DNA of 64,000 nt from a virus. Both the position numbers and the translations under genes were made by a program. The DNA lies in IMG/VR virus record IMGVR_UViG_3300017744_000003, positions 1 through 64,000 of that record; one strand, 5' to 3'. Each line of letters opens with the position of its first letter. The first letter of the stretch is position 1. Shown piece by piece: positions 1-64,000 of this stretch. The notes beneath the pieces are model-generated. The model did no database searches. It was not told the DNA's origin and saw nothing but the letters and a program-made list of their open reading frames with translations.

Positions 1-16
1 TACTCGTTTCTTTAGT

Positions 17-66
17 GTCGCTCTTATATAGTATATATATATAAGACAGAGTCTTATTATAAGAGC
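17..66. promoter_or_regulatory. AT-rich inverted-repeat element, copy 1 (GCTCTTATA...TATAAGAGC)
   Basis: Arms at 20-28 and 58-66 are reverse complements, with nested IRs; lies directly before the RBS of 80..568; similar copies at 40066 and 55492. Confidence 0.6.
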
Positions 67-79
67 AAGGGAGTTTGTT

Positions 80-568
80 ATGGCGAAGAGTCCAAGCAAG
101 TCAAAAACCAAAGTACCTAAAAAGTATACCTCTGGGCTTTCCAAGAAAGAGAAAGAAGAGAGGGAGGCTCAGATACGCAAGAGGGCCAAGGCTTCTCAGA
201 AGGGTACGCCTAGTTACAAACCGATGGTGGGAGATAAGAAAGCGAAAACCAAACCATCTAAGTACACGCAGCAAGCGAAGAAAAGTGGACTGAAGAAAAA
301 GATAGAAGAAAACATGAACGGTAAGGGTAAGGAGGCTTACCTTAAAGCTGTATCGAAAGCTACGGGTTATCCTTTACCTATTCTCCGTACAGTGCATGAG
401 CGTGGAGCGAGAGCTTGGGCAACGGGGCATAGACCAGGTGCTTCGCAAGTTGCTTGGAGTAGAGCTAGAGTACTTAGTTTTGTACAGGGCGGTAAAACCA
501 CAAAGACAGCCGACAAAGAGATCCATCAGAAAGCTAAAGAGCAGATGAAAAAGAGAAAGAAGAAGTAA
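80..568 (+). CDS. Lys-rich hypothetical protein, resembles DUF5824-type viral proteins
   Basis: RBS AAGGGAG; motif RGARAWATGHRPGASQVAWSRARVLSF; family call is from memory. Confidence 0.7.
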   Translation: MAKSPSKSKTKVPKKYTSGLSKKEKEEREAQIRKRAKASQKGTPSYKPMVGDKKAKTKPSKYTQQAKKSGLKKKIEENMNGKGKEAYLKAVSKATGYPLPILRTVHERGARAWATGHRPGASQVAWSRARVLSFVQGGKTTKTADKEIHQKAKEQMKKRKKK

Positions 569-2275
569 GTGACAACCGAGATAAAAAAGCGCAAGCGTAA
601 GCCTAAAGGTCCTAGTCATATTCTATCAAGAGCAGAGTTACTAGACATTGCAGAGAAGTGTTTTCAGTTCTGCATAGAGGCTACCGGAGTGCAACTTTAT
701 CCTTACCAAGAGCAGTTTGCGAGGCGCATTTGTCAGTCGATCATTCTTGAAGATGGTGAGGAGATCACAGCGTTATTTGCGAGACAGTCAGGTAAGACTG
801 AATCGGTGTCTGTGGCAGTAGTTGGTTTAAGTGTTATATTACCAACACTTGCTAAGACAGCAGGTATCAAAGAAGATGATCGTATTAACAAGTATAAAGA
901 CGGTTTATGGGTAGGTATATTTGCGCCAAACTACGAACTTGCAGGTGTCATGCACAGTCGAATGGCGAACCGTATGCAATCGGAGACAATGTTACAAGTA
1001 TTGAAAGACCCAGAGCTAGGCATAGACTTACAGGGTGGACGCAAGGTTTTACGTTTACCTAATGGTTCTTTTGTAGATGCTAACTCAGCAGGTCCTCAGT
1101 CTAATATTGAGGGTAAGACTTATCATTTAATCTTGTGTGAAGAGACCCAGGATATATCTAACTACAAGATTCGTAAGAGTATACACCCTATGGGTGCGAG
1201 TACTAACGCTACGGTGGTAAAGATTGGTACACCTAATGCTCAAAAGAATGAGTTCTTTGACGCTTGTGAGCGTAATCGTAAGAAGACCAACGCGCTAAGT
1301 CCTACAGACTTACCGAGTCACTTTCAGTTCGATTATGAATACCCTGCTAAGTATAACCCTAGATATGGCGCTTACATAGAGAAAGAGATTGAGCGTTTAG
1401 GTTATGACTCAGATGAGTTTAGAATGTCTTATAGACTTCATTGGATGCTTGAGCGAGGTCACTTTATAGCGCCGGAGATCTTTGATTCTTGCGGTATTAA
1501 GAAGACTAACAAGTTAAGGGTCAAGAAGAAGGGTAAGTTTATCCACTTCAAGCGAAACGAGAGTCATTACTACAATGACAACTCGACTGAGAACATGGTT
1601 GCTTCTATTGATATTGGTAGGTCTAACGACTCTACAGTAGTTACCGTGGGTAAAGTATGGTGGGATAACCCAATAATGTTCTCAGGAGAAGACCGTTATC
1701 ATTTACACGTTGTTAACTGGTTGGAGATCCAGGGTGATGATCACGAGACACAGTACCCACAGATCTTGGAGTTTTTAGGTAACTATAATATAGGTTCTAT
1801 AATAGTTGACGCAACGGGGCGTGGTGACCCTATTTTTGATCGTCTTAAAGCAGATCTTTATGAAGATGGTATTATGGTTCACCCTTTCATCTTCTCACAG
1901 CGCAGTAAGCATGAAGGTTACACTATATTGTACCAAGAGATGAAGGTGCAGCGCTTGAGTTATCCTGCAAGTGATCATGCACGTACTTACAAGAGGTGGC
2001 AGAAGTTTGTACGAGAGATGTATGAACTTCAAAAAGATTGGCGCGGTAAGTATATGGACGTTAAGGCCCCTTCTTCTGGAAAGAAGGGTAAGACAGATGG
2101 GCATGATGACTATAGTGACTCTTTAATGATGCTATGTTACCTAGTAAACCGTAAGATGGTTTCAGCGGAGACAGCTAGCAATCCCTTTTTGGGTAATGCT
2201 GTAGCAGATACACGGAGAAGGTATTCTGCTCAGATTAAGGGTGGAAGAGCTAGGAGGAAGTTTGATGGTTGGTAA
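569..2275 (+). CDS. terL: terminase large subunit
   Basis: Q motif LYPYQ, Walker A ARQSGKT, Walker B LILCEE, GTP coupling motif, nuclease motifs IDIGRSND and HDDYSDS; upstream of portal. Confidence 0.93.
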   Translation: MTTEIKKRKRKPKGPSHILSRAELLDIAEKCFQFCIEATGVQLYPYQEQFARRICQSIILEDGEEITALFARQSGKTESVSVAVVGLSVILPTLAKTAGIKEDDRINKYKDGLWVGIFAPNYELAGVMHSRMANRMQSETMLQVLKDPELGIDLQGGRKVLRLPNGSFVDANSAGPQSNIEGKTYHLILCEETQDISNYKIRKSIHPMGASTNATVVKIGTPNAQKNEFFDACERNRKKTNALSPTDLPSHFQFDYEYPAKYNPRYGAYIEKEIERLGYDSDEFRMSYRLHWMLERGHFIAPEIFDSCGIKKTNKLRVKKKGKFIHFKRNESHYYNDNSTENMVASIDIGRSNDSTVVTVGKVWWDNPIMFSGEDRYHLHVVNWLEIQGDDHETQYPQILEFLGNYNIGSIIVDATGRGDPIFDRLKADLYEDGIMVHPFIFSQRSKHEGYTILYQEMKVQRLSYPASDHARTYKRWQKFVREMYELQKDWRGKYMDVKAPSSGKKGKTDGHDDYSDSLMMLCYLVNRKMVSAETASNPFLGNAVADTRRRYSAQIKGGRARRKFDGW

Positions 2276-2483
2276 TTTGAGCTTAGAGCAGATATCAGAG
2301 TTGAGTTCTTTATCGACTCGACAGGTGAAGAAGGCTTTATCTAAAGGCGATCTACTAGATCAGTCACCTAAGTGCGTAGGAGAGTGGCTTAATTCTTTAA
2401 TTAAGACTAAAATGAGCGCACCCAAGAATCGTGTTGGTTTGCGTAAAGACCGTGAACCTATAGTTCATAGAAAGTGGGATTGA
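2265..2483 (+). CDS. small hypothetical protein, possible HTH
   Basis: AGGAGG at 2252-2257 supports ATG 2265; helical LSLEQISELSSLSTRQVKKAL. Confidence 0.55.
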   Translation: MVGNLSLEQISELSSLSTRQVKKALSKGDLLDQSPKCVGEWLNSLIKTKMSAPKNRVGLRKDREPIVHRKWD

Positions 2484-2485
2484 GT

Positions 2486-4084
2486 ATGTCATTAATAAGC
2501 AGAGGTATCTTAGCTAACACACCTTATGGGAGTCCTGACTCTAACGTGTACAAACTAGTAACTTCAACTGAGGTAGAACACGCAGAGAGGCTCAAGAGGT
2601 ATCGAGAGTTTATGAGGTTCTACCGAGGCAAGCATTGGGACCACACTAGAGATGTCAATGAGCCTTTTGTGACAATGAACTATTGTAGGAGGTTTGTAGA
2701 TGCAAATGTAAACTTCTTAATGAAGAGCGGTTTTACTGTGACGATACCGGATGACCCTGCGACTGCTGCAAAAGAGGACGAAGACAGGGAGTTTGTGCGT
2801 CTTAAACTTGAAGACACCTGGGCTAAGAACCGTAGAGAACTCGTAGCGTTTGAAATGGCACAAATGGGTGCAATAACAGGCGATGTATTTGTTAGAGTTT
2901 CTTGGGAGGACAGCGATCCTATTGAGTTACCTTATGCAAGGGTAGATGTATTACCTTCTCAGTATGTATTTCCTTCTTTTGGTGGTCCACATGGTGTTGA
3001 TCGTAAGAAGGTAAATAGTGTTCTAGTTTTGTTCCCTCGTTTTAAGAACGGAGACGCTTCTTCAACGAATCGCTTTGGTGATATCCCATCTCACAATGTA
3101 GAGTGGCATGGTGAGCGTTGGTATGCCGACAAGGTGGTTGTCTACTCCCCCCAAGGTGGCGATGTTGAAAGACCTAACCCACTAGGAGAGATCCCTATTG
3201 TGCATATACCAAACTACCCAATAGCGGGTGAGTTTTATGGTAGGGGTGACCTTGCCGACGTTATACAGCTTCAGAGAGAGTATAACGAAAAGTCCACGGA
3301 TATTTCAGATGTGATCAACTATCACGGTTCACCGGTGACAATCGTTAAGGGTGCTAAGTTAACGCAGCTTGAGCGAGGGGCTAACAGAATGTGGGGACTT
3401 CCCGATAATGCTTCTGTTGAGAACCTTTCCTTGAATGGAGAACTTAGTGCTTCTATGGAATATTTAGACCGCATTAAGAAGGCTATGCACGAAATAGGTG
3501 GAGTACCTGAGATTGCGTTAACTTCTAACATTAATAACCGAGAGACAGGTGCTTCTGTATCTATGCGTTATATGCCTATGTTAGAAGCCAGGCAGGTCAA
3601 GGTGCAGACTTACGGTGCAGGTTTACGACTAATTAATCGTTTGATTATGAAGATTACTGCTTTGGCAGATAATGACTTTGGTAGGAAGTTTGATCTTCTT
3701 AACTCTGCTAACAAGTATCGCAATGAGATCGTATTCCCATCACCGCTCCCTAGAGATGAATCGGTTGAGTTGGATAGAGCTACCAAGCGCCTTGATATTG
3801 GTTTGTCTTCTAAGCGTTATGAGATGCAGAAGATGGGCATGTCTCAGAGAGAGATTGAGAAGATCAAAGAAGACATACAGGGGGAGCGAGAAGATCTAGC
3901 TGAGTTAGAGTTTGCTATTGGTCAGAAGTTTATGGACGACACCGAGGTAGAGGACATAGATATTCCTTCACTAGACGATAAACCTAAGAAACCTAGTGGT
4001 AATCCTAATCCGAAAAGACCTAACCCTGACTCTGTAGGAGAGTCTATTTCTAATACTAAGACTTCGGAAATGTTAGATGGCTAG
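2486..4084 (+). CDS. portal protein (SPP1 gp6-like)
   Basis: Follows terL; motifs FYRGKHW, NYCRRFVD, NPLGEIPIVHIPN, G-DLADVI-LQ-EYN; ATG 2486 preferred over GTG 2474. Confidence 0.9.
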   Translation: MSLISRGILANTPYGSPDSNVYKLVTSTEVEHAERLKRYREFMRFYRGKHWDHTRDVNEPFVTMNYCRRFVDANVNFLMKSGFTVTIPDDPATAAKEDEDREFVRLKLEDTWAKNRRELVAFEMAQMGAITGDVFVRVSWEDSDPIELPYARVDVLPSQYVFPSFGGPHGVDRKKVNSVLVLFPRFKNGDASSTNRFGDIPSHNVEWHGERWYADKVVVYSPQGGDVERPNPLGEIPIVHIPNYPIAGEFYGRGDLADVIQLQREYNEKSTDISDVINYHGSPVTIVKGAKLTQLERGANRMWGLPDNASVENLSLNGELSASMEYLDRIKKAMHEIGGVPEIALTSNINNRETGASVSMRYMPMLEARQVKVQTYGAGLRLINRLIMKITALADNDFGRKFDLLNSANKYRNEIVFPSPLPRDESVELDRATKRLDIGLSSKRYEMQKMGMSQREIEKIKEDIQGEREDLAELEFAIGQKFMDDTEVEDIDIPSLDDKPKKPSGNPNPKRPNPDSVGESISNTKTSEMLDG

Positions 4085-5048
4085 GAAGAAGTTTAAGCCT
4101 TTAGCGACGACAAGGGGTAGTGGTCTTTTATCGAAGACTCATCGTGTTAAGACTATATCTGGGGGTACCCTTGAGTTAGAAGCGCAACCAGGTAAAGTAC
4201 GTAAGGGCGAACGTAACTACGAGTTAGCAGATGCTAAGAGACGAATATTAAACAGGTTGCCTACCCAAGAGTCTAAGGTAAGGACTCTTATGTTAAAGGG
4301 TATAAGTAGGGCCGAAGCTGCTTATATGCGTTTTGATAAAAGGCGCAACCGTACTACGGGAGAACTTAGAGTTGTTGAAAAGTCTGAGTTAGGTAGGCAA
4401 CTTGAGGGTGTGGTAAGAGATACTATGCGAGATGCCAAAGATCAGATTCTTTCTAACATAGAGGGTTCAGTTAAAACGTATCTTATTGGTCTTCGTAGAT
4501 CTTTAGATGATAAGTCTTTGCTACCTATGTCTACTATAAGAGACATGGCACGTAAGCAGGCTATACAGATCTATAACAAACCTACAGGTAAGGACGGTAT
4601 GAACACTGCTCAAAGACTTGCTACAGCGGGTGGTCGTATGGAGTTAGAACTTCTAAAGCGTATGGACATGGGTATGTTGAAGCGTATAGAAGACCGTAAT
4701 AAGTTAAAGAAGTCTTTAGTAGATCCTAAAGGTTCTAACAAGGCGTGTATATCTAAGACGATTACTCGTATAAATAGAACTGAGCAGAACCGAGCTATGC
4801 ACAAGGCCACCGTAGATACTATGGCATCTATAGGCGTTAATTTATTTTATTGGCGCTTAAGTGCTGCTCATAAAGATTATGGTGGCACAGAAATTTGTGA
4901 AGTTTTGTCTGTTTCTACAGGAGCAGACGTTAATAGTTCATTGCCCTCTGGTTTTAGTAGTTCTACTACAGGTCTATATACTAGTGCTAGTCTACCAGAT
5001 TTGCCACACCCTAACTGCATGTGTAGTATAGAACCTGTATTTGTTTAA
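4077..5048 (+). CDS. head morphogenesis protein (MuF/SPP1 gp7-like)
   Basis: After portal; RINRTE, a Cys-containing segment and C-terminal PHPNCMC. Confidence 0.75.
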   Translation: MARKKFKPLATTRGSGLLSKTHRVKTISGGTLELEAQPGKVRKGERNYELADAKRRILNRLPTQESKVRTLMLKGISRAEAAYMRFDKRRNRTTGELRVVEKSELGRQLEGVVRDTMRDAKDQILSNIEGSVKTYLIGLRRSLDDKSLLPMSTIRDMARKQAIQIYNKPTGKDGMNTAQRLATAGGRMELELLKRMDMGMLKRIEDRNKLKKSLVDPKGSNKACISKTITRINRTEQNRAMHKATVDTMASIGVNLFYWRLSAAHKDYGGTEICEVLSVSTGADVNSSLPSGFSSSTTGLYTSASLPDLPHPNCMCSIEPVFV

Positions 5049-5055
5049 CTTTATT

Positions 5056-5084
5056 TTGACGCATGGGATTTTATATAAGATAAT
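5056..5084 (+). promoter_or_regulatory. sigma70-like promoter upstream of scaffold/capsid genes
   Basis: TTGACG-17 bp-GATAAT in an AT-rich gap. Confidence 0.5.
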
Positions 5085-5133
5085 CCATGTGGAAAACTTT
5101 ATTTTTTCTTTTTACAAAGATTGGAGATACATT

Positions 5134-5337
5134 ATGGCTATGTATTCAACACACAACGCGAAGCCTATGAACAGCCCAGGCCAAGACGCAACCACTAAAG
5201 ATCGTGGAATGTCAGATTACTTTGATATGCGTCAGCAGCCTAACAAGGCTAAAGTTCAAGGCGGTCGTCTTGTTATGATGAGTAATGCTCCTGGGCAACA
5301 TGCCCGCAGAGCGCCGAAGTCTGATATCCTCCGCTAA
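5134..5337 (+). CDS. small hypothetical protein
   Basis: GGAG RBS before ATG 5134 (track start 5041 overlaps the previous gene and the promoter). Confidence 0.6.
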   Translation: MAMYSTHNAKPMNSPGQDATTKDRGMSDYFDMRQQPNKAKVQGGRLVMMSNAPGQHARRAPKSDILR

Positions 5338-5385
5338 TATTATTCCATTCCGCACCTAGTAAAAGTTAAAAGGGCATATAGATAA

Positions 5386-6123
5386 ATGAGTGACACGCCA
5401 AATACTACACCTACGAACACAGAAGTAAGTCAAGCAAGCGCACAACCAACCCCCGATGTGGAAGCATCTCCTGTTGTTGAAAGTGCTTCTTCTACTAAAG
5501 AAGAGGTCTATACTAAAGAACAGTTACAAGAGATGCTCACGAAGGCTAGGAAAGAAGAAAAGGACAAACTGTACAAGTCTATTGAGAAGGCAAAGACAGA
5601 GAGTCAAGAACTTCAGACCGAGCGTGACAAGGTGCTAGATGATTTAAAACTAGCGAAGGACACACTTCATACATTACAGGACTCTAATATGAGCGACATT
5701 GAGAAGGTAAACAAGCAGATCGAGCTGCTAGCCGAACAAAATCAACTGCTCAAAGGTCAGCTTGAGAATGTTTCCAAGCAGGCTGAAGAGCGAGTTCGTT
5801 TGAGTGAGGTCAAGTCTTATAAGCAAAAGCAGATTGAGCAAGCAGGTTTACTTTTCCCAGAGATGGTAACAGGTTCTTCTCCCGAGGAGATTGATCGTTC
5901 CATTGAAATGCTCAGAGATCGAGAGAAGTCAGTACGACAACAACTAGAAGATCAGATGAGAAGTGAGAGGGCGCAAGACGTACCTCGACCTGTATCTCCT
6001 CAAGCTAATCAACCTACTGTTGGCGAAGGTGACCGCTATCGTATTTCAAAGATGAGTCGTGACGACTACCAAGCGTATCGTCAAAAACTCGTAGCGCAAG
6101 CTATGGATTCGGTTCGTAGATAA
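5386..6123 (+). CDS. capsid scaffolding protein
   Basis: Coiled-coil E/K/Q-rich protein just upstream of the capsid gene; C-terminal ISKMSRDDYQAYR typical of scaffolds. Confidence 0.8.
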   Translation: MSDTPNTTPTNTEVSQASAQPTPDVEASPVVESASSTKEEVYTKEQLQEMLTKARKEEKDKLYKSIEKAKTESQELQTERDKVLDDLKLAKDTLHTLQDSNMSDIEKVNKQIELLAEQNQLLKGQLENVSKQAEERVRLSEVKSYKQKQIEQAGLLFPEMVTGSSPEEIDRSIEMLRDREKSVRQQLEDQMRSERAQDVPRPVSPQANQPTVGEGDRYRISKMSRDDYQAYRQKLVAQAMDSVRR

Positions 6124-6158
6124 ATAAACTTATTTTAATTTTTAGTTAGGAGTCAATT

Positions 6159-7187
6159 ATGGCTATTCCAGGTATTTCAGGTGTAACAACAGGTGGTGCA
6201 AACGCTCAAGCGATTACTCGCCTTGACCAAGCTCTTTTAGACGTATATAGTTTAGATATTCTTCATAACGCACAAGGTATCATGCGTTTTGAAGAGTTTG
6301 CAGTTCGTAAGCAAGAACTCCTTGCCGCTCCAGGTGAGAATATTAAGTTCACCATTTATAACGACATTGACCGTGTAAATGGTGGTAAGTTAACTGAGCA
6401 TGAATCTCTTTCAGCTAACTCAATGTCTGCCACTCAAAAGACCATCACTATCGAAGAGTGGGGTAACGCTATCAAGGTTTCTGAGAAACTTCTCCGTCTC
6501 TCTTGGGACGACGTTATGGGAGAAGCGGCTACCCTTCTAGGGCGTGACTATGCTGTAGCCCGTGACCTTGCTCTTCGTGACGCATTGTTCAGTGGAGTTT
6601 CTAATAGCCTTACTTCAGCAGGTGACGTTACAGTAGACGCAAGCGGTAATCCTGTAGGTGATGCTACTCTCATCGAGGCGGCGGAAACCTTTAGCATTGA
6701 GCATATCCGTGAAGCGGTAGAGATTCTTCAGACTAATGACGCTCCTAAGTTCTTTGGAGATTATTATGTCTGCTTCCTACACCCACACCAGGCGGCTTAC
6801 CTCCGTCGTGACCCAGATTGGGTTAACGCTCACCAATATGTTGGTACTCGTAATCTCTTCAATGGTGAGATTGGTCGTTGGGAAGACGTTATCTTCATCG
6901 TAACTACTCATGCACCTAATGGCGCAGCGGGTCCTAACGCAGCGGGTTACGACGCAAACCTCGTTGCACCTGTAGCAAACCCTGCCAACGGTCTTGCTGT
7001 AGGTGTTGCAGGTTACAAGGCTTGTATCTTTGCAGACCAGTGCCTCTATATCGCTGACAGCCTCCCTGTAGAGCTTCGTGACAATGGTGTTGAGGACTTC
7101 GGTCGTACACATGGTCTAGCTTGGTACAGTCTCTTTGGTGTAGACGTTCTCAAGCCTGAGTATGGCGTAAGTATCACTACTGCTTAA
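6159..7187 (+). CDS. major capsid protein (HK97 fold, N4-gp56-like)
   Basis: AGGAG RBS; motifs ITIEEWGNAI, YVCFLHPHQAAYLRRDPDW, GEIGRWEDVIF, DFGRTHGLAWY. Confidence 0.9.
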   Translation: MAIPGISGVTTGGANAQAITRLDQALLDVYSLDILHNAQGIMRFEEFAVRKQELLAAPGENIKFTIYNDIDRVNGGKLTEHESLSANSMSATQKTITIEEWGNAIKVSEKLLRLSWDDVMGEAATLLGRDYAVARDLALRDALFSGVSNSLTSAGDVTVDASGNPVGDATLIEAAETFSIEHIREAVEILQTNDAPKFFGDYYVCFLHPHQAAYLRRDPDWVNAHQYVGTRNLFNGEIGRWEDVIFIVTTHAPNGAAGPNAAGYDANLVAPVANPANGLAVGVAGYKACIFADQCLYIADSLPVELRDNGVEDFGRTHGLAWYSLFGVDVLKPEYGVSITTA

Positions 7188-7210
7188 TATACTATAGAAG
7201 GTAAAAGAAT

Positions 7211-7531
7211 ATGACACGCAAGAAAAAAGACTCGCAAGAGATTAAAGACAAGGCTAAAGAAATTGCTTCTGTAGTTGTGGTAACTTCTGACGAGGAGTTA
7301 CCTCAAAAAAAAGCTAGTAAAAAGGTTTCTTTAGTACCAGAAGAGCCCAAGGTTGAAGAGGTAGTTGTGCCTTTAGCACGTACTGCTCCTATTCAAAACG
7401 TAAAGATAAAAGCCACTGCCTCTGTGAGTGGTGTTTATGGTAAAATGCGTTATGAGATCAAGGCGGGCGAGACTTACACTTTTCCGGAACCTATGGCTAA
7501 GTGGCTCATTAGTATTGGTAGAGCCTTTTAA
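7211..7531 (+). CDS. hypothetical virion-associated protein
   Basis: Clean ORF directly after the capsid gene. Confidence 0.65.
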   Translation: MTRKKKDSQEIKDKAKEIASVVVVTSDEELPQKKASKKVSLVPEEPKVEEVVVPLARTAPIQNVKIKATASVSGVYGKMRYEIKAGETYTFPEPMAKWLISIGRAF

Positions 7532-7548
7532 GGTATGAGGACACTATT

Positions 7549-8340
7549 ATGGCTGACATTAACTCACTTATTAATCGTATAAGAGCAAGAGTACACGATA
7601 ACGTCAGTCATACTTCGCGAGAAGATGGTCGTCCTTTATATCTTGACGAGTATTATATAGACAGTATTCAAAGCGGTATTGGACGTATAAACCTCGATAT
7701 AGATAGTTCATATACCGTAGCTACGTTACCTGTTAAGTATGAATACTTAGCAGAGTTACGAGCTACCATAAATATGTGTTATGTTCGTGGTGCAGAGGGG
7801 GCTACTTCTGATGTAGAAGACTTCCCCGATGTACCCGACCAAATAGTCACTGTTCCGCAACTGACGGTACAGAGGCAGCAAATGCCACTAGACGGGCCAA
7901 AGTTTTGGTTACGTCTAGCAGAAAAGTTGGAGAATGAATATCTCTCAGCGCTTGCCCGTCTTCAAGATAGGGGTGAAGAGGGAGCAGAAATTCAGCAGTA
8001 TACAATGTCTCGTATGTCTCTAAGGACAGGTAGACGTATGCCTTATGTTTATGACAAGCCAATCACACCTCCGGAGGGTTTTGCTGTAGCTGTCATAGGT
8101 CAGAAGGTCAAGGTGACTTGGGGCGTGGTCTATGATGAATATTTTAACTACTACACATTACAACGTAGTGTAGATCCCGACTTTTCAACAACTCGATCTG
8201 TCTATGCTAGTAGTGATAACCACGACAGTGTGTACTTTGACCAACCGATTGCAGGTCAAGTTTACTACTATCGTTTGGCTATTTATAACTCAAACGACTT
8301 GGTATCTTACACTGAGTCGGCAAGTGTTGAAGTGCAATGA
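7549..8340 (+). CDS. head-tail adaptor-like protein with C-terminal FN3-like domain
   Basis: Synteny; C-terminal VKVTW...YTLQRS...YYYRLAIYN is an FN3 pattern. Confidence 0.6.
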   Translation: MADINSLINRIRARVHDNVSHTSREDGRPLYLDEYYIDSIQSGIGRINLDIDSSYTVATLPVKYEYLAELRATINMCYVRGAEGATSDVEDFPDVPDQIVTVPQLTVQRQQMPLDGPKFWLRLAEKLENEYLSALARLQDRGEEGAEIQQYTMSRMSLRTGRRMPYVYDKPITPPEGFAVAVIGQKVKVTWGVVYDEYFNYYTLQRSVDPDFSTTRSVYASSDNHDSVYFDQPIAGQVYYYRLAIYNSNDLVSYTESASVEVQ

Positions 8341-8774
8341 GGGATAGTGTTGAGCGAGGGGCTAAGAGGGCTTTAGTCCGTAACCACCTAAAGTATGGTG
8401 AAACCGTCCGTCTTATTAAGTATACGCCATCAGCCACTGGAGGCATATATCGTCAGCGTAAACGAATTTACGAGTCTCCCTATGAGTTGCAAGCCAAGGT
8501 AGCGCGACACCCTAACCAGGAACGTATAAGTTCTATAGGTGAGGCTTCAGAGAGAAACGCAGAAATAACGATTCCCGTAAGTTTCTTGAGGGACTTATTT
8601 GGTAGTTCTACCGGTTTATCAGAAACGATTACGACAAGCGATCTTATGGTGTTCGACAATCGTGTTTGGCGTATAGTGCAAGCGTCTTTTACAGGCAGAG
8701 TGGGAGACGATCCATTACTAATGTATATTCTTCTTAGAGAGAAACTAGGCGCTAAGGAGGAAGATTATGAGTAG
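8337..8774 (+). CDS. head closure/neck protein
   Basis: Synteny, size, beta-rich DLMVFDNRVWRI. Confidence 0.55.
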   Translation: MRDSVERGAKRALVRNHLKYGETVRLIKYTPSATGGIYRQRKRIYESPYELQAKVARHPNQERISSIGEASERNAEITIPVSFLRDLFGSSTGLSETITTSDLMVFDNRVWRIVQASFTGRVGDDPLLMYILLREKLGAKEEDYE

Positions 8775-9345
8775 AAGAGATTTTGCGGTAAAGACTAGTG
8801 GTATGTTCTTTGGTATTAAGGTTAACACTAGCGGTACGAACTTCGCTAAGATTATGCGTAAGTCTCCTATGGGACGACCTTCTTTCTTAAAGCACATTAT
8901 GCCTTTATTCTCACAGATGATTAGGAAGAAGCGTATTCCTGAACTTCGTAGAAGAATGGTTAACGGTTACAGCGGAGCTATGGGTACTCGACAGTTTGAG
9001 AACACATCACATGGTACGCACAAGCCTCATGAGTTTATACCTAATCCTATTTCACAAATACTCGGTAGTAATAAGTATACCCACTATGGTGTTAAGGTTG
9101 ATGGAGACAAACTATCAATAAGTATGTCACTACGAAACGGCGGTCAAATGCGTTCTAGGGCTATAAACTTTCATATAGATATGGAGCGTATTCCGAGAGT
9201 AGCTACAGTACTAGAGAGGCTAGACGCTACTTGTCTACCATATATTAGAGATGGTCATAGAGACGATATTCTAAAGATATGGTTAAGGTATAGTCAAAAC
9301 ACACTAACGGCCAGGCTTAAAAAGTACATGCGGGAGGGTAAGTAA
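8767..9345 (+). CDS. basic hypothetical neck-region protein
   Basis: Overlapping start with AAGGAGG RBS; position in the neck cluster. Confidence 0.55.
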   Translation: MSRRDFAVKTSGMFFGIKVNTSGTNFAKIMRKSPMGRPSFLKHIMPLFSQMIRKKRIPELRRRMVNGYSGAMGTRQFENTSHGTHKPHEFIPNPISQILGSNKYTHYGVKVDGDKLSISMSLRNGGQMRSRAINFHIDMERIPRVATVLERLDATCLPYIRDGHRDDILKIWLRYSQNTLTARLKKYMREGK

Positions 9346-9346
9346 A

Positions 9347-10066
9347 ATGGCTATACCCTTTTGGAAACTAGAAGAAGCCTTTATGGGCATCTTCACGGGA
9401 AAGGTAATGCAAGATAGGAATGGTCGAAAAGTCGTTGTTCCTGTCTTCATAGACTACCCTGACATTGAGGAGTCACCTGAGCGAAGGTTTCCTTCTATCG
9501 CTGTACTTTTCCAAGGAATGACTCCGGACACCGAAATGTATAACTCCGATATGGACAGAGTGGTAGACGTAGATTATACGACTTCACCTCCTACGTTTGT
9601 TACGAGGCGTATGGCTGAGTTTTACGATATAACGTATGAGGTCACCTCATACACTCTTAGCGCCTGGGAAGATAGAGAACTGACTCGTTGGGTAGAGTCG
9701 CGTCTTTTACCAAGAGACGCTCTTGTCGTAGGTCAAGATTCTTATCATATTTTTAGAGAATCTTTCTCGGTGGCAGACTCTGTTGACGTAGATACAGTGA
9801 TCTATGAGAAGTCTTGGACGTTTAATATTAAGGCAGATATTGAAGATACGGACAACGATAACTACCAAAAGGGTGTAAATGAGGTTAGAATACATTCTAA
9901 CGTAGTCAGAACTGAGACAAAAAAAATAGAATCGAATGGTACATCTCGTACCCAATATGTATATAATGCCCCCAAGTCTGCTGACAATGCAGAAGACGCG
10001 GAAAAATTATTGCACCGCGTCATAGCTTTTGATGACCAAAATTACTGGTTTCCTAATAAAAAGTGA
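9347..10066 (+). CDS. tail terminator/completion protein (Pvc16/DUF4255-like)
   Basis: Immediately before sheath; FPSIAV, FYDITYEVTSYT pattern. Confidence 0.6.
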   Translation: MAIPFWKLEEAFMGIFTGKVMQDRNGRKVVVPVFIDYPDIEESPERRFPSIAVLFQGMTPDTEMYNSDMDRVVDVDYTTSPPTFVTRRMAEFYDITYEVTSYTLSAWEDRELTRWVESRLLPRDALVVGQDSYHIFRESFSVADSVDVDTVIYEKSWTFNIKADIEDTDNDNYQKGVNEVRIHSNVVRTETKKIESNGTSRTQYVYNAPKSADNAEDAEKLLHRVIAFDDQNYWFPNKK

Positions 10067-10074
10067 GGTGAAGT

Positions 10075-11901
10075 ATGGGTTATAACCGCCCAGATGTTTA
10101 CATTGAAGAGATTCTAACTCCCGATACTGCTCCTAGCGGTGTCTCAACAAGTATTGCGGCTTTTGTTGGTGCTGCGCAACGTGGACCAGCTAATACTCCT
10201 ATTTTTATAGATAGTTTTAGTTCGTTTATCCGTATCTTTGGTGCGGCGGTCACTAATGAATCTATGTACTACAGTGTTCGTTCGTTCTTTGAGAACGGCG
10301 GAGCTGCTTGTTACATTGTTCGTGTAGTTGATATTAGCGCTACAGAAGGTGGTGCTCCCGCTGTGATTGCTGCTAACGAGACTATCCCTTCTGCGGCGGG
10401 CGGTGATACACTCAAGTTCTCAGCGGGATATCGAGGTAAGTTTAGTTTCGGTCCCAAGGGGAAAGATCTTAACGTCAAGATTTCTGCCAACGAAAGTTTC
10501 ACCCTAAGCGGTTTAAGCGTTGGTGCGGCAATAGGTGACACTTCCTTAAAACTGACTTCCTCAAATGGTCTTATTGCAGGCGATATTATTAAGGTAGTTG
10601 TTACTGAAGGTGATTTTTACTTAAAGGTAGTAGGTACCAGGACTGTAGTAGAAGCGGGTACTATTGTACGTTATGTAGATCTTGCTTCTCCTATTGAGTC
10701 TGCTTTTACTTCATTAGCCTCGGCGATAACTCTTCTCGCATACGATATTGATGTGATTGAAGACGGAGAGACTCTTGAGTCTTTCTCCCGTTTAACAATG
10801 AACCCCGACTCTGACCAGTACTTTGAGACTGTTATTAACGATGAACAAGTTGGTTCTAGGTTCGTTAAAGTAGAAGACCTCGGACTTGGTCAACTCTTGT
10901 CTAACTCAAAAGAACTAGTAGCCTCGGTTACTTATAGTCTTTCAGATAATGGCGAAGATGAGTTGGCAGGTGTTACGATTGCCGATGATATTCTTGCGGG
11001 TGCTTTACCCTCTCTTGAGGCAAAAAGATCAGTAAACCTTCTATGTGTACCACCTTCACTAAGTGACTCGGGTATCGTTGCGGTTGCTGATATGCCAGTT
11101 CTCCATGCAGGTATGCTTGAGTTCTGTGGTAACCGAATGGACATGTTCGCTATTCTTGACGCTCCAAGAGCACTCACTGCTGACGCTAGCGCATCGGGTA
11201 GTGTTGGTGAGTACCGAAAGAATACTTTGGGCGTGGACACTTATTGGGGAGCACTTTACTTCCCACAGATTCGTGTTCCTTTGAAGTCCGGTAGTACTCA
11301 GTTACTTGATATTCCTCCAAGTGGCGCAGTTGCTGGTCTGTATTCAAGAGTAGATTCTATTCCTGCACCTAGAGGCGGTATTTCTACGGCTCCCGCAGGT
11401 CACGGTGACTTTGGTTCACTTCGTGGCGTGAGCGGTACTTCTCTTGAAGTGAGTGATGCAAAGCATGGTGATCTTAACGTGATTGGTGTTAACTGTATCC
11501 GTGTTGTTGATCGTGCTGAAGGTGCTTTACCAAGCGCACTTGTCTTGGGGTCAAGAACACTTAGCAGTACCCTTGACTTCCGCTACATCAATGTACGTCG
11601 AATGATGACTTTTATCGAGAAGAACGTAAAGTCTATTGGAGAGCAACGACTCTTCCGTAACAATGGCCCACAACTATGGTCAGAGCTTACAGATGAGATT
11701 ACTTCTTTCCTTACGCTCAGGTTTAACTTAGGTGAACTTGCAGGTAATAATCTAAATGAAGCGTTCTTCGTCAAGATTAATTCTGAGACAAACACGGCTG
11801 AAAATATCCGCCAGGGTATCTTGGTGGGTGAGATAGGTATTGCCTTACTTCGCCCTGCGGAATTTGTTATCTTCCGCTTCAGCCAGATTCAATCTAACTA
11901 A
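10075..11901 (+). CDS. contractile tail sheath protein
   Basis: RPDVYIEE, AFVGAAQRGP, FFENGG-CYIVRV, PPSGAVAGLY, YINVRR, RPAEFVIFRF. Confidence 0.95.
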   Translation: MGYNRPDVYIEEILTPDTAPSGVSTSIAAFVGAAQRGPANTPIFIDSFSSFIRIFGAAVTNESMYYSVRSFFENGGAACYIVRVVDISATEGGAPAVIAANETIPSAAGGDTLKFSAGYRGKFSFGPKGKDLNVKISANESFTLSGLSVGAAIGDTSLKLTSSNGLIAGDIIKVVVTEGDFYLKVVGTRTVVEAGTIVRYVDLASPIESAFTSLASAITLLAYDIDVIEDGETLESFSRLTMNPDSDQYFETVINDEQVGSRFVKVEDLGLGQLLSNSKELVASVTYSLSDNGEDELAGVTIADDILAGALPSLEAKRSVNLLCVPPSLSDSGIVAVADMPVLHAGMLEFCGNRMDMFAILDAPRALTADASASGSVGEYRKNTLGVDTYWGALYFPQIRVPLKSGSTQLLDIPPSGAVAGLYSRVDSIPAPRGGISTAPAGHGDFGSLRGVSGTSLEVSDAKHGDLNVIGVNCIRVVDRAEGALPSALVLGSRTLSSTLDFRYINVRRMMTFIEKNVKSIGEQRLFRNNGPQLWSELTDEITSFLTLRFNLGELAGNNLNEAFFVKINSETNTAENIRQGILVGEIGIALLRPAEFVIFRFSQIQSN

Positions 11902-11913
11902 GGAGTTTAGACA

Positions 11914-12432
11914 ATGGCGATTTTATCAAAAGACGTATATAGAGGCTTTAAGTTCTCAGTAACACTAAGTGGTGGTCCGTTCTCTCTTACGAGAGCCGCC
12001 TTCCAAAAGGTGACTGGTATGAAGTCTGCTGTAGAAGTAGTAGAATATCGTGAAGGTAATATGCCTGACCGTATGGAGAAGATAGCAGGTATGATGACCT
12101 ATGATACCATCACTCTTGAGCGAGGTATCTCTTATGACGATGACTTTAACGCCTGGATGAAACTAGTGTGTGATGGGACTCAAGCAAATGGGGAGATTCC
12201 TGCTTCTAGTCCTACACCGGACGTTGGCGCAAATAGTTATCGTTGTGACGTAGTAGTTCAACTACATGACAAACAAGGTCGTGCTGTAAAGAAGTATACT
12301 CTTCTCGACGCTTGGCCTAGCGAATACACTATTGGTGACTTTGACGCTACATCTAACGATGTCGTTATCTCATCTCTAGTGCTTCAGCACCACGGTATTA
12401 AAGAGGAAGACCTCTTAGAGCAAGACGCATAA
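11914..12432 (+). CDS. tail tube protein (T4 gp19-like)
   Basis: VVEYREGN, ITLERG, AWPSEY, FDATSNDV; follows sheath. Confidence 0.93.
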   Translation: MAILSKDVYRGFKFSVTLSGGPFSLTRAAFQKVTGMKSAVEVVEYREGNMPDRMEKIAGMMTYDTITLERGISYDDDFNAWMKLVCDGTQANGEIPASSPTPDVGANSYRCDVVVQLHDKQGRAVKKYTLLDAWPSEYTIGDFDATSNDVVISSLVLQHHGIKEEDLLEQDA

Positions 12433-12484
12433 GACATACATACTATAAAATAGTTTTCAACAACTTATAAAACAAAGGTTAGTC

Positions 12485-13312
12485 ATGATTACTGACAACA
12501 ATAAAGTTATTCTCCCTATCGGTGTCGAAGTTGATGGGGTACGTTATCGAGAAGTTACTTTGGACGAGATGACAGGTATCGACGAAGAAAACTTGTCTTC
12601 TCGCAAAGTGCGTAACAATGGGGCAAAGGCAATCACGCTTCTCCTAAGACGGTGTATACAGTCTATTACAGGTGTTATAGAAACAAAGCGTGACCCTTTG
12701 TCCCTAATAGATGATCGTATTGTTCGCAATATGTTTGTAGCAGACCGAGACTTCTTGGTCTTATGTATTAGAGCACTTAGTGGGAACCCAGAGGTGTTAT
12801 TAACACCTGAATGTCCTGCATGTGGTTCTAGTTGTGAAAGAATGATAGATGTTCGTGAGCTTGATGTTTATGAATGGGAAGATGACGTTCCTGTTGAGTT
12901 AAAGATTGAGTTACCCCGTGGCTTCTATAGCAAGACCACAAGTAAATATCACAAGGATGTAGTTTGGCAGTTTCCTAAAGGCTTGGGACAAGAGCGTATT
13001 GCGTCTATGCCTCAAAATGAGGCGGGGACAAATCTTATCGCTTTAGGTCTTAAAGAAGTAGAAGGTCTTGAGACTTTACCTATGCCGGATGACGTTCGTA
13101 AGTTAAGCGTCCGAGATCGAAATGCTTTTGCTCAAGCTATCTTAGAGAACGCAGTTGGCGTAGATAATAAGGTAGACATTGACTGTCCTAATTGTGGCAA
13201 CGAATTTGAGGTAGAGGTCAACACCGTGGGTTTTTCCAATTTGGGTCAACAACAGACCCAAAAGGAATCAAAGCCTGGGATGAGTGGGCGCAAACTTCGG
13301 AAAAGGCGTTAA
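12485..13312 (+). CDS. tail assembly chaperone (G form) with two CPxC motifs
   Basis: Between tube and tape measure; EMTGIDEE, DRDFLVLCIR, CPACG and CPNCG. Confidence 0.75.
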   Translation: MITDNNKVILPIGVEVDGVRYREVTLDEMTGIDEENLSSRKVRNNGAKAITLLLRRCIQSITGVIETKRDPLSLIDDRIVRNMFVADRDFLVLCIRALSGNPEVLLTPECPACGSSCERMIDVRELDVYEWEDDVPVELKIELPRGFYSKTTSKYHKDVVWQFPKGLGQERIASMPQNEAGTNLIALGLKEVEGLETLPMPDDVRKLSVRDRNAFAQAILENAVGVDNKVDIDCPNCGNEFEVEVNTVGFSNLGQQQTQKESKPGMSGRKLRKRR

Positions 13313-13455
13313 TAAGAACAGTAGTTGCAGTAGCAGAGCGATGGCGTTGGAACAGATATGATATACTTAGCTTACCTTCTCGACAGAGGGCAATATACTT
13401 AGAGTTATACGAAGAAATTACAGACAAAGAGCGTGAGGCTTCTCGTAGGAGGTAG
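13228..13455 (+). CDS. -1 frameshift extension of the tail chaperone (GT form, DUF6760-like C-terminus)
   Basis: Slippery G GGT TTT at 13228-13234; -1 frame is open to TAG ending at 13455 and has no start codon; encodes AERWRWNRYDILSLPSRQRAIYLELYEE. Confidence 0.8.
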   Translation, partial: GFFQFGSTTDPKGIKAWDEWAQTSEKALIRTVVAVAERWRWNRYDILSLPSRQRAIYLELYEEITDKEREASRRR

Positions 13456-13457
13456 GT

Positions 13458-16400
13458 ATGGCTGATACACAATTAAGTCAGGTGATCAAGCTCCAGATCA
13501 CGGGTACTCAGCAGATTGTTAGTTCTATCCAAGGGGTAGAGAAGTCTTTTGATAAGTACGCTAAAGCGCTCCGACGAACAACAAAGAGTCAAAAGAAAAA
13601 TAAAAACTCGATGCGTAAGTTAAGTGACCAGGGTATCGCTAATATGCAAGCGGGTCTTGTTCAGTTATCTACATATCTCTTGAATATGAATGTTAAGATT
13701 AACAACGTGTTTGAGAATATGACGAAGCGATTCACTGACGCTGAAGACGCAATGACTCAACTTAGAATTACGATGGGTTTAACTAACCTTGAGGCTAGAA
13801 CTGCTACAGAAAAAGAAGGACTTGAAGGTTTAGCAACAAGTTACGATAAGTTTGAAGGCGTAATAGATAGAGTAGCTGCTACTACTGAGTATAGTAAGAA
13901 GCAAGTAGCTAACGCTTTTACTTCTCTTATCCAAAGTGGTCGTTCTGCTGAAGAAGCAATGAGTATGCTCAGACCTGTATTGCAGTTGACTACTGCATCT
14001 GCGGGGCAACTTGGTTTAGCAGAAGCTGTTGATATTGCGACTTTAACAATAGGTACTTTAGGTGGCAAAGTAGAAGATGTTAGAGGCAACTTAAATATGC
14101 TTCTGAGGACTACTCAAAAGACAAAGATTGGTTTTAAAGACCTTCAACATACACTAGGATCACTCAGAGCAGGATTTAGTAAGTTTGCTAAACCTGCTAA
14201 AGAAAGTGGGGAGACGAGAGAGTCACAGTTAATGGCTTTAGCCTCTATTGTTCGTGAAACGGGTTTAGGTCACGCTGAAGCGGGGCAAAAGGTAGACCAA
14301 TTCTCTAAGTCTTTGTCCGGTCTTGGTTCTGCTTTAATGAAGAATGAACTAAGAACATTTTTGGGCAAAGATGGTAAGGGTAGGTTCTCTCAAAAGAGGT
14401 CCGCTTTACTATTAATGTTTGGTATCGACCCTAACGCAGACCTTAGAAAACCCATGCAAGCTCTCTTCAGAAGGAACTCTATCACCAAAGACGAAGCCTT
14501 AGACTTAATGTTACAGTCAAAGTTAGGTAAGGTGAACGACGGTAAAGTTCAGAGGCTTGACTTAGGTCAAACCTTAGATACTCTTACTGGGGAATATGCT
14601 AAGTTAGTAGCCGGTAAAGGTAAAAAGAAGGCTGATGATTTTATCAAGGCTGCAATGGGTCAAGACGCGGCTGTATTCGTATTAAATGCAATTGCACAGA
14701 AGTCTACAAAAGTATTGAAAAATGTAAACGAGCAAGGAGCAAAAGTTTTCTATACAGCGGCTGAAGCGGGGCAAGCCTTTAGATCCGTAAGTAAAGAGTT
14801 AGCAAAAGACCTTAGGGATTTAGAGAACGCAGAAGCGGAAGCTCAGAAGACTCTTTCTTACAAGATGAAAGTTCTTACGGGAGCGCAAGACGCTTTATCT
14901 AATTCAATCTTTAAGCATGACGCTTATGCCCAGGCGGGTGTTGAGACCTATAAAGAGATGATAGTAGCTTCAACTACTTTAATGAATAACAACGAAGGGT
15001 TAGCAACAAGTCTTGGTTTTATGGGTCGAATGATGCAGTTACTGACTGGGTTTGGTACTAATATGGGCTTTATGCTTGTCGCTTCTGCGACGTTTAGTAT
15101 GGGTCTTAAACACGCTCAAGACTTAACAGGTAGGTCAACGAGGAGTCTTGGTGGAACAATGAGAGCGTTCCATACAGCGTTCTTAAGTCCTACTTTATTG
15201 GTTGTAAGACAACTTGCCGGCGGTTTCTTCTTATTAGGTTTATTAGTTGTTTCTACAATGCGTTACATCTCTGGAGCGCAAGTAGGTATAGGTAAGGGTT
15301 TCTCTGACGTTCTAAATACGGTGACACAGTCAGCAAAGGCTTTAGGTGGGTTTATTAATTTGGCCTTCCATAAAGACTATCAAAATAAGTCTGTAAGAAA
15401 ATTGCGTGAGGACTTTGTTAGTCTCACAGAAAAGTCACAAGGTCTTAGGGTTGCATTGGAGAATGCCACACCAGGTACTGATAAATATAAAGAATTAGAA
15501 ACAAACCTTAAAACTGTTAATAGTCAACTAGGGCCGCTACAAAAGGCACTAGGTGATTCGGGAGAAAAAGGTTTACGAGCCCTTGGGGATTCTTCGATTG
15601 CTAAGTCACTTGCTGGACTTGTAGATGTATTAAGATCACTAGGTAACGCTTTGTACATTGTGTTTGAATCAGCTATTAAGCCGGTTATGGGTGGAATTAA
15701 GACTATATTTTTTGTTCTAGGCCAGGCTTTCAAAGGTATATTCTTTGTCTTCAAGAAGTTATCCGACTTCTTAGGTTATACAACAACAGAGACTGGGTTT
15801 TTAACCGAGTCTTTGAAGGTTTTAGGCTACTTTATTGGTACTGTGTTTACAGGCTTTATGATGTTCAAGTCACTTAAAATACTAGTTGGAGTATTAGGTG
15901 GCTTAAAGAATATGTTTGTAAGTGCAGGAACAGGGATTGGTAAGTGGAATAACAATGTTAAGCGCTCAACAAGTTATCTAAATACTCATAAAACTGCACT
16001 ACACCAAAAGGCGACTGCCTTAGATAAACTGAATCTTAAGTATACAGCAGCTACGGGGCAAACTAAAAAATTAGGTGATCAAGTTGCTATATTAAATGAG
16101 AGAACAACCGCCTCAAAAGGTAAACTTGCGACTATGGCAGGTAGCTTAGGTAAGGCGGCTGGTAAAGCGGCCGCCTTCGGAGGTAGTTTAGCCTCTATTG
16201 GTATGCTTGTTTCTATGGCAGGCCCTGGTTATGAGTCTATGGGTAACGGTATCATGCAAGTAGGTATGGCCTTAAGCCTACTCATCGGATTATGGCCTGC
16301 TATCTCAGGATTTTTTGTTTTATTGAAGAGTTTTTCTATTACAACAGGTTTAACAATGCTTGCGGCTTTTTGGCCTGTTTATCTTGCGCTTGCGGCAATT

Positions 16401-16805
16401 GCAGGAATTGGTGCAGCACTCTATTATGCGTTTAGTGATGATGAAGAAACACAGAAAACTAAGGGCGGATCGGGTGCTACTGCGGGTATGGCTAACGCAG
16501 TAGCGCCTATGGCTAGTGCGACAGTCAGTAATACTAGTATACCTACACAGGCTATGGCTAGCTTTACGGCACCTGGTAGCACTCCCCTTAGCCCTAGTAC
16601 AACTCCTATGGTAAATACAACCGCCCAAGGTTTCTCAGGGGCTAATGAGTTTGTTGGACCTCCTAATACCAGACAACAAACCATTAATATTAACCAAAAG
16701 ATTAATATAGAAGAATCTGATAATCCTAGAGAAGTCGCAAAACTCGTTCTAAAGAAAACAAAAGACGCAGTACAGAGTGCAGATTCATTCGCATTCGATT
16801 ATTAA
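13458..16805 (+). CDS. tape measure protein
   Basis: 1115 aa, helical and Ala/Leu-rich; TP901-type core (TTEYSKKQVANAF...), several hydrophobic segments; AGGAGG RBS. Confidence 0.9.
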   Translation: MADTQLSQVIKLQITGTQQIVSSIQGVEKSFDKYAKALRRTTKSQKKNKNSMRKLSDQGIANMQAGLVQLSTYLLNMNVKINNVFENMTKRFTDAEDAMTQLRITMGLTNLEARTATEKEGLEGLATSYDKFEGVIDRVAATTEYSKKQVANAFTSLIQSGRSAEEAMSMLRPVLQLTTASAGQLGLAEAVDIATLTIGTLGGKVEDVRGNLNMLLRTTQKTKIGFKDLQHTLGSLRAGFSKFAKPAKESGETRESQLMALASIVRETGLGHAEAGQKVDQFSKSLSGLGSALMKNELRTFLGKDGKGRFSQKRSALLLMFGIDPNADLRKPMQALFRRNSITKDEALDLMLQSKLGKVNDGKVQRLDLGQTLDTLTGEYAKLVAGKGKKKADDFIKAAMGQDAAVFVLNAIAQKSTKVLKNVNEQGAKVFYTAAEAGQAFRSVSKELAKDLRDLENAEAEAQKTLSYKMKVLTGAQDALSNSIFKHDAYAQAGVETYKEMIVASTTLMNNNEGLATSLGFMGRMMQLLTGFGTNMGFMLVASATFSMGLKHAQDLTGRSTRSLGGTMRAFHTAFLSPTLLVVRQLAGGFFLLGLLVVSTMRYISGAQVGIGKGFSDVLNTVTQSAKALGGFINLAFHKDYQNKSVRKLREDFVSLTEKSQGLRVALENATPGTDKYKELETNLKTVNSQLGPLQKALGDSGEKGLRALGDSSIAKSLAGLVDVLRSLGNALYIVFESAIKPVMGGIKTIFFVLGQAFKGIFFVFKKLSDFLGYTTTETGFLTESLKVLGYFIGTVFTGFMMFKSLKILVGVLGGLKNMFVSAGTGIGKWNNNVKRSTSYLNTHKTALHQKATALDKLNLKYTAATGQTKKLGDQVAILNERTTASKGKLATMAGSLGKAAGKAAAFGGSLASIGMLVSMAGPGYESMGNGIMQVGMALSLLIGLWPAISGFFVLLKSFSITTGLTMLAAFWPVYLALAAIAGIGAALYYAFSDDEETQKTKGGSGATAGMANAVAPMASATVSNTSIPTQAMASFTAPGSTPLSPSTTPMVNTTAQGFSGANEFVGPPNTRQQTININQKINIEESDNPREVAKLVLKKTKDAVQSADSFAFDY

Positions 16806-16816
16806 GGAGAGAAGAA

Positions 16817-17353
16817 ATGATTGCAAAGTCAATAAAAGGCCGTAATACAAAGGGATTTATTCAGTCTATTCTTGCGGTGGGTGTATCTACTCCTATATCT
16901 TTAAACTTCCAGTTTAATCCTACAAAGATACAAGAGACGAGAGCAGTGAAATACAACTTCTCAGAGGCTCAAGGTCAAGTATTACCGCTTGCACAGTTTG
17001 GGATGATAGAACCCACCACCTTAAGTTTTAATCTGTTCTTTCATGCTGACCGTCGTATTAACGATATAGGTCTATCTGAAGAGCTGACCAAACTAAGAAG
17101 TATTATGCTTCCCAGAAAATTATCTAGGCTTACTTACTACGAGCAAGCTCAACCACATAAGTACAAACTATACTTAGGTGGTTATGGGGTTTTTACCGGT
17201 GTAGTGAACTCGTTAGATATATCTACGGTTGAATACCACAAGACTACTTTAGTGCCTATCAATATGACGGCTGCTATGGAGTTTACCATTGTAAGTTCTA
17301 GTTTTGCAGAAGACACTTCTTTCCTAACAGATATGACAGGTGGTAGGGGATGA
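16817..17353 (+). CDS. tube initiator/baseplate protein (CIS tube-like)
   Basis: FQFNPTKI, TLSFNLFF; follows tape measure. Confidence 0.7.
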   Translation: MIAKSIKGRNTKGFIQSILAVGVSTPISLNFQFNPTKIQETRAVKYNFSEAQGQVLPLAQFGMIEPTTLSFNLFFHADRRINDIGLSEELTKLRSIMLPRKLSRLTYYEQAQPHKYKLYLGGYGVFTGVVNSLDISTVEYHKTTLVPINMTAAMEFTIVSSSFAEDTSFLTDMTGGRG

Positions 17354-17679
17354 GTTTAACTACAAGAAAAAGTCGATATAAAGAATACGGATTTGTTGTT
17401 TACTACGAGTACGAAGAACACTTTAGAAGCGCAACTTCTCTACCAAAGAAAGAAGTACTCACAACTTTGTTAAGACCTACTTCTTACGAATCTGAACTAG
17501 TTTTAATCAACCATAAAGTCAAACAGGGCGAGACACTACATAAGTTGGCGCTTCATTATTACGGAGACGCTCGATTTTGGTGGTTTATAGCTGACTATAA
17601 TCCTTTATTAACCGCAAACACTATCAAAGAGGGTGACATTGTCATTATCCCTCCTAACACAGAAGTGAACGCTTACTAG
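17350..17679 (+). CDS. LysM-domain baseplate protein (gp53/gpX-like)
   Basis: HKVKQGETLHKLALHYYGDARFWWFIADYN...IIPP. Confidence 0.85.
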   Translation: MSLTTRKSRYKEYGFVVYYEYEEHFRSATSLPKKEVLTTLLRPTSYESELVLINHKVKQGETLHKLALHYYGDARFWWFIADYNPLLTANTIKEGDIVIIPPNTEVNAY

Positions 17680-17688
17680 GAGGTTATT

Positions 17689-20076
17689 ATGGCAGGGCCT
17701 AATCTAAGGAAACCGGCTGAAAAGCGTCAAGAGGGGGTAGACAGAGATGCTCTGTCAAAAGATAACGTTGCGATCGTCCAAGAACCTAGAGAGTTACTAA
17801 GTAACAGTACAGCAAATCCTAAATATACTCCTCGTAAAGTGAGTGCTCAAGTCCAAGAACTTGGAGATAACTCGGTTGACTTACCCTTTCACTCACTTAT
17901 AGGTCACACAGAACTGACTCCCTACTTTTGGATAAGACCAAAGAAAAGACCTATCTCACCCGAGCTTGACTTTGTTAACCCTCTAAGAAAGAACATTAAG
18001 TCGATAAACTTGACAAATACCTACGGTAAGTTCCCTACGGTAGAATTTGAAATGTATATACCGGAGTTTCGACAAATAAGTACTACAATGGTGGTGGGTG
18101 ACACTATAAGAAAGCGTGACCCTGGAAAGATTATAGATTACTTCAAGTTGGGTGAATCTTTTAGTGTAAAGTGGGGTTATGTAAGTAACCATACTGAATG
18201 GTCTAGTTTTAGGGTGATTGATCGACAGGTTAAATTTGAAAACGGCACTGCTCTCTTGACGGTCAAAGGTCGAATAGGATCTCGTTTAAGTGCTACGATT
18301 ACTTCAGACGTATTCTCTGCTTCTTATGGAAAGACCACTTTTGATCAGATAGCAGGTCTTGTTGACATGAAAGTTAACTATAGAGGACTGCTTGACGAAG
18401 AGTATGAACAACTTCTTAAGCAAGAGAATACTGTTTTGTTTTCAGGAGCAAATACACTAGCAATTGGCGCATACTTAGAAGCTACAAAGGCAGACGTTGA
18501 GTTATATTTAGATCCCATAGACAATGAAATGAGGCTTACAACACCCTTTAAATATGAGATGATTAAGAGAGGTACTAAGCCTTACAAGATGACCTATGGT
18601 TACCCTACGTCTAATATTGCTTCAATAGATGTAGAGACCAAATACCCTAAGAAAAAGGGGACGGGGATACGGAAATCTAAACCTTTAAGTCAGAAGCCTA
18701 GTGGAACTGCTATTATAAACCGTAAGGCGGGTACTGCCCAATATGTTCAAGCAGGTGTTATTAAATACACGCTTAATGGCGAAGAGAAGCGGTTTGAAGT
18801 GGGTAACCTTACAGACTATAATAAAAAATCTTTAAACGATAATGGAGACTTTGACTCACTAGTGGGGCTAAAGTCTTTAGAAAATGGACGGTTCCCCCCT
18901 AGTGATGGTTATAAAGTTTATTTTGTAGAACAATCTACCAACAGAGACTACGGAGACTATCTGATTGTAAGAAACATAAGTCTTCCCACAGAGTTAACTT
19001 TAGAGCGACGAAGTGTAACTAATACAGAATATCTATTCTTACTTTCACAAAGTGAACAAAATAAACTATTTGTTTCGACAAATAACGTAATAAATGATGA
19101 CGGTCTTCTTGAGGTTACTGTTTATAAACGTAATGTAGACTCTAGTGTAAATATTCAAGAAGACGTAAAACCAGAAACAGATGAAATGGTCTTTGAAACT
19201 ACCATCATTGAAGCGACACCTAAAGGGGGCGATACAGAAGAAGGTGATGAGTTAGAGGACAAGTGGGTGAGTGTGGCGGGTAAACAAACGTACATTGACG
19301 CTCAACACTACGCATCTAATAAGAATAATACAGGTTTACTTACTAGTAGTAAAGTTACCGCCTTTGAAGAACAAGTAGCCGAACTTAAAAAAGAAGCCCA
19401 AGCTAAGGGAGAGGACTTTCGAGTAAGTAAAAAATCGCTAGGCAGTACACTCCTCTATCAACTAGAGGAGAAGACTCAAGTTAAAGTGCGGACTGATCCT
19501 AGTAATGCAAAAGAAGATGATGACGGGGGCAAGGGTTCTTCGGAAAGTGCAAGTCCTGACGCTAGTACACCTGCACCTCCTTTTAAGCCAATAGCTCAAC
19601 AAAGTGGTGCTCCTCGTAGAGCCCGTAGGCTTAAAACAACTAAGGTTCGTATTCGATTAAAAGCCGGAGACTGGACTATGCGTGTTGGTCGGATTATTGA
19701 GATAGTGGATATTCACAAGAGTCTTAATGGTTTCTACTATGTGTTTTCAGAAGAGCACAATATAGGTACGGATGGTTTTCATACTGAAATAGAATGTCGT
19801 AAAGCATCTAAAAAGGCTGTAAACAGTTACGGTAAAACGATTAGGCGAAAAGATTCTAAGAAGAAAGAAAAGGGAGGGACTCGTAGCGCAAAGTCAGGAG
19901 AGAGTGTAGACGTAAAGAATGCTACTGATAAAACGATAGTTATCGATGTTGATCTACGTGAAAAGAATAGGTTAGATGCCCAAAATAAGGCTAAAGAAAA
20001 GCAAAAAAAATTAGAAATACAAAAAGCTAATAACAATACTATTGAACGCTTTTCAAACATACCGGAGGCAACATGA
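17689..20076 (+). CDS. baseplate hub protein (gpD/gp27-like) with large insertion
   Basis: VKWGY near the N-terminus, LNGFYYVFSEEHNIGTDGFHTEIEC near the C-terminus; between LysM and spike genes. Confidence 0.7.
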   Translation: MAGPNLRKPAEKRQEGVDRDALSKDNVAIVQEPRELLSNSTANPKYTPRKVSAQVQELGDNSVDLPFHSLIGHTELTPYFWIRPKKRPISPELDFVNPLRKNIKSINLTNTYGKFPTVEFEMYIPEFRQISTTMVVGDTIRKRDPGKIIDYFKLGESFSVKWGYVSNHTEWSSFRVIDRQVKFENGTALLTVKGRIGSRLSATITSDVFSASYGKTTFDQIAGLVDMKVNYRGLLDEEYEQLLKQENTVLFSGANTLAIGAYLEATKADVELYLDPIDNEMRLTTPFKYEMIKRGTKPYKMTYGYPTSNIASIDVETKYPKKKGTGIRKSKPLSQKPSGTAIINRKAGTAQYVQAGVIKYTLNGEEKRFEVGNLTDYNKKSLNDNGDFDSLVGLKSLENGRFPPSDGYKVYFVEQSTNRDYGDYLIVRNISLPTELTLERRSVTNTEYLFLLSQSEQNKLFVSTNNVINDDGLLEVTVYKRNVDSSVNIQEDVKPETDEMVFETTIIEATPKGGDTEEGDELEDKWVSVAGKQTYIDAQHYASNKNNTGLLTSSKVTAFEEQVAELKKEAQAKGEDFRVSKKSLGSTLLYQLEEKTQVKVRTDPSNAKEDDDGGKGSSESASPDASTPAPPFKPIAQQSGAPRRARRLKTTKVRIRLKAGDWTMRVGRIIEIVDIHKSLNGFYYVFSEEHNIGTDGFHTEIECRKASKKAVNSYGKTIRRKDSKKKEKGGTRSAKSGESVDVKNATDKTIVIDVDLREKNRLDAQNKAKEKQKKLEIQKANNNTIERFSNIPEAT

Positions 20077-21464
20077 TAGATTTAGTTGAATATGAACAAA
20101 GATACTTTAACCGTTTCTATGGTAAGAGAAGAGCTAGAGTTATAGAGAACCAGGATCCTGAACGTAGGGGCCGTATAAAGGTTGAGAACACCGAACTTTA
20201 CGGTGTAAGTAATTCACCTTGGGTTATGCCTTGTTTCCCCTTTTATGGCGGTAGGGATTGTGGTTTCTTTTCAGTACCTCCTATTGGATCTTTAGTTTGG
20301 ATTGAGTGTGAAGAAGGATTGGCTGAATACCCTATTTACTCTGGGGGGTTCTTTGACCTTACGACGGGCGGTCATTCTAGCGATGGTTCTCCTATTGAAA
20401 ACAGTAACGAATACCAAGAAGTTTTAAGCGCTGCTCCCGCTCATGCTAGGGGAGACTTAGACGGTTCAGACTTAGGTGGTCTTAAAGGTAGATATGGCGT
20501 ACCTGCTTCTTCTTTTGAAGGTGACTATGGCGAGGTAACTATTTTCCAAACCAAGACAGGTCATAAGTTAGAGTTTGACGATACTGAGGGCGGACAAAGA
20601 ATACATATACACCATTCTAATGGTGCTCACATAGAGATGTTGCCCGATGGTTCTATCAATATAGTCACCGAAGGGAGTGTCCTAACAAGAGGTACGCATA
20701 GGAGAGAGTTTATATCTGATTCTAAACTAGAAGTAGTGGGTGGTAATCGTACTCAAACGATAGAAGGTGATGCGAGTAGCAGTGTACTAGGTTCTGAAAC
20801 AAAGACTGTCCAAGGTTCTTCATCTTTTAGTGCAGATAGCTTAAGTAGTGAGTTTTTTGGAGACTTAAGTGTACAGGCGGGTACCGTAAAAGCAGAATCA
20901 ACAAACTTGTTTGAGTTGTTATCTGGAGGCGATATTTCCTTTAACGCTTTTGGCGATCTCGATCTCCTTACTGCGGGTAAAGGTGTCTTTAGTTGTTCTA
21001 ATGCTGTAACTTTGCCTACAGGATTACCATTTGTTACAGATAGTTTATCTATCTCGGGATTAAACGGTAACGTGAGTATTTCAAGTTCAGATGTAACGAA
21101 TACAGTTAGTTATGGCATGATAGCTAGAGGGGGTCTACTTGCGCCGTTGGGCGGCGAAGTGTTTATAGGAAATACTTCCGTTCCCCAACTTGGTGTTGGT
21201 GGCTTACCTTTACTAAAAGAACCTGCTGTCATGGGTACTCAGATGCAGTTGTTTATGGAAGCGGTCTTAGGCGCTTTGGACGGTTTCTTCTTAGCGACTA
21301 ATACAGGTGGTGTTACACCAGGCTTTGGCGGCCCTAATCCTATCTTGGGTGCTGCTTCTATAGCGGCTCAACTCGCTCTCAATGGCGCAAGAGCTACGTT
21401 CCTAACCCCTACCCCAAACCAACCACTCATACTCTCAGAGTGTGTTTATCTCAGTAAGGCATAA
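20073..21464 (+). CDS. baseplate central spike (gp5/VgrG-like OB fold)
   Basis: DPERRGRIKV, SPWVMPCFP, VPPIGSLVWIECEEG, TKTGHKLEFDDT, beta-helix repeats. Confidence 0.88.
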   Translation: MIDLVEYEQRYFNRFYGKRRARVIENQDPERRGRIKVENTELYGVSNSPWVMPCFPFYGGRDCGFFSVPPIGSLVWIECEEGLAEYPIYSGGFFDLTTGGHSSDGSPIENSNEYQEVLSAAPAHARGDLDGSDLGGLKGRYGVPASSFEGDYGEVTIFQTKTGHKLEFDDTEGGQRIHIHHSNGAHIEMLPDGSINIVTEGSVLTRGTHRREFISDSKLEVVGGNRTQTIEGDASSSVLGSETKTVQGSSSFSADSLSSEFFGDLSVQAGTVKAESTNLFELLSGGDISFNAFGDLDLLTAGKGVFSCSNAVTLPTGLPFVTDSLSISGLNGNVSISSSDVTNTVSYGMIARGGLLAPLGGEVFIGNTSVPQLGVGGLPLLKEPAVMGTQMQLFMEAVLGALDGFFLATNTGGVTPGFGGPNPILGAASIAAQLALNGARATFLTPTPNQPLILSECVYLSKA

Positions 21465-21467
21465 GAC

Positions 21468-21797
21468 ATGGCATTAAACCCCGCACAGTTAGCAACCGCT
21501 TTAGCGCAAGTTGATATAGATCTGATAAATAGTAAGTATAGAGATTCTGATGTTATTCCGCCTGTGATTCCTCAAGCTGTCTTAGACTCTATAAATCTAA
21601 GAGCTACTCAATATGCCCAGGCGATTCATACTTGGATATTGACCGCGACGGTAAACACAAATGTGAACACCACCTCCACTACTACTAACCCCACAGGTAC
21701 TGTTAATGTTATAGGAACAGCAGCCGCCCAAACAAACCCTGCACCTATTGTGGGTACTGCTACAGGCACAGGTACAGGGGTGGGCACACTAAGTTGA
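21468..21797 (+). CDS. small spike-associated hypothetical protein
   Basis: Follows spike; Thr/Gly-rich C-terminus. Confidence 0.6.
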   Translation: MALNPAQLATALAQVDIDLINSKYRDSDVIPPVIPQAVLDSINLRATQYAQAIHTWILTATVNTNVNTTSTTTNPTGTVNVIGTAAAQTNPAPIVGTATGTGTGVGTLS

Positions 21798-21822
21798 TAC
21801 TTTTCAACAACTATGAGGACTT

Positions 21823-22131
21823 ATGGACGAGTTAAACCTAGATAAACTTAATGACTCTTTAGTTAGCCCTTGGGAGGCTAGGGGAGTTAGTGCAGAACTA
21901 TACGCTAACGACTTGTTAGAGCGTTGGCAGACAATTAATGATATAGTCAACAGTGGACGAGGAGACACTTCAATAGTAAAATCAACCTTATCAGACACTT
22001 TAGAATTTATGGTTTGGGCAAGCGCCAAAAAGGAGTTAAGCTCCTGTTTAGCCCTAGTTAAGACACATATGACAAGGCTAAATCATGGTAAACAAAATAT
22101 CAGCGCAGCAACGAGGCTTAATAAGAAGTAA
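21823..22131 (+). CDS. hypothetical protein
   Basis: GAGGA RBS, clean ORF. Confidence 0.55.
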   Translation: MDELNLDKLNDSLVSPWEARGVSAELYANDLLERWQTINDIVNSGRGDTSIVKSTLSDTLEFMVWASAKKELSSCLALVKTHMTRLNHGKQNISAATRLNKK

Positions 22132-23344
22132 GAATTTTGAGGAGTTTCTAAAAGATTCGCCGGAGGGGTTTGAATATAGTTTCGGTTTAGGTTTAAGCGC
22201 TCAAGATATCTTAGAGAACTTAGGTTTAGACTTTGTTGAAGACGCGCTAGAAGGATTAAGCGCTTTTGTGTCTGCTCTTTCGTTGGTCGTAGACCTAATA
22301 GCCACACTTACTGATATAATCGCTTTATCTTTGGGTGTTGCCATTGATACTTTCCAAGCACTAGCTTTGCTGATAAAGCAGACCTTAGAATCAGTAATAG
22401 ACCTTTTTACAGGTGCTTCAATTAGTCCACTTTTTCACTTCCCTCAAACGTACAAATCTAGGCGTACCCCAAGCGAAGTCCTGTATGATGTGGGCATGGC
22501 ATACTTAGACGAACAGGATAGTAATAGGCCCATAACGGTGAGCGAAAACTTTGGTATTGCGGTTGTAGCCTTGTTTAGTGCGCCTAACTTAGAACAACTT
22601 ATGTTGACGTTTGATAACATCACCAAACAGTTTAAGGGTATTGCTTCTTTTGACGATGGGGGCGATAGTTTTGCAAGTAGGTGGAACAGAGTAGACGAAG
22701 CCTTCCCACGGAAAAAATATCTTGTCAAAGGGACTTCCGGTATGGCTCCCGACTTTAGTTACAAGATTGACTTAACTGAGTTTTTATTTGTAGGGCAAAT
22801 CGTGAGAAGTCTTAATAGCTTAGTCCAGCAAATTGAAAAAGGACGAACTTCACTAGATAAGGTGAGTCAGATTATTGACCTAGCGCAAAGAAGAATTTCA
22901 ACGGTTAATACCTTGGCGAACAAAATATTAACAGCAATCAACTCTTTAGCTGCTTTGCTAGCTCTAGGTGACGCAAACACAGTCTTTGTATGTAGTGGAG
23001 TAGGTAAAGATGAGGATTTTGCGAAGGGAATTATTAATGCACCTCTTCACCCAGAGTACCCAAGGTCTACCTTCATAGAAGAGATAAATACGCAAAGTAA
23101 GAGTAGAGGTCTTCCTAATGTTTTGAACCGAGAAATTGGGGAACAAAGTTTATTTAGCGGCGCGTTATTGCTTCATCTACAAACGCCAAGCCCTTCGTCA
23201 GAAACAGAAGAGGCAAGAAAGATCCTTAGGCTATTAAACTTACTTTATAGCCCACAAGAGACACAAGATTCATTCGATCAAAGAGGAGATAGGCTAACAC
23301 AAACAGGCCGGTCTCTATCTAGGTCTGTACAGGGGGGCAACTAA
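22085..23344 (+). CDS. hypothetical helical baseplate-region protein
   Basis: 419 aa ORF in the baseplate operon; hydrophobic helical N-terminal half. Confidence 0.65.
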   Translation: MVNKISAQQRGLIRSKNFEEFLKDSPEGFEYSFGLGLSAQDILENLGLDFVEDALEGLSAFVSALSLVVDLIATLTDIIALSLGVAIDTFQALALLIKQTLESVIDLFTGASISPLFHFPQTYKSRRTPSEVLYDVGMAYLDEQDSNRPITVSENFGIAVVALFSAPNLEQLMLTFDNITKQFKGIASFDDGGDSFASRWNRVDEAFPRKKYLVKGTSGMAPDFSYKIDLTEFLFVGQIVRSLNSLVQQIEKGRTSLDKVSQIIDLAQRRISTVNTLANKILTAINSLAALLALGDANTVFVCSGVGKDEDFAKGIINAPLHPEYPRSTFIEEINTQSKSRGLPNVLNREIGEQSLFSGALLLHLQTPSPSSETEEARKILRLLNLLYSPQETQDSFDQRGDRLTQTGRSLSRSVQGGN

Positions 23345-23709
23345 TGTCGAAGTTAAAAGGACTATCTTTTCCTATAAAGTTCTCTCCTAGAGGCTCTTTG
23401 TCTACAACAACGGGTATCGATAAAATCAAAGAAAATATCAAAGCGATTGTGTTAACAGCTTTGAATGAAAGAGTAATGAACCCTGGTATCGGAGCTATGG
23501 GTTATCAATATCTGATGAGAAATCTTACGGATCAAGAACGCTCAATCTTAAAGCATGAAATGAGGCTTGGGATTGAAGCGGGAGAAAGCCGTATCGTCAT
23601 TTTAGATATTAAAATTGACCAACCTAGTATAGATGGGAAGCTACTCATCTCTTTAACATTTAAACTAGATAATTCTACTGAGTATGAAGACTTAAGTTTC
23701 TTCGTATAG
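23344..23709 (+). CDS. baseplate wedge protein gp25/gpW
   Basis: GLSFPIKF, IKENIKAIVLT--ERVMNPGIG, ESRIVI. Confidence 0.88.
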   Translation: MSKLKGLSFPIKFSPRGSLSTTTGIDKIKENIKAIVLTALNERVMNPGIGAMGYQYLMRNLTDQERSILKHEMRLGIEAGESRIVILDIKIDQPSIDGKLLISLTFKLDNSTEYEDLSFFV

Positions 23710-23718
23710 GAGTTCGTT

Positions 23719-25617
23719 ATGCCTGTTAGAAACCAAACAACTTCCTTGGGTGGACTCCCAATACAGATTGATTATACTGCAAGAGATTTTGATGCAATTC
23801 GCGCTGAAATGCTGACACTTGCTAATCGTCTAACACCGGAATGGACAGATAGAGAACCTGGAGATATTGGGGTGACTCTTGTAGAGGCAATGGCTTACGT
23901 CTCAGACATTCTGTCTTATCAAATAGATAGGGTGCAGAACGAGTCATATCTAGCCAGTGCTCAAACAAGAGAATCGGTCGTAGATATATTACGGCTAATC
24001 GGTTATGAGTTGTCTCCTGCGAGTCCTGCTACTGTCGGAATGGTAGTGAGAACAGACCAAGACAACGTAACACTTCCCAAAGGTTTTACGGTTAGGACTC
24101 AAGCAAACGCACAAACTTCAGCGCTTCAGTATCAGTTAACAGAAGCTGTTAACTTACCTTTAGCGGGTCTTTATTGTGTTTCATACGAGCAATCAAAAGT
24201 TAGCCGTATCTTCAATGAAAACTCGGTAACAAATGATAGTCTTATCTTCGTTGCAGGTCGACAAGTAGTTGAGGGCGTTGGCGTTAGTGATGGTACACAA
24301 AACCAAACTTTCTTACTAAGTAAATCTCCTGTTTGTTTAAGTGCCGATGGTTTGGCGAATATTAGCGTAACAGTAAACGGGGACGTTTATGAAGCTCGCA
24401 CTTCTTTTATTGGAGCAGACCCTAATGACCTTATTTTCACTTATAAGTTCCTCTCTACTGAAGAAGTCATCATCACATTTGGTGATGGAGTTAACGGTTT
24501 TGTTCCTACCAATAACGGTACTATTATAGCTTCTTATCGCATTGATGGTGGGCAAGTTACCAACCGAGCTGGGGTTGGTAGTATAGATAAGTTTGATACA
24601 ATAGAAGGTCTAGTGTCGGTTTATAATGTTAGCCAACCTTCAGGTGGTTCAGATCCAGAAGACTTATTGACTGCGAAAAGAAATGGACCTCTATCTATAA
24701 GGGCTTTAGATAGGTGTGTTACGCTAGAAGACTTTGAAACAATGGCAAGATTAACTCCTGGGGGGGCGATTAGAAGTGCTAGGGCAGTTGAGGGCGATTC
24801 GCCTCTTACTGTTGATGTTTATATTGCCACTGAAGGCGATAACCCCGTCCCATCGGGTCGTTGGTTCCCTTCTTTACAAAATGGTTATGGACTTATCGGT
24901 TCTGTGGGTCGTTGGTTAAGCCAAAAGAAACCGGTCCCTACTAAGTTAAATATCTTAGCACCTACCGCAGTAAACCCATACTTTGAAGCGACCGTCTTTG
25001 TATACCCAAACTTATTAAGGCAGACTGTAGAGTTTGACGTAGACTTGAGTCTACAGTCTTTATTTAATGAGATCACAAGCGACTTTGGCGAGAGTGTTCC
25101 TTTATCCGCAATAATGCAGGCGATAGAGAATACAAGAGGGGTCGATTATGTCGATGTAGTTTCAAGCCATCGACTGCCAAGTATTCGTTTTGTCTCTGGC
25201 AACGAGTCTGCTTTTGATGGATCTAATCTTTCTATAACAGAACTTAATGAGCAAACGGTTAAGAACAAATATTATGTTGAGTGGCTAAACGCTTCAGAAT
25301 ACCAACTGAGAATAAATGACTTACTTATCGTTGATGAAAGCGGTAATAGTCGAACCTTTAGTGCAGCGCAATCTTTCCTTATCTCCCTTTACAATGACAT
25401 TACTGATCAAAACGAAGCGGCAAGACTTGATCAGTTTAAAATCATTATCGACATAGGCCCTGTACCTCCAAACGCACAAGACAGATGGGTCTTCTCTGTG
25501 GACGATTATCTAGGGAATATTGAAGCAGAAGACTATGAGATCATCGTTGCGCCTATTCAAAACGATGGTCGAATCTCTCAAGAACAATTTGTATTAACAT
25601 TTACTGGGGGTATCTAA
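23719..25617 (+). CDS. baseplate J/gp6-like wedge protein
   Basis: IDYTARDFDAIR, PEWTD--PGDIG--LVEAMAY, FGDGVNG-VP, DRCVTLEDFE. Confidence 0.9.
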   Translation: MPVRNQTTSLGGLPIQIDYTARDFDAIRAEMLTLANRLTPEWTDREPGDIGVTLVEAMAYVSDILSYQIDRVQNESYLASAQTRESVVDILRLIGYELSPASPATVGMVVRTDQDNVTLPKGFTVRTQANAQTSALQYQLTEAVNLPLAGLYCVSYEQSKVSRIFNENSVTNDSLIFVAGRQVVEGVGVSDGTQNQTFLLSKSPVCLSADGLANISVTVNGDVYEARTSFIGADPNDLIFTYKFLSTEEVIITFGDGVNGFVPTNNGTIIASYRIDGGQVTNRAGVGSIDKFDTIEGLVSVYNVSQPSGGSDPEDLLTAKRNGPLSIRALDRCVTLEDFETMARLTPGGAIRSARAVEGDSPLTVDVYIATEGDNPVPSGRWFPSLQNGYGLIGSVGRWLSQKKPVPTKLNILAPTAVNPYFEATVFVYPNLLRQTVEFDVDLSLQSLFNEITSDFGESVPLSAIMQAIENTRGVDYVDVVSSHRLPSIRFVSGNESAFDGSNLSITELNEQTVKNKYYVEWLNASEYQLRINDLLIVDESGNSRTFSAAQSFLISLYNDITDQNEAARLDQFKIIIDIGPVPPNAQDRWVFSVDDYLGNIEAEDYEIIVAPIQNDGRISQEQFVLTFTGGI

Positions 25618-27074
25618 TGGCTACCCATGAAAGTTGGCAGTTTTCCTTTGTAAGAGAAATAGGAGAAGGAACTAAATCTGTACCTAACCTTGGGTACAGA
25701 TCCCCTCTAAAGGTAGAGATTAGTGGACTTACTTCGGGGTCTGCTCCTAACGAAGATTTTCCTCAGATAGTAACAAGCTCTGATCACATACGAGTCTCTT
25801 ATTCAATGCCCATTGATCCTCAAGGTTATACGTTAACCGGTCGAGTAAAGATTCTTAAGAAGCCGAAAGAGTTCCCTAGAGGCTACTTAGATTCTTTAGC
25901 CTCCCTGGTAGTAGATGAGGATTATTCTAATGTACTTAACACATTAGACCGTGACGAATATTTCATGTTCATTGATGAACAGGTTACTTCTTCTCGTATC
26001 ATTTGGTACTACACAGTATTCTATGAGGCTACGGATGGTAATGGCGCTACTATTTGGTTGTTCTCGCCTATCAACAGTCACGACCGAGGATTTGCGCTAG
26101 ACTCTGGTTTGTCTGCCTTTGGGCAGCAGATGTTTGACTACTTTCCTAGTGGGATACGGACCAAAGATAAGTCTGAGGGAGAAGACACTCTTTATCGTTT
26201 ATGCCAAATACTAGGCAAGCCGCTTGACGAAATTAAAGAACGCTTAGATCAGTTTAGCGACAAGCGGTTCAAGCCGAACGATGTAGATGCCGCGTTTATA
26301 CCTTATATAGATAACCTACTAGGTTGGCCTACAAACTTTGAGTTAAGAGAAGGTAGGCGACGGTTTGAGACTGAAGACGCGCTGAATGTTTGGAAAGTTA
26401 AGGGGACTAATAACGCCTTTGAGCTTGTCTTACAAAGAATCACGGGGTGGAATGTAGAACTACATGAGGGTTATAACCACATTGTGACTACAGCCACACC
26501 GGAAGATGCGCTTGACGCTAACACTCCGCCTACTGATTGGGTCGAGGCTACTGATGGTGTTTGGGCAGACCAAGTGAACGCTTCACCTTTTAATGGTACA
26601 CCTGACTTATCCAACTCCAACCATAACTACTTCCCTGGTTCACCAAACAATCCCTTTAGAGTGATACACGACAGTTCAACTTGGCTTAATATGTTTGGTG
26701 TTCTTGTTCAGTTAACTTCTCCTCTTAGTGAGGGGTCACCTCTACTTCGTAACTTAGCGCAAGAGAAGATTGACCGCTTGTTAGACTACTTAGCGATCCA
26801 CTATGCTAATTTCAAAGTACAAGTTGCTGATATATACAACGACACTTTAACACTAAACGGACTTGACTCATTCTCTGATGAGAATATCAGAGGGGTCGAT
26901 GAGTCAGGTGAGTTACTTATTACAGAGTCAATTTCAGATGAAACTGAGACAGGTGTACTATATACTTACCCACACGCTGACGCTTTAGAGTCTGCGACGA
27001 ATGTCACATGGAGTTCTTCTGTCGTTGGTAACGTAGGTCGAATCTTCCACAACGCGCTGAACCAAGGGATATAA
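25617..27074 (+). CDS. baseplate wedge protein (P2 gpI-like)
   Basis: FIPYIDNLLGW, WKVKGT--AFE--L--ITGW. Confidence 0.75.
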   Translation: MATHESWQFSFVREIGEGTKSVPNLGYRSPLKVEISGLTSGSAPNEDFPQIVTSSDHIRVSYSMPIDPQGYTLTGRVKILKKPKEFPRGYLDSLASLVVDEDYSNVLNTLDRDEYFMFIDEQVTSSRIIWYYTVFYEATDGNGATIWLFSPINSHDRGFALDSGLSAFGQQMFDYFPSGIRTKDKSEGEDTLYRLCQILGKPLDEIKERLDQFSDKRFKPNDVDAAFIPYIDNLLGWPTNFELREGRRRFETEDALNVWKVKGTNNAFELVLQRITGWNVELHEGYNHIVTTATPEDALDANTPPTDWVEATDGVWADQVNASPFNGTPDLSNSNHNYFPGSPNNPFRVIHDSSTWLNMFGVLVQLTSPLSEGSPLLRNLAQEKIDRLLDYLAIHYANFKVQVADIYNDTLTLNGLDSFSDENIRGVDESGELLITESISDETETGVLYTYPHADALESATNVTWSSSVVGNVGRIFHNALNQGI

Positions 27075-27075
27075 T

Positions 27076-27642
27076 ATGAAGTTAATCATGGTAGGGAAGT
27101 TTAAGGACACACTGACATGGCAGTCTCACACAGGCTATAAGCGAACAGAAGAGCGGGGGTGGTCTTTTAATCAAATACAAGACTCTGCTCTTCACCAAGT
27201 TACAGGTTCAATCATAGGTGTCGAGGACACTACCTCTGGACTTTTCAACAACTTTGCGCCGATTCGTTACCTAGCTATAGGGTCAGGTGATTCTTCTTGG
27301 GACGCTGATCCTAATAACGTATCAAAACCTGTCACGCAAACTTCCCTTACTACAGAGTTCACTCGTTTTGCAGTTACCGCAGACGAGTTTGAGTTCTTAG
27401 ATAATAGTGGCGTGTTACTATCTCCTCAATCACTGAGCCCAAGATTCAGACTAACAAGGCTACTAGGGGCGAACGATGCTAATGGAGATCTAAGGGAATT
27501 TGGACTCTTTGGCGGTGACGCAAGTGCAGGTTTTGATACCGGAGTTATGTTCAACTGGATCACACACCCACTAATCCAAAAAGACGCTACGCTTGTTATT
27601 GAGCGCGTCATAGATATTCAGTTCTCAATCAACAGGAGTTAA
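27076..27642 (+). CDS. tail collar/fibre attachment protein
   Basis: YLAIGSG, SLTTEFTR, DANGDLREFGLFGG, IQKD. Confidence 0.65.
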   Translation: MKLIMVGKFKDTLTWQSHTGYKRTEERGWSFNQIQDSALHQVTGSIIGVEDTTSGLFNNFAPIRYLAIGSGDSSWDADPNNVSKPVTQTSLTTEFTRFAVTADEFEFLDNSGVLLSPQSLSPRFRLTRLLGANDANGDLREFGLFGGDASAGFDTGVMFNWITHPLIQKDATLVIERVIDIQFSINRS

Positions 27643-27644
27643 TA

Positions 27645-30600
27645 ATGGCATCGACACCAAATCTTAGTAATCCGAGCCATGAGTTCGATAAGACAAAGCA
27701 GTATAACAAGGTAGTATTCCAACAGGGTAAGCCTATCCTTGACGTAGATCTTAATGACATGAGTGCTGCGCTACAAGCTCAAGCTAACTCAGCGTTGATT
27801 GAGAAGATGGGGTATGGTCCAAGCCAACTCGATTACCGAGATTGGGCGATGACCGCAGTTAGTTCTGTGACACCTACTTCTGACCGTAACAAGGATAACT
27901 TTGCGGTGACACTTGGTCACCTAGACACTAGAAAGGGCGTATTAGATACTTCTTCTTACAGAAGTGCCGACGCTTTGTCTCCAAGTGTTATATTTGACTA
28001 TGGTAAGATCGTTGATCAAACAGCCACAGACGCTAAGGATAGACCTTATGCGAACTACATTTTAAGGGGTGTTGTTGGGGCAAATTCAACAACTACTAAG
28101 GTGTCTGACCAAGAAAAATCCTTTAACAGTAACCATATTCTTACTGAGTACAACTACCTAGAGGCTATAACGCCTAGTTACTCTAACGTATCGTCTACTT
28201 CTAAGTCAGATGAAACTAGAGCGACTAATAACCATGTCGTTCGTTTGCGAGAGGGCGCTTGTCGCATTAGATTTATAACGGGCAATCTAGCCGGCGAAGA
28301 GCGTGATATTGAAGCTATTGCTTCTACGGTATTGAACTTTGCAAGCAACCCTCTAAATTCTGCGCCAGACGTAGGTAGTGAATACGTTGTATTGCCCCCA
28401 AATACCCTTAGTGCATATCGAAACTTATACAATGCGGCAAATACCCAAGATGCGAGTAAAAGTGAAGGACTTTTAGGACTTCCGAAACTTGTAACTTACA
28501 TACAAACTTTTGAAGAAGATATCTCTTCAACAGAAGATAGCGACATTCAATCAAGTTCACTTGGTTTTGAAACCACACATAGAAGTCAACTTCGTTGGTG
28601 TATACGTGTGGCAATGGTCAACTCTTCTATTGACAATGACCCAGGTTACGCAGGTGTTTCTGCTAGTTTGGGTACTGAACATATCTTTGCTCTTTTGACT
28701 GATAATAAGTTTGTTGACTATCAAGTTTTACTTGATTCAACAGACTCCACAGCTTCTCTCCATAATAGTTATGAGCAATCACTTTTCTGGGCTCAAACGG
28801 ACTCAACAGGTGCAAGGACAGATACTCTTTTAGGCGATCAAGAATCGCCTTTTGGTGACCTTGGGTTAACGCCTTCACACTTCTTTAATGCTAACGAGCA
28901 TAAAGTTGACAACATGTTTTGGTCTTTCCTTAAAGGCTTGTTCTTGAAGGTTCATGGTCAGTTCAACGACTTTGTTATCCTTAATGTATTTAATAGTGAG
29001 AGTAAGTCGAGCGACCCTGCAAATGAAACACTAAGTGAGTACTTCGTACCAGGGGCGCAGACAGACACAACTGCTGCCCCAATCGTTCACGCTTTCTTGT
29101 CAACAGGTAGTGCTTTCCAACGTGTAGCAGGAGATGTTAATGCGGTTCCTGCTTCCTTCAAGTCACCTGCTCGTATCTTCAATACACATGCTGACTTGAG
29201 TGCTGACAACATGAAGAGTCGTACTCTACATGGTCTGCGTGGCGGGATTATTTATGGAACAACCGCCGGAGCACCATTGGTGTTCCCGTCTACTAGTTCA
29301 CACCTAGCATTGGTAGACCAAATGCTCTTAGGTATGAGCGGTCTTGGTTCTGCCCAAGGGTCTACTAAAGCAGGTGAGCGTGTTCCTTCTGCGATTGACT
29401 TCACTCTAGCAAACACTACTGCTTCTTTGGCACAATCAGGTACAGGCGTTGGCGCGATCAAGATGATTAGTCCCATATCCGCTTCTACTATTTCTGCGGG
29501 GAGTACAGGTTCTTTCCTTACAGGATCATCTTCTTATCTTCTCCGAGAAAAGGGTAGTAGAGCTTCGCATACTGTAAATGTTGATGACGCTGACTTAGGT
29601 TGGAGTTTATATAAAGCAGAAGAGGGTAACTTAGTAGATCCTACGACTAATCGTAGTGACCTTACTCTTCGTGGTTGGGAAGAAGGTATGGCGCAAGCCG
29701 CTGCCTTCCAACAAGGTATTAACTTCCGTAAGTTGGCGATTAAGACTACTGCACATAAGAGCATGGACTTATTTACTATTAGTGAATCACCTGCTCAAAT
29801 TAACTCTGATATTGGTGCTGCTAGGAACCAAAAGGCATCGAGTCTTGCTTTCATGATACCTCAAGACCAAGTATCAAATATTAATGGTAACTTATTTATA
29901 GACTCTTACAGTGCTTCCGCTAGAGACTTTATAGGCTTAGGGGACCCCACATTAAACGACAATAACTTTACGGCTCACAATTTTATACCCGCAAATGTTG
30001 ACCGATTTGATGTTAAACCTTTATTGCAAAATGCTTACAAAGGTAATGGGGGTGTAAAGGGTTTTGATGCACTTGCGAACCAAGAACGTGATCTTGCTAG
30101 GAACTATGGACCTTGGAATAGGTTTGACGCAGGGAGTATATCTAGTTCCGATAACTTTACAAGTGATGATGGTGACTTAAGTGTAGTCAATGACTTATGG
30201 AGTAACCGTTGTACTGCTATGCGGTTGCGTTATCATGTAGGTGACTTTTACCCAGGTGAGGTAGATGTAAGAGGTGTACCCCGTAACTTGCTTGTAGACT
30301 CTATGAACTTGTTTATGAAGGTAGAACCTTTGAGTCTAGCGCATTGGATGACTATGCCTAAGCACCAACACTCGATTCTTGAGAACTCGGTGTCTTTTGC
30401 CGAAGGTATTGAAGCTCTACTAAAGGTAGCGCATGGTCTTGGTGATACACAAAAACTAGTTAATGGTTCTGATCAGCCTCTGATCCAAAGTAACTCACCC
30501 GCTTTATCAGAAGGTGGGGATTATCAATCTAGGTCAGTTGGTGATGTAGACCCACTTAACTTACCTTTTGAACACTATAAACAGCCTTTTGTTCATTGGT

Positions 30601-32561
30601 ATCACCCCATGATGCACAAGATTAAAGCGCCACACCCCGATGGTACGAATACCACATATACCAACACTAACAATGTAGACTACGATATAACTGTTTACCC
30701 TAAGTTTGGTCGTAGATCTTTGATTGTACCCGCTCTTGTTCCTTCTATATTCGGTACTACCGAACAAACAGACGGGACTAACTTACAATCAATACCTACG
30801 GTACGTGATAGTTTAGATGGGGATTACTTCCCCGTAGAACTAGGTACTTCTAGTGAGAATGATGTTGAGGAAGGATTTACCGTTGATATTAGTGGAGAAA
30901 CCACTGCTGTAAAGATTAAAGACGGTTCGTCTATCTTGCCTTATCCGTATCATGGTACTAATCCTTCTACAGACACGGGTACGACTACTTATAGCGCAGA
31001 TACCGGTTCTATAACTGTTAGAAATAATCAAATAACTTTCCCTGCGATTGGTACACATGGTGACCCTTTAAGTCCTGGACCCGTTTTCCTACCTGCGAGT
31101 AGAGTTTATGCACAACAGGTAGGGTCTACTAACGAATTAGGGTCTACTGGTGAATTAAAAGTAGGCTTTAATCCGCTCATGACGGACTCATTATTTACAC
31201 AATGGAATGACGTATCTTCATTAGAGGACGACAATTTTCCTTATGATGAGAAGCAAACCTACTATGAGTTAGAAGCAGGCGGCGCAGCAGAGTTACCAAT
31301 TGCTTTCCAAAAAGAATATGCTTCTTGGTCTACACCTGTTTTAAGATCCTCTGTTAATACAAACACTGTTGCAGGGATTATTGATCTTGTCCGTACTTCG
31401 TTTGATACAGGGTTAGAAGACCTAACATTAAGTTCTGATTATACGTTTACTATGCCTGCTTCGGCTTCTGTAGGGAACCAAGTACCTGCGATAGGCCCAG
31501 ATAACCCCCTAGACACTTTGTTTGTAGGCGATATGGGTACTGCACTTGGTGGTCTAGGTAATCGAAAGGGTTTCTTAAGTCCATTAACTCTTGGTATTCC
31601 TATGACATATAGTGGTGTTGCACCAAATGACGCTAGTAATACCTACAGAGATTCTTTCCAACTAGCGCGTAATAACTATTTGAGTTCAAGTCTACTAAAC
31701 TTATTTAACGCTATAAACAGTATGGGTTTACAGCAGAAGTTACTTTGGAACTGTTCTTTCCGTGTACTGCACACAAGACCCGGCGGTTTTGAAAATAGTT
31801 CTACTGCACCTAAGAGTCTCACAGAAGTTATCATGGCCCATAATCGTTCTGATGGGTCGATGACCAAGACTGTTTTCCCTTCGATTAATAAAGCGCAGAG
31901 GAAACCGTTTATACACTTAATGTCTACACACCCAAACATGACAGCCGCCTTCCCTAATAAGACTCACTTGGATCATCTATATCCTTTAGTGAGCGATTCT
32001 ACTGGAGGTAGTCATGATGCGACTCTTACAAATAACAGATATGACTACACTGATGAAAAAGTTAGAACATCTTCTATGGGTGATACTTATGCTGTAGACC
32101 CCTTTGATAGTATGATGAACACAGCTATCCTTGGAAACGATAACCCATTAAGGACTACAGAAAACCTATCTACTAATAGCGGTATAGAGATCGACTTGAT
32201 CTCTGAGTTAAGTATGGTTCATACGGACGCAGACGACTATGACTTAAACACTGCTGTTCAGCCTACAGGTAGTACTGACTTTGTTAACCTACAACAGACT
32301 ATGCCTACAGCTAATGAACTAACTTTACCAGGAGATCATGAGTTAGTGTTTGTTCTTTACACAGGTCACTACGGTGCTAAAATGTATGACACGCAGGGTG
32401 TAGTGGACACTGCATATATCCCACCAGTTGCCGGTTGTCACTTGACTGCTACTTTAGAGATCAACCGACCTTCTGAGCGCATTAGTTCTACAGACGCCAA
32501 TCTAAACAACAAGCATTATGGACAACAAGTCACCACTTACGCTATCCCTAGTACTAAATAA
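27645..32561 (+). CDS. large tail/baseplate protein with DUF6519-like N-terminus
   Basis: FDKTKQYNKVVFQQGKPILDVDLND and FETTHRSQLRW; 1638 aa, Ser/Thr/Asp-rich. Confidence 0.7.
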   Translation: MASTPNLSNPSHEFDKTKQYNKVVFQQGKPILDVDLNDMSAALQAQANSALIEKMGYGPSQLDYRDWAMTAVSSVTPTSDRNKDNFAVTLGHLDTRKGVLDTSSYRSADALSPSVIFDYGKIVDQTATDAKDRPYANYILRGVVGANSTTTKVSDQEKSFNSNHILTEYNYLEAITPSYSNVSSTSKSDETRATNNHVVRLREGACRIRFITGNLAGEERDIEAIASTVLNFASNPLNSAPDVGSEYVVLPPNTLSAYRNLYNAANTQDASKSEGLLGLPKLVTYIQTFEEDISSTEDSDIQSSSLGFETTHRSQLRWCIRVAMVNSSIDNDPGYAGVSASLGTEHIFALLTDNKFVDYQVLLDSTDSTASLHNSYEQSLFWAQTDSTGARTDTLLGDQESPFGDLGLTPSHFFNANEHKVDNMFWSFLKGLFLKVHGQFNDFVILNVFNSESKSSDPANETLSEYFVPGAQTDTTAAPIVHAFLSTGSAFQRVAGDVNAVPASFKSPARIFNTHADLSADNMKSRTLHGLRGGIIYGTTAGAPLVFPSTSSHLALVDQMLLGMSGLGSAQGSTKAGERVPSAIDFTLANTTASLAQSGTGVGAIKMISPISASTISAGSTGSFLTGSSSYLLREKGSRASHTVNVDDADLGWSLYKAEEGNLVDPTTNRSDLTLRGWEEGMAQAAAFQQGINFRKLAIKTTAHKSMDLFTISESPAQINSDIGAARNQKASSLAFMIPQDQVSNINGNLFIDSYSASARDFIGLGDPTLNDNNFTAHNFIPANVDRFDVKPLLQNAYKGNGGVKGFDALANQERDLARNYGPWNRFDAGSISSSDNFTSDDGDLSVVNDLWSNRCTAMRLRYHVGDFYPGEVDVRGVPRNLLVDSMNLFMKVEPLSLAHWMTMPKHQHSILENSVSFAEGIEALLKVAHGLGDTQKLVNGSDQPLIQSNSPALSEGGDYQSRSVGDVDPLNLPFEHYKQPFVHWYHPMMHKIKAPHPDGTNTTYTNTNNVDYDITVYPKFGRRSLIVPALVPSIFGTTEQTDGTNLQSIPTVRDSLDGDYFPVELGTSSENDVEEGFTVDISGETTAVKIKDGSSILPYPYHGTNPSTDTGTTTYSADTGSITVRNNQITFPAIGTHGDPLSPGPVFLPASRVYAQQVGSTNELGSTGELKVGFNPLMTDSLFTQWNDVSSLEDDNFPYDEKQTYYELEAGGAAELPIAFQKEYASWSTPVLRSSVNTNTVAGIIDLVRTSFDTGLEDLTLSSDYTFTMPASASVGNQVPAIGPDNPLDTLFVGDMGTALGGLGNRKGFLSPLTLGIPMTYSGVAPNDASNTYRDSFQLARNNYLSSSLLNLFNAINSMGLQQKLLWNCSFRVLHTRPGGFENSSTAPKSLTEVIMAHNRSDGSMTKTVFPSINKAQRKPFIHLMSTHPNMTAAFPNKTHLDHLYPLVSDSTGGSHDATLTNNRYDYTDEKVRTSSMGDTYAVDPFDSMMNTAILGNDNPLRTTENLSTNSGIEIDLISELSMVHTDADDYDLNTAVQPTGSTDFVNLQQTMPTANELTLPGDHELVFVLYTGHYGAKMYDTQGVVDTAYIPPVAGCHLTATLEINRPSERISSTDANLNNKHYGQQVTTYAIPSTK

Positions 32562-32572
32562 GGAGTCTCATT

Positions 32573-32941
32573 ATGGAAGAGATCGCACAGCATATCATTA
32601 AGGAAGTTATCCCCGTACTTGGGGCTATCTTGACAGCTCTAGCTACTTACGGAGTTTCTTTGCTTACTAAGCGTTATAAGATTCAACTCAACGAGGAGCA
32701 CCATATCCTTATGCGCCTGGCAGTACGTAAGGCTATCAGTGGTGCTGAAGAGTGGGCTCACCGTAAAGCTAAGATAGAAGAGCGTTCTGTAAGGGGTGCT
32801 GAGAAGGCTGTTTGGGTACATGCCCGTATTCAAAGTATGTTCCCCAATCTAGCTTCAGACGAACTTGACACGTTAATCGATGAGGAACTTGGCTCTATAA
32901 AGGGAGTCGGTTCAAGCGGTGACAAGGGTCTTGATGTATGA
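32573..32941 (+). CDS. holin (LL-H-like)
   Basis: Single N-terminal TM, AVRKAISGAEE, GAEK, ELDTLIDEEL; AAGGAG RBS. Confidence 0.7.
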   Translation: MEEIAQHIIKEVIPVLGAILTALATYGVSLLTKRYKIQLNEEHHILMRLAVRKAISGAEEWAHRKAKIEERSVRGAEKAVWVHARIQSMFPNLASDELDTLIDEELGSIKGVGSSGDKGLDV

Positions 32942-33156
32942 TTACTTTGTTAGGTTCTCTTTTATCTGCACTTATCCCTATTCTATTGAAGACATTATCT
33001 GATAGAATGGAGACTCCGCAGAATAAGGAGAAGCCTAATGCAATTAAAGAATTACACAGGGCGAAAGACAGCATTGGAGTTGCTGTGGCTTGGAAGCGTC
33101 ATGATAATCGCCTTGAGCGGTTGTTGCTTAAAGCCAAGGCCCGCAACCGACCATGA
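32938..33156 (+). CDS. putative inner-membrane spanin
   Basis: N-terminal TM then a charged helix; after holin and overlapped by a lipoprotein gene. Confidence 0.5.
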   Translation: MITLLGSLLSALIPILLKTLSDRMETPQNKEKPNAIKELHRAKDSIGVAVAWKRHDNRLERLLLKAKARNRP

Positions 33157-33301
33157 TCCTGTCATAGTTGTTGAAAAGTCTGAGATAGTGCAGAACCCTG
33201 ATGGGAGCTACACTGTTTCTGAGGGTTGGATGCTTCAGCGTATGAATATGGAGCAGAACCTTGGCGAGGCTCTAAGTATGTGTGTTGGAGGTGAAGAATG
33301 A
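33038..33301 (+). CDS. putative outer-membrane spanin lipoprotein
   Basis: AAGGAG RBS at 33025; basic N-terminus, hydrophobic stretch and lipobox LSG-C. Confidence 0.6.
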   Translation: MQLKNYTGRKTALELLWLGSVMIIALSGCCLKPRPATDHDPVIVVEKSEIVQNPDGSYTVSEGWMLQRMNMEQNLGEALSMCVGGEE

Positions 33302-33651
33302 TCTCTGGTATATATAATATGACGATAGAGCAGGGCAGTACTTTCAAACTAGCTTTGTATTGGAAGAACAGCGCCAATCAACCTGTACCAATGAGCAACT
33401 ATACTGCTAAGATGCAAATAAGAGCATCTACCGGAGCAAGTGTTGTTCTTTTAGAACTAACAAGCGCTGATTCTGATCAGATTCAAATATACGAGAATCA
33501 AGGCGCTATTAATCTTACAATTGGTTATGAGCAGACACAGAACTTACCGCCCTCAGTTTGTGTTTACGACTTAGAGGTAACTTCTCCAGAGAATGTTAGA
33601 ACTAAACTTATAAAAGGTCGATGCCGTATTGAGGGAGAGGTTACACGATGA
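33298..33651 (+). CDS. small beta-sandwich virion structural protein
   Basis: YNMTIEQGSTF, YTAKMQIR, VYDLEV, KLIKG----EVTR, common before fibre genes. Confidence 0.7.
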   Translation: MISGIYNMTIEQGSTFKLALYWKNSANQPVPMSNYTAKMQIRASTGASVVLLELTSADSDQIQIYENQGAINLTIGYEQTQNLPPSVCVYDLEVTSPENVRTKLIKGRCRIEGEVTR

Positions 33652-36600
33652 AAGTTGACGTATATCCAAATATTACAAATGTTGAAGTTTATGAGAATCC
33701 TATCTCTGTACCTGTAGAGGCTACTTGGGAGAAAGTTACATTCTTGGTAGCTAACCCAGTCGTTAATACTTTTGACCTTGGTCGAGAGGTGGCTACAGAC
33801 CGTGACGGTGACTTTGTTCTTCAAGTCTCTCTAAATGGTGTACAAGCAGAATACGGAGACGACTTCACTTTAGAAGGCAGCGTTATTAATTGGGTAAGTC
33901 AACAGATTGCGCTAGAGTCGGACGAAGAACTTGTTATTTGGTATTCCCCCAAAACCATTTATGGTAGCGTCCCTGGTAGTGGCGAAGTATCAAGTCTAAA
34001 CGACCTTAACGATGTTGTGTTAGCGGGTCCACAAGCAGGCCAAGTACTTGTTAGAGACGGTAATGGGGACTTTGCTAATAAGTTCTTAAATGCCGGAGAC
34101 AACGTAACTATTACTTCAAACGCTAACGGCGTAACCATAGCTGCAAACCCTTTGGCGGGTTCAAGTGATGGGGCTCAAGGAGCAATACAAACTTCAGACG
34201 GCAACAATGGATTTACAGCCGTAAATTGGTCAGTAGCTGATAACCATCTTATCCCTAGTTTAGACAGTCAGTACGACATTGGTTCTGCGGCTAATAAAGT
34301 TAGAGACATATATATGAGTGGTAACACTCTTTATATAGGGGACGGTCAGATATCTGTTAATGGAGATGCTATACAGTTTGCACAAGGACTTCAGACTAAG
34401 ACTTTAGCAACGACTGACGATGTTTCTCCCGACACCTTAGTAGCCTCTAGTACATTTGTGTCTGCTGTTACAGGACCACAAGGACCACAAGGATTAGCGG
34501 GTGCTGATGGCTCTATTGGTCCACAAGGGCCACAGGGTCCACAAGGTGCTCAAGGAGACGTTGGTTCACAAGGTCTACAAGGGGTACAAGGAGTCGCAGG
34601 CCCACAGGGTTTAACAGGCCCTTCGGGTGCAGATGGTGCTGACGGTTCAACAGGACCACAAGGGCCACAAGGTATTCAAGGAGTAGCAGGTGCTGTCGGT
34701 CCTCAAGGGTTAGTAGGAGATACAGGAGCAGATGGCGCAGATGGTGCTGTTGGCCCACAAGGGCCACAAGGGTTACAGGGTGTCCAAGGACCACAAGGTC
34801 CTCAAGGAGACACAGGCGCTGACGGTGCGGTTGGTCCACAAGGTGATGTAGGTCCTCAAGGGTCTCAAGGGTCTCAAGGGCCACAAGGTGAGGTAGGGCC
34901 ACAAGGTGATGTTGGACCACAGGGACCGCAAGGTGTTGCAGGACCACAAGGTCCACAGGGACTTCAAGGAGACGCAGGGGCGCAAGGATCTCAAGGATCT
35001 CAAGGTGTTCAAGGTGTTCAAGGTGTAGCTGGTTCCGGTGTAACATTTAAGGGTTCAGTTTCTAGTGATCCAAGTGGTAGTGGTGTGGTTACACTAACAA
35101 ATGCTGCCACATTTACTCCTTCACAAGGAGATGCCGTACTTAGTCAAGTAGATGACTCTTTATTCATCTATGGTGAAACAGATTGGGTTGATGGCGGTTC
35201 TATCCAAGGCCCCCAAGGTATTCAAGGTGTAGCAGGTCCACAAGGACCACAAGGTGCTCAAGGTATCCAGGGTGTGGCAGGATCTGATGGCGCAGATGGC
35301 GCAGATGGTGCTGTTGGCCCACAAGGCCCCCAAGGTATTCAAGGTGTAGCAGGTCCACAAGGACCACAGGGATCTACGGGTGCAGATGGTGCTGATGGTT
35401 CAACAGGACCACAAGGCCCCCAAGGTATTCAAGGGTTACAAGGAGAAGCAGGAGCTACAGGACCACAAGGTGTAGCAGGTGCAGATGGTGCTGATGGTTC
35501 AACAGGACCACAAGGCCCCCAGGGACTTCAAGGAGACGCAGGACCACAAGGACCACAAGGTGTAGCAGGTGCTGACGGCCCTCAAGGACCCACAGGCGCT
35601 AGTGGAACAGCAGGTGCAAGTGTTACAACTCTAGCAATTTCTAATAATACTGTAGCTACAGCGCTTAGTGATGGTACCAATATCAGCGGTTCTGTTGCTA
35701 TGGACCTTACATCTCTTTCTGATGTAGACATTACAGATACTGCGCACACTTTAAGTGACGGCTATGTACTTACTTATGACTCTACACACAGTCATTGGCA
35801 TCCAGAGTCCCCTACAGAGATTACAGCAGGCGCAATAGCTGTGGGGGATTCTTCAGTAACTATTGCTGACACCGGCACTAACGGAAATATTAACTTTACA
35901 ACTGATGGCACTTCTCGTTGGGACGTAACTTCAGCAGGTCACATCATTCCTGCGACTGACGCAGACTATGATATTGGTAACGCTAGCAATAAGGTTAGGC
36001 ACTTATTTCTAAGTGACAATAGCGTTAAACTTGCCAGTGGTGATATTGGTGCAGATGCTGAAGGTGATCTTACCTATACTAAAACAGGTGAAACTGTTTC
36101 TAAGGTAGCAACGCAAACAGGCAACTTACTCACAGTAAAGGGTGACACAACTAGTGCAGCTATAAAGCTAAACTGCGAAGACAATATTCACGGTATTACG
36201 ATTCAATCGCCTGCCAATTCCGAAGGAGCCTCTTATACGCTTACATTGCCTAGCGACACGGGAACTGCTGATCAAGTCCTAAAGACTGATGGCAATGGTG
36301 CTTTAGGTTGGGTTGATCAAGGAGGAGGTGGCGCATCCGTTGATGGTGGGTTCACTCCTATACCGGGGCCTTTGACCGCTAGCCTTTGGAATGGTCGATA
36401 CACTACCTTCGTTATTTACACACCAAATGGCACTACGAATAATATAGTAGCTACTATGCCATCTCAAGGAGAGCATAACGCTTTGTTAAACCCTAACTAC
36501 TCTAGTTATAAGTTTATTTATAGCTTCATGGTAGTTGGTGGCACAAATGTAAGTTACTTACTAGAACTTCCCAGTATAGTAAGAGTATATGGACTGAGTT

Positions 36601-36719
36601 CATCTGGTTACGTTCAAGGCCCAACTACAGTTGCTTTAGAAAAATATAAAATTTATACTTTTGCGGCTTATAGTAATCGTGGCTGGTATTTAGTCAATGA
36701 AAAGGCTTACTTACCCTAA
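33648..36719 (+). CDS. collagen-like fibre protein
   Basis: Two Gly-X-Y blocks (GPQGPQG) flanked by globular domains. Confidence 0.88.
34473..35619 (+). repeat. collagen Gly-X-Y coding repeats (9-bp unit, e.g. GGACCACAA), two blocks split by a globular insert
   Basis: Directly visible tandem repeats; end coordinate approximate. Confidence 0.9.
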
Positions 36720-36761
36720 AACTTAAAAATTCACTTAAAAATAAATATAAAGGAGTCTACT

Positions 36762-38096
36762 ATGGCTTTAATTAAAGGCAAACAGTTAGCTGATGCGGCT
36801 ATTGTTGAATCTAAAATTGCGGATAGTGCGGTTACTGCTGATAAACTTTCGGGTAGTATCCCTGCAAGTAAACTAGACCTTGAGGGTATTTTCGATTTTT
36901 CAAGTGGTACTCTTAGTGCTGCTACTCCTACAGCTTCGGGTCATGTGGCTACTAAAGGCTATGTAGATGGTGTTAAGCAATCTCTTGATATTAAAGAGAG
37001 TGTAAGAGTCGCAACTACTTCAGAGTTAGGTGTTACCTACTTAAGCGGTGTGCTTACCGCTACGGCTAATGGCGCGATCTCTATTGATGGCGTTGCACTT
37101 GCTAGTTCAGATCGTATTCTTGTAAAGAACCAAGGTACAGCTAACTCTGCCTCTGAAAATGGTATTTATACTGTTACTACAGTTGGTGATGGTTCAAATG
37201 CTTACGTGCTTACTAGGGCTGACGACTTCAATACGGACGCAGACATTAGTTCAGGCGCTTTCTGCTTTGTCGAACAGGGTACAGACAATGGTGACCAAGG
37301 TTTCGTACTCACTACTAACGAGTCGATTACCTTAGACACTACTGACCTTTCCTTCACTCAGTTCTCAGGCGCTGGGCAGATCTCTGCGGGAAGTGGACTA
37401 CAAAAAGATTCTAATGAACTGTCTATCGTTTTAGACCTAAACTCAGGTCTTTCCGTAAGCGGGAGTGGTCTAAAGATTGATGGGTCAGAACTTGCTGCCG
37501 GTGCATTAGCTGTAGCTAACGATGAAATTCTGTTTATTGATTCGGACGGTGGCACTAAACGAGAGTCTGTTGCTGACTTATCAACAGCTATGGCAGGTAA
37601 CGGTATCTCTGCGAATGCGGGTGTTCTAGCCGCAGACTTAAAAGCAACGGGTGGTCTTGAGATTGACTCTGCTGAAATCTCTGTAAAGAAGGCTGACTCT
37701 TCGGTTAGCAGTGACGCTACCGGTCTTAAAGTTAATCTTAATGCAGAAGGTTCTATTGCTATTAAAGGTAATGCAGGACTAAGCGCACCCATTATGGCAA
37801 CTGCTGATCTTGGTAAAGCACCTGGGGCTGTATCTGCTGATGGTACCGACACTACTATTAATATCACAAATACACCTGCGGCTGATGGTGCCGTTCGTAT
37901 CTTTGTTAATGGTATTGGTGCGGAGCTTGGAGATGGCGTTAAGACTAAAGACTGCTACTTTAGCGATGATGGTGGTACGACTGCTCGATCTATCGCAGAC
38001 ATTACTGCCGCTGATGACCTTTTCTGGAATGGCGCTTCTGTTTACGCTCTTGATAACACTGATGTTATCGACATTGTGTACGCTTTCATTAACTAA
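36762..38096 (+). CDS. fibre/decoration structural protein
   Basis: ATKGYVD, KESVRVATT, DRILVKNQ--ENGIY, LTRADDF, FVEQGT, FTQFSGAG; strong RBS. Confidence 0.8.
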   Translation: MALIKGKQLADAAIVESKIADSAVTADKLSGSIPASKLDLEGIFDFSSGTLSAATPTASGHVATKGYVDGVKQSLDIKESVRVATTSELGVTYLSGVLTATANGAISIDGVALASSDRILVKNQGTANSASENGIYTVTTVGDGSNAYVLTRADDFNTDADISSGAFCFVEQGTDNGDQGFVLTTNESITLDTTDLSFTQFSGAGQISAGSGLQKDSNELSIVLDLNSGLSVSGSGLKIDGSELAAGALAVANDEILFIDSDGGTKRESVADLSTAMAGNGISANAGVLAADLKATGGLEIDSAEISVKKADSSVSSDATGLKVNLNAEGSIAIKGNAGLSAPIMATADLGKAPGAVSADGTDTTINITNTPAADGAVRIFVNGIGAELGDGVKTKDCYFSDDGGTTARSIADITAADDLFWNGASVYALDNTDVIDIVYAFIN

Positions 38097-38103
38097 GTTT
38101 CTT

Positions 38104-38191
38104 TAGGCAGCTTACTGCCTATAAAATAAAACAACGTTTATGTTTGACTACTTAGGGCAGGTCTACCAAGATGGAGGCTCTGCCCTTTTTT
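38104..38191 (+). terminator. two hairpins, the second a probable intrinsic terminator
   Basis: TAGGCAG-CTTA-CTGCCTA (38104-38121); AGGGCAG...CTGCCCT followed by a T run (38154-38191). Confidence 0.6.
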
Positions 38192-38207
38192 ATTGGAGAA
38201 ATATGTT

Positions 38208-39290
38208 ATGAAAGTAAAAGGAAAGCAACTAGAGGATACTTTACGTAGCTCAGAAGCACCCTTCGCCGCTGTATATGCCACAGAATTTATTGGTGGCATG
38301 GACGGTTCGATACGCTTTAAGTGTAAGAATGCTGAGTCTGACGCTCTTGCTAAAGGTGAAGTAGTTTACATTAGCGGCGTTAGTGGTGATGTGCCAGAAG
38401 TACAAAGAGCAGACGCTGACGGTGCGGGGACTATGCCTGCTGTAGGGTTATGCGAATCTTCCGCCAATGCGAGTGCGGAAGTGTACATTGTAAGTTTTGG
38501 TAACTTAACCGGCATGAATACAAGCGCTTTGAATACGACTTCACCTTCCGTAAGTATTGTGGGTAGATCTGTTTACGTGAGCACAACATCTGGTGAGTTA
38601 ACGATAGACCCTCCCGCAGGTTCTACAGCTAAACTACAAAACATTGGGCAGATTGTACGAGAACATAGTTCAGAGGGTATTATAAAAGTAGGAGGAGCAG
38701 GACGTACCGCAGCTACTCCCAATCTTGATGAAGGTCATTTTTTCGTAGGTGATGCTAATAACAAGAGCATTGAGAGCGCTTATCAGCTACCGCTGACTGT
38801 AGGTACAAGTGGGCAAGTATTAACGTCAAACGGTACGAATGTGACTTTTCAGGATGCAACCGGCGCAAGTGCGCCCACATCACTAACAGCAAGCGTTGCT
38901 GTAGGAGATTTCACACCCACACATTGGATCACAGATCCTTCTAACACAACAGTCTTTACAATTAATCTGCCGACAACTCGTTATCAAATGACACAGGCTT
39001 TTTCAAATGACGGAGAAACATTCATTATAGAAAATCCGAGTAAAGCTGTTGTGACATTGAGAATTTCAGATGCTCAACAATACATCAATAGTGAGTATTA
39101 TCAGTCATTCATACGTCATGAGGGCGATTATGACGACCAGGGTGTTGGCACAGGTGAGCCCCTCACGTATAATATTCAACCTCTTACAAATGTTAAAGTT
39201 CACATAAAAAAAGAGTACGAGGTGGACGGTACTCCATACAGTTTCAATATAAATCGCGTTGTTTATCATGTAGTTGTGGGAGGTCTTTAA
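38208..39290 (+). CDS. fibre/cement-like structural protein
   Basis: GGAG RBS before ATG 38208; KGEVVYISG, ADA---MPAVG, LQNIGQIVR. Confidence 0.7.
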   Translation: MKVKGKQLEDTLRSSEAPFAAVYATEFIGGMDGSIRFKCKNAESDALAKGEVVYISGVSGDVPEVQRADADGAGTMPAVGLCESSANASAEVYIVSFGNLTGMNTSALNTTSPSVSIVGRSVYVSTTSGELTIDPPAGSTAKLQNIGQIVREHSSEGIIKVGGAGRTAATPNLDEGHFFVGDANNKSIESAYQLPLTVGTSGQVLTSNGTNVTFQDATGASAPTSLTASVAVGDFTPTHWITDPSNTTVFTINLPTTRYQMTQAFSNDGETFIIENPSKAVVTLRISDAQQYINSEYYQSFIRHEGDYDDQGVGTGEPLTYNIQPLTNVKVHIKKEYEVDGTPYSFNINRVVYHVVVGGL

Positions 39291-39379
39291 TCTTTTATAT
39301 ATAGTACCCTATCATTGACTTAGTTAACTCTGGTGTTCTTCAACTAACCATATAACTCTTAAATTAAAACGGATAAATA

Positions 39380-39691
39380 ATGAAAGCAATAAAAGCAAAA
39401 TCTAGTAAAAAAGACCCTTTTGACAGCCATAAACGAACAAAAGAGTCTAACTTGCCTTTTGTTAAAGCAAGTAGGACTCTTTACATGAACAAAAGTGCTT
39501 ATGCGGTATTAGGTACCGAGGGGTTCAAATATAATGGTGAAAACCAGTTAGACCGTGAATCTGAAGTTAAAGAGGGTGAAGGTTACTTAGATGTAGAAAC
39601 CGTAATTAATGTTCTAATACATGAACTTATGGTAACTAAGTCGGATCTACTTAAACTCAAAAAAGTTGTTGAAAAGTCTGAGGTAGTGTAG
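39380..39691 (+). CDS. hypothetical protein, possible stand-alone fibre chaperone
   Basis: C-terminal YLDVETVINVLIHEL...LKK coiled coil. Confidence 0.55.
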   Translation: MKAIKAKSSKKDPFDSHKRTKESNLPFVKASRTLYMNKSAYAVLGTEGFKYNGENQLDRESEVKEGEGYLDVETVINVLIHELMVTKSDLLKLKKVVEKSEVV

Positions 39692-40053
39692 TGAGCCTGC
39701 ATGATTACAAACCTTTGTTTTTTGAGAATAGCCGTGTACCTATTTGGTTAAGCAAAGTAACACCTATAGAGATTAACGCGATCACTTTGTTTTGTTTCGT
39801 ATTTTCTAGGGGAGAGATATCCGATCAGACCAAACGACATGAGACTATACACTTCCAGCAGTTCTTAGAGACGGGGGTTATTGGCTTTATTGTCTTGTAC
39901 TACCTGGACTATGCTTATCGTTACTTGAAGTACAGAGACGGTAAGAAGGCTTACCGTATGATCTGCTTTGAACAAGAGGCACACGACAACGATCACCTAG
40001 AAGATTACTTATCTAATCGTAAGCGTTATGCTTGGACAGGGCTGAGACGTTAA
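39691..40053 (+). CDS. small HExxH zincin-like protein
   Basis: AITLF, RHETIHFQQ, FEQEA. Confidence 0.7.
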   Translation: MSLHDYKPLFFENSRVPIWLSKVTPIEINAITLFCFVFSRGEISDQTKRHETIHFQQFLETGVIGFIVLYYLDYAYRYLKYRDGKKAYRMICFEQEAHDNDHLEDYLSNRKRYAWTGLRR

Positions 40054-40065
40054 GTTCTTAAACAA

Positions 40066-40116
40066 GTCGCTCTTATATATAGTATATAATATAAGATACA
40101 GTATATATATAAGAGC
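40066..40116. promoter_or_regulatory. AT-rich inverted-repeat element, copy 2
   Basis: 13-bp arms GCTCTTATATATA (40069-40081) and TATATATAAGAGC (40104-40116), then AGGAG RBS. Confidence 0.65.
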
Positions 40117-40127
40117 AGGAGCTTACG

Positions 40128-40397
40128 ATGTTGGATAAGATGAGTGACGATGAGTTATTGGCTAGGTCTATCGAATACTCAGCAGCGGGTATTAAGGATC
40201 GTTTTGAAGAAGACTATCAGGTAGCCTTAGTATCAGCGACTTCTAGTGTTGATTTGGATATGAGTTCTGATAAAGGTTGTATCATTGTTCACATGAAAGG
40301 TGGAGACGCTTTACCTTATCGAAAAGGCGATTGGGTGCAGGTTAGAGAGGCTAAAGGATCTATGTTTTCAGTAGGTGTGTATAAAAAACATCGATAA
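40128..40397 (+). CDS. hypothetical protein
   Basis: AGGAG RBS, clean ORF. Confidence 0.6.
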   Translation: MLDKMSDDELLARSIEYSAAGIKDRFEEDYQVALVSATSSVDLDMSSDKGCIIVHMKGGDALPYRKGDWVQVREAKGSMFSVGVYKKHR

Positions 40398-40432
40398 AAT
40401 CTATTGACGTTTTAGAGGCAACCGCTTAAGAC
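40390..40432 (+). promoter_or_regulatory. candidate replication-operon promoter with adjoining repeat unit
   Basis: ATCGATAAAATCTAT (identical to 55381-55395) abuts TTGACG at 40404; weak -10 TAAGAC at 17 bp. Confidence 0.5.
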
Positions 40433-40465
40433 TTTGTTTATCAAGGCAGATACAAAGGAGATAAC

Positions 40466-40681
40466 ATGGTTCGCCTAGACGGAAAGAAAAACAAGTTGTT
40501 GATCGACTTGAAGCACCCCACCGGTCAGCAACTTGCTGAAATGATTCTACAAGCAGTCTTTCTCTATGGAGCAGAGACAGATCAAGACCGAGCTATCCTG
40601 CGTCAAATGGCACGTATGGTTAAAGGTGAAGAGCCTAAAGCTAATATTGATCTTAAAGACTACTTGAAGGGATCAAAATGA
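40466..40681 (+). CDS. small hypothetical protein
   Basis: AAGGAG RBS; ATGA overlap with next gene. Confidence 0.65.
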   Translation: MVRLDGKKNKLLIDLKHPTGQQLAEMILQAVFLYGAETDQDRAILRQMARMVKGEEPKANIDLKDYLKGSK

Positions 40682-41538
40682 TTGAGTTCACAAACCTTTC
40701 TCAAGAAGGCTTTATGCCCATCAGTAGAGTGTTTTTAACTAACTACAGAAAGTTAAATATCACGATGGAAGAGGCAATGTTGGTACTTCATTTATTAGAT
40801 CATTCTTGGTTTGGTAATCGTGAATTCCCTAGTGCCGAATACTTTGCAAAGAAGAGTGGTAAGAGTGGACAGACTGTTAGAGCTTACCTTAGATCACTGA
40901 GTCATAAAGGTTATCTAGTCCCCATTCGTACCGAAACCGGAGACAAGACTTATGACTACACACCACTCCTTGGGTCTCTAAAAGACCTGGCGGGTGTTCC
41001 TGTGGCAGAGGAGGAGGTGGTTCAGCCTATACACGACCAAGACAGTAAGGTTGAACCCGACCCCCTAAAGACTTTGATTGACGCTTCTTTAGACATGGCT
41101 AAAGACAAGTCTAAAAAAAGAACTCCAATACAAACAAAACCACAGCATTGGAGAAGGCTTCAAGCCTTTAACGATAAGACTCCGGAGCAGTACAACGCTA
41201 AAGACATTGAGTTTGTTTTAGCTCTTGAGTGGAGAGAGAAGTGGAAGTCACCTCCTCCAAAGTTTTTTGGACGAGACTTGAAACACGCAAAAGACCTAAT
41301 CAGTATCTACTCTCCCGAGGTCGTTACTAGCGTGGTAAAGCAGTGTGTTAAAGAATGGGAAACAATCGCTCCACAGTTCAATATCAAGGGTTATCCTAGT
41401 ATGCCCATATTTTGGGGTTTTCGTAACTCCATATTCCCTTTAATCATAGATGGTGCTCTCCAAACAAAAGCGACTTGGGGTACCCAGTTTGACTCAAACA
41501 CAGATAGCCGCCCAGAAGGTGGTGAGATAGGTTGGTAA
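40678..41538 (+). CDS. replication initiator-like protein (DnaD-N/winged HTH)
   Basis: FLTNYRKLNITMEEAMLVLHL, FPSAEYFAKKSG--TVRAYLRSLSHKGYL, YDYTPL; upstream of loader/helicase. Confidence 0.75.
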   Translation: MIEFTNLSQEGFMPISRVFLTNYRKLNITMEEAMLVLHLLDHSWFGNREFPSAEYFAKKSGKSGQTVRAYLRSLSHKGYLVPIRTETGDKTYDYTPLLGSLKDLAGVPVAEEEVVQPIHDQDSKVEPDPLKTLIDASLDMAKDKSKKRTPIQTKPQHWRRLQAFNDKTPEQYNAKDIEFVLALEWREKWKSPPPKFFGRDLKHAKDLISIYSPEVVTSVVKQCVKEWETIAPQFNIKGYPSMPIFWGFRNSIFPLIIDGALQTKATWGTQFDSNTDSRPEGGEIGW

Positions 41539-41539
41539 C

Positions 41540-41827
41540 ATGAGCTACACAGACGAACAAAAGATTGGTTCTACTCCTAAAGGCAACTACGATAATCAGT
41601 TAGATCGTTTATATGCCATGAAGATTTCAATAGGATCGCCTCACAGTACGATTTACGTTTATGACGCAGTAAGAGGCGGCAAAAGAGCAACGCTAAGAAG
41701 AGAAAAGGTACATACAAACGACACCGCAAGACAAGCAAGACAGTTAGCCTTAAAGTTTAAGATTCTCCGACAAAGTATTGAGGTACATTATGAGAACGGT
41801 AAACCCAAAACCAAGACAGTTAAGTGA
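41540..41827 (+). CDS. hypothetical protein
   Basis: ORF filling the operon gap. Confidence 0.5.
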   Translation: MSYTDEQKIGSTPKGNYDNQLDRLYAMKISIGSPHSTIYVYDAVRGGKRATLRREKVHTNDTARQARQLALKFKILRQSIEVHYENGKPKTKTVK

Positions 41828-42413
41828 AGAAACGCTACAGCGTATGAACATTGGTCGGCGCTTTTGGAGCGCTGATATGACTCAAGTAGATGAGTCAACG
41901 TCAAAGGCTATCTTTAGGCGTTATGTTATGGAACTAAAGTCAAACTACGATCAAGGCTGGGGCATCTTCTTGTACGGCGGTAATGGTGTTGGTAAGACCC
42001 ATGCTTCTTGCGCTATGTTAAAAGAGATACAGAAGAGAGGTTATTCCACTTACTGTGTATTAGCTGACGTTCTTAAAGTGGCGTACATTGATGGGCAGCG
42101 GTTTGATCAAGACAACTCTGTAGTACAGAGAGTAGAATCAGTAGACTTCCTTCTGTTAGAAGATCTCGGTAAAGAATATTCCGGTAAGGGCAGTGGGTTC
42201 GCTGAACTCTGTTTTGAGAATATGCTGCGTAAACGCTCTAGGGAGTGCTTACCTACGATTGTGACTACCAACCTATCTCCTAATGCTTTTAAGGAGCGTT
42301 ACAAGCAATCTGCGGCTTCCTTAGCTATGGAGTGTATGGTTGCGTGTGAGATGAAGGGTGAAGATCGCAGAAGAGGGCTTGGGAGCATTAAGACCCAGGA
42401 GATGCTTAAATGA
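41790..42413 (+). CDS. dnaC: DnaC/IstB-like AAA+ helicase loader
   Basis: LYGGNGVGKT, LLLEDLGKE, PTIVTTNL, GEDRR. Confidence 0.85.
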   Translation: MRTVNPKPRQLSEETLQRMNIGRRFWSADMTQVDESTSKAIFRRYVMELKSNYDQGWGIFLYGGNGVGKTHASCAMLKEIQKRGYSTYCVLADVLKVAYIDGQRFDQDNSVVQRVESVDFLLLEDLGKEYSGKGSGFAELCFENMLRKRSRECLPTIVTTNLSPNAFKERYKQSAASLAMECMVACEMKGEDRRRGLGSIKTQEMLK

Positions 42414-42760
42414 TGAGGGGGCAGATAGCTAACACAGTAAGTCCTACTCTTTGGATTCATTCAGATTGTATTTTAGAATACAAGGGTAGAAGGTGGTTTA
42501 TTGGTACGAAGCAGTTCTCATTAAAGAATGAGAGTTGGCTCTGGGGTGTAAGTTATCTTCTTAGACCTGTGATCGTTTATATAGATGAACCTCCAAATAC
42601 CTTGTTAAGAGAATATGACCATTTAACTTTCGACACTTTTGCTAGTTGTCGAGAAGCGCTTAGGCGCAATCACCGAGCGGTAGAAATGGTAGTTAACGAC
42701 AGAAGTCTCGTTACTGACTGTACCGTACTTTTCACCTCAAGCCTCAGAAGATATTGCTAA
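42410..42760 (+). CDS. hypothetical protein
   Basis: AGGAG RBS, overlapping start. Confidence 0.6.
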   Translation: MMRGQIANTVSPTLWIHSDCILEYKGRRWFIGTKQFSLKNESWLWGVSYLLRPVIVYIDEPPNTLLREYDHLTFDTFASCREALRRNHRAVEMVVNDRSLVTDCTVLFTSSLRRYC

Positions 42761-42763
42761 GAC

Positions 42764-43990
42764 ATGGACATTGAAAAAAAGATAATAGACAAGTGCGCTG
42801 AGAGCCCAATCCTCTACGCAGAAGCCATAGACCAAGCGGTCATTCCCGAGATGTTTAGCGGTCAGTCTAAAGACATTTGGGAATACGCTATAAAACACAT
42901 GAAAGCACATGGTAGTGGACCTACCGACGAAGCAATTACTGTACAGTTCCCTGAGTACGTTTGGGACTTCCCTGCTTCAGAACCTTTATCTTACTATGTT
43001 GAGCAGTTGAAGCGTAAACATGCTTTCAACTTAACCTTGGTAGGTATTCAGAGTGCTTACGATAATCTTAACAAGCGTGAAGTGGAATCCGCTGTTGATG
43101 ATCTAAGAGACGCACTAAGGAAGATAGAGGACGCTACAGCAAGCGAAGCAGACCTCGATTGGGGAACTACAGCAGAAGATCGTTATAACGATTATCTTGA
43201 TATACAGAATAAAGGTGGAATTGATGGGTATAGAACACCTTTTGATACCTTAGACCAGGCTACCCAGGGTTGGCATGATGGTGAGTTTATCCTTGTTGTA
43301 GCACGACAGGGTGTGGGTAAGACTTGGTTGACCAACATCATGGCGCATAAGAACTACAAAGACGGTTTGAAAGTTCTTTATTTCACCAAAGAGATGCCTA
43401 GTAAGCAGGTTGCTAGACGTTTTGATGCTCTTGAGTACGAACTGCCCTACCAAGATCTTCGCTCAGGTCAGTTAAACTCTTTCAAAGAAGCAGAATGGAG
43501 GCAGAAGGTACAAGAAGGTTTACCAAAGGGGCAGCTTGTTATTGTGGGTGAGGAAACCGGAGGTGTGTCACAAGTTGCTGCAAAGATAGAAAGACATAAG
43601 CCCGACATTATCTTTATTGACGGTATGTATCTTATGGACGACGACCAAAGAGCTAGAGATAACTGGCTTAAGATCAGTAATATCAGTCGTGATATGAAGA
43701 GACTGAGCAAGAGAGTTATGATCCCTATAATCGCTACTGTTCAGTTTAATAGGAGCGCAGACAATTCAAAGGGTGACGCAAGCAATATTGCCTATGGTGA
43801 TATAGCTAAAGACGCTGATATTATCTTAGGATTGTTTCAAGACGAAGACCAAAGACTTGATAAGCGTATGACCTTACGTGTGTTAAAACAGCGTGAAGGC
43901 GCAAGACCTGAGATCGAACTTGATTGGGACATGGCCAACATGAAGTTCAATGAGGTTCAAGATAGTAGTGTGGGTACGGTGAACTTCTGA
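42764..43990 (+). CDS. dnaB: replicative DnaB-like helicase
   Basis: VARQGVGKT, FTKEM, IFIDGMYLM, QFNR, DADIILGL, KQREG. Confidence 0.93.
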   Translation: MDIEKKIIDKCAESPILYAEAIDQAVIPEMFSGQSKDIWEYAIKHMKAHGSGPTDEAITVQFPEYVWDFPASEPLSYYVEQLKRKHAFNLTLVGIQSAYDNLNKREVESAVDDLRDALRKIEDATASEADLDWGTTAEDRYNDYLDIQNKGGIDGYRTPFDTLDQATQGWHDGEFILVVARQGVGKTWLTNIMAHKNYKDGLKVLYFTKEMPSKQVARRFDALEYELPYQDLRSGQLNSFKEAEWRQKVQEGLPKGQLVIVGEETGGVSQVAAKIERHKPDIIFIDGMYLMDDDQRARDNWLKISNISRDMKRLSKRVMIPIIATVQFNRSADNSKGDASNIAYGDIAKDADIILGLFQDEDQRLDKRMTLRVLKQREGARPEIELDWDMANMKFNEVQDSSVGTVNF

Positions 43991-44958
43991 TGGATAAAGA
44001 GCAAGCAATCCTAGATATCCTACAAAAGTGCAATTTTAAGCCCCGAAGAGGATCTCAGAACCTATCTATCCCTTGCCCTCTTGCACCCTATACGCCTTTA
44101 CATAAAAACAACTGGGATAGCCATCCTTCTATGGGCATAAAAGTAACAGATGGCTCTGTTTTAGTTAACTGCTTCACCTGTCACTTTAAGAGTGGTCAAC
44201 TGAGTTATCTCTTCCATCGTCTCAACTCACATGATCGTAAATGGGGTGAAGCTCTTAATGCTGTCGTGGAACTAGAGTCTAAGTATCTATCTCAGGGCCT
44301 CGATAACCTCAAGTCTATGGGATTGTATGTAGACAAGAATAAGAAGTCGTCAGAACCTTTAAGTGAGGATCTCTTTAGCCCGTTCTCTCGACAGTTTGCC
44401 CCTTACCTAGAGAGAAGAGGCATAAGTATAGATACCGGCAAAAGATGGGGTGTGGGTGTCGATGTAAAACAAAAGAGAGCCGTTATCCCTGTGAGAGACT
44501 TTAGTGGTGCTTTATGGGGTGCGGTAGGTAGGAGTTATATTAACCAAAACCCCAAGTATATGAACTATTGGGAGATGAAAAAGGGAACCCAACTACTAGG
44601 CGCTCATCTCATAAAACAGTCTAAGACTACTATTGTCGTTGAAGGTAGTTTAGACGCTCTACTTACAGACCAGGCGTTGAGGTCTTTAGAACTTGAGGAC
44701 CAATACAACGTAGTGAGTATATTGGGTGCTAGTCTCAGTGAGAAGCAGGCAAACCTTCTAGTTCGTTGCTCTAATGATGTTATTGTAGCATTAGACGCAG
44801 ATGAAGCAGGACAGAGAGGTTTATTAAGAGCTAAAGAACTATTATCTACCCGATTACTCTCTAAAAAAGCCGACATAAGTACGGTCGGTAAAAAGGATTT
44901 TGGCGAATGCAGTTCTCAAGAGATCTTGGAAGTGATAAGCAACTCCGTCTTATTGTAA
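43990..44958 (+). CDS. dnaG: DNA primase (Zn ribbon + TOPRIM)
   Basis: CP...H...CFTC, YLERRGI, PKYMN, VVEGSLD, ALDADEAG. Confidence 0.9.
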   Translation: MDKEQAILDILQKCNFKPRRGSQNLSIPCPLAPYTPLHKNNWDSHPSMGIKVTDGSVLVNCFTCHFKSGQLSYLFHRLNSHDRKWGEALNAVVELESKYLSQGLDNLKSMGLYVDKNKKSSEPLSEDLFSPFSRQFAPYLERRGISIDTGKRWGVGVDVKQKRAVIPVRDFSGALWGAVGRSYINQNPKYMNYWEMKKGTQLLGAHLIKQSKTTIVVEGSLDALLTDQALRSLELEDQYNVVSILGASLSEKQANLLVRCSNDVIVALDADEAGQRGLLRAKELLSTRLLSKKADISTVGKKDFGECSSQEILEVISNSVLL

Positions 44959-44975
44959 ATAGTTGTTGAAAACTA

Positions 44976-45004
44976 TTGTACGTGACTAAGTTTTGTCTTA
45001 TAAA
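44976..45004 (+). promoter_or_regulatory. sigma70-like promoter upstream of ssb
   Basis: TTGTAC-17 bp-TATAAA; a 12-mer motif copy lies just upstream (44961-44972). Confidence 0.45.
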
Positions 45005-45039
45005 TATATCACCCAACATAGTTGATGAAAGGATCACAG

Positions 45040-45798
45040 ATGAGTTGGTATAATAACGATTCGGGCTTTGCCCAAAACAGTTCTAAAAACTATACAAGAC
45101 GTTTTTGGATGCCCAATAACACAGAGAAACTAATCACCTTCGTTGATACACCTATGGTTAACTTCGACGGTATTCAAGTTCAAACCCCCTTCAAGTATAA
45201 CGAGTATCAGTTACAAATGAATGGGAGTTGGAGAAACTGGTTTACACAGCCAATAGACCCAAGTGAAGACGTTCTTAAAGAGATGGGTTACAGAGCTTCT
45301 AAAGTTGCTGTTTTAACGGTCATTGACCATTCTCAATGGGAAGACCGTAATGGTACTGTACATAAAGATGAGTTGAGTCTTTATGTTGTAAAGCGGTCTT
45401 CACAGGTATGGAAGCAGATTGAGAAGTTTATGGCGAGAGGAGATGACCTCAGTGGTAAAACATACAACGTACACCGGATGGGTGACAAGTCACCTGGCAG
45501 TGGTTCAATGCTAGAGAAGTATGAGCAAAACTTCCAACTAGACCCTAACGTACACGTACCCTTCAACTATCTTGAGATCTTAAAACCAAAGTCTAAAGAA
45601 GAGATTGAAGCGTTGTTTAACCAAGGTAATGAAGACCCTTTTAACAGCCAACAAAACAATACGCAATCAGACGCAGCATGGGGCGCTCAAAAGCCTATAC
45701 AGTCTTGGGGTAGTAGTTCGCAGTCCAATACGCAAGGCGAGAGTCGAGTATTTGGCGCTACGTCTAGTAGCGGTGGTTCTGACCCTATACCCTTCTAA
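45040..45798 (+). CDS. ssb: single-stranded DNA-binding protein
   Basis: Between primase and polymerase; aromatic-rich core, S/G/Q-rich tail ending DPIPF. Confidence 0.7.
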   Translation: MSWYNNDSGFAQNSSKNYTRRFWMPNNTEKLITFVDTPMVNFDGIQVQTPFKYNEYQLQMNGSWRNWFTQPIDPSEDVLKEMGYRASKVAVLTVIDHSQWEDRNGTVHKDELSLYVVKRSSQVWKQIEKFMARGDDLSGKTYNVHRMGDKSPGSGSMLEKYEQNFQLDPNVHVPFNYLEILKPKSKEEIEALFNQGNEDPFNSQQNNTQSDAAWGAQKPIQSWGSSSQSNTQGESRVFGATSSSGGSDPIPF

Positions 45799-45874
45799 GT
45801 TACTTATAAAAATAGGTTTTCCAAACCGAAGAGATAACAGGGCGTTGTAAACTATACATATAACCCTTATCTTT

Positions 45875-45891
45875 AGCCCTTCGGGGCTTTT
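45875..45891 (+). terminator. intrinsic terminator-like hairpin
   Basis: AGCCC-TTCG-GGGCT-TTT (cUUCGg tetraloop) after ssb. Confidence 0.6.
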
Positions 45892-45908
45892 ACCATTTAA
45901 GGACCATC

Positions 45909-47735
45909 ATGCAGAGTTCTATACTCACAAGCCATAAGCATATAGAAGAAGTTCTTTCTTTCATATCAGATTACAATGAGTTTTCTTTTGATACAGAAAC
46001 CGACGGTCTATCGTTTGATAGGAAGTGTATTGGGTTTTCTTTCGGTATCAAGTGTAGAGGGGACTATATAGGCTGGTACGTACCTTTAAGACATGAAAGA
46101 GGAGAAGACCTCTTTTCAGTCGAACCAAGCAACGCTCCAATGTTAGAGTCGCGTAAGATAATCGACTATATTTTTAGCGAAGGGAAAACAGTCTACATAC
46201 ACAACGCTAAGTTTGACCTAAAAGTACTTCGTAATGAATCTTTTGATATAAGTAATTTTAAGGCAGAAGTCATAGATACAATAGCTGTTTCTTGGTTATT
46301 GAATCCGGAGCGAGAGGGAGGTCACGGCTTAAAAAACCTTGTTCCTTCTCTTTTAAGTAAGGAGATGGGTAACTTCAATCAGTTTAAGATGTACGCTAAA
46401 AACGCCTATGCACCCGTAGGTTCTATGGGTAAGTACGCCATCGATGACGCAGTGTTTCTGTTAGAATTAGCACACGTTATGTCTGCTGAAATGAGTGACC
46501 AACAGAAGAAGATTCTTTGTGAACTTGAAATGCCTATGATGTGGATTGTCGAGGAGATGGAGCATTATGGCTTCAAGGTAGATACCAAGACTCTTCAAAA
46601 AGCGGGTATGGCCCTAAAGAAAGAAACAGAGCACTTACAGGAGAACTTTAAGAAGATGTTTGGCGCTAGGGCTCTTATAGGTTCTACACAGTGGTTATCA
46701 GATAATCTTGTAGGTAAAATTTGGGGTAAACAAGGTAAGAAGGGAAAGAATGGTTGTTACTCTACAGGTAAAGATTCTTTGGAATCTTGGTCTTCAGGAG
46801 AGGCCCCAGGAACAACTGAAGTGGGTAAGCAGGTAGCAAAAGACGTTCTTAGGTATCGTAAAGTTTCAAAGCTATATTCTACCTACTGTAAGAAGTTAGT
46901 AGAGTCAGCAGATAAACAGGGAAGAGTTCATGGCTCTTTCAATCAATGGGGTACAGGTACAGGTCGTTTTAGTAGCTCTAATCCTAATCTACAGAATATA
47001 CCATCATCTCGTACTGAAGAAGGCGATTTGATTCGCAAGTCTTTTATAGCAGCAGAAGGGTACAAGTTGATTGTGGCAGATTATTCTCAAGTAGAACTGA
47101 GAGTCACTGCTCATCTATCCGGTGACCCCATCATGACAGAGATCTACAGAAATAATGGAGACATTCACCAGATGACTGCGGATGCTTGTAAATGCGCTCG
47201 TTTTGACGCTAAGGCTATTAACTTCGGCCTTATCTATAAGATGGGAGCAAAGACCCTTGCAAAGGCTATCAATAAAACCGAGCAAGAAGCGCAAGATTAC
47301 ATTGATAAGTATTTCCAAAACTATCAAGGTGTTGCTACGTTCCAAGATCAGTTAGTTGCTAAGTGCCGACGTAAAGGATTTACTTGGACGATCACAGGTC
47401 GTCATAGACCTTTACCCAATATTAATAGTAGCAACTTCGGGTTAAAGAATGGCGATGAGCGGAAAGCTATTAATACGCAAGTTCAAGGATCAGCCGCAGA
47501 CATTATCAAGATAGGCATGAGGAACTTCTATAAGGAGCTTAGGTGCCAGGGATATACTTCACATGACTTTAGAGTTATCGGTCAAGTACACGATGAGGTA
47601 GTGGTAGAGGCTAGAGAAGACATTGCTCAGAAGATTAGTGACACCCTGAGAGATAGTATGGAAAATTGTGTGGAACTCAATGTGCCTCTTATCGCTGAAC
47701 CATGTATTGCTGACTCTTGGGGAGAAGCAAAGTGA
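45909..47735 (+). CDS. polA: family A DNA polymerase with 3'-5' exonuclease
   Basis: FDTETDG, HNAKFDL, YAIDDA, TGRFSSSNPNLQNIP, ADYSQVELR, AKAINFGLIY, QGSAADIIK, VHDE; no 5' nuclease domain. Confidence 0.96.
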   Translation: MQSSILTSHKHIEEVLSFISDYNEFSFDTETDGLSFDRKCIGFSFGIKCRGDYIGWYVPLRHERGEDLFSVEPSNAPMLESRKIIDYIFSEGKTVYIHNAKFDLKVLRNESFDISNFKAEVIDTIAVSWLLNPEREGGHGLKNLVPSLLSKEMGNFNQFKMYAKNAYAPVGSMGKYAIDDAVFLLELAHVMSAEMSDQQKKILCELEMPMMWIVEEMEHYGFKVDTKTLQKAGMALKKETEHLQENFKKMFGARALIGSTQWLSDNLVGKIWGKQGKKGKNGCYSTGKDSLESWSSGEAPGTTEVGKQVAKDVLRYRKVSKLYSTYCKKLVESADKQGRVHGSFNQWGTGTGRFSSSNPNLQNIPSSRTEEGDLIRKSFIAAEGYKLIVADYSQVELRVTAHLSGDPIMTEIYRNNGDIHQMTADACKCARFDAKAINFGLIYKMGAKTLAKAINKTEQEAQDYIDKYFQNYQGVATFQDQLVAKCRRKGFTWTITGRHRPLPNINSSNFGLKNGDERKAINTQVQGSAADIIKIGMRNFYKELRCQGYTSHDFRVIGQVHDEVVVEAREDIAQKISDTLRDSMENCVELNVPLIAEPCIADSWGEAK

Positions 47736-49000
47736 ATGGCTGGTCGTTAAAAAAAGACGGATTTCTTCTTGATAAAGAAGCTCTTACTTTTGGTGAGGGA
47801 GACTTTAGGTGTGAAGTATACAAAGAATGTGAAGAAGGTCTACTTGTCCCTAGAGGTTACCAAGATTTTTCCCATGCTGATGATAGTGTTTCTCTAGGTG
47901 AACCTCTCTCCGAAATGACCCCTATCTCTCTTAGAGAAGAACAAGTACCCGCTGTCCAAGCCATCATGGACTTTTTGGACCGCCCAGGTAAGGGTGCTAT
48001 CTTGTTTGCCCCCTGTGGTAAAGGTAAGACAGTCATGGGACTTGAGATGATTAGGAGACTTGAGCGAAAGGCTCTCGTACTCGTTCATAAGTCTTTCTTA
48101 GTTGATCAGTGGATTGAACGTATATGCATGTTCCTACCTGATGCTAAAGTAGGTTTATGGCAAAGAGACAAGGTTCCTGTTGGTGATGAAGATATAGTAG
48201 TGGGCATGGTACAATCTATTATTAACACTAAAAGAGAATACCCCTCTCATTTCTATGAATCGTTTGGGACTATTGTGGCTGACGAGACTCATCGTTATGC
48301 AGCACCCCTTTGGCAAGAGGCTATTAGTCGGTTCACTGCTTCTTATCGTATAGGTCTTACTGCAACGCCAGAGCGTAAAGATGGCTTACACCATGTCTTC
48401 TATGCACACATAGGGCCTATCGTGTATTGGATGGAAGGTCATAAACGTCAACCATTGATATGGAGGATAGATACAGATACGACTTTTAATCTGCGTTCGT
48501 ATCTTCTTTATAATGGTGAAGTAAACACTTCTAAACTAGTTACTATGATCTCTAAAGATGAAAGTAGAACTGACCGCATAGTTGACTTTGCTTTTAGAGC
48601 TTTAAAGAAGGGTAGAAAGGTTCTTATACTATCTGAGCGCGTGGCGCATACTAAAGAGATGGTGGACTTGTTGAAAACAAAAGTAAGTGATGACTTTCAA
48701 TGTGCTCTTTATATCGGCGGTATGAAACAATCTCAGAGAGAAAGCGCTTCTCATGCTGATGTGATATGTGGGACTTACGCAATGGCACAAGAAGGTTTAG
48801 ATATCCCTACTTTGGATACCTTAATATTAGCCACACCTAAGACTAGTATCACTCAGAGTGTTGGGCGTATTCTAAGAGATTCTCCCGATAAAAAAGATCC
48901 GGTTGTGGTCGATTTTGTCGATCCTTTAATACCTATAATGAACGGTTATTGGGGAGCACGTAAGAGAACCTATACACAACTTGGTTATCTTTTCGTTTGA
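47732..49000 (+). CDS. superfamily 2 DExH helicase
   Basis: LREEQ, APCGKGKT, ADETH, LTATP, EGLDIP, QSVGRILR; GTGA overlap start. Confidence 0.92.
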   Translation: MNGWSLKKDGFLLDKEALTFGEGDFRCEVYKECEEGLLVPRGYQDFSHADDSVSLGEPLSEMTPISLREEQVPAVQAIMDFLDRPGKGAILFAPCGKGKTVMGLEMIRRLERKALVLVHKSFLVDQWIERICMFLPDAKVGLWQRDKVPVGDEDIVVGMVQSIINTKREYPSHFYESFGTIVADETHRYAAPLWQEAISRFTASYRIGLTATPERKDGLHHVFYAHIGPIVYWMEGHKRQPLIWRIDTDTTFNLRSYLLYNGEVNTSKLVTMISKDESRTDRIVDFAFRALKKGRKVLILSERVAHTKEMVDLLKTKVSDDFQCALYIGGMKQSQRESASHADVICGTYAMAQEGLDIPTLDTLILATPKTSITQSVGRILRDSPDKKDPVVVDFVDPLIPIMNGYWGARKRTYTQLGYLFV

Positions 49001-49025
49001 CATACTTCTCTAGGTGCCTTACTTT
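48997..49025 (+). promoter_or_regulatory. sigma70-like promoter
   Basis: TTGACA-17 bp-TACTTT upstream of AAGGAGGT RBS. Confidence 0.5.
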
Positions 49026-49044
49026 GGTTTTCAAGGAGGTTCTA

Positions 49045-49407
49045 ATGACTCTAAGAGAACTAGTGATTGAATATCACAAAACATTGCAAGATATTAAAAG
49101 TCTTGAAACAAGGAAAAAAGACCTAAAGTCTCGTATTGACTTGTCTTTATCTACACAAGATACTAACAAGTACCAAGACAGCCAGTATTCAGCAATCTTG
49201 TCTGAACATCAAAGAGTAAAGTATGACCTAGAAGGTATTGAGCACCTTCTTCTACATAAGGGTATACCTACTGCTAGGTTTTTAGAAAGCAAGGTTGACT
49301 TGAAGCGTGTAGAAGAACTTATTGCCGAAGGTTCTGTGGATGCTCAAGAAATTGCGGAGTATGCAGAGGTCAAGACCATAAAAACACTTACCGTGAAGGG
49401 ATCATAA
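49045..49407 (+). CDS. hypothetical coiled-coil protein
   Basis: AAGGAGGT RBS before ATG 49045. Confidence 0.65.
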   Translation: MTLRELVIEYHKTLQDIKSLETRKKDLKSRIDLSLSTQDTNKYQDSQYSAILSEHQRVKYDLEGIEHLLLHKGIPTARFLESKVDLKRVEELIAEGSVDAQEIAEYAEVKTIKTLTVKGS

Positions 49408-49979
49408 TGTCTGAGGACACAAAAAAAGTAAAGAGCCGTTCCAGTTATCAGCGTGAGTATTACTTAAAGAACAAAGAACGTATAAAGAACGCTCGTAGTA
49501 AGCGTTATGAAAACGATCACGAGTTTAGAGATCGTATCAACTTACAACGCAGAAAATCTCGCAACTTAAAAAGTATGGATAGCTATCAGTCGATAGGAAC
49601 TGTCAAGGAAGAAGAGGTAGATGTTTTGGAAGATTGCATGATGAAGGTTATGTCTGCGGATCGGAGTAAGAGTCACATATGCAAAATGTATTCAATCACC
49701 GGAGTGGCAATGCGTGTACGTGTTGATAAGAAGCGTTTAGAACATCTAATATACCAAGGTAAAGTACCTAGAGCCCGATACCGAAATATTAAAGGTTGGC
49801 GAGTGTACACTGAGTACGAACTTAAGGTTTTAATGAAGGCGTTTGCCCGATTTAGGAAGAAAGCAACTTTGAACAACTACAAGTTTAGATTCACTAAAGA
49901 AATGGCAGACTACATAAACCTTAAGTTCTCTAAACTTGTAGGTGGTATTCCAACCGATATGTACACAGACGAAGGATAA
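49407..49979 (+). CDS. basic DNA-binding protein with MerR-like HTH
   Basis: YSITGVAMRVRV...QGKVP...RNIKGWRVYTEYEL. Confidence 0.6.
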   Translation: MSEDTKKVKSRSSYQREYYLKNKERIKNARSKRYENDHEFRDRINLQRRKSRNLKSMDSYQSIGTVKEEEVDVLEDCMMKVMSADRSKSHICKMYSITGVAMRVRVDKKRLEHLIYQGKVPRARYRNIKGWRVYTEYELKVLMKAFARFRKKATLNNYKFRFTKEMADYINLKFSKLVGGIPTDMYTDEG

Positions 49980-49983
49980 AGAC

Positions 49984-50196
49984 ATGAATGACGATAAAGC
50001 AAAAGTTAAAGCATACGCTTCTCTCAAGATTAACCTTGGTAACTATGAGAGCGCAGGGATTGAAGCGGGTATCGAGCTTCCTTGCAATGTAGAAGATGTT
50101 CCAAAAGAGTTTGAACGCGCCTGGGCAGAAGTTTACCGCCAACTTGACTTAAAGGCGGAAGAGATACGTCAAGGACTGCAAGGTCGTAAGCCATGA
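49984..50196 (+). CDS. small phage hypothetical protein
   Basis: INLGNYES motif; AAGGA RBS. Confidence 0.65.
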   Translation: MNDDKAKVKAYASLKINLGNYESAGIEAGIELPCNVEDVPKEFERAWAEVYRQLDLKAEEIRQGLQGRKP

Positions 50197-51323
50197 GTCT
50201 TGAAGACCTAATAAAGAAGATTAATAAGAGTTATGGAGACGATTGCTTTGTACAAGCGTCGAAGTCTGAAAAGTTGAATGTTCGGAAACGGATTGAAACA
50301 GGCATATTAAGTTTTGACTTAGCTTTGGGTGGAGGTATTCCGTTAGGAACTGTTCTTACACTTAAAGGTGAGTATTCTAGCGGTAAGTCTGCTTTGGCTC
50401 ATCGTATAGGTGCAAGTTTTCAACGTACTTGTCGAAACTGTGGCGGTTCACTTGTGTTGTGGAATGAAATTGTACAAGACGGTGCTGAAGTAGCTTGCTG
50501 CGACGCACCGGAACCCATGAGGGTTGTATGGTTTGACGCAGAAGGTTCTTATCAAAACTCTTGGGCAGAGCGTCTTGGTATGCGCTCTGATAAGACTTAT
50601 GTGATTCGTACTGAGTTTGCAGAGCAGGGTATAGATATAGCTGACTCTGTTATTAGGAGTGGTGAATGTGACCTACTTGTTGTCGACAGTGTTGCTCACT
50701 TAACTCCTAGTGTAGAGATTGAACAGAGTTCAGAGAAGTGGCAGGTTGGTGTACATGCTCGATTGATGAACAAAGCAATGCGTAAGTGGGTAAGCGCACA
50801 AAACGCTGTGGGTATGACCAAAGTAGTTCCGCCCACAATTCTACTGATCAATCAAATAAGAATGAAAGTAGGTGTTATCTATGGTTCGCCTGAGACCTCC
50901 CCAGGGGGGAAAGGAATGGACTTCGCTTCAAGTGTCATCTGTAAGGTAAAGCGTAAAGGCTTTATTGAGGACAAAGCGGGGAGCGCACCTTTCGGTCAGA
51001 ATATGGAAGTAACCATACAAAAGAACAAGACAGCGCCACCCAATAGGTCTTGCTTATTCAGTCTGTTCTTTAGAGACTCTATGCCTTATGTAGCGGGTGC
51101 TTCTAATATTGCAGAACAGATTGTTGCTGTTGGTGAATATTGGGGTCTAGTCAAGAAGACTGGAGCTTGGTATGAGTTACCTAATGGTGAAAAGTATCAA
51201 GGTCTTTTGAAGACTGCGGAAGCGCTATCCAATGACGAACCTGCTTTCTTTGACATGAAAGATGAGATATGGCGCAAAGAAGTAGATTGGATGGACGGGG
51301 ACATTTACGATGAAGACACCTAG
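50193..51323 (+). CDS. recA: RecA/UvsX recombinase with Cys-rich insertion
   Basis: TGILSFDLALGGGIP, GEYSSGKS, FDAEG, VVDSVA, INQIRMKVG, ETSPGG, KNKTAPP, GAWY. Confidence 0.95.
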   Translation: MSLEDLIKKINKSYGDDCFVQASKSEKLNVRKRIETGILSFDLALGGGIPLGTVLTLKGEYSSGKSALAHRIGASFQRTCRNCGGSLVLWNEIVQDGAEVACCDAPEPMRVVWFDAEGSYQNSWAERLGMRSDKTYVIRTEFAEQGIDIADSVIRSGECDLLVVDSVAHLTPSVEIEQSSEKWQVGVHARLMNKAMRKWVSAQNAVGMTKVVPPTILLINQIRMKVGVIYGSPETSPGGKGMDFASSVICKVKRKGFIEDKAGSAPFGQNMEVTIQKNKTAPPNRSCLFSLFFRDSMPYVAGASNIAEQIVAVGEYWGLVKKTGAWYELPNGEKYQGLLKTAEALSNDEPAFFDMKDEIWRKEVDWMDGDIYDEDT

Positions 51324-51708
51324 TCTAGGTGGAAAACGACCACGGCCTAATGCTTTTGACGACACTACTCCTAAGTGTAACAAGAGTAGGTCTGTTGTAC
51401 ATGAAGACCGATTGCAAGGTGTATTGAGGAGCAAAGCGACACCTAACAGTGGTGCTTTACCCGAAATCAGTTACAAAGGTGATCTGCAAGATGGTCTATT
51501 TGTTTGGCAGGCTAAACTAACTGATAAAGATCGTTTTACGATTACGTCAGATGTGCTAGTAGAATTAAAGAGACAAGCGTCTCTAAACTCAAAGTGGCCA
51601 GGTGTCGCTTTAACCTTGGAAGGGTTACCTAGTCATATGGAGAAAGATTGGGTTATGTTACCCGCCAGTGTATTCGGTGAACTTATTGACGAATACACTA
51701 AACACTAA
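51310..51708 (+). CDS. Holliday junction resolvase-like PD-(D/E)xK nuclease
   Basis: HE, PNSGA, KGDL, WQAKLT; follows recA. Confidence 0.65.
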   Translation: MKTPSLGGKRPRPNAFDDTTPKCNKSRSVVHEDRLQGVLRSKATPNSGALPEISYKGDLQDGLFVWQAKLTDKDRFTITSDVLVELKRQASLNSKWPGVALTLEGLPSHMEKDWVMLPASVFGELIDEYTKH

Positions 51709-51739
51709 CTTTACTTTTCAACAACTTAAGGAAAAAGAC

Positions 51740-52645
51740 ATGGAAATCAAAAACATAAATATTGAAGACATTGACTATAGTTACATTGAAAACTGCCGTA
51801 CCTCTATAGAGGTTGAAGACCTTCGTGAGTCTATTGAAGCCACCGGTCTACAGACACCTATTGGTGTTGTTTTACAGGGTGAAGGTAAGTTTGGTTTGGT
51901 TTATGGTTTTCGTAGACTAAACGCTTGTTCTAGTTTGGGTTGGATTACTATACCTGCAAGTATTGTTTCAGCAGACAACCAAGCAGACTTGTTGGTCATG
52001 AACTTACAAGAGAACGTCAGTAGGCAGAGTTTAACTCCAATGGAAGAGGCTTATGCGATCAAACGGATTATGGACGCAGGTAAAGACGTTGATGAGTTTA
52101 GGGCAGCACTGGGTTGGTCTAAAACACTAATCACACAAAGACTTGGGCTTTTAGACTTAAGTCTTGAGATTCAAGAAGCACTTGAAGAGGATAAGATCTC
52201 CGTCAACCAGGCAAGAGCTATCGACGAAGCAGAGCATGAGCACCACGGGTCTTTGATTGTATTAGCGGAAGAAGGGACTACTGTTAAGGCTCTAAAAGAA
52301 GAGATTGAACAACTCAACCGAGTTGTTGGTCCCGACGATGAAGTGACTCTAGTCCTCGATGAGGATAATGATTTATTGCTAGATGAAGAAGAGGATTATG
52401 ATTCTTCCAAAGAAGACGCTAAGGCTTTAGCGGAGGCTAACTCCAACTTGGTAAAAGCTACTTTGTTGGACTGTGGTGCAAAGGTGCTTACAGGAGATTC
52501 TTCTTGGTGGGCTTACCAAGTTGCTATTTCAAGTATCGACTTTAGTCGATTACCCTCCGGAGAGTTAGCTGCTCTTGTAAATGCCATACAAAACCTTGCG
52601 GGGGATCATGGTCTTGACGCTTGGGGCGAAGGTTCTAAGAGATGA
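51740..52645 (+). CDS. parB: ParB/Spo0J-family protein
   Basis: NCR, GLQTPIGV, YGFRRL (GxRR), ENVSRQSLTPMEEA, HTH; acidic C-terminal region. Confidence 0.88.
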   Translation: MEIKNINIEDIDYSYIENCRTSIEVEDLRESIEATGLQTPIGVVLQGEGKFGLVYGFRRLNACSSLGWITIPASIVSADNQADLLVMNLQENVSRQSLTPMEEAYAIKRIMDAGKDVDEFRAALGWSKTLITQRLGLLDLSLEIQEALEEDKISVNQARAIDEAEHEHHGSLIVLAEEGTTVKALKEEIEQLNRVVGPDDEVTLVLDEDNDLLLDEEEDYDSSKEDAKALAEANSNLVKATLLDCGAKVLTGDSSWWAYQVAISSIDFSRLPSGELAALVNAIQNLAGDHGLDAWGEGSKR

Positions 52646-53469
52646 GTCTGACTAGTCTCATAAAGAACCTACATAAAGCAGGTGGTAACCCTTCGTTATC
52701 CGCAGAGATAGAAAAGCATTTTATCCGAAAAGCAAACGAGTTTGACTTAGAAAAGTTTGAAGATCGTTTAACGCGATTCCACCCTAGTCAAGTTAGTTAT
52801 TGGGGTGTCTGCCCTAGAGCTTACTATCTTACGATGAAGAGAGAAGAGTTGGGCATTGCCTTAAATAAGCCAAAGCCACATGAGACTTCTTTACTAAGAA
52901 TATTTGAGCATGGTCATTCTATTCACGCTTTATATCAAGACAAGATACTTGGCCCCGCAGGTGTTCTATATGGTAAATGGGAGTTAAATGGGGTCACCCA
53001 GGAGGGTTTCCAACCTTCACCAGAGTGGAAGTATGTTGAACCACGCTTGTGGTGGACTGAAAAGCGCATTAGTGGGTACTGCGATGGGTTTCTTAAACTA
53101 AATAATAAGTGGTACTTATTGGAGATTAAGTCATCTAACGATATGTCTTTTAGGTATTTGAAGCGAAGCGGTCAACCAAGAGAGTATCATTCAAGGCAAG
53201 CGCAGATCTATATGCAAGCGCCCCATGACCTTTCTGTGAAGCCCACTATTCAAGGAGCATTTATACTGTATGTGAATAAGGACACAGGCGAGGAACTTGA
53301 TCTTTTTATTGAGAATGACCCAAGCCGTATTGAGCCTATAATGCAGCAAATAGATATAGCTATAGACTCGCTAGATAGTCCGGTTGTTCCCATGCGGGTA
53401 GATGACTGTAAGAGTAACCGAAGCAAACGTGCAAAAGATTGCGTTGCTTGTAGTGTCTGTTTTACATGA
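52642..53469 (+). CDS. Cas4-like/RecB-type PD-(D/E)xK exonuclease
   Basis: HPSQ, CPR, GHSIH, SGYCDG, EIKS, QAQIYM, C-terminal Cys cluster. Confidence 0.85.
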   Translation: MSLTSLIKNLHKAGGNPSLSAEIEKHFIRKANEFDLEKFEDRLTRFHPSQVSYWGVCPRAYYLTMKREELGIALNKPKPHETSLLRIFEHGHSIHALYQDKILGPAGVLYGKWELNGVTQEGFQPSPEWKYVEPRLWWTEKRISGYCDGFLKLNNKWYLLEIKSSNDMSFRYLKRSGQPREYHSRQAQIYMQAPHDLSVKPTIQGAFILYVNKDTGEELDLFIENDPSRIEPIMQQIDIAIDSLDSPVVPMRVDDCKSNRSKRAKDCVACSVCFT

Positions 53470-53473
53470 GGTT

Positions 53474-53941
53474 ATGATGGTTGATCAAAAAGTAGTAGAC
53501 TTTGGACTTCACACTAGAAAACTGATCATGGCGCTTGGACTTACTGCTCCTGCTTCCCCTACGGTAGAACTAGTATTCCCAAATGACCTAAGTAAACTAG
53601 CAGACCAGGAACTTGCCCAACACTTGAGTTATTGGGCTTCGATGACCGCCTACGCTCATCAGAAGGTAGCGGTTCTTGAAGGAGCCCTGGTTCATTCTAA
53701 GAATGAATACGAGCAAGAATATGACTTAAGATTGTATAACAAGTCGGGAAATAGTATATCAGAACGTAAGATAGCACTTGGTGCTTCAAAGGTGTTGAGG
53801 GATATGAAAGTTCGGCTAACTACCATTGAAGCGGATCTTAAAGTGTTAAAATCTATCCTCATAGGTTATGATCTCAAGAACTCTGCGGTTAGTAGAGAAA
53901 TAACAAGAAGACATAATGAGAGGAATCTTAGAGATGGATAA
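53474..53941 (+). CDS. helical hypothetical protein, possibly UvsY-like
   Basis: Coiled coil in the recombination cluster; function from context only. Confidence 0.55.
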   Translation: MMVDQKVVDFGLHTRKLIMALGLTAPASPTVELVFPNDLSKLADQELAQHLSYWASMTAYAHQKVAVLEGALVHSKNEYEQEYDLRLYNKSGNSISERKIALGASKVLRDMKVRLTTIEADLKVLKSILIGYDLKNSAVSREITRRHNERNLRDG

Positions 53942-54209
53942 TGACAAGTTAATCAATTTGAAAGTAGCAGGACGCTCTGACCCTTCATCTGTAGCAGGTA
54001 GCGTAGTAAAGAATATTAATGAAGATAGAACCGTGACACTTACCGCCATTGGCGCGGGAGCGGTTAACCAAATGCTTAAAGCCGTAACAATTGCTAGATC
54101 TATGTCGGCAAGTAGTGGACTTGACTTATTTTTTACTAGCGGGTTTTCTACAGAGATCATCAATGGAGAAGAGAAGACAGCTATGCGGATATTTGTAAAG
54201 CAAAGATAA
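53934..54209 (+). CDS. spoVS: SpoVS-family (Alba-like) nucleic-acid-binding protein
   Basis: LKVAGRSDPSSVAGSV, AIGAGAVNQMLKAVTIAR, GF----INGEEKTAM. Confidence 0.9.
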   Translation: MDNDKLINLKVAGRSDPSSVAGSVVKNINEDRTVTLTAIGAGAVNQMLKAVTIARSMSASSGLDLFFTSGFSTEIINGEEKTAMRIFVKQR

Positions 54210-54532
54210 TGTTTACGATCACCTATAATATGCAAATGCCTTCGGGTATTTTAATGTTTGAAATTGAGTTGATGGTTTCTGATCTTAACGAAGGTGAGGC
54301 ATGTAGCGCACCTAAGTTGAAAGAAGCACTGATCAGTTGGTGGGAAGACCCTGAAGCACCAAGAAGAACACCGGAAGAGGCTTGCCTTGGTGCTTGGGCG
54401 TGTTTAACTGATTACCTAGTCGCTCAAAGAGAGCACAACCGAGTTCAATGTTCCAAAGTAAGCCTAGAAACTTCTGGGCATAAAGTAAGATTCATACCAA
54501 CAGAAGATACATGGAGTAAAGTTTATGTCTGA
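54209..54532 (+). CDS. hypothetical protein
   Basis: TAATG-coupled ORF. Confidence 0.6.
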   Translation: MFTITYNMQMPSGILMFEIELMVSDLNEGEACSAPKLKEALISWWEDPEAPRRTPEEACLGAWACLTDYLVAQREHNRVQCSKVSLETSGHKVRFIPTEDTWSKVYV

Positions 54533-54950
54533 GTATAGAGAAAACCAAGACAACTTCGTAGAAGATACAGTAAAAGAAGAGCAGCCCTCTGTTGAGGAAG
54601 CATCTACCAAGGTAGATCCTGAAACAGAGTTCAACCCATCTAATCCAGATCTAAAAGACAATCAGATTGATGAGGATATCGTCACCGCAGTTTTGTTGAT
54701 CAAGAACAGACAAGGAGCGGTATTACCCGTGACGAATCTTGACTCTTTGAAGATGGATAGACAGGCAAATGCACATGAGGTTCTACGTATGTGTGCAGAT
54801 GTTCAAGACCAAATTGGTGCGATTCGTATCGTTGGTGAACTCGCGCAAATCTTCCAACACCTAAATCAGTCTTCTTTAAAGAGTATTGCAGACTTGATGA
54901 ACGTGAAGATGAATCAGAATGTGACAGGAACTACCGACTCTGATAGTTGA
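54525..54950 (+). CDS. hypothetical acidic protein
   Basis: GGAG RBS, overlapping start. Confidence 0.6.
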   Translation: MSEYRENQDNFVEDTVKEEQPSVEEASTKVDPETEFNPSNPDLKDNQIDEDIVTAVLLIKNRQGAVLPVTNLDSLKMDRQANAHEVLRMCADVQDQIGAIRIVGELAQIFQHLNQSSLKSIADLMNVKMNQNVTGTTDSDS

Positions 54951-54994
54951 ATGTGTTATGTCATAATGTAATACTTTAAACAGGAGGTTACATT

Positions 54995-55375
54995 ATGGCT
55001 AAGAAATACAATGATCAATGGTTCGTTCCGCCAAAAGGTGTCCAAAAGGCAGCAGAGCGGGGTCTAAAAGATCGTAAGAAGTACGGTCGCGGTGGCTTAA
55101 CAAACAAGCAAGCCTCAGAACAAGGTATTGGTTCTGGGGTGCAACGTGCGGTTAATCTGAAGAATGGTAACAAGGTATCGCCTCAAACCATTAAGCGTAT
55201 GAAGAGCTTCTTTGCTAGGCATGAGAAGAACAAAAACTCTCGCAAACCTAATGGAGAACCTGGTGCCGGTAAAATCGCTTGGGACTTGTGGGGGGGTGAC
55301 GCAGGTAAAAGGTGGGCTGAGTCTACTGCTAAAAAAATGGAACGCGCAGACGAGTTGGATAAAAAAAGACGTTAA
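54995..55375 (+). CDS. basic conserved phage protein (AWDLWGGDAG motif)
   Basis: AGGAGG RBS; TIKRMKSFFARHE and IAWDLWGGDAGKRWA. Confidence 0.75.
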   Translation: MAKKYNDQWFVPPKGVQKAAERGLKDRKKYGRGGLTNKQASEQGIGSGVQRAVNLKNGNKVSPQTIKRMKSFFARHEKNKNSRKPNGEPGAGKIAWDLWGGDAGKRWAESTAKKMERADELDKKRR

Positions 55376-55491
55376 AATCTATCGATAAAATCTATCGATA
55401 AAATCTATCGTAAAAAAGTACGGTAAAATCTATCGATAAAATCCCGATGAAAGAGTGTGTTTGTATAAAATCTATCGATAGATTTTATACA
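55373..55491. repeat. 13-bp tandem repeats TAAAATCTATCGA plus perfect 30-bp palindrome; candidate origin or centromere-like site
   Basis: Exact units at 55373, 55386, 55424, 55466; degenerate units at 55399, 55411, 55437; palindrome TGTATAAAATCTATCGATAGATTTTATACA at 55462-55491. Confidence 0.85.
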
Positions 55492-55538
55492 TCGCTCTTA
55501 TATATATATATATAACTAAGAGATACTATATAAGTGAG
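55492..55538. promoter_or_regulatory. AT-rich element, copy 3 (degenerate)
   Basis: TCGCTCTTA(TA)n...TATATAAGTGAG directly before ATG 55544. Confidence 0.55.
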
Positions 55539-55543
55539 ATGAG

Positions 55544-56926
55544 ATGAGAGTCTGTTTAAGTGGAGTTGTTAGAGAAGAGCGCCTAGATAAAATATTGGAA
55601 GCTAAGGTTAGGAGTGTTGTTTTAGATTACTCGGTTGTTAAAGATCTCAGCCTAGATTGGTTTGAAGATAACCGTGACCAGTTTGATTGTATTATGTTGG
55701 AGTACGATCTAACTGGTGCGTGGTCTAGGATGAAGTACCTTTGGGGAGGCGAAACAGATCGTGTTCTCAGAGCTATAGAAAAGCATGGTAGTTTGTCAAA
55801 TGCGAAAGAACACCTTCTTTCTAAGCTAGATCAACGAGTGACTAGTTATCTAAGTTTCTGTAATAATATTGAAGGCTTGATTGATGTTATTTGGCTTCCT
55901 TTCCTACCTAATATGGGTTGTTCTAGGTGGGAAAAGTTGTTGAAAAGTACCAAGATAGGTTACACCTTATGGTCTTTCAACGAGATCGATACTATTATTC
56001 ATAACTATTCTTACGTAGGTATACCGAGTTCGTTTGATACCGAAGTCGTGAAGGTTGAAATGAAGCCTTATATTGCCTCTCTAAAGTCGTTTGGTATTAA
56101 AACGCATAGGTGGGGTAGGGTAGACAAGGAAACGCTCCTTACGGGCTTATTCTGGAGTGCTTCAAGTTCTAACTGGTTAAGTGGTTCTAAATACGGAGTC
56201 ACTTTTGAATACGTAGGAAACCTAAAACTTGTTACACATCATGGGTCTAAAGGCTCAGGTAAGTCAGTAAGAAACAAGCTCAAGTCTAAATGTGAAACTT
56301 TATCCCTTGACCATTGTCTATTGATGAGCGATGACCGTAGGACTGTTGACCTGTGGAATCTCTCTCAGTGGGAAGCCTACTCAACAGAAGCAAACCGAGT
56401 AGGTGGTTACTGGACAAAGAGGGAGGCAGCAGTGAGTAAAGATCAGTTACCTGTAGTTAACAATCAGACAGAATCAAGCCTTGCAACTTCTAGTCAGTTT
56501 GGTTCATACTTACGGACTTGTAATTCATGTTACCTCAGTGCAAATTGCCCTGCATTTGAGCCCGACAATAACTGTAGAATATCGACAACCCCCAAGGTGG
56601 ACACGCCCGAAGACGTTCAGCAACTTATCAACAAAGTTATTCAGATACAGGGTGAGAGAGTCTTGTTCGCTTCTATGTCCGAAAGGATTCAGAACGCAGG
56701 ACTCAACCCCGAGGTATCTTCTGAGATGGAGACTTTGACGAAGTTAATGAAGGACGCCAGGGAAATTGCTTCGCCTATAGGTGAGGACGAGGTTTTAATA
56801 AAAGCTAAGGGATCTGGAGTGATCTCGCGTTTATTCGGCGGTTATGGAAGATCGGGTGGAGGTTCTAAACCATCTACGTCAGAGAGAATCATAGATATCT
56901 CTCCTATGGAGTCAGAAGATGACTAA
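55544..56926 (+). CDS. hypothetical protein; possible degenerate TGT/DpdA-like barrel plus Cys4 domain
   Basis: THRWG...SASSSNWLSG-KYG; CNSCYLSANCPAFEPDNNC. Confidence 0.6.
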   Translation: MRVCLSGVVREERLDKILEAKVRSVVLDYSVVKDLSLDWFEDNRDQFDCIMLEYDLTGAWSRMKYLWGGETDRVLRAIEKHGSLSNAKEHLLSKLDQRVTSYLSFCNNIEGLIDVIWLPFLPNMGCSRWEKLLKSTKIGYTLWSFNEIDTIIHNYSYVGIPSSFDTEVVKVEMKPYIASLKSFGIKTHRWGRVDKETLLTGLFWSASSSNWLSGSKYGVTFEYVGNLKLVTHHGSKGSGKSVRNKLKSKCETLSLDHCLLMSDDRRTVDLWNLSQWEAYSTEANRVGGYWTKREAAVSKDQLPVVNNQTESSLATSSQFGSYLRTCNSCYLSANCPAFEPDNNCRISTTPKVDTPEDVQQLINKVIQIQGERVLFASMSERIQNAGLNPEVSSEMETLTKLMKDAREIASPIGEDEVLIKAKGSGVISRLFGGYGRSGGGSKPSTSERIIDISPMESEDD

Positions 56927-58844
56927 ATACTTTAATAATGAACTCGGTGAACTTGTGTACCTACGGTCTTACGCTAGGTGGTTAGAGGAAGAAAACCGAA
57001 GAGAAACCTGGGACGAAACCGTTGATCGGGTCATGGGTTTTCTCTTTGAAGACTCACCTATTGATGAGCATAAGAAAGATCTTATTTCTCAGATGATGTT
57101 AGACCAAAAGGTCATGCCTTCTATGCGTTCACTTTGGGCGAGTGGGGGGTTTGCTAAAACAGATAATACAGCTATCTATAACTGTTCTTTCCTACCCATT
57201 GATAACCTTAAAGCGTTCTCAGAACTAATATATATCCTCATGCAAGGAACAGGGGTAGGTTTCTCCGTAGAGAGTAAGTTTGTTAGTAAGTTACCTACTG
57301 TCGCTAAGTTGACCGACGCTATTGCGGAGTACCAGGTCGAAGATAGCGCAGTTGGTTGGGCTGACGCTGTTTTCTTTGCTGTTACTAACGCATGGAAAGG
57401 GTATGGGAACCTTAATTTTGATTATTCGTTAGTACGACCTAGAGGATCTCGGTTGAAAACAAAAGGGGGCCGAGCAAGTGGACCGGAGCCTCTACAAAAG
57501 GCTCTATCTTTTATTACTGAAACAATTTTCAAAGCGGAAGGTAGACAACTAACCACCTTAGAGGTCTATGATATCTGCTGCGCTTTGGCAGAAGTAGTAG
57601 TTGTCGGTGGTGTGCGTAGGTCTGCGATGATCTCTTTTAGTGACCCTAACGATGATTCTATGCGACACGCTAAGGATTGGAAGCGTGGCAACTTCCCTAT
57701 TAAGCGTTATATGAGTAATAACAGTGCTTACTTTGAGGGAAGACCTAGTAAAGAGGTATTTGATAGAGAGTGGAAGCAACTAGCAGAGTCGGGTAGCGGT
57801 GAGCGTGGATTGTCTATAGATAACTGGCATAAGTACGCTCCTAGACCTCAAGGTGAAACACGCTCAAATCCATGTCATGAGATAGGACTAAGATTCAAAG
57901 AATCGAATGATCCTTGGACAGGTGAAGGGGGTGGCGGTCAGTTCTGTAATCTTAGTGCGGTTGTTGTTAGACCTGAAGACACATTAGAAACTTTAAAAGT
58001 TAAAGTTGAACTCGCTACTATCATTGGTTGTACACAAGCTCAGTTTACACATTTCCCATACTTAAGACCTGCTTGGAAAGAACTTTGCCAAGAGGATCGA
58101 CTCATAGGTGTAGACCTTACGGGCCAGTGTGATAATCCTAAGTTATTAGATGACCTAGAAAACCTATCTATATTAAACCAGGTTGCAGTAACCACTGCTA
58201 AGAAGATGAGTGACCTTTTAGGAATCAATATGCCCGCTGCTATTACTTGCGGTAAGCCGAGTGGGAACACTTCTCAAATGGTTGACTGCGCCAGTGGGTT
58301 TCACCCTAGATATAGTGATTATTACTTCCGACATGTGCGCGTCAGTGCCGACGACCCTTTGTCAGAGTTGTTGAAAAGTCAAGGGGTCCCTATGTTTCCG
58401 GAAGTAGGTCAAGAAGATTTTGAAGAACAAGACGTAAAGACTTGGGTTGCTCGTTTCCCTATCAAGTCACCTGAAGGTTCGATGACAAGAGACGATGAGG
58501 ATTCTTTCCAACAGATGGAGCGCTACTTAACCATTATGAAGGGTTGGTGTAAGGAGCGCGGTCATAACCAGAGTGCTACCATCTACGTCAAAGAAGGCGA
58601 TTGGGATAAAGTAGGGCAGTGGGTTTGGGACAACTTTGACGACATTGTAGGTCTAAGTTTCTTACCTTATGATGGAGGAAACTATAAGTTAGCGCCTTAC
58701 GAAGAGATCAGCCAAGAAGAATATGAAGACTCTATCCAAGACTTCCCACAAATTGACTACACAATGTTGTCTGATTTTGAAAAGTTTGATCAAGGACAGG
58801 GCTCAAGCGAGATCGCTTGTACAGGTGGCGCTTGTGAAATCTAG
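56919..58844 (+). CDS. nrdJ: class II (B12-dependent) ribonucleotide reductase
   Basis: RRETW-ETV-R, MPSMR, YNCSF, GTGVGFS, VGGVRRSA, NPCHEI, FCNLS, KPSGN, C-terminal CTGGACEI; no beta subunit adjacent. Confidence 0.92.
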   Translation: MTKYFNNELGELVYLRSYARWLEEENRRETWDETVDRVMGFLFEDSPIDEHKKDLISQMMLDQKVMPSMRSLWASGGFAKTDNTAIYNCSFLPIDNLKAFSELIYILMQGTGVGFSVESKFVSKLPTVAKLTDAIAEYQVEDSAVGWADAVFFAVTNAWKGYGNLNFDYSLVRPRGSRLKTKGGRASGPEPLQKALSFITETIFKAEGRQLTTLEVYDICCALAEVVVVGGVRRSAMISFSDPNDDSMRHAKDWKRGNFPIKRYMSNNSAYFEGRPSKEVFDREWKQLAESGSGERGLSIDNWHKYAPRPQGETRSNPCHEIGLRFKESNDPWTGEGGGGQFCNLSAVVVRPEDTLETLKVKVELATIIGCTQAQFTHFPYLRPAWKELCQEDRLIGVDLTGQCDNPKLLDDLENLSILNQVAVTTAKKMSDLLGINMPAAITCGKPSGNTSQMVDCASGFHPRYSDYYFRHVRVSADDPLSELLKSQGVPMFPEVGQEDFEEQDVKTWVARFPIKSPEGSMTRDDEDSFQQMERYLTIMKGWCKERGHNQSATIYVKEGDWDKVGQWVWDNFDDIVGLSFLPYDGGNYKLAPYEEISQEEYEDSIQDFPQIDYTMLSDFEKFDQGQGSSEIACTGGACEI

Positions 58845-58902
58845 CATAGCCAAGTGATCTCAGTTATTATGCACACATTATATTATATAAGAGGTGCATA
58901 TA

Positions 58903-60330
58903 ATGAGATGGTTAAGAAGAAGTGAAGCAGCCGAAGCTCTAGGTATCAAAAGACGCGCAGTACGAACTCTAGCAGACAAGGGCGAAATACCCACTAGGTA
59001 TGAAGGCAGGATAAAACTGTACTGCATATCAGACGATATGCTGAATAAGCCTGTTAAAGAAGTAGATGAGTTTTTTGAACAAAGTTCGGATAAGTATATC
59101 TTTGATCCTGTTAAAGACACTTACTTATTTTTTGGTCTACCTAATCAACCTCCCATAGTAAAAGTACCCAGAACTAGAATAGACTCTTTGATCAGTGATT
59201 ATTCAAACGAAGCGGGCGGCGCAACTGTCAATCAGTTATCTGTTCGTTATGAGCTTTCAAGAGCTACGATAAAAGCCATACTTAATTGGTTAGGTAAAAC
59301 CCATGACTCAGCGCCTTTCTCTGATGAAACACTAGAGCATAGTAATGAAGAAGACTTAGCCTCATCTGTGTTAAGAGCTAAAGAGCAGCGAGTCTTAGTT
59401 AAAGCTCAGAAAAAAAGACTTAATCGCCATGAAAACTATCTTAATCAAGTAGACCTTGTTAAACACTATATTAATGAAGTGTATTCTATCGTTGGGGATA
59501 TAGACTTAAAGGGTTCTAAGCCTAAGAAGCGCAAACTTGCTAAAGAAGCCAAGGAATATGTAGCCGTGTTAGGTTTGACGGACTTGCACATAGGTAAACG
59601 AGGAGTAGACGGTTACAACTCAGAAGTAGCTTCTAAAAGAGCGATAAACACCGTCACCAAAGCAACTGCTTTAGCCCAAGGTTCATGGGGTATACCTGAT
59701 TATTGGGTCATCACTTGTGGTTCCGATATGCTTCATGTGGATAACTACCAGGGTACTACTCAAAAGGGTACGCCGATGGACACTGACGTAGACCCTGTAG
59801 AAATGATGGCGATCGCTTATAGAACTATGGAGACTATCGTCTTACTACTTCAAGAGACTGCTCCTGTGAAAGTGGTGGCAATGACGGGTAACCATGACCG
59901 TATGCTGAGTGCTCTACTAGGTATGATGATAGACGCAAGATTCAACGACGACCCAAGAATAGAAGTTGTTGATGGTAGCCGAGGTAGCGCTTACATTAGG
60001 TATGGCGCTAGTTTGTTAGGCTTTAATCATGGTGACTCTATAAAGCCAGATAAGTTACCTAGTATAATGTCTGCGGAAAGACCGGAAGATTGGGGTGCTT
60101 GTAAAGGTAACTGGGATTGGTTTTGTGGTCATCTTCACTCTTTGATCTTAAAAGTGAGTGAACATAACGGTTGTAGAGTATGGACTATGCCTGCGCTCAG
60201 TGGTACGGATAGATGGCACAAGTTAAACGGCTATGCTTTTAATAGGAAACAACTAGCAATGTTTAGGGTAGAGCCTAACAATGGTGTAGTAGCAGTAGAA
60301 CTAATCGAGGGTAAAGATAAAGATGGATAA
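58903..60330 (+). CDS. calcineurin-like metallophosphoesterase with N-terminal HTH
   Basis: TDLHIG, GSDMLHVD, GNHD, HGD, GHLH; N-terminal EAAEALGIKRRAVRTL. Confidence 0.85.
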   Translation: MRWLRRSEAAEALGIKRRAVRTLADKGEIPTRYEGRIKLYCISDDMLNKPVKEVDEFFEQSSDKYIFDPVKDTYLFFGLPNQPPIVKVPRTRIDSLISDYSNEAGGATVNQLSVRYELSRATIKAILNWLGKTHDSAPFSDETLEHSNEEDLASSVLRAKEQRVLVKAQKKRLNRHENYLNQVDLVKHYINEVYSIVGDIDLKGSKPKKRKLAKEAKEYVAVLGLTDLHIGKRGVDGYNSEVASKRAINTVTKATALAQGSWGIPDYWVITCGSDMLHVDNYQGTTQKGTPMDTDVDPVEMMAIAYRTMETIVLLLQETAPVKVVAMTGNHDRMLSALLGMMIDARFNDDPRIEVVDGSRGSAYIRYGASLLGFNHGDSIKPDKLPSIMSAERPEDWGACKGNWDWFCGHLHSLILKVSEHNGCRVWTMPALSGTDRWHKLNGYAFNRKQLAMFRVEPNNGVVAVELIEGKDKDG

Positions 60331-60970
60331 AACAGTTTTAGACAAAGGCTTTGTACGCTTAGTAGACGTTATGGGTTCTGATATGAGTGTTGTTAACTCT
60401 GCTCGTATTAGCTTCGCCAAAGAAGTGACGGATATAGGTGATCGAGATGAGAAGCTAATAAAGTACTTATGGGAACATCGTCATACGAGCCCCTTTAGGC
60501 ATGCTACCTTGCAGTTCCATGTTAAAGCGCCTCTATTTGTTCTTAGACAGTGGATGAAGCACCAAATAGGTTGTTCTTGGAACGAAGTGTCCGGCAGGTA
60601 TGTAAAGTTTGATAATGCTGACTTTTATATGCCTAGCGTATGGCGAGAACAGCATGAATCAAATAAACAAGGTTCAAAGGGTTCTATTGAGAGTCAAGAG
60701 AGTGCAAATCTTTTTTACCAGGACTCTATGCGGCTAGCTGTTACTCGTTATAAAAACTTACTTGACCTTGGGGTGTGTAAAGAGCAAGCGCGTATGGTTT
60801 TGCCTCTTTCCATGTATACTGAGTGTTATTGGACAGCTAGTCTTCAAGCGATCATGCACTTCTTAGAATTAAGAGAAGACTCCCATTCACAATGGGAAAT
60901 CCAACAATACGCAGTAGCAATAAGAGAACTTGCTTTAGAACATTTCCCTATTAGTTTAAGTCTACACTAG
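60323..60970 (+). CDS. thyX: flavin-dependent thymidylate synthase
   Basis: VVNSARISF, HTSPF, RQWMKH---SWNEVSGRY, EQARMVLP, FLELR---HSQWEI. Confidence 0.96.
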   Translation: MDKTVLDKGFVRLVDVMGSDMSVVNSARISFAKEVTDIGDRDEKLIKYLWEHRHTSPFRHATLQFHVKAPLFVLRQWMKHQIGCSWNEVSGRYVKFDNADFYMPSVWREQHESNKQGSKGSIESQESANLFYQDSMRLAVTRYKNLLDLGVCKEQARMVLPLSMYTECYWTASLQAIMHFLELREDSHSQWEIQQYAVAIRELALEHFPISLSLH

Positions 60971-61018
60971 TCTTATTTCTGCTAAAATCTCTCGTACCAA
61001 ATAACGAGAGGGGATTAT

Positions 61019-61882
61019 ATGTTTGATCTAGCAAAACTGACAGTTGAGCCTAGAGATATTGACCTATTTTATAAGCAAGGATTCTTAGAAAATGAGGAGG
61101 CGCAGAAGTTATCAAACTACTTCTTTTGCCTTAAGACAGAGAGTGGACAGCAAAGCGCATTAGGTTATTACAATGATGAGAAAGATTGCTTAGAGTTGTT
61201 GAAAACAAAGGACTTAGTGTATCAAGGATTCAAGCCAAAAGATGGTGCTCAAGCGTGTATGTTTTGGGCATTAAAGCACTTAGATCTTGTGGTTGCTCTT
61301 GGTGCTGCGGGTACCGGCAAAACGACCGTTGCTTTAGCTTATGCCCTTAACGAAGTCTTCCGTAATGGGAAGGATCTTGTTTTGTGTAAACCTACTACTT
61401 TTGTTGGACAAAAGAGTAATGCGATAGCAGCTATACCTGGGGACCACAGAGAAAAGTTAGAAGGCTACATGGATTCTTACTTTACTGCGATGAAGAAGAT
61501 CATCGGTGAGACGTTTGAACACCACCTCTTTCAGCTAGAAGAAGAGGGGCGTATCCAGTTTAAGCCCTTTGAGTTACTAAGAGGTCAACACTTTGAGAAT
61601 GCTATTGTTATTATTGACGAAGCGCAAAATACAACGCCTCATGAGTTGTTAACCGCTATTAGTCGTGTAGGCAATCACTGTACTCTTATCATTATGGGAG
61701 ATCCCGACCAAGTAGACTCAGGGCTTGCCCATGATGAGACCGGTCTTTGGGAACTGATAAACAGTCATGCTTTCTTAGATTGTCCTTTTGCAGTAGGTGT
61801 TAAGTTAACCGCTCAGTATCGAGGCCCAATGGCGCAACTAGCTCAAGAGGTTATCGAGGAACTTAGAGACCGAGAAAAATAA
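61019..61882 (+). CDS. phoH: PhoH-family ATPase
   Basis: GAAGTGKT, IPGD--EK, LRGQHF, IIDEAQN, SRVG, GDPDQVD. Confidence 0.92.
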   Translation: MFDLAKLTVEPRDIDLFYKQGFLENEEAQKLSNYFFCLKTESGQQSALGYYNDEKDCLELLKTKDLVYQGFKPKDGAQACMFWALKHLDLVVALGAAGTGKTTVALAYALNEVFRNGKDLVLCKPTTFVGQKSNAIAAIPGDHREKLEGYMDSYFTAMKKIIGETFEHHLFQLEEEGRIQFKPFELLRGQHFENAIVIIDEAQNTTPHELLTAISRVGNHCTLIIMGDPDQVDSGLAHDETGLWELINSHAFLDCPFAVGVKLTAQYRGPMAQLAQEVIEELRDREK

Positions 61883-61918
61883 TTAAAATAGTTGTTGAAA
61901 ACTTGTTTAAGGTAGGTT

Positions 61919-62332
61919 ATGTATGGTTGGTCAATAAGGACGCGCCATAAGACTTTTGAGTCAGAAACGAGAAGATACATGAAATACTTACCTTACCAAA
62001 AACAAGAAATAGAGACTATTGCACTTCGTCTTTCTCATGTTGATCACAAGATTTCGGCAACCCGCTGTAATCACCATGATAAAGAGATGCTTCTTCGTAA
62101 ACTTTGGGACACAGACACCGCACTAAGCGGGATTGACATTGAAGAAGTCATTGAAAACCACATGAACTTGATTGATATATACGCGATTGACTACGTCGTT
62201 GAATACGGAGCGGGTGAAGAAACTTTTGAATGGGTGGAGACTTTCGCTAAAATGAGTCACTGTTTAATCTTCGGCGTAAAGCGTGACCTCGGTCTTTGGC
62301 GCTGTGTTTCTAAAGGATATAATGAGGTTTAA
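61919..62332 (+). CDS. hypothetical protein
   Basis: Clean ORF; start could be 61979. Confidence 0.55.
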   Translation: MYGWSIRTRHKTFESETRRYMKYLPYQKQEIETIALRLSHVDHKISATRCNHHDKEMLLRKLWDTDTALSGIDIEEVIENHMNLIDIYAIDYVVEYGAGEETFEWVETFAKMSHCLIFGVKRDLGLWRCVSKGYNEV

Positions 62333-62333
62333 A

Positions 62334-62720
62334 ATGAAAAACCCATACCCAATGGTTGTTCCCTCTGGGTTCTCAGTAGAGAAGAAGAGAGAGTATTACC
62401 TAAATATTCTTTCTGAGTTTACTGAAGAGCAAAGAAAAGAGTGGGACTCTATTGTTCTTGAGAACAAGGTTACTGATACTTCTTCTAACTTTTGGTGTTC
62501 TTTAATACTCTACTATAAAATTACGATGAGTGTATTAAAAGATATTCAATCACTTCACATCGAGTTTGATGGCGAGTTAGAAGACGTTAGAGGTCATGTC
62601 AATTGGTCACCTGATACTAACTGGAGAGAGCGATGGATTAAAGCCAACGGTATTCTCATGCAAGACATTGATCGTTTTAACCTACACAGAGATACATACT
62701 CAGATAAGGACTGGTATTGA
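62334..62720 (+). CDS. hypothetical protein
   Basis: GAGGT RBS before ATG 62334. Confidence 0.55.
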   Translation: MKNPYPMVVPSGFSVEKKREYYLNILSEFTEEQRKEWDSIVLENKVTDTSSNFWCSLILYYKITMSVLKDIQSLHIEFDGELEDVRGHVNWSPDTNWRERWIKANGILMQDIDRFNLHRDTYSDKDWY

Positions 62721-62723
62721 TAC

Positions 62724-62909
62724 ATGGTATATGAACAAGCACTAAAGTTCATAAACAAAGAAGTATTTGGCATAACTAAAGATCAGCTTGTTATAAGAGG
62801 TAGGCTAACTGAGGTAAATAAAGACGGTTACGCCATCATAGTTGTTCATAACACAATCCCTGTTAGGGAATATAAGACGCATATAAAATATGTGTTCCCG
62901 CAGAAATGA
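62724..62909 (+). CDS. small hypothetical protein
   Basis: ATGA overlap with the methyltransferase start. Confidence 0.5.
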   Translation: MVYEQALKFINKEVFGITKDQLVIRGRLTEVNKDGYAIIVVHNTIPVREYKTHIKYVFPQK

Positions 62910-64000
62910 CTAGAAAGAAAATTAATGTGGATACTACCAAAAACCTTACCCATATTTCCCTCTGTGCAGGATACGGGGGGATTGATCTCGGACTTTCAAG
63001 AGCTATCGGAGCAGTTAGAACAGTCTGTTTTGTGGAGATCGAAGCCTTCGTCATCGAAAACTTGGTCGCGAAGATTGAAGCGGGACTGCTCGACACCTCG
63101 CCTATTTTCACAGATCTTAAAGCCTTCCCTTGGGAACTCTATAATGGAAAAGTGGATATCCTCAGTGGAGGGTTCCCTTGCCAACCATTTAGTGCCGCAG
63201 GAAGACGTAAAGGAAGCGAAGATCCTCGACACTTGTGGCCTTACATCACAGACGGAATCAAGCGCCTTGGAAGACCTTCCATTGTTTTCTTTGAAAACGT
63301 CGAGGGAATCATCTCCTCAAAACTCAAGGGAGACGATTGGGCAGATCCGGAAGGAACGTCTGTTCTGCACCATGTCCTTAAAGAGTTGGAACGCTTGGGT
63401 TACAAAGCAACGGCGGGAGTATTCAGTGCGCGTGAAGTTGGCGCGCCACACCAAAGAAAGCGAGTTTTTATTCTTGGTGTCAGAGATGACTTCGGAGAGT
63501 CGGGATTGGAATTTATATCGTCAATGCTCAGAGGTACAGGAACAGATGCGAAATTGGCCTACCCCGCATCAAGAGGCGCAGAACAGTACGCATGGGAGCC
63601 AAGGAGAGTTACAGTGGGCAACGCCGGCACAAGCAGATCACAAACTGTATCACATGAGCATCGAAGCTATGACAGTGAGATTAAATACAAAGAGACAGTT
63701 GGGTCTGCCAGGTCATGTGCATCAAACAGAACAGAAGCGTTGGAGGCGATCAGTTTCGATAGATCGGAAAGGCCCTTGTCCGAAAGCACCGCAAGAACAA
63801 AAGGAAGTAAACTGGGCAACGCCGATGGCGGGGACAAAGGATCACATGGGGTCGAGTTTAGAATATTACCAACGCAGGTCACAAATAGGGAAGCAAGTGG
63901 ACTTGAATGGACAGGTGATGTTGGAGAAGGATTGGACCACACCAATCAGCAGGGATTGTTACGAGATTGTGATGAACCACCAAATACCAATCCGAAAAGA
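62906..64000 (+). CDS. dcm: DNA cytosine-C5 methyltransferase (3' end beyond window; absent from ORF track)
   Basis: Hand translation: SLCAGYGGID (motif I), GGFPCQPFS (IV), FFENVEG (VI), PHQRKRVF (VIII); no stop to the edge; start is ATG 62906 or GTG 62927. Confidence 0.92.
   Translation, partial: MTRKKINVDTTKNLTHISLCAGYGGIDLGLSRAIGAVRTVCFVEIEAFVIENLVAKIEAGLLDTSPIFTDLKAFPWELYNGKVDILSGGFPCQPFSAAGRRKGSEDPRHLWPYITDGIKRLGRPSIVFFENVEGIISSKLKGDDWADPEGTSVLHHVLKELERLGYKATAGVFSAREVGAPHQRKRVFILGVRDDFGESGLEFISSMLRGTGTDAKLAYPASRGAEQYAWEPRRVTVGNAGTSRSQTVSHEHRSYDSEIKYKETVGSARSCASNRTEALEAISFDRSERPLSESTARTKGSKLGNADGGDKGSHGVEFRILPTQVTNREASGLEWTGDVGEGLDHTNQQGLLRDCDEPPNTNPKR
62925..64000 (+). CDS. overlapping +1-frame ORF inside dcm (putative beta subunit with WxTP repeats)
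   Basis: Hand translation shows no stop from ATG 62925 to the edge; WPTP, WATP, WATP, WTTP repeats after about 63550. Confidence 0.7.
   Translation, partial: MWILPKTLPIFPSVQDTGGLISDFQELSEQLEQSVLWRSKPSSSKTWSRRLKRDCSTPRLFSQILKPSLGNSIMEKWISSVEGSLANHLVPQEDVKEAKILDTCGLTSQTESSALEDLPLFSLKTSRESSPQNSRETIGQIRKERLFCTMSLKSWNAWVTKQRREYSVRVKLARHTKESEFLFLVSEMTSESRDWNLYRQCSEVQEQMRNWPTPHQEAQNSTHGSQGELQWATPAQADHKLYHMSIEAMTVRLNTKRQLGLPGHVHQTEQKRWRRSVSIDRKGPCPKAPQEQKEVNWATPMAGTKDHMGSSLEYYQRRSQIGKQVDLNGQVMLEKDWTTPISRDCYEIVMNHQIPIRK

Follow-up and report, generated by a model that had tools for sequence, protein, structure and literature searches.

Words repeated at many points of one DNA molecule are known from several systems. 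In the KorB sites of plasmid RK2, ParB–parS and Noc–NBS, a ParB-family protein acts at a distance from many dispersed sites on one replicon, and known ParB sites are palindromic. RacA anchors the Bacillus subtilis chromosome through ~25 dispersed sites; its ram sites, GC-rich and built as inverted repeats, lie grouped around the origin. The asymmetric sites of BldC in Streptomyces are direct repeats, to which it binds in a head-to-tail arrangement. The uptake sequences of Neisseriaceae (DUS) and Pasteurellaceae (USS), a feature of the host chromosome at about one per kb, have far more exact than near copies, lie on both strands, in and between genes, and come in lineage dialects. In phages, the operators and stoperators of Cluster A mycobacteriophages (PMC6550527) are up to ~30 asymmetric 13-bp sites, mostly oriented with transcription, which vary between relatives together with the repressor; some of these phages carry par loci in place of an integrase. 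Nick motifs of T5, phiKMV-like phages and tf (PMC3517423) are conserved 9–19-bp words, some of them bipartite, with 4–14 copies per genome on a single strand and at similar positions in relatives.

Genome comparison indicates that a 27-base signal, the spelling of which shifts slightly between lineages, is maintained in one family of marine, uncultured tailed phages. In the window (the whole 64-kb stretch of DNA analysed), the 12-mer AGTTGTTGAAAA occurs 13 times, eight times on the plus and five times on the minus strand (Table 1); all copies reported in an earlier note are present, as is the split it gave, with five copies in short gaps and eight within ORFs. The whole genome (G000, 72,999 bp) contains 16 copies, 11 on one strand and five on the other, and near copies number two at one mismatch (a single one of them within the window) and ten at two mismatches. 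AGTTGTTGAAAA is the most frequent 12-mer of the genome; the runner-up, AGGACCACAAGG (n = 11), just reflects the collagen-like repeat (Gly-Pro-Gln) that the tail-fibre gene encodes. A chance origin is excluded, since 100 dinucleotide-preserving shuffles of the window gave a mean of 0.04 copies and a maximum of one, in line with the note's estimate of far less than one. Protein coding is likewise excluded as the cause. Synonymous-codon shuffles (n = 300, with crude ORF calls) left a mean of 7.2 copies, and because 7 of these are the untouched non-coding ones, ~0.2 coding copies are expected against nine observed. The enrichment thus holds under the codon-aware null that the note had proposed, and relatives preserve the sites despite synonymous divergence, the second check it had suggested.

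The full element is ~27 bp long, asymmetric and not palindromic: A-N-AGTTGTTGAAAA-[G/C]T is followed by 5–7 variable, often AT-rich bases and a second box, TAG[T/G][G/A]T. The TAG lies 7–9 nt past the 12-mer in 10 of the 16 copies and 5–13 nt past it in 13. Across 15 site pairs of G000 and its relative G001 (~72% identical), identity is 100% in the 12-mer, 82% at positions +12 to +14, 73–78% at +18 to +26 and 50–60% in the flanks. The 12-mer is the strong, presumably high-affinity, half of a bipartite element. Two extensions described previously were recovered as well, GTC directly after the 12-mer in six window copies and a 19-mer ending in GTCTGAG at 4370, 33166 and 39664.

Table 1. Copies of the 12-mer and genes of candidate reader proteins in G000
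Feature	Position	Strand	Remarks
Copy in head-morphogenesis gene 4077..5048	4370..4381	+	TAGGTA box 8 nt downstream; G001 counterpart exact, flanks conserved
Copy in gene 7549..8340, antisense to gene	8182..8193	-	Same place and orientation in G001 and remote relative G009
Copy in 52-nt gap between tail-tube gene and gene 12485	12454..12465	-	Points away from next start codon, 19 nt off; counterparts in G001, G008 (dialect form), G009
Copy in 25-nt gap upstream of gene 21823	21801..21812	-	Counterparts in G001, G008, G006 (spelled TTTTGTTGAAAA)
Copy in gene 27076..27642, antisense to gene	27242..27253	-	TAGTGT box 9 nt downstream
Copy in ORF 33038..33301, read Val-Val-Glu-Lys	33166..33177	+	Most widely kept site: G001, G006, G007, G008, G009
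Copy at end of gene 39380..39691	39664..39675	+	15 nt before start of protease-like gene 39691; TAG box overlaps its Shine-Dalgarno; dialect spelling at counterpart in L346, L395, L396
Copy 2 nt past primase stop codon	44961..44972	+	In gap before gene starting at 45040; counterparts with dialect spellings in L346, L395, L396
Decayed copy ACTTGTTGAAAA, one mismatch, in helicase gene	48666..48677	+	G001 counterpart exact, at 24256
Copy 13 nt upstream of parB start codon	51715..51726	-	Points away from start codon
Copy in gene 55544..56926	55935..55946	+	Exact search
Copy in ribonucleotide reductase gene	58366..58377	+	Inside 34-base run identical in G001; G009 copy at same place
Copy in PhoH-like gene 61019..61882	61194..61205	+	Exact search
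Copy in 36-nt gap before gene 61919	61890..61901	+	TAG box overlaps that gene's Shine-Dalgarno; G008 copy near counterpart
Copy beyond window	67641	+	Whole-genome search; between stop codon and terminator hairpin
Copy beyond window	69158	+	Whole-genome search
Copy beyond window	71268	+	Whole-genome search
Candidate reader 1, MerR-type winged helix-turn-helix, 190 aa	49407..49979	+	Universal, fast-evolving, fold matches
Candidate reader 2, ParB (ParB_N + HTH_ParB)	51740..52645	+	Pfam match; motif copy upstream in 8/12 genomes
Candidate reader 3 (weak), SbcD/Mre11-like exonuclease with N-terminal HTH_17	58894..60330	+	Domain match

Seven of the 16 copies fall within non-coding DNA, which makes up 3.9% of the genome. 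The 16 copies are spaced more evenly than expected at random (CV 0.48 against 0.92, P = 0.002), as are those of G001 (P = 0.0001) and G009 (CV 0.41, P = 0.0024); in the complete genome G008, most in-gene copies are lost and evenness does not reach significance (P = 0.07). Density amounts to 16–20 sites per genome, or about one per 4–5 kb. Relative to the local genes, eight copies have the same orientation, seven the opposite one, and one lies between convergent genes. Module by module, all four tail copies of G000 are antisense and six of the seven copies in the replication and metabolism region (39–65 kb) are sense, a pattern that is not kept in L347.

G001 has 20 exact copies, nearly all at G000 positions. 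Remoter relatives hold the density and have moved the positions, so that five of the 12 sites of G009 coincide with G000 sites. The variant spellings are lineage-specific and one letter off (…GACAA, AGTTTTTGAAAA, …TTGGAAA). G007 uses AGTTGTTGACAA (eight copies), G008 uses AGTT[T/A]TTGAAAACT…TAGG, and L395 and L396 use AGTTTTTGGAAA and AG[T/A]T[T/A]TTGAAAA, respectively, at the same three junctions. The core TTGTTGAAAA is kept in L347, L427 and G006, and the word's TTGA[A/C]A centre stays unchanged across dialects. Spellings differ even among phages whose DNA polymerases are 70–78% identical, and the AT-rich word is still present in L349, at 56% G+C (three copies in 18.8 kb). The main gap ahead of the replication genes carries tandem pairs in G007, L406 and G006, and a copy in this gap comes directly after a T run in L246, L427, L406 and L347.

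We favour, with a probability of roughly 0.4, the reading that the copies form an array of putative binding sites whose phage-encoded protein evolves along with them and acts across the genome, much as with the stoperators of mycobacteriophages. Each element would dock one and the same sequence-specific DNA-binding protein, encoded by the phage family itself, and sites would go wherever the DNA tolerates them, with short intergenic gaps preferred and genes written into otherwise. Once bound, the protein would regulate or silence genes globally, over the entire chromosome; at gene junctions and in regulatory regions it would work as on an operator, elsewhere as a roadblock or point of nucleation, in a manner similar to that of the stoperators or of the KorB sites of RK2. 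Site and reader are proposed to change together, which would produce the lineage-specific spellings. The comparison establishes the element with its conservation, its spacing, the dialects and the turnover of sites; protein binding, the choice of protein and the effect on transcription are what we infer.

Operators and stoperators of the L5 gp71-type repressor (PMC6550527) resemble this array in being dozens of asymmetric words of the 13-bp scale that occur genome-wide, mainly at gene junctions, in having one copy in the regulator's own upstream region, and in drifting in spelling among relatives along with the binding protein, here a candidate. Unlike in Cluster A, orientation is mixed, a second box is present and the spacing is statistically even; the candidate MerR-like reader belongs to another protein family, and the host is a marine bacterium. 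No integrase-sized unassigned ORF was seen on reading the ORFs of the genome, a point against the favoured reading.

The reader is most likely the MerR-like protein, which is our best candidate. All 12 genomes in the comparison encode it, and none of the proteins they share evolves faster; identities to the G000 protein are 62% in G001, ~50% in the L346 group and 25–34% in more distant relatives. Its presumed recognition helix, DKKRLEHLIY, is identical in G000 and G001, which share a spelling, and altered in dialect lineages. This co-variation is loose, as the helices of L347, L427 and G006 differ from that of G000 in spite of the common core. Foldseek's best matches to the predicted model (pLDDT 84) are RacA, CueR, MtaN and BldC, all of them weak (E-values 0.016–0.05); RacA–DNA and BldC–DNA complexes are among them, a likeness of fold only, and unlike the ram sites of RacA the element is asymmetric and genome-wide.

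ParB ranks second. In its favour, 8 of the 12 genomes have a copy or dialect form directly upstream of parB, and KorB, ParB–parS and Noc–NBS come to mind because ParB is encoded although no ParA was noticed among the genome's Pfam matches. The sites of those systems are palindromes, in contrast to the present element, and the HTH of ParB hardly varies within the family while the word changes. A parS-like palindrome, TGTTCCACGTGAAACA, is found at 72549 of G000, separate from the word; it is absent from G001. The exonuclease lacks co-variation support, since G009 has the same core word but a strongly different HTH in this protein. Nothing was found that links the DnaD-like Rep to the word. Of the earlier note's proposal of a genome-wide grid for a phage protein (ParB, Rep or the MerR-like protein), the grid fits at the DNA level, given the exactness, conservation, even spacing and concerted spelling, Rep gains no support, and the reader has the standing of a candidate.

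Even spacing and deeply conserved in-gene copies would be expected of a coverage or architectural function more than of gene regulation. Sites of this kind would load or anchor a chromosome-covering protein for compaction, segregation, anchoring or shielding, and transcription would not be primary; the protein might be ParB, sliding as a clamp in the absence of ParA, or else the MerR-like one in a role like that of B. subtilis RacA, whose DNA complex is its best fold match. We regard this as fairly unlikely. A density that stays constant despite site turnover, an orientation independent of gene strand and the presence of ParB with no noticed ParA argue for it, as does the evenness in three genomes. 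Against it stand the non-palindromic element, the almost invariant ParB HTH beside a variable word, the loss of in-gene copies and of significant evenness in G008, and the tandem copies in regulatory gaps, which suggest operators.

An RNA-polymerase-related reading stays alive because the invariant TTGA[A/C]A core resembles a -35 hexamer. The element is promoter-sized, TAnnnT fits the downstream box in many copies, T runs precede the element ahead of replication genes in relatives, and copies within one module of G000 tend to share an orientation. The 12-mer could be a phage activator's box replacing the -35 element, in the style of T4 MotA or PhoB boxes, with the TAG box -10-like and opposite copies giving antisense RNAs. 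No phage RNA polymerase signature was seen, so host polymerase with phage factors would serve. Such a phage-specific promoter class is nevertheless unlikely, and in its simple form fails on geometry, mixed orientation and the copy at 67641, which points into the terminator. The hexamer lies 9–10 nt from the TAG instead of 16–18, with no -10-like box at 17 nt, and a -10 element would seldom have G as its third base, as the TAG box does. Since the TAG boxes of 39664 and 61890 are the next gene's Shine-Dalgarno, transcription there would begin no earlier than the start codon. The module pattern is lost in L347, and sigma-70-like promoter matches in 38–56 kb do not exceed those in shuffles (28 against 35.8).

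Quite unlikely is a strand-specific processing signal, i.e. sites of nicking by a phage nickase, of priming or of recombination initiation, with recognition at the 12-mer and action at the TAG box. GTC would fit a T7-type primase site; it follows the word in just 6 of the 16 copies. The two-box layout and the even spacing agree with processing, and the genome encodes the HTH_17–SbcD-like exonuclease, a possible enzyme for it, as well as a RecA-like protein and a RecB-family exonuclease. The nick motifs of tf and phiKMV are likewise conserved words at similar positions in relatives, but those described (PMC3517423) are confined to a single strand, in contrast to the 11 to 5 split here. The HTH of the nuclease does not track the word.

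A word set by the marine host (an uptake sequence, a Chi-like site or a DnaA-box decoy) is highly improbable: the excess of exact over near copies, on both strands, in and between genes and with dialects, is like that of DUS and USS, the density of one per 4.6 kb is comparable to that of Chi in E. coli, and TTTTCAACA is indeed, as previously pointed out, one mismatch away from the DnaA box TTWTNCACA, but the word belongs to the phage lineage and varies among close phage relatives, and a 14-mer scan of one genome per prokaryote species gave, among the 120 stretches listed, single matches only, unclustered and in unrelated taxa, so that a host uptake signal is rejected. The idea of decoy or recruitment sites for DnaA finds no support either, as selection spans 12–14 bases plus the second box, in a bipartite element of 27 bp that is far longer than a Chi site or the DnaA 9-mer, and the dialect changes increase the mismatches to the DnaA-box consensus.

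The non-palindromic 12-mer AGTTGTTGAAAA, which differs from GTTTAAAC, occurs 13 times in the window, with eight copies on the + strand and five on the − strand, five in gaps and eight within ORFs. The positions claimed for it in the earlier note are correct, as are its extensions, a directly following GTC in six copies and a 19-mer in three. The single-contig record of the whole phage genome (G000, 72,999 bp), whose first 64 kb are the window, carries 16 exact copies (11 on + and five on −), including +67641, +69158 and +71268 beyond the window, together with two copies that have one mismatch and ten that have two. The word is the most frequent 12-mer of this genome; the second in rank, AGGACCACAAGG (11 copies), was rejected as a further signal because it is merely the Gly-Pro-Gln repeat of the collagen-like tail-fibre gene.

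Dinucleotide-preserving shuffles of the window (n = 100) contain 0.04 copies of the word on average and one at most, and within two mismatches the window holds 23 matches versus 11.2 in shuffles. The excess over a codon-aware null that the earlier note had counted on was also borne out. Synonymous-codon shuffling (300 rounds), which used crude ORF calls and left the seven non-coding copies untouched, leaves a mean of 7.2 copies, or about 0.2 in coding sequence, where nine are observed. Chance and protein coding are excluded as explanations, the two shuffle nulls together ruling out chance, composition and codon usage as the source of the word. For annotation this carries a caution: conserved in-gene stretches in these genomes are DNA signals and not protein constraints. 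Three contigs of unrelated viral records contain one or two copies each, which is the chance level. A full-text literature search with the 12-mer, its complement and two 13-mers (supplementary files lie outside such a search) found no description of the word in a phage context, and among the matches listed it appears in primers and oligonucleotides from unrelated fields.

The word belongs to a longer asymmetric element. Thirteen of the 16 copies have A at position −2, position +13 is G in 11 and C in five, and position +14 is T in 15. A TAG follows 7–9 nt downstream of the word in 10 copies and 5–13 nt downstream in 13, mostly as TAGTGT, TAGGTA, TAGGTT or TAGTAT. Compared position by position over 15 site pairs of G000 and its closest relative, G001, the 12-mer is 100% identical, positions +12 to +14 are 82% identical and positions +18 to +26 are 73–78% identical, and outside the element identity drops to the flank level of 50–60%. 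This profile indicates a selected unit of about 27 bp which, as judged from the aligned genomes, starts with a rigid box of 12–14 bp, followed by an unconstrained spacer and then by a second, less strictly kept box. No Rfam family or tRNA was found in the window.

Copies of the word and other features of the G000 genome
Feature	Coordinates	Observation
Gap copies	12454, 21801, 51715, 69158, 71268	Face away from a start codon 10–20 nt further
Copies facing the next start codon	39664, 44961, 61890	TAG box is the next gene's Shine-Dalgarno at 39664 and 61890
Copies at sites shared with G009, same orientation	8182, 12454, 33166, 51715, 58366	
Copy without G001 counterpart	61890	The only such copy
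One-mismatch copy	48666	Exact in G001
Copy at gene end	67641	Between stop codon and terminator hairpin; G001 counterpart likewise
Two-mismatch copy AGTTGATGAAAG	45020–45031	Overlaps ribosome-binding site of gene starting at 45040; kept in G001 and L346
Tail-fibre gene	33648–36719	Long collagen-like Gly-X-Y (Gly-Pro-Gln) repeats; G001 likewise
AT-rich palindromic element	40054–40127	Starts with TCGCTCTTATATA; ahead of replication genes
MerR-like protein	49407–49979	190 aa; MerR-type winged helix-turn-helix signature in middle part
ParB	51740–52645	ParB_N and HTH_ParB domains
SpoVS-domain protein	53916–54209	Pfam PF04232, E = 3e-22
Candidate DpdA-like protein	55544–56926	460 aa; C-terminal 115 residues match phrog_887 'queuine tRNA-ribosyltransferase', E = 1e-22
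HTH-nuclease	58894–60330	SbcD/Mre11-like exonuclease (phrog_704, E = 1e-48) with N-terminal HTH_17 domain
parS-like palindrome TGTTCCACGTGAAACA	72549–72564	Beyond the window
Right genome end	~72850–72999	Three tandem GC-rich hairpins (CCCC..GGGG stems), each followed by GAGCCATAAAAAATACCA

Seven of the 16 copies are confined to non-coding DNA, which makes up 3.9% of G000. All seven fall in the 30 gaps of at least 20 nt (3,104 nt in total), where 0.7 copies are expected, and an eighth, 51715, is 13 nt upstream of the parB start codon. Spacing along the genome is more even than under random placement (gap CV 0.48 versus 0.92, P = 0.002). The TAG box coincides with the Shine-Dalgarno sequence of the next gene also at the matching sites of three related loci (L346, L395 and L396). 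The main regulatory gap of three other relatives (G006, G007 and L406) carries tandem copies of the word. In G000 this gap holds the AT-rich palindrome, upstream of which GTTCTTAAACAAGTCGC resembles a degenerated copy of the word of this family; the three relatives have intact tandem copies instead. The two-mismatch copy AGTTGATGAAAG probably reflects ribosome-binding-site constraint and is probably not one of the sites.

Conservation of the element extends far beyond this genome. G001, an 81-kb contig found in a pattern scan of viral contigs, is colinear with G000 (aligned blocks 66–83% identical at the nucleotide level, mostly about 72%) and carries 20 exact copies. Ten G000 copies have a counterpart there, in the same orientation, by ungapped flank identity, and five more, two of them weakly, by position and gapped alignment. 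A scan of viral contigs with the bipartite pattern matched G001 alone. Among the remoter relatives, which were gathered by PolA-based searches of viral and metagenome collections, the core TTGTTGAAAAGTC is retained in lineages whose PolA is only 54–58% identical, with three copies in 11 kb of L406 (34% G+C), three in 18.8 kb of L349 (56% G+C) and nine in 21.8 kb of L347. G009 (PolA 56%; 60 kb of a 60.9-kb contig read) has 12 copies, five at G000 sites and seven elsewhere, which are again evenly spaced (CV 0.41 versus 0.89, P = 0.0024). Across these relatives, sites turn over while their density stays constant. The element, the strongest non-coding signal of these uncultured marine myovirus genomes, can be used as a marker of the family; being under selection over deep divergence, it offers an entry to the ways in which these phages regulate or arrange their chromosome.

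Closer to G000, the word exists in lineage-specific spellings, or dialects. In G007, where the G000 spelling is absent, AGTTGTTGACAA occurs eight times, and the 15-mer of this dialect, searched in viral contigs, was found in G007 and in one other contig with two matches. In G008, a complete genome of 84,945 bp with a 77-bp end overlap (PolA 70%), the word is spelled AGTTTTTGAAAA within the pattern AGTT[T/A]TTGAAAACT[A/T]TT..TAGG[T/G]; its 14 relaxed matches are mostly at intergenic positions of G000, most in-gene copies are missing, and spacing is not significantly even (P = 0.07). The L395 and L396 spellings are AGTTTTTGGAAA and AG[T/A]T[T/A]TTGAAAA, respectively. At three junctions (upstream of the protease-like gene and of parB, and downstream of the primase gene), four close relatives carry the element in the same place, each in its own spelling, and one-letter changes are concerted across such junctions. 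These dialects amount to a natural specificity-swap experiment for identifying the protein that reads the word. The protease-like gene, which adjoins copy 39664, is matched by the PHROG 'protease' and by no Pfam family.

The reading that we favour, at a probability of roughly 40%, is that the copies of the word form an array of binding sites for a phage protein that co-evolves with them and would act genome-wide on transcription. Operators would be the copies at gene junctions and in regulatory regions; the remaining copies would serve as roadblocks or nucleation points. The exactness and asymmetry of the word, its bias towards gene junctions, the occurrence of tandem copies in regulatory gaps, the copy before parB and the dialects all point this way. 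Phage-specific words that are dispersed through a genome and serve regulation or binding are a known kind of signal. In Cluster A mycobacteriophages, repressor and stoperators (dispersed repressor-binding sites) co-evolve (PMC6550527); the word described here resembles stoperators in its many dispersed copies of an asymmetric sequence of about 13 bp (16 in 73 kb here), and its dialects may reflect a similar co-evolution. Stoperators mostly follow the direction of transcription, whereas the G000 copies are of mixed orientation, eight running with the local genes, seven against them and one lying between convergent genes. No unassigned ORF of integrase size was seen in G000. Distinctive features here are the bipartite 27-bp form, the statistically even spacing, a turnover of sites that leaves their density unchanged, and dialects that set close relatives apart by one letter. 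If the array is a global silencer, it would extend the stoperator principle beyond actinobacteriophages.

Mixed orientation and even spacing are the chief weak points of this reading. They fit an architectural grid better than they fit a transcription array, and such a grid is a possible, though improbable, alternative; as a grid for architecture or self-recognition, the array would give phage DNA a new function. In an equally tentative version, the sites would be private addresses on the phage chromosome, set at even intervals, at which a RacA-like (MerR-fold) or ParB-type protein loads or is anchored. The grid protein would coat, compact, position or shield the whole genome, and lineage dialects would let each phage recognise its own DNA alone. 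To our knowledge, no genome-wide self-marking system of this type has been described for tailed phages.

In the search for a reader of the word, 29 proteins were compared over 11 related loci. The MerR-like protein is found at all of these loci and is the most divergent shared protein, with 62% identity to its G001 counterpart, 50–51% to the L346, L395 and L396 group and 25–34% to the rest. The sequence of its presumed recognition helix is DKKRLEHLIY in the two genomes with the G000 spelling and [N/D]K[D/E/V]KLVHW[V/I]Y in three dialect genomes. The helix thus appears to co-vary with the word in the close clade, though not cleanly in remote lineages; in remoter genomes with the ancestral core it is different again, which makes the co-variation only suggestive. 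The AlphaFold model of this protein (12 sequences; pLDDT 84, pTM 0.63) is most similar in Foldseek to the RacA–DNA complex, CueR, MtaN, HiNmlR and BldC, with weak E-values of 0.016–0.05; all of these best matches are MerR-family DNA binders. Pfam and NCBIfam give the protein no name, PHROG gives one weak match, and tblastn for cultured phage relatives returned no match.

ParB is the second candidate. As in parS/ParB systems, a cognate-type ParB is encoded nearby, with the word just upstream of its gene, and the word or a dialect copy has this position in eight of 12 genomes. Unlike parS, a palindrome to which a ParB dimer binds, the element is asymmetric. The ParB helix-turn-helix (SKTLITQRL…ISVNQARAI) is almost invariant, even in a word-less contig, L350. 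The parS-like palindrome of G000 has no match within two mismatches in G001 or ten related loci. The HTH_17 domain fused to the SbcD-like exonuclease could target the nuclease to specific sites; this protein did not track the word across the relatives compared.

A promoter class driven by a −35-replacing activator is unlikely, and the observations are at odds with an ordinary promoter. From the −35-like TTGAAA to the TAG box there are 9–10 nt, not 16–18 bp, and TAnnnT occurs at 17 nt from TTGAAA in none of the 16 copies. Furthermore, copy 67641 faces a terminator hairpin, about half of the copies (seven) are antisense, and a start about 7 nt beyond the TAG box would miss the Shine-Dalgarno sequence at 39664, at 61890 and at the matching L346, L395 and L396 sites. 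A phage RNA polymerase signature (DxDGD-type motif) was not found outside the fibre gene, and sigma-70 promoter matches are not enriched between 38 and 56 kb. In L350 (45,517 bp, PolA 42% identical), where the word is absent, [C/T]TTGACAAACACAG is repeated on the + strand, in some cases with a plausible −10 box. Two of these copies run on identically into a TG-extended −10-like box and for this reason look like real sigma-70 promoters; the repeat may be a homologous element in promoter form.

A signal for nicking, priming or recombination is likewise unlikely. Known nick motifs, the localized words of phage tf, phiKMV-like phages and T5, are confined to one strand (PMC3517423), whereas the word is on both. 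Genome-scale polarity (Chi, KOPS, Ter or priming direction) was rejected, since runs of orientation along G000 (+----+++-+++++++) are not significantly clustered (P = 0.076; 0.06–0.08 overall) and the pattern is not retained in L347 or G009.

A word set by the host, whether uptake sequence, Chi or the DnaA decoy proposed in the earlier note, is very unlikely, because its spelling differs among near relatives (at the same junctions, contrary to what is expected of an uptake sequence spelled by the host), the selected unit spans 27 bp, the prokaryote matches listed are scattered and single, and the dialects worsen the DnaA-box fit. The word is one mismatch from TTWTNCACA, at the consensus C, and TTTTCAAAA and TTGTCAACA have further mismatches; conservation spans 12–14 bases and a second box. 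A 14-mer scan of 185,579 prokaryote genomes, one per species, gave, among the matches listed (at least 120 stretches), single matches in unrelated taxa.

The phage is a myovirus with terminase, portal, major head, sheath, tube and baseplate genes, and one block for replication and nucleotide metabolism (DnaD-like initiator, DnaB-like helicase, primase, PolA, RecA-like protein, ParB, ribonucleotide reductase, ThyX and PhoH), in which some names come from reading the translations. Genes are on the + strand up to about 65 kb and on both strands in the last 8 kb. Megablast of 40 kb of the window against a phage collection gave no match, and the closest cultured relatives reach at most 39% identity in terminase and 36% in PolA; by these comparisons, no cultured phage appears related closely enough to transfer knowledge. 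Sequence searches of Pfam, NCBIfam and the PDB gave no match to the 460-aa protein, which may be a DNA-modification enzyme of a divergent DpdA-like type; a DNA transglycosylase assignment was rejected, the phrog_887 match being C-terminal only and without a link to the word.

Part of a 10-kb stretch of G000 is present in runs of 14 seawater metagenome studies, and contigs of close relatives from two DNA runs of two studies are 90–96% identical over the whole stretch. Contigs of four runs placed on the genome revealed no molecule ends. Differences listed around 58366 spare the element, with 631 others outside the list, and count as no evidence. Two seawater RNA-library runs, one assigned as such by guess, contain contigs 100% identical to short pieces of 54336–55188 and 56739–63328, from which start sites and strand are not readable; the phage may be transcribed in the sea, though DNA carry-over is conceivable. 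The SpoVS-domain protein is 67–89% identical across the family.
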